This document shows positions 1 to 35,109 of a stretch of DNA of 35,109 nucleotides, piece by piece. Source of the DNA: Asterionella formosa (taxonomy: Eukaryota); NCBI GenBank assembly GCA_002256025.1, contig NKIB01000125.1, positions 1-35,109 on the forward strand, given 5' to 3'. The stretch's first letter is position 1; each line of letters opens with the position of its first letter. The position numbers were made by a program, and so were the translations under genes. Under the pieces are notes generated by a model, which worked only from the letters and a program-made list of their open reading frames with translations, was not told where the DNA came from and searched no databases.

Positions 1-59
1 TTCATCACTACAGACAGGCCATCGAAAGAAATGAAATTGTCTGGAGATAATTAAATATA

Positions 60-1253
60 TAATTATTAAATCATTCACAAGCAAAGGCTACCAGTATTTT
101 CATTGTCCTCATTATCAGTTGACTATTTTCTGTCATCAGGAGAGCATACTACACATCAGCATTCAATACTTTATCGATGAAAGGTAGGCTAATTCATCTG
201 CGTGGCTGGTGGTACTGGAAATGCTATGGTTTCCCACATCGCTCGCAAGCAGTCGTTCGAATAATACTTGGAACTTCTGAAGGATAGACATTTGCAACAA
301 TGTGAATCTGAAGGATGCGTTACCACCCAGGTGAGCTTGCTTGCAGACTTGGCCAATTTGATTTTATCCATTTGATTCTTCACTTTACTGTTGTCCACCA
401 ATGTCATTGCAGCATTTGCTAGCTCTCATCATTGTTGCTCTATTCCTCTCATTAACAAGATCCTCACTTGTTGATCTCTTTGATACCAATGCCTGCCTCT
501 TCGCATTTCTAGCCTCACGCCTCTGCTCATTACAGATCTTGAGTTTGTGTTAAGAGAATCAACATTGTCATCGAGATCAATTGCACTTGAACTTGCTTGC
601 TATCCCACCAGTTGTTCTTGCGATAATCATGAGATCATTAGTACGGAATTTTTCTGAATGTTACAACTTCAGGGGGGTATAAATCTTCTGGACAATTGTC
701 TAGCTTTGCATCTTTGATGCCTGAAGCATCCCTGTTCTCTTTCTTCATACGGTATCTGGTTTTAGCGATTGACTTGTTCTTGATAAACACCCAAACATGT
801 GGAAGGACCTTTTTAATTGAAGCTTTGTCAGAATCTAGTGTTTCACCGCTCATCAACTTCTACTAGTGTGGGTGCCACTGATTGATAAACTTAGACTTCA
901 GGTCCTCCCGGAATACAGCCAAAATAGTGAAGTTCGCGTAAAGCAAAGGTTGACGACGAGCCACTGCCTCCATAGAAAAGGCTGGTTGTTGGTGATACAA
1001 CAGCATCGTCAACAGAATCATCAATGGAATATTGAGGCATTGCCGACAGCAATTGAAATCACAATATTAACCATCTGACGGAATTCTAGCTTGGTAAGGA
1101 ACAGCGTTTTCTAAAAAATTTCTAACAACAACCCTCTAAATTAATTCCTTCGCGGTAGGAAACGACTTTTTTGGCATCGGAGAATCTCTATCAGGTTCGA
1201 ATTCCTTGGGAATTGAAAAATTTAGCAAATTTCCTGACTGGTAAGCAGGGGCC
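60..1253 (-). pseudogene. Decayed ORF, possibly the Myb/NAM-associated ORF1 of a truncated PIF/Harbinger element
   Basis: Minus-strand fragments (ORFs 638-856 and 189-407, plus upstream FREDLKSKFINQWHPH..KLMSGETLD and an IGIKEINK segment) read as one protein broken by stops and frameshifts. The region ends near GGGGCC|TAA at about 1248-1256, which resembles a Harbinger terminus plus TSD. The family assignment is loose resemblance only. Confidence 0.3.
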
Positions 1254-1408
1254 TAAGCAATGGCCTTATACTTGGCAAAAAAAGTGTAGCGTATACCGGT
1301 AATGATGGTGTACCGGTATCTATATTTATTCTTGTCCAGATATATTATTATGCACATCTTTTTCATTTTTATGATGCTGGTCTATACTTCTTTACGAGTT
1401 TAAATAAA

Positions 1409-1978
1409 GAGCATCTCCACCGCTTCAACCAAATACCAAGCCAATTGAAGTTGCGGGTCATTACACGTCACAATGTGTTGTGTTGGTCGAAAAAACAAAA
1501 ATATTTTAGCCACTGCATCGACCAAGACCAAACATGCTTTGGTCTTATTTGAGGATGCTGACCCCCTTATCGACCAAATATCAGGTATTTGGTCAATTAG
1601 ACTTCGACTGTAGCCAATTAAAAGAAGCATTTCTATTGGTTTAGATTGTGACTTCTGCCGGCAACCTAACATTTATTGTTTAATGAATACTTTGTATGCA
1701 TTCGTGGTGGCAAGGGAAATCTCTTCAGTTTCCTGCTGGCCGCCGCCCCCTTAGTAAAATCAGTCAAATTCAGTTACGGTACCGGTATTGTACATTGAGG
1801 GGGCTAGGACACTGAATTATACGGTATTTGCTTTAGGATTTGGGTCCATGCAGTGGGGAAAAATATGAAAAATTCGACTACCGGTATTGATGAAGAAATC
1901 CTCAACCAAGTGACGTGTTTTGATACTTTCAACTGCAATTGGCTTTGGTATACTATGGTCGATGCGGTGGAAATGCTC
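1409..1978 (-). mobile_element. PIF/Harbinger-type MITE (570 bp), internally deleted copy of the element at 25971-27674
   Basis: TIRs GAGCATCTCCACCGC (1409) and GCGGTGGAAATGCTC (ending 1978), flanked by AAA and TAA (near-match 3-bp TSD). 1409-1690 matches the reverse complement of about 27400-27674, and 1838-1978 matches the reverse complement of about 25971-26101. Repeated (T/C)GACCAAA subterminal motifs are present. Confidence 0.8.
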
Positions 1979-2333
1979 TAAACTTTCTACCGGTAGGTAA
2001 GCATACTTTTATGTATTTACCATCTACCGATAGCAATGTTATACGGTACAGCACCTGGTACCTGGTACCAGGTACCAGGTACCGTGTACATCATGTGCCC
2101 AGTGAAATACATACCGGTAAACTGTTTTATTACCGGTACCAGGTACTTCGCAGTCGAAAAACTTGTGAAATTATTGGAACAAACTATTACACCAGCACAG
2201 CGTCATCGAAAGAATAGAAGAAAACCGTCGTGCTCTCCTTCCCTCACAAAACAAGCGTCACATCTGGACGAATATAGAGTCCCATGTGAAGCAGAGCGAG
2301 GTTTAATGCTTTCTGTATTGCTTGTTGCAAACA

Positions 2334-5300
2334 ATGACGGAACCTGAGGACAATGAAGCTGTCCTTTTGGCTTCCGTGGGTGGCTCAGTCAAGGAAATGT
2401 CAACGTATGAAGACTCTGTGATTCGGGATGCTGAATTACAAACAGCGCCCAAGTTGACGGGAACTGGATTTCCAGACTTAGCGCCTCTTTCACCTTCATT
2501 TGATGCTCGTGCAGGCACTGTTCAAAATTTGGACGTCCCTCAAGTGTACTCCATTCTGAACAAAATTAGAGGAGACATTGCAAACGAGAATGGAGAAACG
2601 AGGAGAAAGGACGTCTTGCGACTCAAGGAACAAATGCTCCTTGTATATCTCCGACAAGTGGCCCATGTTCCAATCGATGAAATGCCCGTTAGTTTGCCGA
2701 GAGAAATGGCCTTGGAACAGAAACGAAAGATTGCTCTGGAATCCACTAGATATCAAAAATCAACAGAGCGTCCTTCGAAAATTCGAAACAAAAAATCAGT
2801 GGTATCGTTCGAGGATGATACTCTGTCAACGATACAACGGTTAGAAGAGATTAAAAGGAATGGTGGTGTCTGCCACAACATCCCTGATTCTTTGGAACGA
2901 CGAAAGTCTCTGCTCAAGACAAGAACATCAATGATGAAGAGGAAGAAACTAAACGTCGAAGACGATGACGACGTCGTCGAACGTCGTCGGTTGATGCGGG
3001 AACGACGAGATGAACGAAAGGTCCGAAGACGACAACGACAAAAGCATGGGATGACACAAGAGGAAGCTGACGAATTTGAGTTTGACGACGGCGCTGAAAA
3101 CGACGATTGTTCAAAACCAGCAGGAATCGAAGTGATACAATCGAATTCTCCTGTCATCAACAGCATAATCAATGGACGCGACGAAAACGAAAAGAATGCC
3201 GGATTCGTATCCTGTCCAATTTGCAACGGCGAAGTAGCTGTCGCTGTTGGCACGACTGCCGACGAATTTCTCTCGCAACACATTGATAACTGTCAACGGA
3301 GAGGAACTCGAACGACACGAAATCGGGGTCGAATCTCTTATGACGAAGAAGTTACAGCTTTAAAAACCAACCCAGGATATCGGTCAATTCGTTCGCAAAT
3401 GCCAAGAATTGTAATCAAGAAGAAATCTGAAGCACATTCAAATCTAGGTGCTGTTATGTTGTCTGTACTGGACGATATCGAAGAGTGGCGATATGAGGAC
3501 CGAGTGGATGATTGGATCGATTCTGGTCTCGGGAGAATGCGTGAAATGAAAGAGAGAGATGAATCGGAACTACCTCCCGGAGCTCAACTTTACCCCGGTG
3601 ACTTGCTAGTCCCAGCGTGGGTGAACAATCGATTGTTTCCTTATCAAAGAACTGCTCTCAGATGGTTATGGGAGCTTCATCAGCAAGAAGCAGGGGGTAT
3701 TGTGGGCGACGAAATGGGTACGCTGGTTTCTTTTCTAATAGGTACATATGGTAATGCATTGCTCATTTCACTTTCTTCCCTTTTATTTACGCAGGCTTGG
3801 GAAAGACTGTTCAGATATGCGCTTACCTGGGTGCCATGGCGGCTTCTCGAAAGATGAATTCAGCACTTGTGATTTGTCCCGCCACAATGTTATCGCACTG
3901 GTTGAAAGAACTTTCTGTCTGGTCACCTGGTTTACGGCGATTACTGATCCACAAGTCTGGAGAAGCAGATGGTCGATCGCGGACTGTCTCTACGCAAATG
4001 TTGAAGAGTCTTGATCAATGGCTTCAACAAGCACGAGAAGACCGAGTGAACGAAGTGATCGACGAAGAAGATTTCCTCGCGTCTGACGAAGATTCATTTT
4101 GCGGAACTGGCTATGTTGTGGTTACCACATATGAAAACATTCGAAGGGTTCCTGATGTTTGGACTAACCATATCTGGAGTTACGCCATCATAGATGAAGG
4201 GCAAAAAATTCGTAATCCCGAAGCTGACGTTACTCTCGCTTGCAAGAGATTGCGAACACCGCATCGGTTGCTTTTATCCGGAACACCTATTCAAAATGAT
4301 CTAAAGGAACTATGGAGTCTTTTCGACTTTGTCATGCCAGGGAGACTTGGAGTCCTCGGCGTGTTTGAAAAAGAATTTAGTGATCCAATCAAACGAGCGG
4401 GCTATTCCAATGCGTCCCCGATGCAAGTGCAACTTGGCTATCGTTGCGCACTTACCTTGCGAGACATGATCAATCCGTATCTGTTGCGCCGTAGAAAGAA
4501 CGAAGTTAAAGAGGTCAGTCGGATGCCTGGAAAGACGGAACAGGTTCTTTTTTGTCGCTTGAGTCAGAGGCAGCGGTCAATTTACGAAGCATACTTGCAG
4601 TCCGATGAAGTTGTGAACATTCTTCGAGGCTCTCCGCAGCTTTTTCGCTCTATTACGGTACTCCGGAAGATCTGCAATCATCCTGACTTGGTTTGTGAAC
4701 CAGATCAAACTTCATTTGATTCGTTTGTCAGGAGCGGACACAATCGAAAAGTGACCAGCGACAGTGACGAGTCTTCAGGTGAATTTGATATTGACATGCA
4801 GGGTGAATCACTTGTCCAGAGAGCTGGAAAGCTTGAAGTTCTTGCAAAGATACTGCCGTTGTGGAAGAAACAAGGACATCGTGTCCTGATTTTTTGCCAG
4901 TGGAAGAAGATGCTTAGTATAATTGAAGGTTTCACACGCTTGCAGGGATGGAAGTTTGGTCGCATGGACGGAAACACCTCTGTTTCAGCTCGACAACGGC
5001 TGGTAGATACCTTCAATGAGGATCAATCATATTTTGGACTGCTCTTGACAACACGCACAGGAGGTGTAGGGCTCAATTTAACTGGTGCTGACAGAATTAT
5101 TCTCTATGACCCTGACTGGAATCCTCAAACTGATGCACAAGCACGAGAGAGGGCTTGGCGTTTCGGCCAAAAGAATGCCGTTACTGTCTACCGGCTTATC
5201 ACCGCAGGGACAATCGAAGAGAAGATCTACCAAAGACAAATTTTCAAAACTGCCCTAACAAACAAAGTGTTGCAAGATCCACGGCAACGACGGCTGTTCT

Positions 5301-6070
5301 CGCAGCGCGATTTGAAAGATTTGTTCACATTGAAAAGTGACGATGGTAGCATCATACAAGGTGGGCAAGGCACCACGGAAACCGGTGAGCTTACCAAAGG
5401 CGTTGGAGTTGTTGATGCTGATGAGGCTTTTGCAGAAATAGGACACAGGCCCAACAAAGCGGCAAAAGACAACAATGAAACTTTAGGAACTTTACTGAAG
5501 AGTAGGGGGCTCGCTGGTGTATTTGACCATGATTTTGTCGAACAGAACGAAGGACAGAAAAAGAGTAGCATCGTACTAGAAATGGAAGAAAGGGCAATAA
5601 AGGTGGCACAGGATGCAGTGAGGGCTCTCCGAGAAAGTACAGTTGGAGGAGATCGCTTTCAACCTACTTGGACTGGTTCTGAGCAGACTGACACAGGACG
5701 ATTTGGATTCTCAAATCCTTCGTCTACAACCAGGACTAGAGGGTTGAATGGCCTGAACCCTGAGCTTTCATTTGGAGGAGCTGGGTCAGCTGGTGTATTT
5801 CGTTCGCAGGGACTTGGGGTCGGCTCCGCAGGCCTTCTTACAGGACTCCTGGGGCAAAACAGCAAAGTTCCTGGGAGTGAATCGGACAAGGAAACGAAAC
5901 AATACGCCACACTAATCAAGGAAATACAGGCATTCGTGAAACGGTTTGAACCGTCAACAGACGAGATTTTAAAGGAATTTGACAGCGTAAGATGCGACCC
6001 ATCTATTTTCCGTCGTCTCTTAAAGTCCGTGGCTGTAAGGGATCGGGGAAAGTGGAAAGCGAGTGAGTAG
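2334..6070 (+). CDS. ERCC6: CSB/ERCC6/RAD26-type SNF2 ATPase (transcription-coupled repair), about 1219 aa, 2 exons
   Basis: Exons 2334-3717 and 3795-6070. The GT-AG intron 3718-3794 restores Walker A GDEMGLGKT. Other motifs: LFPYQRTALRWLWELHQQEAGGI, IIDEGQKIRNP, LSGTPIQNDLKELWSLFDF, LRKICNHPD, TTRTGGVGLNLTGADRIILYDPDWNPQTDAQARERAWRFGQ. The C-terminus (PSTDEILKEF...FRRLLKSVA...GKW) resembles the CSB winged-helix domain. Confidence 0.92.
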
Positions 6071-7103
6071 CGCTGAAAGCAATCCCCTTGCAAACATATG
6101 TCCCTTTCAGCAATTCAGCAACTTATATAAGTGCAGGTAAAAATTGATTTATCCTCCCTCTTTTGATAATTATCCAGATAGCGGCCCCACCTAAATCCAA
6201 ATCAAAAATGGCGNNNNNNNNNNNNNNNNNNNNNNNNNNNNNNNNNNNNNNNNNNNNNNNNNNNNNNNNNNNNNNNNNNNNNNNNNNNNNNNNNNNNNNN
6301 NNNNNNNNNNNNNNNNNNNNNNNNNNNNNNNNNNNNNNNNNNNNNNNNNNNNNNNNNNNNNNNNNNNNNNNNNNNNNNNNNNNNNNNNNNNNNNNNNNNN
6401 NNNNNNNNNNNNNNNNNNNNNNNNNNNNNNNNNNNNNNNNNNNNNNNNNNNNNNNNNNNNNNNNNNNNNNNNNNNNNNNNNNNNNNNNNNNNNNNNNNNN
6501 NNNNNNNNNNNNNNNNNNNNNNNNNNNNNNNNNNNNNNNNNNNNNNNNNNNNNNNNNNNNNNNNNNNNNNNNNNNNNNNNNNNNNNNNNNNNNNNNNNNN
6601 NNNNNNNNNNNNNNNNNNNNNNNNNNNNNNNNNNNNNNNNNNNNNNNNNNNNNNNNNNNNNNNNNNNNNNNNNNNNNNNNNNNNNNNNNNNNNNNNNNNN
6701 NNNNNNNNNNNNNNNNNNNNNNNNNNNNNNNNNNNNNNNNNNNNNNNNNNNNNNNNNNNNNNNNNNNNNNNNNNNNATTTCAATAGCCCTAAATGATCCA
6801 CATATACTACTTTTTAGTGATATACTTGCCTAAATATACAAATCTAATTGAAGGACCCTTCACCAACATCATCTTGCAGAGACTTAACATTGGTCATCTA
6901 CAACTGGGTTCACAAAAGTGAGGCACTTGGCAGCATTGACTTGCTGAGCATGTTGCACGCATTTCAGAACAGTAGAAGTAAAAAAGTATCATGAAGATAT
7001 CATGGATCATTTACTGTGCCAGTGTAAACTGCTGTGATGTCCTTGTCAGATTCATCAACAGTGTGTACAACCAAGAAGAAACACCTTCTTGAATCATCCA
7101 AAT

Positions 7104-8087
7104 TTACGCTTCATCCATGTCAGTGACATCCTCGTGTCCCCTGGGAGCTTCATCTCTACGAGCACTTAATTCTGCATCTAGACGCTTATTCCACCACTCA
7201 TCGACATTAATTTCAAATGTCCCTCCCATGCACTTAAATAAGCACTCACGGCTTACTCCATACTGGTTCAATGTTGACACAACTGTGGCTTCAGACCCAC
7301 TATGAACTCTTGTTATTAATCGGATCTCTTTGCCCATCAAAAATCTTATGATGGGATACACAACGTTAAAAAACAATGGTGGTTGACAAATGTGTGCACA
7401 TTTCAACTTAATAGGAAGGGCTTCCCCGATTAAAGTCAAAAACATTTTTGTTTGTCTCCGATCAAACTGTTTTGGTGAGTTGATTCTAAAAAAACCCACT
7501 GTGACAAGTCCTTTCCTCTGTACATCGACATCTTCTAGGTGAACATGAATATGATACCAAGCGATTCGGTTCACAGCCTTGTGATTGAATCGATTGAAAT
7601 CTAGATGAACTTTGTTGGCTGCGAGAACAAGCCGGCCATGCGCATCCTTCCCCGTAACAAAGTGAAGGTCTGGAACAATTTTCATGGTATCGATATCATT
7701 CTGGAGGGCTCCGTCAAGACGCATAGGCAGAAAGGCCATGTCTTCAAAGAGCGCTTTCCGCACCTCCCAATACTTGACAAGCCTCTTGGCAGCTTTTTCA
7801 GGGTTAAACCGTTCACATCTCAGAAAGCGAATTGGTGCGCTTTCTTGTTCCACCAAATGAGGGGCTATTCTTAGAGCTTCTTCGTACTCAGACTTGTCAT
7901 CAATACTTGCCAGAAATAAAGCCATATCTCGCAAGGCATCCTCGACGAGTTCTGGCGTTTCTCGCACCGGCGCGACTCGTCCAAAGCACTCATCTTCAAG
8001 TTGTTGTCTCACCTCTTCCGCCAGGGACTCTCGTTCTGTGAGAGCATCTTGCTCAGTGAATGTGGGAGCTGTAAAGGAAAACGCAGC
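7104..8087 (-). CDS. CRAL-TRIO (Sec14-like) lipid-binding protein; 5' end lost in the assembly gap
   Basis: Open frame from the gap edge to the stop at 7104, with RFLRCERFNPEKAAKRLVKYWEVRKALF, GKDAHGR, VQRKGLV, LPIKLKCAHICQPPLFFNVVYPIIRFLMGKEIRLITRVH and MGG, all typical of CRAL-TRIO. Confidence 0.85.
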   Translation of the reverse strand, partial: AAFSFTAPTFTEQDALTERESLAEEVRQQLEDECFGRVAPVRETPELVEDALRDMALFLASIDDKSEYEEALRIAPHLVEQESAPIRFLRCERFNPEKAAKRLVKYWEVRKALFEDMAFLPMRLDGALQNDIDTMKIVPDLHFVTGKDAHGRLVLAANKVHLDFNRFNHKAVNRIAWYHIHVHLEDVDVQRKGLVTVGFFRINSPKQFDRRQTKMFLTLIGEALPIKLKCAHICQPPLFFNVVYPIIRFLMGKEIRLITRVHSGSEATVVSTLNQYGVSRECLFKCMGGTFEINVDEWWNKRLDAELSARRDEAPRGHEDVTDMDEA

Positions 8088-9338
8088 NNNNNNNNNNNNN
8101 NNNNNNNNNNNNNNNNNNNNNNNNNNNNNNNNNNNNNNNNNNNNNNNNNNNNNNNNNNNNNNNNNNNNNNNNNNNNNNNNNNNNNNNNNNNNNNNNNNNN
8201 NNNNNNNNNNNNNNNNNNNNNNNNNNNNNNNNNNNNNNNNNNNNNNNNNNNNNNNNNNNNNNNNNNNNNNNNNNNNNNNNNNNNNNNNNNNNNNNNNNNN
8301 NNNNNNNNNNNNNNNNNNNNNNNNNNNNNNNNNNNNNNNNNNNNNNNNNNNNNNNNNNNNNNNNNNNNNNNNNNNNNNNNNNNNNNNNNNNNNNNNNNNN
8401 NNNNNNNNNNNNNNNNNNNNNNNNNNNNNNNNNNNNNNNNNNNNNNNNNNNNNNNNNNNNNNNNNNNNNNNNNNNNNNNNNNNNNNNNNNNNNNNNNNNN
8501 NNNNNNNNNNNNNNNNNNNNNNNNNNNNNNNNNNNNNNNNNNNNNNNNNNNNNNNNNNNNNNNNNNNNNNNNNNNNNNNNNNNNNNNNNNNNNNNNNNNN
8601 NNNNNNNNNNNNNNNNNNNNNNNNNNNNNNNNNNNNNNNNNNNNNNNNNNNNNNNNNNNNNNNNNNNNNNNNNNNNNNNNNNNNNNNNNNNNNNNNNNNN
8701 NNNNNNNNNNNNNNNNNNNNNNNNNNNNNNNNNNNNNNNNNNNNNNNNNNNNNNNNNNNNNNNNNNNNNNNNNNNNNNNNNNNNNNNNNNNNNNNNNNNN
8801 NNNNNNNNNNNNNNNNNNNNNNNNNNNNNNNNNNNNNNNNNNNNNNNNNNNNNNNNNNNNNNNNNNNNNNNNNNNNNNNNNNNNNNNNNNNNNNNNNNNN
8901 NNNNNNNNNNNNNNNNNNNNNNNNNATCTCCAAGAGTCTTTTCTGGCCAAAGTGAAGAACCGCACATCCTTTGTCCTCGATTTACAGTACCCTACAAGAT
9001 TCCCTATTGGTTAAAGTTAGGATCATTTGTAGTAGTGTTACTAACTATTTATATAAATGTACCGGTAACCCATATGTAGTCTTAACTTTTTCCAGCAATA
9101 AGAAGACTCATGCGAAAGAACTCACGAGCAAGAAGGGAAAGCCGGGAGCAAGCGTGATGTTGAGAATCACAAAATAGAATGTACCGGAACTCTACTGTAT
9201 CAGGGTTTCAAAAATTGCTGGTCGTATATTTTACAGGCAGACTCTGCTACACTTTGTATGACCATGGTACCTGGTACCCGGTACCACTGGTGTAAAATGC
9301 TAGTAAATGGCTGGGTGCATCCTGAAACATTAAAATAG

Positions 9339-9376
9339 GTACCAGGTACCACTTAGAAACTGCCTTGAACCTCTAT
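9339..9376 (+). repeat. Dispersed 38-bp copy of the terminus of the CCA-ended element (25743-25780, inverted)
   Basis: gtaccaggtaccacttagaaactgccttgaacctctat matches the reverse complement of 25743-25780 at 34 of 38 positions. Confidence 0.7.
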
Positions 9377-9895
9377 TTCCCTACGTTCGATCGATTAGTA
9401 CTACAACCAAACACTTGGGCATATATTTGCCATGCTCAACGCGACACTAGGTCATAGCTATATGAACCAAATCGTGTGCTCCTGCGCCGCTTGATGCGGT
9501 CACTGATAGCGCTTTTCATGACGGTTATGTTGATAAATCAAGCAGCGCAGGAGGCTGTAAAATTGTTAAGTAAATCAACAGAATAATACCGACATGGTCA
9601 ATGTGATTTTAATCTGGGTTTTTAGGCGCAAAATATTCTTTGGAGTACTAGTAGGGTCAAGCCTCTATATCATAGTTAGTACAGGGTCTACCTCGTGGCC
9701 CCAAAAATTGCACCCACCCATACATGCAGACTAGTACCATACTCCGTACAGACTATATGTATAGTAACACCACTACCAGTCTTTCAAATGATCCAAACTA
9801 TTACCAGTAGGGTGCCTGGTACGTTAAATCCAGAAGAAGGATATGCAGTTTTCACTTTGGCCAGAAAAGACTAATTTTGGAGCCTTTTTTACGCA

Positions 9896-9993
9896 TTTCC
9901 TTACTTTTCCTGACATTTTCTTAAGTTTCCTGAATGTCATTGTCATTTCCTGAATTTCATAGGAATTTCCTGGAAGGCATAATGTTTTCCTGA
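9896..9993 (+). repeat. TTTCCTGA motifs at exact 20-bp spacing, probably transposon subterminal repeats
   Basis: TTTCCTG(A/G) at 9906, 9926, 9946, 9966 and 9986. TAGGGTGCC at 9808 resembles a hAT-type terminus. Confidence 0.6.
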
Positions 9994-11128
9994 AAATCAT
10001 AGTCATATGCTTTGTATTCTCGTTTTTGCAATTAGAAGAATTTCGCTATTTATTTCGCTGAATCGTGCTAGTATGAATAGAAGATGTCCTTTAGTACTAC
10101 ATACCGGCATACATGAAAAATATGTCGCTATCTGGTGACACGTTGTCAGGAAAATGACTGCAACTTGCAGCAGGTACAACAACCAGATGCGGTCTTTTTG
10201 TTAAAAAAACAATTTAATATGGGATAAAGACAGCTAAATCCTTAGTTCAGCAAATTTACCGCAACTTGCAGATATCGAAGAACTTTTTGCATATTTCTGT
10301 AAAATAATGTGTCAGTCGAATATCTCATAAGTACACATCAATAACAAATCATTCCACTGATGTCAATTATAACTTACATCGAATTTTTTTGATTAAAATT
10401 ANNNNNNNNNNNNNNNNNNNNNNNNNNNNNNNNNNNNNNNNNNNNNNNNNNNNNNNNNNNNNNNNNNNNNNNNNNNNNNNNNNNNNNNNNNNNNNNNNNN
10501 NNNNNNNNNNNNNNNNNNNNNNNNNNNNNNNNNNNNNNNNNNNNNNNNNNNNNNNNNNNNNNNNNNNNNNNNNNNNNNNNNNNNNNNNNNNNNNNNNNNN
10601 NNNNNNNNNNNNNNNNNNNNNNNNNNNNNNNNNNNNNNNNNNNNNNNNNNNNNNNNNNNNNNNNNNNNNNNNNNNNNNNNNNNNNNNNNNNNNNNNNNNN
10701 NNNNNNNNNNNNNNNNNNNNNNNNNNNNNNNNNNNNNNNNNNNNNNNNNNNNNNNNNNNNNNNNNNNNNNNNNNNNNNNNNNNNNNNNNNNNNNNNNNNN
10801 NNNNNNNNNNNNNNNNNNNNNNNNNNNNNNNNNNNNNNNNNCGATCTTTCATTCCAGGATCATGTGTACCAGTAGCTATGCATGAAAAGGAACATTTAAT
10901 CATGATTTCAAATTTATTAGCATGTATACATTTATAACAATTTGCAATAGATCACCTCTGTTTGTAATTGATCACCTCTTTCCACTTTTCAAACACCAAA
11001 TTCAGAGTCGGAGGCAAGTTTCCAATCCAAAAACCCATCACCCTAACCATAATGATGCACATCATGCATGAGAGAGTATACAAAGTATCAGCCTACCGGT
11101 AGCGTATTCTCACAGTCGACCAGCCACC

Positions 11129-12133
11129 ATGATTATGGACTCTACAACTGAATCGACAGGCCACTCCGGAGTCACGAAGCCGCAAGAGGCTTTCGATCCG
11201 CCCGCATCTAAATCTATGGAAGTAAATGACCTAATTGCTCCGTCATTGTCTCGATTAACCGAAGGGCTCCCTCGAAAAGAACTTGAAGCGATGCTTACGG
11301 AGGCCAAGGAATGCGAGGCTGCGTTGGAAAAGGAAATCAAACAGCTCGAAGAGGCGTTGCAAAACAAGGACACTAGCAATGAATCCGCAGTTAGTATCAT
11401 GCTCTCCTCGGAGATGACTCCACCAGACCGCTACTATTCTGTATCGGCTCTCATGGGGAGACTTCGAGATCCGTTGAGCACTCCATTGACTCCACTGAAC
11501 ACAGTTCGACAGCAACGAGCACAACAAGCACAACAAGAAAGAATTGCTCAAACAATGCTCCCGAAAAAGAAAAAGCCCTACTCTCCTGTTCCAGGCGACG
11601 ACACATTGCGGCAAATTGAGAAACAAAAACTTCTGCTGTCTCTGGACCTGTACCCGGAATACCGAACAGTGCACCCCGACTCGGCTCGATTGCTTGCTGC
11701 TTGGAAACGCATATCATCTCACAGATCCGCCATTGTATTTCGAAGGCCAGTCAACCCCAAGGAGGCGCCTGGGTATCAACACAGAATACTTTTCCCCATT
11801 GATTTGTCTCTAATCCGAAAAATGATTTCAGCGGGAATGATAACCTCGTTCGCCGACCTGCACCAACGAATTGGATTAATTTGTCACAATTGCGTCAAGT
11901 TCAATGGCTATTTAAGTGACTACGCTGTAGTTGCGAGGGATTTTGAATCTCACGTTGATGACATTTTTGTACAGACTGTTGCCTCTGTTCAGCCAATGAC
12001 CAACTCTCCTGCTGAGGTATGTCCTCCTGAAGTACCCAGCGTGGTCGCACAGGAGGATGTACCACCAACGAATGCAACTACTGAACTCAGGCAGCTACCT
12101 ACACCGGTTGATAACACTCCAGCATCCTCCTAA
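11129..12133 (+). CDS. Bromodomain-containing protein (334 aa) with an N-terminal coiled coil
   Basis: AWKRISSHRSAIVFRRPVNPKEAPGYQHRILFPIDLSLIRKMI...LICHNCVKFN is a bromodomain with the conserved acetyl-lysine-binding Asn. Single exon. Confidence 0.85.
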   Translation: MIMDSTTESTGHSGVTKPQEAFDPPASKSMEVNDLIAPSLSRLTEGLPRKELEAMLTEAKECEAALEKEIKQLEEALQNKDTSNESAVSIMLSSEMTPPDRYYSVSALMGRLRDPLSTPLTPLNTVRQQRAQQAQQERIAQTMLPKKKKPYSPVPGDDTLRQIEKQKLLLSLDLYPEYRTVHPDSARLLAAWKRISSHRSAIVFRRPVNPKEAPGYQHRILFPIDLSLIRKMISAGMITSFADLHQRIGLICHNCVKFNGYLSDYAVVARDFESHVDDIFVQTVASVQPMTNSPAEVCPPEVPSVVAQEDVPPTNATTELRQLPTPVDNTPASS

Positions 12134-12210
12134 AATATTAAAGTATAAGGCGTAGTTAATTTACGTATTTTTCCAGTGACTTGTTTGCCGTCAGACTGTA
12201 TTGGTACTGC

Positions 12211-15200
12211 TTAGCTAGCACCTGCAGCTCCTTCCGCACCCAAAAGCTCTCGTCGTTCATGGAAGTGAAGCGCTTCCAAATGAGCTTGCTCCAAATTGGA
12301 CTGGTCTTGTGACTGTAATGATGAGGTAAACCTCACTCGAAGATGTTCGTTGTTAGACAAAGTTGTTTGGAGTCGATGAAGTGTTCCACCTGCACTTTGT
12401 TGTAGGACTCGGTCAGTTCGGTAGTTGGCCAAGCACCACTCAAGCATTTGATAACAATTGGGCGTCCACAGAAGTGTCAAGTGGAACTCTTCTGTCAGTG
12501 AGAGGTTATGTAGAACCAAACAGGCACGGTTCAATATGGCCTCACTTGAGCAAAAGTTCTTCATGGCTTGGACGACAAGGTTGGTAATCTGCTCAACGTG
12601 TTCGTCTAAAACCTCCTTCTCGGTAGGATTGTTTACGTCACCGAGTTGCTCTTGAAGTGCAGAATTGACCTCGTCAGGGAGGCTGACCGAGGGAATGACT
12701 AAATTGATCAGCGCAAATAAAGCTCGGAACTGAACTTCCACATCGTAGGGGTGCTGAATCATTGCATTCGCAACAACTTCAATTCCTCCAAGCTTGACAA
12801 GTACGGCTTTCTGGGATGGAGCAAGTGCGATGTTGACCAACGACCAACAACTCATGGCTTGCAAAACTTCATCAGTTTGGAATCTTCGCATTGAGTCAAG
12901 CATTACAGCAATTCCGTTTTTGTCGTTTCTGGATCCATTATTGAAAATACCAGAGGAATTGACCATGGAACTATGAAATAACATTCCTTCCTTGCCTCCA
13001 AGGGGTCGAGCAAGAAGCACAATGGTGTGGAAGGCAGCAGTGTGTAGACTGACGCTGTCGGGGAAAAGAACCATGCCTCGCAAGACAATTTCTGTGAGAC
13101 CAGCAAGCGGGGCCGTGGTTCGCTGAGTTTCATCTTCGAGCAAAGATGGCAGAACCTTGAGGCACATTGTTTGGATTCCCTCTACATCAGCAAACGCGAC
13201 CATCCAGTTCACTATTGAATAGATGGCGCAAGACCAAGGCAAATTGACATTACCCGCCTTGCCACTTCTGGACGGGCCAAGGAGTCTGGCCGAAAGTTGG
13301 GAGAGACCAAAAGTCACCTTTGGAGGGATAACTTTATTCGACTTATTTCTGCCTCCAGGCTATGCAAAGATAGTGAAATAAGCACGTGAGCAAATGTTTG
13401 CGAATGTATGGGACATCAATGCACAGCTTACTTACCATACCAGAACTGTCAATAGAGCTTCCATCATCGTTTACTCCGATTGGGTCATCTATGGTGTCAC
13501 ATTTCTTCGCTACTTTGATTCGATTCCGCTTATTCTTGACAACGATGCCTCTTGCCCTATGTAGGAATCGCTTCAGGCTTTCGTTACTTCGAAGGGGGAG
13601 TGCGTTGAGATCAGCACCACCGTAATCGATAACAGAGGGAGCACGGCCATTGATTGCATCATCCTTAATTCTTGCTAGATACTTCATGCAACGAACAAAG
13701 GATGTGTAGAGAAGGCGGTAACGGCCAAGTAAATGTTTGACATCAGGCTCAAAGTTCATTGGGTAGGACGTCATGTCTTCATCACCACTATCTTGTTCGT
13801 CAGAGTCGAATTTCGCATTAAATGGTGGCGTCAAACAAAGAACGCGCCAAAGATCCTGGGGTCTGGTGAAGTTTTGGTGCCATTCTTTCGAGAGTGGCAT
13901 TGTGAGCAAGTCATGGATGTTTGGTGGTTCAAGGTATGACATGCAATATGCCATTAGGTCGCTACTCAAAATAAAAAGTGGTGACTTCCCATCAATCATA
14001 CACGAGGCGCTTGTCGCGCCACTGGAAGGGATCGAAGGTGCCAACTTTGCTGCAGGCTTTTTGTCCATATCATCTTCATAATTCTTCTTCCTTGCCAACT
14101 GGTAGTTGTCCTGCAGGGAGGATTGGTTTTGCTCCTGGACAGTCCGTCTTGTCGCTGCCATCATTTTTGATTCCAACACATCGACTTTGACTTCATTACA
14201 TGGCTTTTTCGATCGACGTCGTCTTGACTTGGGTGCAAGCCAACTATTCAAAGTGATTCGGGCAAGCTCTGCTGGATCGATAGAGCTCATGTTCATTTTC
14301 TTGGCAGCGCTGCGAATACTTCCGGAGGAATATCCATAGTCGGATCCAAAATCCAAGAAATCAGAAGAGCATGAAATAGCTGAATTATTATCAAGGTCAC
14401 TGGCCTTGCGCTTATTGCTGCACTGGTCCCCTTCTCGTCCTCGCGATGTGGACTCGTCCTCCGATGACAAGGATGACGTAGTATCCTGTTCACCCACATA
14501 ACCACCTTCAGTCCCACTGCCAGTGGACATTATACTGCTAGTAGAAGAAACACTGGTGGAAAGTCGTGGCTTCTTTGCAACCGGTGTATCTTTCATGTAG
14601 CTCTGTTGAAGGAGAGGAATAGGATCATCAGGAGCGAGCAAAATTAAGCCCGTATTTCTGTGAGATGACGTGTTTGGCTTTTCCTCACTTCTTGAAGAGC
14701 TCGTGTTTGCTGATTTCCTTGCCAGTTTCTTGTTCCTTTTATCGCTGTCACCTTCACTTGAATAGTAGAGGAAGTTCGCATTATTGGGGGAGCTACTGCA
14801 TGGGGGTGGTAACAAAGCAACCACAGCGGACGCAGTCTTTCCATTTGTCCCAATTGATGTTTCAATACGGTCGTCTACATGAACTGTCAAGCCATATTCA
14901 TCACTGATTACAGCCGAAGTGTTGATGCTTGCCCGCAAAGGGCTTTGGACATCGGATTGCCGAGATGTGCGTGCGCTAAGGTCGTGGTAGTTTTGAGATT
15001 CGGTCAACGCTTCATGAGGGAATTCTTGGCTTGTCCTTGTGTGTGTAGACGAGTATCGATCTTCTCCCGAAGAAACCGCAGATGTCGAAGCCGTCACTAA
15101 AGCAGCTCCTGAATCCGAGCTAACCGCGTTGCTTCCCGTGCTCCATGATACCCGCTCGTCGCGGCCCAGAGAATCTTGTAGACTGTCTGAATCGGAGCTA

Positions 15201-15640
15201 TTCTTATGGTGGTAAGTTTTCTTTGTTTCCCGTGTATTCACCACTAATCCTGCCTGTCTACGAGAACGCTTCATACGTTCCGTCGATCTATCGGTGATAC
15301 AGTCCCCACATCTTTGATGGCGAGAAGAAACGTCGATGGAGAAGGAAAGTGTAACCTCAGACTGCTTTTGTTCGCTTGCTCCCTCCATTGCACACTCATG
15401 CTGTGGTCGCTGAGCACATTCCATTGTATCGACCGAGGAATCGTTGGCGAACTCCACGACTGTATTGTTGACTTTTGGGCATGGAAACCCACGTTGTTCC
15501 AAAATTTCTGAATCTAACTTGAACGGTGATGGTGGTTGCCCCGTTGGTTGATGCTGTGAATCTTGTTGCTGTCCTCTAAGTTTCCTGGAGAGATGGTTGC
15601 TGCCCAGGTTGACCGACATGGCCTCGTCTGAAGTATTCAT
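12211..15640 (-). CDS. F-box-like plus armadillo-repeat protein with a long Ser-rich N-terminus, about 1117 aa, 2 exons
   Basis: Exons 15640-13436 and 13359-12211 are joined in phase 0 across a GTAAG...TAG intron (13435-13360), reading SSGM|PGGRNKS. F-box-like LFILSSDLMAYCMSYL...LSKEW...DLWRVLC. ARM-like repeats GIAVMLDSMRRF..VLQAMSCWSLVNIA, GGIEVVANAM..VQFRALFALINL and ILNRACLVLHNLS. Confidence 0.78.
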
Positions 15641-16853
15641 TGTTGATGTTTCGTAGTTGCAATGATTGTTTTAATTATATGATAGAATTGATGGGACGAC
15701 CGTACCGGGTAATCACCTTGTGAATAAAAGCAGATGGGCAGCTGTACATATGATGTCTGTCGAGTTCCACACTTTAAAATGCAGTTTTTGTCCGCAAGAA
15801 GGGAACCGCAGATGTCTGTTCTTCTCCGGGATCCGGGTTCGCTTAAAAACGAAAGAAAATCTGCTTTCGAAATCTGTACCTCTCAGTTCAATTGTTTCGC
15901 GAAATAAGCAAACAAACTCTTCGCTTTTTAAAATTTATAGCAAATACAAAGATGAGGATGGTAGCAATGAACAATGGATGCTCTCGCAACCACCTTTACT
16001 GACGAAAATAAACAATTATCTGGGATCGACAAGAAAATCAAGAGGAATGTTTTTCTTGGCCGGCTTCTCAAGACACGTCACGGTTCGCAGCTTTTAGTCG
16101 CTTGCCATGGAGTCACTGGTCGATGACGACAGACACGTGAATAGGGAACAAACAGATGGCCAATCGTGAGAAGCCTCCCCATGCTGAGTAATGAGGTCAT
16201 GCAACCTGGATTCAATCCTGATAATTAAAACCAAGCGATGTCAACCTCCTTCTTTACATGCATACATAAATGGGAAATTTTCGCATTCTCAATCCACATG
16301 ACACTACCAGGTACCATGCTGATGGTCGTTTTGGTTTAAAAACATCATTCCCACGAAAAATCACGGATCGATGAGCAGGTCCATTATATCGGTACTGGAG
16401 CATGTCTGAAAAGAATTTCATCTTTTCGCTCCTCCTGTTGGTGCATATAATACTCAGCGTACATTTACATTCACGCTGGGCAATGCAACAGCTTGGATTC
16501 ACTCGTCTCGTACGCACGCAATTCGTTGTCATCGTGGTGTTAAAATGACAGCAGCCAGAATCTGTGAAGGCTCCCAGTTTACTATGTATAAATACACAAA
16601 GCAAGTGGAAAGAGACTACCCTGGTACCTGGGACCATCTCACCAGGGTGTACCACGTAACATGTACCGGTACCGGTAAGCAAACGATCCATCGTTAGGAA
16701 GGAAAGAAATCTGTTATTATGGATATAGAGCTGCCTCAAGCGCAGCCAGTTTACTAGGAATGTGGTCTCTAGATTGTCTATGCCGGTACCTGGTACCTAG
16801 GTACAAAGCGAATTTTGAAGGCTACGTGTGCATGTCGCCATGAGTGCTACCAG

Positions 16854-16996
16854 ATCCAGGCGCTGTCGGGTGAGCGATGCAGACCTAATACGGTAATGGT
16901 ACCAGGTACCTACCTGGTGCCTGGTACCGGTACTCGGAGTGAGAGTACTACCTGGTACCAGGTAACCCATCCAGGAGCTGTCGGGTGAGCCATGCA
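16854..16996. repeat. Pair of 28-bp direct repeats around a GGTACC-rich spacer
   Basis: atccaggcgctgtcgggtgagcgatgca (16854-16881) and atccaggagctgtcgggtgagccatgca (16969-16996) are 26/28 identical. Confidence 0.75.
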
Positions 16997-17532
16997 AGAA
17001 TCAATCCAAAAAAATAAGTCATGCGGTTTTCAGCTTCTTTGTTGTGTCCTGATACATACATTTATCATGACACGTTTGTGTCAGAACGTGCCCTTCCTAT
17101 TACCTGGTACTCCGTACCCTGGTACCTTGTACCTGTAGACCATGAAGTTTCATCATCCATCTGCTCAATTATGCATCCCAATTCTTGTATCATTATTCTC
17201 TCCTGCCGTCACAGGCGCAGCTTCACTCAATCAACAATTAGGAATCCCAACTACTAGGATCTGTCGGTGCAACACACTATTGTATATGTAATCAATGTTT
17301 CCTTCAGCCACCGTAGGCAACACACTTTTCATGGCGGTGGTGCCCACTACACAGTTTATAGGAGGCGACTTTGAAGTCCCTAGTTATACTAAATTACAGA
17401 ACATGCCAATCAATTCTCGTGAATTAGCATCAGTCCCATCCTCATCATATACCCGGTATTTGATATCCATGCAGCCATGCCTAATAATTGTTAAACGTTG
17501 ACTTGGTACTACTGTGAGAATTTCGACAGCAT

Positions 17533-18900
17533 CTAGACAAGAACTGCCATTCAGATTTCCGCAGCCAATTCTTTGGATTCTCGAGTTGGGCCTTTGCCAC
17601 CACAACCTAACCATCCACCAGTGGAAGAACTCAGAACAACCCCGGTTATCGCTGGATTCTCTCCAGGGAAGCATTCCCACACTCTCAAATCGTACATTCC
17701 TTTTCACAGTCTGGCAGGTTGATCATATCAGGTGAAATCCATTCCACTCCCAGCCTTTCTTCCTTTCCCTTCATGAGCCGCTCGTCAGCGGCCTTAAAAT
17801 CATTTTCATATCCCCCTAGGAAAATATTTCAGCAGCTGCCAAGACTTCATCCAAATCAAAGGGACGAGCAAAGCCGATGCTAATCATGCGAATACCTCTC
17901 GCTTTCCATGCGTCAAGAGCGACAAAGCCCATTGGTGAATAAATTAAACAAGCCACTGTTGTGGATGGCGCATAAAGCATGCCTCCCTTATCCATAGGCG
18001 AAATGTTGAAGACGCCCATATCCAACTCCAAGGCGCGCTTCATAGCCGCCTTATTACCATGTCCATCACAAGTGTCAGACGTTCCTTCTGCGTGGTAATC
18101 TCCAAAATAGTGACAGTGAATATTGATCAGGGAAAATTTTCCGAGTTGATCAGCGTCAATATATTCTTGCCAGTCCCATGAGTCGTAAAGCCAATGTGTT
18201 TGATTTTGCCTTCCTTCTTATACTGCTGAATGCTCGCCATGCACATCTGCATCAGATAGAATCCATTCAATTTGTTCCTTCTTCGAGATACAATCAGCTG
18301 CAAACAAAATTATGTATCCGAGTTTCACTCCAAATGTCTGCCAGGATTGTGCAAATACAGCTTCAAACTCCTTACGTGTCGCTTTTGGAGGCACTTTGGT
18401 TTGAAGAACAAAATCTTTTCGTTCAATAACTCCAGATTCCATTAGTTCGAAAAGGGCCTGGGCAAATTGGTATTCACTACTATAGTTCCGTAGACCGGAG
18501 CTATTTCAAACTGATTGATCCCCACATTTAACCACAGTTGAATCGCTTCCTTAAGTTTGCCTGCGATGCGCTTTTGAGAATTCGCGCACTGCTTGGTGCA
18601 ATGGGTAAATTATCTGGCATCCAAGTTTGTTGAAGCCTCATTCCTCCACAAGTAACAATGGGAATCTGAATCTCTATCTTGCCGAAATGGTTTGTGGGAC
18701 CACAGAGTCATTAGAAAGCATAGTGACGGTATGTACCAGAATATGAGTGATCTCCACCAACTCCATCTCGGACACGCCCTCTTCTGTGTGCCAATAGGTC
18801 AGCTGGCAAACCATTTTCATTAGTGAATCATTGGAGACTCTTTTGATGTGCTTTGCAAGAATAGCAGAGACTTTGGGAACTGATGACAAAACTGCCACGA
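17533..18900 (-). pseudogene. Aldo/keto reductase (COG1453-like, cyanobacterial-type) pseudogene
   Basis: Collinear fragments in shifting frames: FGKIEIQIPIVTCGGMRLQQTW, GINQFEIAPVYGT(fs)SEYQF, RKDFVLQTK, KKEGKIKHIGFTTHG, KRALELDMGVFNISPMDKGGMLYAPS, ISIGFARPFDLDE, then YDLRVWECFPG to a TAG at 17533-17535. There are several frameshifts and premature stops. The 5' boundary is approximate. Confidence 0.8.
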
Positions 18901-20619
18901 CAAATTTATAAGTGCTGCTACATACATACACATGTGCGTTGAAAGGATAGAGCAACAGGAGAGAGTCAGAGAGAATCAGGTGTGCAATGTGGAGGAGGAA
19001 TGTGACAAAGTCAAAAGGATGGGAGGTTTTGTGTAAATGCTTTTCTAGATTTGTTTCATTCTTACAACCCTGATTTCCGCATAATTCAAGTACCCCACAA
19101 AATAGTAACGCCTCACGCCAATGCAACAACTGTGGAGGTGTGTAGCGGCAGCGGTAACAAACAATATGTTGCTGTTTGCCATTGTGCCACAGGACACCAA
19201 CCAGATAATCTACAAAAGCAGCAATTCCTGCTCTAGTTATATGTAAAATGTATCATTGTGCTGCCCTCCGTCTAAAGTACCTGGTACTTCTTATTCACAC
19301 CCTGAATTTTAGGTCAAACCAACACCTAAAAAATGGTCAGTACAAAATGTACACATGAGAATGACTTCTACCTCAGGTGGATTACACCCATCCATACCTA
19401 ATACAGAAAGTACTGATAATACATTGCAGGGGGAAAAACTATTGTCAATATGTATGATGCAGACAATCAATTATAAACTCACCATCACTTCATTTCAACC
19501 TCAACCATATGATAGAATGTAGATGAAATGATTCATGAATGAGCTATAAGTAGTGTCAGTACTACTTGTTCTGTTGAAAATTGTTGACAACATTCAACAA
19601 TGTTGGCCTGATTCTTTGGTTGGCTGCTTGAACCAAATTAATCCCTTGTTCATTTTAATAACTACAAGTAACAATTCATTAGCATCAAAATTTCAAAATC
19701 AGAGTTTTGATGTTAACGTTGTAGTCTTTAGTAGTAGATTTATCCATACTGCTAGGTTGTTTGAATAATGTGAGATTAGCTTCATGCAATCCTTGCATCG
19801 CTCATGAAGCCTCAATGATAGGCTTATGGAGCGAGTTCAATCATCTCTTAATCTATCAAAGAATCATGTTATTCGTGTGAATTTTGAACTACCTGACCTG
19901 ATTTATCAGCTTGCAACAAATGCTGGACCCTCAGTGACAAATCTCATGACATGGTGAGGATAGAGAATCCAGAAATCTTGATTCAATTCAACAATCAAAA
20001 ATGCGCCAGAGTTTAAAACTTGAAGTCGGTAAATAATAGACAAACTCATTTGAAGGGTTTGGGATTTTCTAGCGATAAGAACAGGGTGGTTATTCAATGA
20101 TAGCTGGCAATCAATTGGGCTTGAATTGGCAACGAAAACGAAGAAAAATGACTCTATACTAGGCATGGACGGTAAACAGAATAAATCAGAAGACTACATA
20201 ATCAAACGAATATTTTCATGGATGTTGTGATATCTAGTCATCAACATTCTATTTTAAAAACACATCCACACATGCAATGAGTTGTTATAATGGTGGCCGC
20301 ATTATCAACATGCAACTGTCACAACATACTACAACCAAAATTTCACTTACAAAATTTGGCTGCATATTAGCTAGTATTTCAGAGATTGACGAGACAGCAT
20401 GGACTTCGGTTGATTGCTGTGATAAGCAATTGTCAATTCATACAAATGAGCACAACCATAGCTAGCAACGACAAAAGTGAGCTATGGCAAACTGTAGACT
20501 GATCATATGGTTTCGCAATATTTAGTGACAAGGATAACGAAAAGTTCATGTTGACAAGATTCTACAAAAAAAACACACTGGTGCATACTGACATGTATGT
20601 ATGTGCATCCATCAGGAAC

Positions 20620-20808
20620 CAGGTAGCCTGGTACCGGTAACAGGTAGCAGGTAGCAGGTAGCAGGTACTCNNNNNNNNNNNNNNNNNNNNNNNNNNNNNN
20701 NNNNNNNNNNNNNNNNNNNNNNNNNNNNNNNNNNNNNNNNNNNNNNNNNNNNNNNNNNNNNNNNNNNNNNNNNNNNNNNNACAGGTAGCAGGTAGCAGGT
20801 AGCAGGTA
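20620..20808. repeat. (TAGCAGG)n heptamer array, interrupted by the Tc1/mariner-type element and resuming at 23938-23958
   Basis: ggtagcaggtagcaggtagcaggta on the left and tagcaggtagcaggtaccggt on the right of the insertion. The block appears twice around the 20671-20780 gap. Confidence 0.7.
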
Positions 20809-21599
20809 CTCCCTCTGTCCAATAACAGTTGCATCGATAATTCAAATTTATCTGGGGCTATTTTAACTCCTACGATTTTCTCCGGCTCAATTGACCTATT
20901 GTGCGGCTTGCTCTAAGCTACAGAATCATGTACATATTATACATAGAAAGATTAAAATTGGCAACTACATTTCAAAAAATGGTTTTTGGGCTTTTTGATT
21001 TTCACTTATGGCTATCTCGAGCAAAATGCAGATGCAAGAGGACCCAATTTTCTTCGAACCATCTATTCTCAACATACTTACAAAGTACGATATATCAGTA
21101 GAACAACGTCAACTTGCGTGAAATTATGGAATTCACAACCCCGAAAGTGGTGATGACGGGAAGGAAAAAACGACGGTATGCTCGTTTTGAGGATTGTAAC
21201 CGTTAAATATCCGGCAGTATGGTCCATGTAGGTGCAACAACCATAGAAACTATACCGAACAACAATTTTTCTATTCACGTTATAATTATGATAGTGGCTT
21301 GTTGTATTTGGTTTCCCGCAAATATTTGACTGGCCGGCCGATGTGAAACAGCAGTTGGCGATATGTACATGTATGCAATAAATATGCATATGTTATATTG
21401 GCTGGTTTTGATTAATTTATTTATATGCTAATAAATTAATTTCTGAAACCGATTGTATGCGTCTGCAAATAAAAACCATCATATTCCCATGATGCATCAT
21501 AGGGTTGTGATCATCTGATCATAATTTTTCGTTATATCATCTAATAATTTTGATAAATGCTCTTGTAATTTAAATAGTAACCCTTTTGACTATGTATAT

Positions 21600-22238
21600 T
21601 TAATTATTATATGTATTGTTTCCATTAGATTCCTGTATATGAATTTCTTGGTAGGATAATGTACCAGCTAAAGTAATGTAATTTGGCTCGTCGTCTCCAT
21701 CCGTCATCACTCCGATTTTTGCAACAACAACGAAACACTAGCGATGACAATTGGAATGATTGTTTGCGATAACGTCTTCAATTTTTGGACGAATGTCCTT
21801 CATCATTATCATTGTGGTTTGCCGCAGGAAAATTTTGATATCCATATCGTCATTTTCTTGTTGGAACTGTCCGTTGCCTCAAACCTGCTTAGCGTGTGCG
21901 TACACACAATGTCGACTTGTTTTCATTGGTATGTTGTTCTTGTAATCACTGTTGAACTTGTCCGCATCTTTGTTACCATCAATAGAGCGACAAGTGGATC
22001 TCTTCATTGCTGTTTGCTCCTGGAAAAGTCGGCGTCCGTGTCAACATCAATAGAGGGACAGGTGTCCTTCATCTTTGTGGTTTGCCACTGGAAAAATTGG
22101 TACCCATATCGTCATTCGCTCGTTGGAACTGTCCCTTGCCTCAAACCTGCTTAGTGTGTGTGTATGTACACTGTCAACTTGTGTACATTACAGCAGTGAC
22201 TTAGCTACTAAAGTGCGTGTTGTAATATCATACTCCAT
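21600..22238 (-). pseudogene. Decayed ORF of unknown function with an internal duplicated motif
   Basis: ATG at 22238. A degenerate direct repeat (about 21860-21920 versus about 22123-22182) translates QVDSVHTHTLSRFEARDSSNERMTIWVP and QVDIVCTHTLSRFEATDSSNKKMTIWIS. It is interrupted by stops and frameshifts. Confidence 0.35.
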
Positions 22239-22650
22239 AGTACAATACAGAATACAGTTCCCAATCAACATTGAATGATTGATAAGATGATAATGTGATG
22301 TTACAATAGGGTTACATCGATACATACAATCCCAATATATGATACGTAATATTGAATAATGTTTATCACATAGCTATGATACATTGATCATAGAACAATG
22401 ATGATTTCTTAAAATGTTTATGATTTATTTTTAATCAAAATATGATCATGTTAAAATAATACAATGATAATAATATACCATAAAATATGAACACAAGTGT
22501 TATCAATGCATCATAGAAGAAAGATTGATTAATCATAAAGTATATTATCATCTTAACAATACAAGACGTGCCGATTTGAGAGTTTCTCAGAATTTTATAA
22601 AGTACGACACTTGGTATATTTATATATTTACAAATTTTATAACTATATAC

Positions 22651-23497
22651 ATGGCAAATATATTTGAAATCGTTCTGTCATGTTAACAAACAATGCCTGC
22701 TTCGTGAAAAGAAATATCGTAGTAAAGCATACAACAAGGAAAGTTTACGCAGCAATACATAACGAAAAACATTGTGGCTTCGACACATTGCGCCTTCGAA
22801 GGATGGAGTATGTTTAAGGTAATGAAGCCATCAATGTGGTACGTGGATGGCAATCATTGTGAGGACAACAACAAATAGTAAACTAAACGAACGTTTCCTT
22901 TCTTCTGAGTTGATTCAATAGCTCATTTCGCTTGCTGGGGAGCACCAATGTAAAACAAAACAAAATTGGTAAGTGCTCTTGTCGTTGGACCTATTCACTA
23001 CTGTTGGAATATAACTGACAGACACGTTTACCTTCTTTCAAAGTTAAGCTAACGAAAATGAATTAGTAAGTTTTATTCGACAACATTGGATACCTGAAAC
23101 TTACTTTTTCAAGAATTTACTGACAATTTACTATCACAGACATATGCATCAGTTGTTTTCATTTGTGGTAAGTGAAGCAAGCAAGAGGATACGATGGAAT
23201 GGCGTGATGTTGTGTCAGTGTAACATGACTAGCTAACAAGTCATTCCTTCTCATTGTTACTGTAACTGCATAGGACAATAAAACCAATGAAACAACGGAA
23301 TAGTCGGCGAGTTCAGAGTGACACTAACAGCAGGGAAAGGTACACAACAATATTAGGCACTGCCTGACACAAGATTCAGAATAGAGGAAGAAAAGGGTGA
23401 GACAGGAATATACATTGAGACGAGTGGAGAGGAGAGAAACATTCCTTGGGTAGCTCTCGAAACAGAAACATCATTGTTAAATTTGTTAATTAAATAA
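22651..23497 (+). pseudogene. Decayed 4-exon gene of unknown function
   Basis: Canonical GT-AG introns at 22819-22921, 22969-23043 and 23168-23273 (two with GTAAGT donors; CTGAC/CTAAC branch-like motifs). Splicing keeps one frame from ATG 22651 into exon 4, with scattered stops and one late frameshift. Confidence 0.5.
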
Positions 23498-24256
23498 AGA
23501 TCCATTCCAATCCGTTTTGAACAATCCTTGTGATTATTATTAAGATCATGTTTAAGATAGATATACGATGAAACAATTTACATGATAGCATAGAGTTTAG
23601 CTGATTTTAGGATGCGTTGTAGTAATAATAAACATTTGGCAATCACGAGAAGTGAAAATAAAATGAGAATGTTTATGATATTGATAAGAAATGTTTTTGA
23701 TCAGTTGATATACATTGTGTGATGATAATGTTCTTATTATCATTATACTTCAAGTTCGGTAAAATATTAATAAATCATCATAGTTACAGGATACCTTGAT
23801 CATATTTTGATCCAAAAATTGTCATATATATGAAAGTCAAGTGCCACTTAGCGTACGATACCATTGATCCTATATGCATGACACTTTTTATTTGCAGACG
23901 TGTTCACGTCGATGCAACTGTTATTGGACAGAGGGAGTAGCAGGTAGCAGGTACCGGTCCGTATTATTCCATAATATCATAAAAGTCATAGCTGCCTGCT
24001 GTCCAGTATAATTTTCTATATATCTACCGGTACATTCATCTCCATGTCCAGAATTTATATACTGGAAAGTCCGGTAATCAGCGCACATAGCGTGCAGGTT
24101 GCTCGTTTTCTGTTCATCAATTCACATACGAGAAAAGGCATGGGTACACCCCCAAAAAATTTCGAATCCCTAAATTTTGCGCCACTCTGTTATTCTTTAA
24201 ATAGTTGTTTACGTAGACGTTAAGCCGTTAGTCGTTTTATTGTCAAAATGAACTTG

Positions 24257-24825
24257 AAGTCAGCAGTCAGTAAGTCGAAGTCAGCAGTCAGCAATTTCAT
24301 GTCAGAACTCAGCAAAAAAAGTCAGCAGTCCCCGATTTTTCAAATTTTCAGAGAATCAAGTCACCAGTCAGTAGTTGGCAAGTTGAAGTCAGCATTTTAT
24401 GATAGTACATAGTGGTAGCAATATGAAGAAGTAGATAATTATGATTTTTTTCAGGCATCAATGTCTATTTCACAGTTTTTTATCATGCATGGAGTAACAG
24501 CTACCTCTAAGTTTCTCCCAATAGTATGAACATAGAAGGCATCGCTTTTATCATCCCAACAATAAAAAGATGTGTTTCCATTGTTATTCAAATATGGAAA
24601 GTAAACACGATTCGTACACCGGTACCAGTAGTTGGTCTCTTCCTGTATACAAAGTAGGTTGCTTGACATCAGCATGTTGAAGTTATCAGTCAGCGACTGC
24701 ATGTCAGAAGCAGTCAGCAGCCAAATGAAGCCGGCATTCAGCGAATACTTCAAATTTTCAGCAAATCAAGTCAGCAGTTAGCAACAAGAAGTCCGCAGTC
24801 AGCAAGTTGAAGTTGGTAGTCAGCG
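24257..24825 (+). repeat. Two clusters of AGTCAGC(AG) direct repeats
   Basis: Dense aagtcagcagtcag-type units at about 24257-24395 and 24668-24825. Both clusters also contain tcaaattttcag...aatcaagtca. Confidence 0.7.
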
Positions 24826-25044
24826 ATTCTGCTGTGAAAGGTGGCAGCGCTTTTCCGTTTGAAACTTTATAATGGTTACAGGTAATATAAATAAATGGAA
24901 ATATTTTGAGATTTTTTCATCATTTCGGAATCGGTCAGTCGGTCAGACTTCCAATGAAGTAGGTTGAAACCGCTGCTTCGAATTTTTAGTATAAAATAGT
25001 GCGCAATTTGATGATTACTGGAGCTTCCTGTTAGAACCATGATA

Positions 25045-25770
25045 CCAGACAAAAACTGTAAGCCACCGCTATGACGACTTTTGAACTGTAAGCCACCGCT
25101 AAACGGAGCAAACGCACGGTTTGAACTTAGTTTGCAAGATACGTTAATTATTGTCAAGAAGGAGTTGTTCAGATTGATACAGCGAATAAATACTTCCGTA
25201 CTTGTATTTTTGCTTTGTGTAAGTTGTTATATACTTATTACGGCCCAAAGGTTGCTGTCAACGCGAAATTGCGAAAGATGGATATTTTCACGTTTACTCT
25301 ATTGAGCTGGCATCGCCATTTCTACATGCATGTGTACGGGCATATGAACAAGAATGATAATGTTCTTCCGATAGAATTAATTTAGTATAATTAATTAGGG
25401 GTACGAGGTCATCACGCTTTCGAATACCTACAGTATGCGTCAGAAGCATTTGGTGATGACGCAAGCGCTAAAAGCATATTGTATCGCGCCTAACAGGTGA
25501 AGTAATGCGAAAAGAATTTCTTTAGTATCAAGGGAGTAAAAATAATCACGGTTTTGGGGGAAAATATACTCATGTATGAATAGAAAAATATGCACTGTAG
25601 GCCACCGCTGTGCAACAAGAATCTTAATGACTTTGAAAAAATTAGATCTTCATGGGATCGTTTCAGATTTGTAAACTATCAGAAATTCGTGACAAAACGT
25701 GTTATTCTACGTATAATGGTTCAAAGCGGTAGAATAATTTCGATATAGGTTCAAAGCAGTTTTTAGGTGG
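25045..25770. mobile_element. Putative TA-flanked non-autonomous DNA transposon with CCA...TGG ends (726 bp)
   Basis: TA|CCAGACAAAAACTG at 25043-25058 and CAGTTTTTAGGTGG|TA at 25757-25772 (11/14 IR match). Duplicated subterminal motifs aactgtaagccaccgcta (25054, 25084) and ggttcaaagc (twice near the right end). The right end recurs at 9349. Confidence 0.5.
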
Positions 25771-25970
25771 TACCTGGTACCTGGAACGGAGTGCCAGATG
25801 AAGACGCAGTATGTTTATACCAGGCAGAAAGTGGTACCTGGTACAAGGTACCGGTAGCTACAATGCATCACATAACGACCTCAATCTAAGTACCGGTAAG
25901 GTATGAACCATCAGAATCCGTCATCCGTTTTACACTGTACAAAAGTTTTGAATGCAGCGAGTCATTAATA

Positions 25971-27674
25971 GAATATCTCCACTGCATCGACCAAATACCA
26001 AAGCCAATTGCAGTTGAAAATATCAACACACGTCACTTGGTCGAGAATTTTTTTATCAATAGTTGAATTTTTCATGCTTTTCCCACTGCATTGACCAAAT
26101 CCTAGAATAGTCAAATCTCGCGCCGAAACTTTTTGCGAATAGAAATAGCACTAGAATGTTATTACATGTGTATCGTTATATTAATAAACCCGATTACTAC
26201 CAATAAGAAAATGATGGGACGCACTGCGTGGTTTGTGGTACTAGCATACCAGCCAGGGTACTCATCCATATGTATCTGCCTGATGAAATGAGCAACAATA
26301 GCGACTCATCAGATGACGACCACTCCTACACTTCCGTACATAACGGTTATACATGTACAGGAAGAAAACGAGAAAAGGCAACCAAAGGAGGAGGCGGAGG
26401 ATAAAAGGAAATTGCTTGGCTAGTCTATACCTGTAGTTTTTTGAATATTAGTAGCATCACATTTCCTGCAAATTCCTTATTCTTACGCAGCTAGTACTAC
26501 GCCTATTTAAACTGCCCATCAAAACCTGATATTACTATACATTTGTATATTGGTATTCTAGAACAGAGAAACCCTTCCGTTTTTCCAATTAGCTAGAGTG
26601 ATAGCTTTCTAATCAATCATACTAGCATCGACATGTAATCTATATTATTTTTCTTCATTTGGAATCATCTATTACATCAAATCATCAGTGGTGGATGACA
26701 GCCAGGTGGGGCAGTGGAGTACTCGAAGCACTTGAATTATTGAGATGCAATTGGATCACACCTAATCCCTCCTTCACTTTGTTCCTTAAATGACATTGAC
26801 TTTATTGCCGTGAAGCCCTTCGTTAAATGGTCCAACTCTCTTGGATACTTTTTTTAATCCTTCAGCTGATTAATTGACCATCGAAACTGTAAACTGTTAC
26901 ACAATATACCCATGGCATCATAACTTCACATAATGCTGAGCAAACTTGAGCGTAATGTTGATCTGCAGGCAAGGGAAGGAGATATTAATACTAGCCAGGG
27001 ACATGCAGCAGTCTGCCAATGATGACACATCACGGTACACGAGGAACAATGCTGCCTTGACAAAACTCGCACATCGCTATCGATTGTCACTCTTGACAGC
27101 GCCAAAATAATCCAACTTTGATCTTGTCTGAAATCGACAATGAATCATCCTCGTTAGCTGCTGCTCCTACTGCTCCTGCTGCTGCTCCTACTCATGTAGC
27201 ATCCTGCATTGACGCCAATGGATGACGATATCATCTCATTGGGACCGTCAAAGACTTGAAGGACAACATTCAGCAAGATGTCATATTTTATGGATGAGAT
27301 AGTGTTATAGATGGCTGCCGGTATTATTCAAAGGTATTTGTACTTAGTTTCTTATTTTTCTTTATCAAGAGAGTAAAGTAAATGTGTATTGTAAGCCTTT
27401 GTGGATCAATTAAACAGTCGACGTTATGTTGCCGGCGCAAGCCATAATCTAGACCAATAGAAACACTTCCTTTGTTTGGCTACAGTCGGTGTCTAATCGA
27501 CCAAATACCTGATATTTGGTCAATAAGGGGGTCATTCTCAATCAAGACCAAAGCATATTTGGTCTTGGTCAATGCGGTGGCTGAAATATTTCTGCTTTTT
27601 CGACCAAGACAACACATCATGACATGTAATGACTCCCAACTGCTTGGTATTTGGTCGATGCAGTGGAGATTCTC
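25971..27674 (+). mobile_element. PIF/Harbinger-type non-autonomous DNA transposon (1704 bp) with decayed internal coding sequence
   Basis: TIRs GAATATCTCCACTGCATCGACCAAATACCAA and TTGGTATTTGGTCGATGCAGTGGAGATTCTC, flanked by ATA and TTA. GAGCATCTCCA-type ends with TAA/TTA TSD are characteristic of PIF/Harbinger. A second copy lies at 1409-1978. The interior has stop-riddled coding-like stretches (about 26270-26420 and 26910-27340). Confidence 0.8.
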
Positions 27675-27812
27675 TTAGGTTTTCCTGCACCTAAAATTCC
27701 AAGAACTGAAAAGGAAGGTTAACTTTGTCTGTAGCCTTGTACCAACATTTGTCTATGGGACGAGAAAATATTCTCAATCATTTCCTGAATTTTAGGTGTG
27801 GAATAACCCAAA
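27675..27812. repeat. Short inverted-repeat (MITE-like) element abutting the Harbinger end
   Basis: Perfect 12-bp core CACCTAAAATTC (27688-27699) and GAATTTTAGGTG (27787-27798) within imperfect arms of about 35 bp. A related CCTGAATTTTAGGT motif occurs at about 19301. Confidence 0.55.
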
Positions 27813-28255
27813 ATGTCCCTCAGGGGCAGTTAATTTAACCTAAAATTCCCCACCTTCTGAGACATGAATTTTTTTTGCCCCCAATTCAGCGTTCCAAATT
27901 TGGTACTGGTACTACTTCGGCTCCTGTGTACATTTTGTGTATTTGAATTCGCTTTTTGGTTTTGCCACCAGCCGACGATGTGTGTCATCATCATGATGGA
28001 GGATGCATTCTACATCGTAAGATATTTTTGAACTGGTAGGACAAAGTGAGTATTGCTCGACTGACATGAAGTACTTTGGAGCTTTGTTCAGTCTATGCTT
28101 GTTTAGTTGTTTGTCTACACGAGAACACTAGGTAGTTGCTAACTATACTCCACAGCAAAGATTTGTTGGATCGTTCTGTTGAAGCCAAACAACAAGGAGA
28201 GAAAACGGGGAACTAGTGGTGATTTATTGGAATATATACGCGGTAAAAAATAGTC

Positions 28256-28630
28256 ATGATTTCCGGAGAAATGTCGACACCACCAGCATGTATTGAAACG
28301 AACGATCAAAAACAATCTGCAACGACAGCACCCGAGACAACAACGGAAGAAGACAATGACGAAGTTATTTGCCCCCTTTTTATGGAGGGCCTCCCATCTG
28401 ATTTTACCACAAATTCTGGACTTGCCGCGATTGCTAGTCTTCTGGACGAAGAAACAGCAAAGCCAGAAAAGGATATCCCAACCCCAAAGAGTGGAGGCGG
28501 AAAGATCCGGAGCAAGTCAAACCGATTGTCGCGAAGAATGAGCCCTTTCTCGGTCGAGACCAAGAAAAAAGAAAAGGAGGTAACCTCGACTGCCGAGGCG
28601 CAATTGTTTATCAAAATGTGGAAGTTTTAG
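28256..28630 (+). CDS. Small hypothetical protein (124 aa)
   Basis: Coding-like composition in a gene-dense block, converging on LPA1. It contains CPLFMEGLPSDFTTNSGLAAIASLL (reminiscent of the Cns1/TTC4 N-terminal motif) and ends in AEAQLFIKMWKF. Confidence 0.65.
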   Translation: MISGEMSTPPACIETNDQKQSATTAPETTTEEDNDEVICPLFMEGLPSDFTTNSGLAAIASLLDEETAKPEKDIPTPKSGGGKIRSKSNRLSRRMSPFSVETKKKEKEVTSTAEAQLFIKMWKF

Positions 28631-28761
28631 TGCCAAGGATAGCCTGCTCAGTTAGTTTGAGATTAATCCTTGGATTTGGTCAAATGAACGTGAAATGGTT
28701 GCAAAGATTTCCTACAACAATTAAAATTTTGTATAATTAAAAAAAATAATGTAGCTAATTT

Positions 28762-29694
28762 TTAAATGTTCTTTACATCGAGACCAAAGGCGCGACGGTT
28801 TTCGACTTCGCCGACAAATTGGCCGAGAAAGACGCCTTTAGTTCTTTGTCCAACACGTCCATTTTTCTTCAACACAATTGCGATACCTTCTGCTTCCACA
28901 TCGACACCTTGCCTCCTCGCTTCGTCCGTTTCATCATCCACCACGGACTTCCAGTTGGGTCCAATAGGAAGGGCAACACATTCAGGAAGTGGCACATTCT
29001 CGTCGTACACTGGGGCAATGCCTTGAGGTAACACTACTGGCACAATGATAAGGTCGTTGGAGGTCAAGGCATCTTGCAGTCGAGTTGCCTCTTTTAGGAT
29101 TTCAGTAACCTTGTCCTTTCCCGCTGCAACAATCACAACTCTCTTTTCAATTCCTCGACCTCGTCTCAGCGACGAAAGATTTGTATTGAACATTGCTGAT
29201 GTCGCACTATCCGATTCCTCTGCCAGATTTTTGGAGGCCCGGATCATCAGTCTTGCCAAATCACCTCCCTTTTTCGCACGCTTCAGTCTAGATTCCTGTG
29301 CGTCCACATCTCGTTTAGCAAGCAGTCCAATCGCCACGATTCCTACCAAGTCGACAGCTGCATTCTTAATGCTCTCATCCATAAGATCGGCATTTATCCC
29401 AGATAAAGCTGCAGCAATACGAGTAGTGGAAACCAGGAGGGACATGAACGCACCCGAACCCAAACTGGCATAGAAGAAGAATCGAACCTTTCGAAAGGGC
29501 GATTCAGCTTCCTCTCTCAGTCTGATATCTTGACTGTACTCGTCCTCTGTCATGTGACGAGGAATCAAGGAGAACTTTGTCGTCATCGTTCTTAACACGA
29601 CTCTTCTTGTGGAAAAGGCGCGTACATGGTTACAAGAAAAGAGAGTGGCGATGACAAGTGCGAGAAAAAATATACTCAGCTTCACAAGCGCCAT
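28762..29694 (-). CDS. LPA1: Plastid-targeted LPA1-like / DUF3493 photosystem II assembly factor (310 aa)
   Basis: Signal peptide followed by VRA-FS (ASAFAP-type) and a transit-like segment. RLREEAESPFRKVRFFFY and two hydrophobic helices match DUF3493/LPA1. Later motifs RVVIVAAG, DLIIVPV and LKKNGRVGQRTKG. Confidence 0.78.
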   Translation of the reverse strand: MALVKLSIFFLALVIATLFSCNHVRAFSTRRVVLRTMTTKFSLIPRHMTEDEYSQDIRLREEAESPFRKVRFFFYASLGSGAFMSLLVSTTRIAAALSGINADLMDESIKNAAVDLVGIVAIGLLAKRDVDAQESRLKRAKKGGDLARLMIRASKNLAEESDSATSAMFNTNLSSLRRGRGIEKRVVIVAAGKDKVTEILKEATRLQDALTSNDLIIVPVVLPQGIAPVYDENVPLPECVALPIGPNWKSVVDDETDEARRQGVDVEAEGIAIVLKKNGRVGQRTKGVFLGQFVGEVENRRAFGLDVKNI

Positions 29695-31344
29695 GATGCG
29701 AATGAACTTCCTGGAAGAAATGAGATGACGGGCCCCCTAATTTTTGCTAGTAAATAATTCGAAGTTTTTTCAAGGAGTTAGATGAACGGCCTCCTTGCTT
29801 TGCTAGTAATTAATAGTCAGTGGCGGAGAACTGATTTTGGAGGGCATGGGCAACAACAGCTCACAGATTCAATGTCGTGGTACCAGGTAGCATCAGTTCT
29901 GACACGAAAAATGGAAAAACGGTGCATCATGTCATCACTACCAGGTACCAGGTAACCGGGGACTCCGGAGTATCAGTACATGATACTTTATACAAGTATA
30001 ACAGAGCAATCGTCGCATGTGCTTCCGGTTGTATAACGCGTATGATCTGGCGGTATATAAAGCGTATTGTAAAGTACTGTGAGCTTTTATCTGAATTCCA
30101 CATGCAAACATCATTTATTTACATGTGATTTCATGGTCAGCGACGTAATACCGGTACTCGAGCTCACGGTACTGACGTCAACATGTACGCAATTGACGTC
30201 ACCAACCTGCGTACAGGGTACGTGCGTACGATTCATACCATTTCTTGTTTATACAGTTGCTGTAAGAAACATGGTGCCGGTATACCTGTATGATCTGAAA
30301 ATCATTGCGCCGTCCTCCTGTCCTGTGCGTTGACAGTCTATTGATTCGTAGCAGAGGTCGGTGAAAGTATACTGCAGGGCAGTATACTGGAGTTTTGGAT
30401 ACTGATGCTGCTCCAGACGCAGTATCAGTATACCAGTATACTGTCATTCTATATTCCAAATACCATACTGTTCCAAAATTTCCCAATATACTGGTCTACC
30501 GGTAGCATGCCAGTATACTGCTATGTAGGAATCTACAGAAAATCCGGCATGTCATGTAGCGTTGGAGAGCGAAATTCCATTCAATGCTTGGGCTATAAAG
30601 CAACACCAAAATAGAAAAATTGGTATACAATAGAAATTATATTTGTCTTCATCTCCTCCTTGGCACTTCTGACAAACTGTTTGAGTTGGCTGTCATGAAG
30701 GTAATGAAAGAAGGTGAAGAGCTGAATGCTGAAGAAACAATAAAGTTGCAAAACTTAATGCATCATCACGCACATCCCAGACTTTCTACGACTAATCAGA
30801 GTTGATTGTTCAACCAAAAAGGGAGTACAAAATCAACCGTCAATGCAACCGGGTTGATTTTTTCTTTGTTGTACAATACTGTATTTTCTCGTGATCAAGT
30901 ACGGAAAAATACCGTGGAGGTAATTACCATCCGCAGTAGAACGATACTTGAGGCCTACAGAAAAATACAACTTGGGTTGATTTTTTCAAGTAAAACTGCA
31001 GTATAATATCACCGACCCATGGTACGTAGGTATTTACGACTCACGTAGGAGATGTTGCAGATGTGTCTACCGGCAGACTACCGGTACCTGTCAATCGGAG
31101 TACCCTGGTACCAGGCACTGCTGGTATCATGGCAGCACGAAGTATCACTGATACACCAATGCCTCCTGAAAAAAGTCAGCTTGCCGCTTTGTCTTCACCA
31201 ACTCCCTTCTGATCATCGTCAGCATCAGCACGCAAGGTGAACAATGATGGTGTCTTTTCCCTCCCTCCTTGAATTGGGGTTCTCATGACAAAACAGAAAG
31301 ACTCTTTTCAACCTAAATCAAAGCAGCAACCTTTTAATCGAACC

Positions 31345-32655
31345 ATGGCGGCCAAAGTCTTGGTCGTAGGATCTGGAGTAATAGGTACGGTCCTTTTTTG
31401 GTTTCACAAATAGTAACGTATCGACTTGCAGAATGCGAATGTTTTCTGAGGAAGCAAACTGAACTCAAATACCTCACGCATTCCTCCATGTGTTCATCTT
31501 CTCCCATATTCATCAGGTCTCCGAACGGCACTCGAACTCCTGAAAAAGAATGTTTCAGTTTTACTGAAATCCGATAGGTCCATCTGGAACCCAGCGACTT
31601 GTTCGTCTGGAGCGGGGGGTCTTTGGATGCCATTTCATTGCGACGATCCAAGGACCGATCGATGGGCCTTTGAAACCCTCGATGAACTATGGAAAGCTCA
31701 GGAGCAAGGCAACAGAAACATTGAACTGGTTCCTGCGGTGGCATTTAAGAGGCACCACAGTGGTCCTGAAGTCATGGACTACATCTCAGAGAATTATGAC
31801 ATGAAAGGCACCGGTGGGGAAAGCCCTTTGCCGGCTTGGACTACTGATCCTCGGTTGCAGTTTCAGCATTTGACAGTAGAAATGTTGTCTTGGCAGAACA
31901 CTGTATTTAAACTCCGCCTTCCTTCCCAGATGCAGCTCCTAGCCGCTGGATACAAGCACGCTTGGTTCTTCAAAACACCCATTATCGATTCGCCCAACAT
32001 GTTGACAGCCATGCTCAAGGAAATCGAAGGTCACCCCAATACTGTCCACGTCGACACTGAACATCAGTATCACTCCATGCATGAAATTGTGCAAGATGCC
32101 AAGTCCCTTGGATGTGACGCCGTTGTCAACTGTACGGGTCTAGGGGCAAAACACTTGTGCGATGACTCTCAACTTGTTGGCGCTAGGGGCATCCTTTTAG
32201 AATTTGATCGACGAACCTCACACCGTCTTTTCACGACGTGTATGGACCCAGATGGTAATGACGTGCTTTTGAAGAATGATGCAGTGATCATGGCGGAAGA
32301 TGCTCCATGGGGTACAAGTACTGAACCTTGTTATATGATTCCACGTGGGGACAAACTTGTAGTTGGGGGGACTTACTTGGAAGGCGACTTGCGAACCGAG
32401 GTCAGTGAATCAGAGCGGGCCACTCTCATGGCGAAAGCTAAAATCCTGGGAATTGATTCAGATGTGTCAGCTCCGGTTGGCGAGTGGACAGGTTTCAGAC
32501 CATTTCGTCCCACTACACGATGCGAAATCGACGAGCTCTACGGCATTAGTGAAGGAATTAAAGTTGTCCATTCGTATGGACACGGTGGTTCTGGTTGGAC
32601 TGTATTTGTGGGAGCTGCCCGAGAAGCTGCTAGTTTGCTTGGTTATAAATCATGA
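31345..32655 (+). CDS. DAO: FAD-dependent D-amino-acid/D-aspartate oxidase family protein, about 392 aa, 2 exons
   Basis: Exons 31345-31384 and 31517-32655. The intron 31385-31516 restores the Rossmann motif KVLVVGSGVIGLRTA. Further motifs SSGAGGLWMP, DAVVNCTGLGA, YMIPRG..VVGGT, GFRPFR and VVHSYGHGGSGWT. An in-frame upstream ATG lies at 31285. Confidence 0.85.
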
Positions 32656-32752
32656 GTTAACGCTGCGGTTATCTTCTTTTAGCCTTGTTATATGCCTGAA
32701 CTACATTTATATCTATAAGCCGATGTCAACAAAAGGATTAATAATGACTCGA

Positions 32753-35095
32753 CTATCGCCAGCCTCCCATGGGTTGGCCACCCATCATATTGTTGTTTCC
32801 AAATTGTTGATGACCCATGCTTTGGTTCATCATTCCTTGTTGATTCATTTGGCCCATTTGGGGGCTTGCACCCATTGGGCTCATCTGGGGGTTCATCCCC
32901 GCTTGCATATTCATCTGAGGATTCATTCCACCCATACCTTGTTGGTTCATACCCATTTGTGTGGAATTGCCCATGCCACTCTGCATGCTCATCCCCATTC
33001 CTTGTTGGTTGAGCATCATGCCACCTTGCATTTGCTGCTGAGCCATCATTTGTTGCGCCATCATCTGTTGCTGAACATACATCATCTGCTGAGGAGTCAT
33101 CTGACCCATTTGGGCTTGCTGCGGAATCGGCTGTTGCTGAGGAATTGGAGCCATCATTGAAATCATATCAGCCCCACCGGCGGTAACATTGGCACCTCCC
33201 ATGACTACCTGTCCATTAGAATGGTTGCTTTGAGGCGTGACCCCAAAATCCACGGGTTTGTTCAAACCATCAATTCCTCGAAAGCTCATGGCGGGATTCA
33301 TTGTCAGGGTTTGTAAGCCTTGTGCCTGGGCTTGCTGCTGGTATTGCAGATATTGTTGTGCTGCTGGTGTAGCAGCGATAGGTTGATGAAGCATGCTAGG
33401 AACTTCCTTCTTTGTATTCTTTGTAAGGCCATCGAGAGAAATCAGCTTGCTCAATGGGTCTGAGGACGATGACACGGCTTGCGAAGGAGCAGCTGCATTT
33501 TCAAAATCTCCAAAATCATCGTCCCCTCCGGCGGCAGGAGCTACTGTTGTAGGAATGATTTGTTGCATCCCACTCATCATTCCACTACCACTCATCGTGT
33601 TCATCATTCCTTGTTGAGAAACAGTGTTTCCAAATGCATTGAATGAGCTGCTTCCTGCCATCATTGAATTTATTGGTTGCTGGGTTTGGGTGGCAAAAGC
33701 ATCAAATTGCTGAAATGCAGGAGCAGCTGGCTGAGGCGCACTGTTAAAATTTCCAAAATCGTTAGGTCCCGGGGTAGATAAAGCAAATGGATCTACGACG
33801 GCAGATGGAGCGGGTGCAGACTGAAATGCATCAAAACCATGGTCAACAGCGTCTGCGGGAGCCGAAGCAGGTGTGTCAAACGAGAAAAGGTCGATTTCTG
33901 TCGAAACAATGAGTTGTCAGTTGGGCACTTTTGCAATCATAATAACTTGTCTGCTGAACATACCTGGAGCTGCAGGAGCAGGAACAATTTCAGGCTTTTT
34001 CTTCTTCTTCTTCTTCTTTGGTGGTACCTCAGGAAGAGCTGCAAACGTGGGAGTAGCAGTTGCACTACCACCACCGCCTCCACTACTTGATTGAACACCA
34101 GATTCATCTGAGTAACGGCCACTGAATTTGCCAGTGTCCGAGTCACCGTATCCGCCCCCTCGTCCTGATCCAAGTCCAGAGTCTCCATATCCCCCGCCTC
34201 CTCCACCACCAGACCAACCAGACGAATCGTTACCGTAACCTGCGTACTGCCCTCCACCACCACCGCTACTAGTCGCCCCGGCGCTTCCAAACTTTTCTCT
34301 CAATTTTTTCGCCTTTTGCCGCTCTTCTCTGATTCGCTCATCGTCACCCATAATCTCAGCAATTTGTTTAGACTTTTCCCTGACACCGTGTCCACGATCG
34401 ACGGTTCCTTCGTAATAGTTGAATTGATGCAACGCCTTGATGGTGTGCCCATGGTTGCGAGCGTCGTCGACGCATCGTTCCGATCCATTCTTAATCAGAT
34501 GTTCCAATAGTGACAGGCCCTTAAAGACAAGGCGCCATGCTGCAGGGCGTTGATTCTCCAATGCATCCCACATGAGTCTAGTCACTTGAGGGACTGATGT
34601 ACCAATTGAGGAATAAAGGATCAATATTAGCTTAGTTTAGAACTCTTGCAGCATCGATAGTAAATACCGACAGCAACGTTCACTTACACTTCTCAGGGTC
34701 GTAGGTATCACGAGCTATGTCATTCAGAACCGACGAAGAAGCCCCCCAATTCTTGTGGGAAAGAACTTCGTACACACGCGTTTCGACTTCATTCTTGGGC
34801 TTGACCTGGTTGAATCTAAGGTATGAGAAGGAAGGCACAGAGGGAATAAGTACAGGTAATGCATGGCATCAACTGACGCCGAGGGCACCATCACACGAGC
34901 CAATGCACCATGGCGAGGAAATAAACTCCGTAGCTTTCTACACAGCCAGTACAAACAGACTATTAATAGGGTCATTTTTTAATGCGCTTCCGATGTATGC
35001 TCGTTACTAGTCAACCGGGCTAAGATCATCCCTACTTACGCATCCTCGGCCGCATTACGAATGCTATCAATCGAAAGATCCTTGAGAAAATCCAT
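32753..35095 (-). CDS. CLINT1: ENTH-domain epsinR / clathrin interactor 1-like protein, about 652 aa, 4 exons
   Basis: Exons 35095-35040, 34815-34688, 34593-33964 and 33897-32753, all GT-AG and in frame. ENTH motifs NWGASSSVLNDIA, WRLVFKGLSLLEHLIKNGSE and DRGHGVREKSK. DLFSF, DPF, DFGNF and DFGDF adaptor/clathrin motifs and a Met/Gln/Gly-rich tail as in epsinR. Confidence 0.88.
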
Positions 35096-35109
35096 GGTGA
35101 ATCTGCTGA

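Follow-up and report, generated by a model that had tools for sequence, protein, structure and literature searches.

The excision footprint of Sleeping Beauty is TAC(A/T)GTA. That of Tc1 is TACATGTA (PMC3520976, partial text), footprints of ZB measure 0–3 bp (PMC7913693) and those of the Passer family of pogo 0–4 bp (PMC9976928 and PMC7386202, partial text). In rice, excisions are rarely clean, with 8 of 94 perfect (PMC4423477, partial text). In oomycetes, TACATGTA is promoter motif 1 and GTACCGGTA is motif 9, and a footprint origin of motif 1 was dismissed there on abundance and conservation (PMC3520976, PMC10031896 and PMC11134190, partial texts).

Here we analyzed a 35,109-nt stretch of the Asterionella formosa genome (contig NKIB01000125.1; the window) in which TA-CCGG-TA, TA-CCAGG-TA and TA-CCTGG-TA units recur, the latter two being the CC(A/T)GG or CCWGG units. 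Insertions at bare TA, matching element ends and the flank profiles of two families make it likely that resident TA-duplicating IS630-Tc1-mariner (ITm)-type transposons left the units as footprints of excision, the origin proposed in an earlier note on this DNA.

Abundance and arrangement of the units

The window contains 37 units (TACCGGTA, n = 19; TACCAGGTA, n = 10; TACCTGGTA, n = 8), bearing out the more than 20 recurrences seen by eye and far exceeding an order-2 Markov expectation: on both strands, TACCGGTA was observed 38 times versus 0.65 expected, and the CC(A/T)GG unit 18 times versus 0.34. Exons, outlined manually with the list of open reading frames, total 14,225 nt and contain none of the 37, as had been claimed for intact exons. 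The k-mer count against a Markov background proposed as a check, with exons kept apart, gave an enrichment of about 40-fold, concentrated in non-coding DNA, in a 600-kb genome sample (60 × 10 kb from 13 other contigs). Its non-coding part (379,824 nt) contained 169 copies of TACCGGTA (3.9 expected) and 159 of TACC(A/T)GGTA (4.2 expected), and its coding proxy (219,752 nt), defined as stop-free frames of at least 450 nt and overhanging into non-coding DNA, contained 19 and 12. CCGG was enriched 43-fold and CCAGG 38-fold only between TA and TA; flanked by any of the 15 remaining repeated dinucleotides, they reached at most 3.8-fold, on counts of at most 9. The core is confined to, and flanked by, duplicated TA, as in an ITm footprint. 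The units are the most over-represented word of this genome, and their density (396 per 635 kb) extrapolates to ~40,000 genome-wide on the basis of long contigs selected by a MITE match. The earlier description 'often concatenated' suits CC(A/T)GG, about half of which is in arrays, but not CCGG, which is mostly single (177 of 207 units, 86%).

The positions first reported hold overall, except that the unit placed at 24027 begins at 24025 and the exact unit assigned to 20620 is TACCGGTA at 20632. Two single TA-CCGG-TA units occupy 1294..1318 (at 1294 and 1311), and a cluster upstream of an SNF2/ERCC6-like gene (1988..2145) includes the array TA-CCTGG-TA-CCAGG-TA-CCAGG-TA (2059-2081) and TA-CCGG-TA-CCAGG-TA (2131-2145). 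Units at 9060, 9268-9283 and 9340-9348 (9060..9348) are followed by a truncated, family A end of a CCA-terminal MITE on the + strand (9349..9420, inner limit approximate), which adjoins TA-CCAGG-TA. A TA-CCGG-TA unit (11094..11101) lies ~30 nt ahead of the first ATG of a bromodomain gene, a dense intergenic cluster combines CCAGG, CCTGG, CCGG, CCCTGG and CGG units (16305..17124) and TA-CCTGG-TA marks the edge of a high-copy repeat (19278..19286). A CCA-terminal MITE, TA|CCAGAC...GGTGG|TA (25045..25770), adjoins TA-CCTGG-TA at its right end; the units there start at 25771, 25835, 25849 and 25891 (25771..25898), the last being missing from a homologous copy. Finally, units at 29881, 29939-29954, 30149, 30431, 30497, 31079 and 31101 are spread over the spacer between divergent LPA1-like and FAD-oxidoreductase genes (29881..31110).

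Insertions at bare TA

Homologous repeat copies support the earlier view that units are new insertions at bare TA. Among CCGG sites with a homologous copy, 25 of 57 had an empty one (21 with TA at the junction), compared to 11 of 694 control TA-x-TA sites. The corresponding counts were 8 of 26 for CCG/CGG sites and, once the array self-hits behind an earlier tally of 24 were removed, 6 of 16 for CCWGG sites, one of which (L122:8341) looks like an array artefact; some of these empty sites represent a single event seen in sister copies. As with ITm footprints, the core is missing from the homologous empty sites, which carry one TA. In the window, a repeat segment with GAGCATC... ends (1409..1978), presumably Harbinger-like given the TAA/TTA flanks of related copies and end motifs, has homologous copies without its units at 1775-1787, which we read as TA-CGG-TA-CCGG-TA, and at 1879-1886. 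The TA-CCGG-TA at 1879..1886 is an insertion at bare TA, with a gap in 8 of the 13 covering copies.

The alignment of repeat copies suggested in the earlier note also revealed TA-CC..GG-TA insertions exactly at bare TA. Exact types made up 9 of 40 non-tandem insertions of at least 5 bp, one of the nine consisting of two different units at a single TA. At 9 of 270 polarised insertions overall, and ~0.85% (about 1%) of non-coding bases, transposition via these units falls short of the 'major author' role once ascribed to it. Homologous sites with CCGG in one copy and CCAG in the other (L104/L063 and L065/L073) were also found; CpG decay of CCGG explains CCAG/CTGG better than a 4-nt footprint in its own right, a reading that was rejected.

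A distinct, TSD-like class of 3-4 bp insertions was far commoner than unit insertions (170 of 270), and all 52 of the XY+1+XY insertions had C or G as the added base. Searches of this genome found no source element for the 3-4 bp class among the matches listed.

Two resident families of TA-duplicating elements

Profile searches of the genome returned 93 DDE_1 matches and no DDE_3 match; searches with Transposase_1 and Transposase_21 also returned none, but the control genomes gave none either, so no absence is shown for these two. Elements with CCGTA ends, as in C. elegans Tc2, carry a 421-aa DD35D frame in copies up to 99.7-100% identical; in L169 the frame is open, with D321 and D357 and a DDE_1 E value of 1e-21. 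These CCG elements display Passer-type traits, namely a DD35D triad, a TA target-site duplication (TSD), short terminal inverted repeats (TIRs) and one frame of 400-500 aa. The Passer family of pogo has DD35D, TA TSD, short TIRs and a single frame of ~420 aa in common with them (PMC9976928 and PMC7386202, partial text), although it is described from animals and Fot/Fot-like elements are also DD35D, so the likeness is one of traits. Pogo elements with CAG ends are also present (L150), and despite them TACAGTA and TACATGTA show no enrichment (1.1-fold), a point against a footprint origin.

Exact CCA ends comprised 221 CCAG and 420 CCAC. TA stood on both sides of 17 of 23 full CCA elements, and in 4 of 4 cases head-to-head CCA ends shared a single TA, the empty sites likewise holding one. 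A CWG-duplicating Harbinger was rejected for families A and B: a CWG repeat lay outside the GTAC ends in 1 of 23 pairs, with a permutation mean of 0.9. Two CCAG elements of 3.4-3.5 kb (L184 and L185) contain a transposase that is broken in both copies read; its intact homologues have invariant D398, D548 and D586, the last two spaced by 37 (DD37D). The predicted fold of one homologue (P0003), used instead of the broken genomic copies, resembles Mos1 (Z 11.8, rmsd 3.4, 191 aligned), which was also the top Foldseek match, yet at an E value of only 0.02. The catalytic domain reached Z 10.2-11.8 against Mos1, SETMAR and Sleeping Beauty, with which it has three invariant aspartates in common, and at most 8.0 against integrases; it differs from the former in its DD37D spacing and in its longest homologues of ~870-1,030 aa. 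Judged by this modeled Mos1-like fold, the D-D-D triad and the TA TSD, the protein is a DD37D transposase of predicted Tc1/mariner fold belonging to the ITm group. The earlier prediction of a TA|CCA...TGG|TA element encoding a transposase of DD(E/D) type was thus borne out by MITEs and by the 3.4-3.5 kb elements, whose two transposase copies read are broken.

Sequence and profile searches left this protein without placement. Among 11 full-length homologues and 6 fragments, none matched DDE_1. Neither Pfam nor PDB yielded a sequence match, and profile comparison did not link the protein to the CCG pogo proteins; Pfam-based annotation would therefore miss these elements. Its language-model neighbors are DDE_1 clusters (0.93-0.94), which is a lead only. 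Mover, a DD36D pogo family (PMC7386202, partial text), was rejected on the spacing of 37, and the spacing of DD37D/maT agrees as the sole point of comparison.

Flanking bases separate the units into two groups. CCWGG units have G at position -1 at a frequency of 0.79 and GG before TA at 0.57, near the 0.86 and 0.64 of CCA ends, with background GG at 0.06; for CCGG units GG is at 0.13 (0.07 without a neighboring unit), for CCG ends at 0.05. Because the CCGG profile fits CCG ends and the CC(A/T)GG profile fits CCA ends, the units probably have two sources, CCG-ended pogo and the CCA-ended family, respectively. The single CCA...TGG element first proposed for all three units would accordingly account for CC(A/T)GG but probably not for CCGG. 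In both cases the core corresponds to the terminal bases of a resident TA-duplicating element with a cognate DDE/D transposase in the genome (the CCG frame open, the CCA copies read broken). The CCA element L052 occupies the TA of an older CCAGGG unit, which L179 carries in the absence of the element; with the CCWGG-type flanks of CCA ends, this upholds the earlier suggestion of repeated use of the same TA, and shows that scars become targets. Several observations count against a footprint origin: CCA overhangs offer no microhomology, and the simple products CCATGG (4 on both strands, 2.1 expected) and CCA alone (0.9-fold) are not enriched; CCAGGG is, 26-fold, and CCTGGG and CCACGG are not, though CCAC ends outnumber CCAG ends.

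Origin of the units and comparison with known systems

Each element enters at a TA dinucleotide, which is duplicated in the process. Excision would leave behind the outermost 2-3 bases of the element at either side, and joining of these ends would yield TA-core-TA. CCG-ended pogo would produce CCGG, probably through annealing of the CG of two CCG overhangs, and more rarely CCG/CGG, CCGGG/CCCGG and CCGCGG; CCA-ended elements would produce CC(A/T)GG. The CCA family appears to prefer GG|TA|CC, which a scar offers on either side, as suggested by the flank correlation and one direct case, and re-entry beside old scars could add one unit per cycle and build arrays. Preference of DNA transposons for open upstream regions would gather scars there; CpG transitions would then turn CCGG into CCAG/CTGG, and slippage would enlarge some of the arrays. 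Among the matches listed, no locus paired an element-bearing copy with one carrying a new scar, and the candidate pair L005/L038 was rejected, as the neighboring element differs in orientation. Contigs of four public runs, from nearly identical strains, showed no unit indel in the single-copy part of 10842-20670 among the matches listed (X2 contig: 8,434 nt, 7 substitutions, 0 gaps), and the cluster at 16305..17124 had no indel relative to another, near-identical strain.

Units lie predominantly upstream of genes, with 71 per 1,752 TA in the 500 bp preceding 51 long ORFs and 7 per 1,810 TA downstream of 52 (11-fold, p 3e-15). This is what a selected motif would show, and the units might be protein-binding promoter words, with transposons following bound protein or open chromatin. 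Intact CCGG outnumbers CCAG/CTGG 42 to 11 upstream and stands at 26 to 28 in repeats, unrelated elements likewise sit in unit-rich ground, GTACCGGTA has been described as a promoter motif in oomycetes (PMC10031896 and PMC3520976, partial text) and TACATGTA is bound by PsMyb37 (PMC11134190, partial text). We nonetheless consider selection unlikely to account for the units, since it leaves their origin unexplained: within transposon copies, a bare TA acquires a whole unit in a single step, the cores coincide with the ends of resident elements, and the flanks of CCWGG match one family and those of CCGG another. The surroundings of CCA, CCG and Harbinger ends are 2-4 times richer in units than background, which fits a shared insertion bias. 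Lower CG methylation upstream of genes would fit the lower decay of CCGG there.

A microsatellite-like origin, through slippage or template switching from chance seeds, is very improbable, although the alternative, named earlier, retains a small part. Same-unit dimers account for 55% of dimers genome-wide (3,074 of 5,576), the step from L006 to L007 is readable as a 6-bp duplication and homogeneous runs exist, including a long CCAGG run in L069. In the window, a (TAGCAGG)n run beside TA-CCGG-TA (20632..20808) is a mutated unit expanded by slippage; the two halves flanking an N gap show 100% identity, perhaps because a single copy was assembled twice. Within this array lies a 3.1-kb non-coding element (20809..23937) with TA at both flanks and CTCCCTC ends, the plant Mariner TIR consensus (PMC4423477 Table 1, partial text). 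However, 45% of dimers mix A and T (2,502 versus 3,074 same), CCGG units are mostly single, and GG or CC stood beside TA at only 2 of 25 empty CCGG sites; units do not arise only by copying of neighbors, nor are all arrays homogeneous. Empty sites refute slippage as the origin of single units, and it stands as a secondary process. A strong array polarity (CCTGG before CCAGG, 11:1 in 635 kb) shrank to a mild bias genome-wide (1,500:1,002). A repair process or polymerase that acts independently of these transposons, adding fixed short sequence at TA breaks, would suit the odd spectrum of 3-4 bp and XY+1+XY insertions and the former's lack of a source element in the searches made, but is the least credible reading, since CCGG and CCWGG are restricted to TA and agree with two identified families in both element ends and target profiles.

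If the units are excision footprints, the diatom scars are a cumulative record of past excisions, and preference for own scars offers a simple way for transposition to generate tandem arrays. More tentatively, the DD37D family might target its own scars and, with CCG pogo, have written more than one palindrome per promoter, other elements and perhaps host proteins using the arrays, with oomycete TACATGTA and TACCGGTA of the same origin; excision scars would then be a source of stramenopile cis-regulatory words. Our literature search, which covered subscription journals thinly and excluded supplements, found no paper on such units in diatoms or on scar arrays, which does not imply that they are unpublished.

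Excision footprints are usually seen as rare and messy, whereas these can be assigned to transposon families by their flanks. Like them, Tc1/mariner footprints have a duplicated TA around 2-3 terminal bases per end and cognate TA-duplicating elements, but they are known from single events or assays, whereas the diatom units number tens of thousands per genome, arrayed and concentrated upstream. Rice excisions are rarely clean (PMC4423477, partial text), while the diatom scars are stereotyped, a contrast that counts against a footprint origin. The Arabidopsis pogo MITE Emigrant/Lemi1 also leaves extra TIR-matching bases at empty sites, although the partial text concerns two loci and describes no genome-wide word or scar re-targeting (PMC1636448). 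Oomycete motifs 1 and 9, from another stramenopile group, are identical or nearly identical palindromes that lie upstream of genes and are read there as transcription-factor sites, whereas in the diatom abundance is accompanied by insertions demonstrated at bare TA (PMC3520976, PMC10031896 and PMC11134190, partial texts); the dismissal of a footprint origin there is now testable, as the empty-site test can be applied to those genomes.

Enrichment and distribution of the units

The window contains 19 copies of TACCGGTA, 10 of TACCAGGTA and 8 of TACCTGGTA, more than 50-fold over an order-2 model, and none of these 37 units falls within exons (14,225 nt, hand-delimited). Both the recurrence of TA-CC(A/T)GG-TA and TA-CCGG-TA and their absence from intact exons, as described in an earlier note, are thereby borne out. 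The predicted excess over a Markov-type expectation was also seen in the non-coding DNA of a 600-kb genome sample (13 other long contigs, picked for having a MITE hit), with 169 CCGG units versus 3.9 expected, 159 CCWGG (that is, CC(A/T)GG) versus 4.2, 128 CCAG/CTGG versus 18.7, 21 CCAGGG/CCCTGG versus 0.7, 19 CCGGG/CCCGG versus 1.4 and 62 CCG/CGG versus 30. Enrichment of the cores was restricted to the TA-x-TA context. Summed, all unit cores make up ~0.85% of non-coding bases, so calling the units a major author of intergenic DNA was an overstatement in terms of bases.

Units numbered 71 per 1,752 TA in the 500 bp upstream of 51 long open reading frames (ORFs) and 7 per 1,810 TA downstream of 52. 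Unit density was also two- to fourfold above average around CCA, CCG and Harbinger-like element ends, which fits a shared insertion bias; selection may contribute, with lower probability. In the parts of the sources consulted, GTACCGGTA is an oomycete promoter motif (PMC10031896; PMC3520976), TACATGTA is bound by PsMyb37 (PMC11134190) and a Tc1-footprint origin of TACATGTA is rejected on abundance and conservation (PMC3520976). Arising as a scar does not conflict with being used subsequently as a site.

Insertion at bare TA

Aligning 149 records (872 kb) all against all yielded 270 insertions polarised by at least three other copies. Exact TA-CC..GG-TA types accounted for 9 of the 40 non-tandem insertions of at least 5 bp, among them the one at 1879 in the window and a pair of units, TA-CTGG-TA-CCGG-TA, inserted together at a single TA. 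In a targeted test with self-hits removed (312 CCGG, 300 CCWGG and 2,000 control TA-x-TA sites), an empty homologue was found for 25 of the 57 CCGG sites having any homologue (TA at the junction in 21; GG or CC beside the junction TA in 2), 6 of 16 such CCWGG sites (one probably an artefact) and only 11 of 694 controls, a few rows being a single event seen in sister copies. The units are thus insertions at bare TA, as had been proposed. Homologous copies differed in having CCGG or CCAG at the same site, indicating that CCAG/CTGG units are mostly CpG-decayed CCGG; CG methylation of diatom repeats is known. Genome-wide, neighbouring CCWGG units were identical in 3,074 cases and mixed in 2,502, which is close to independence in orientation with a small surplus from slippage.

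Among the 270 small insertions in the repeat copies (L001–L148), the commonest lengths were 3 bp (115) and 4 bp (55), against only 36 of 1 bp. The middle base was C or G in 52/52 XY+1+XY and in 19/21 XYZ+1+XYZ insertions, and the added bases were GC in 17/21 XY+2+XY insertions, at any dinucleotide; 46 were perfect 3-bp duplications. Taken together, insertions shaped like target duplications were the commonest small-insertion class in the copies examined, and those of 3–4 bp look like footprints of some element with a variable 2- to 3-bp target-site duplication.

Element families and their probable scars

The genome has 93 DDE_1 matches, and elements with determinable bounds belong mostly to two CCGTA-ended pogo families of 2.2–2.5 kb. 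In one of these, a frame of 421 aa is open and shows DD35D spacing, and copies are up to 99.7–100% identical, implying recent activity. Empty sites of these CCG-ended elements show TA duplication. The young CCGTA-ended pogo family L152–L161 and L169 (99–100% identity between copies), to which the 421-aa frame belongs, bears on its opposite strand a second, 145-aa frame matching no Pfam family. No word attributable to CAG-ended pogo elements was visible among the enriched TA-x-TA cores of a 635-kb sample.

CCA-family MITEs measure about 670–850 bp, with TA on both sides in 17 of 23 full elements; exact ends were CCAG in 221 cases and CCAC in 420. The window has two of them (9349 and 25045–25770). 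The predicted CCA-ended element with a transposase is present as two CCAG elements of 3.4–3.5 kb (L184, C780:1240–4783; L185, C6474:3810–7194), which have units on both flanks and a coding frame broken by stops and frameshifts. A 324-aa fragment has 32 unnamed homologues (P0001–P0032; 577–1,029 aa) without Pfam domains, in which D398, D548 and D586 are invariant (DD37D). The fold model of homologue P0003 (mean pLDDT 74) matched the catalytic domain of Mos1 (Z 11.8), SETMAR (11.0) and Sleeping Beauty (10.3) better than integrases (≤8.0). These proteins form a Pfam-negative DD37D transposase family, the longest members near 1,030 aa, whose predicted fold is Mos1-like.

We compared flanks read towards the TA for 378 CCWGG-unit flanks, 85 CCA ends, 414 CCGG-unit flanks and 38 CCG ends. 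CCWGG units resembled CCA ends in G at −1 (0.79 and 0.86), GG before TA (0.57 and 0.64) and GG without an intact neighbouring unit (0.41 and 0.52). GG before TA was background-like (0.06) at CCGG units (0.13; 0.07 without a neighbour) and CCG ends (0.05). An intact unit adjoined 27/85 CCA ends and 0/38 CCG ends, and one CCA element (L052) occupies the right-hand TA of a CCAGGG unit that is present without the element in L179. Most likely, therefore, CCWGG scars derive from the CCA family and CCGG scars from the CCG family. The single CCA...TGG element first proposed for all three units probably holds for CC(A/T)GG but not for CCGG, whose flank profile matches CCG-ended pogo. Among the matches listed, no element/scar allele pair was found at one locus, and the public strains compared were too similar.

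With GG-TA at one edge and TA-CC at the opposite edge, a scar supplies the target that the CCA family prefers, and the family could re-enter there in a scar-as-target loop; this would explain why about half of CCWGG but only 14% of CCGG units lie in arrays. For cut and repair, we infer that CCG overhangs would anneal through CG to give CCGG; the minor CCG products CCG/CGG, CCGGG and CCGCGG are each enriched. In the 635-kb sample, CCATGG and CCA alone, expected for the CCA family, were not enriched, cores containing CCAC were rare, and the longer CCAGGG core was enriched and asymmetric (TACCAGGGTA 24 versus TACCTGGGTA, CCTGGG, 1). TACTCCGTA/TACGGAGTA, enriched 5.8-fold there, are possibly scars of a CTCCCTC-ended family.

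Elements of a GTGAGCGAT-ended family (L010, L125, L127, L140, L141, L148), with CAG or CTG preceding their ends, apparently inserted inside CCWGG units and may duplicate CWG. CWG duplication was rejected for CCA families A and B (1 of 23 pairs).

Genomic setting and known systems

The window is contig C125 of an assembly totalling 68.4 Mb in 15,436 contigs, and its genes are ordinary eukaryotic ones (SNF2 helicase, CRAL/TRIO, bromodomain, ARM repeat, LPA1-like, FAD oxidoreductase and ENTH). As a lead, the closest clusters of the LPA1-like protein are mostly Bacillariophyta; of the runs containing window DNA, most carry a freshwater, lake or algae metagenome label. We treat the source as a freshwater diatom. 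Broken reading frames at 17816–18660 (minus strand) resemble, by eye, an aldo-keto-reductase-type gene. Other repeats include a high-copy repeat at 19286–20620 (public-contig depth 30–100× the single-copy part), a repeat with AGTCAGC 7-mer tracts at 24070–25028, also present on other contigs, and a 1.7-kb Harbinger-like element at 25971–27674 with a homologous empty site in L037. A perfect 22-nt inverted repeat beside an N gap (8935–8956 and 9851–9872, 894 nt apart) is possibly another element. TTAA-flanked elements with GGTTCCTGC ends (L045, L097, L111) are, by this end rule, presumably Kolobok-like.

Sleeping Beauty leaves TAC(A/T)GTA, and CCGTA ends occur in C. elegans Tc2. The consulted parts of the sources describe Passer elements (DD35D, short TIRs, 0–4 bp footprints; PMC9976928), pogo family spacings (PMC7386202), ZB footprints of 0–3 bp (PMC7913693), Emigrant excision footprints (PMC1636448) and clean excisions in 8/94 rice cases (PMC4423477). 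A literature search limited to main texts found no publication on the unit pattern. The units are a real feature and, we consider it quite probable, represent excision footprints. That mechanism is known and its scale here is unusual; to it we add the likely two-family attribution, a putative scar-as-target loop and a predicted Pfam-negative transposase family.
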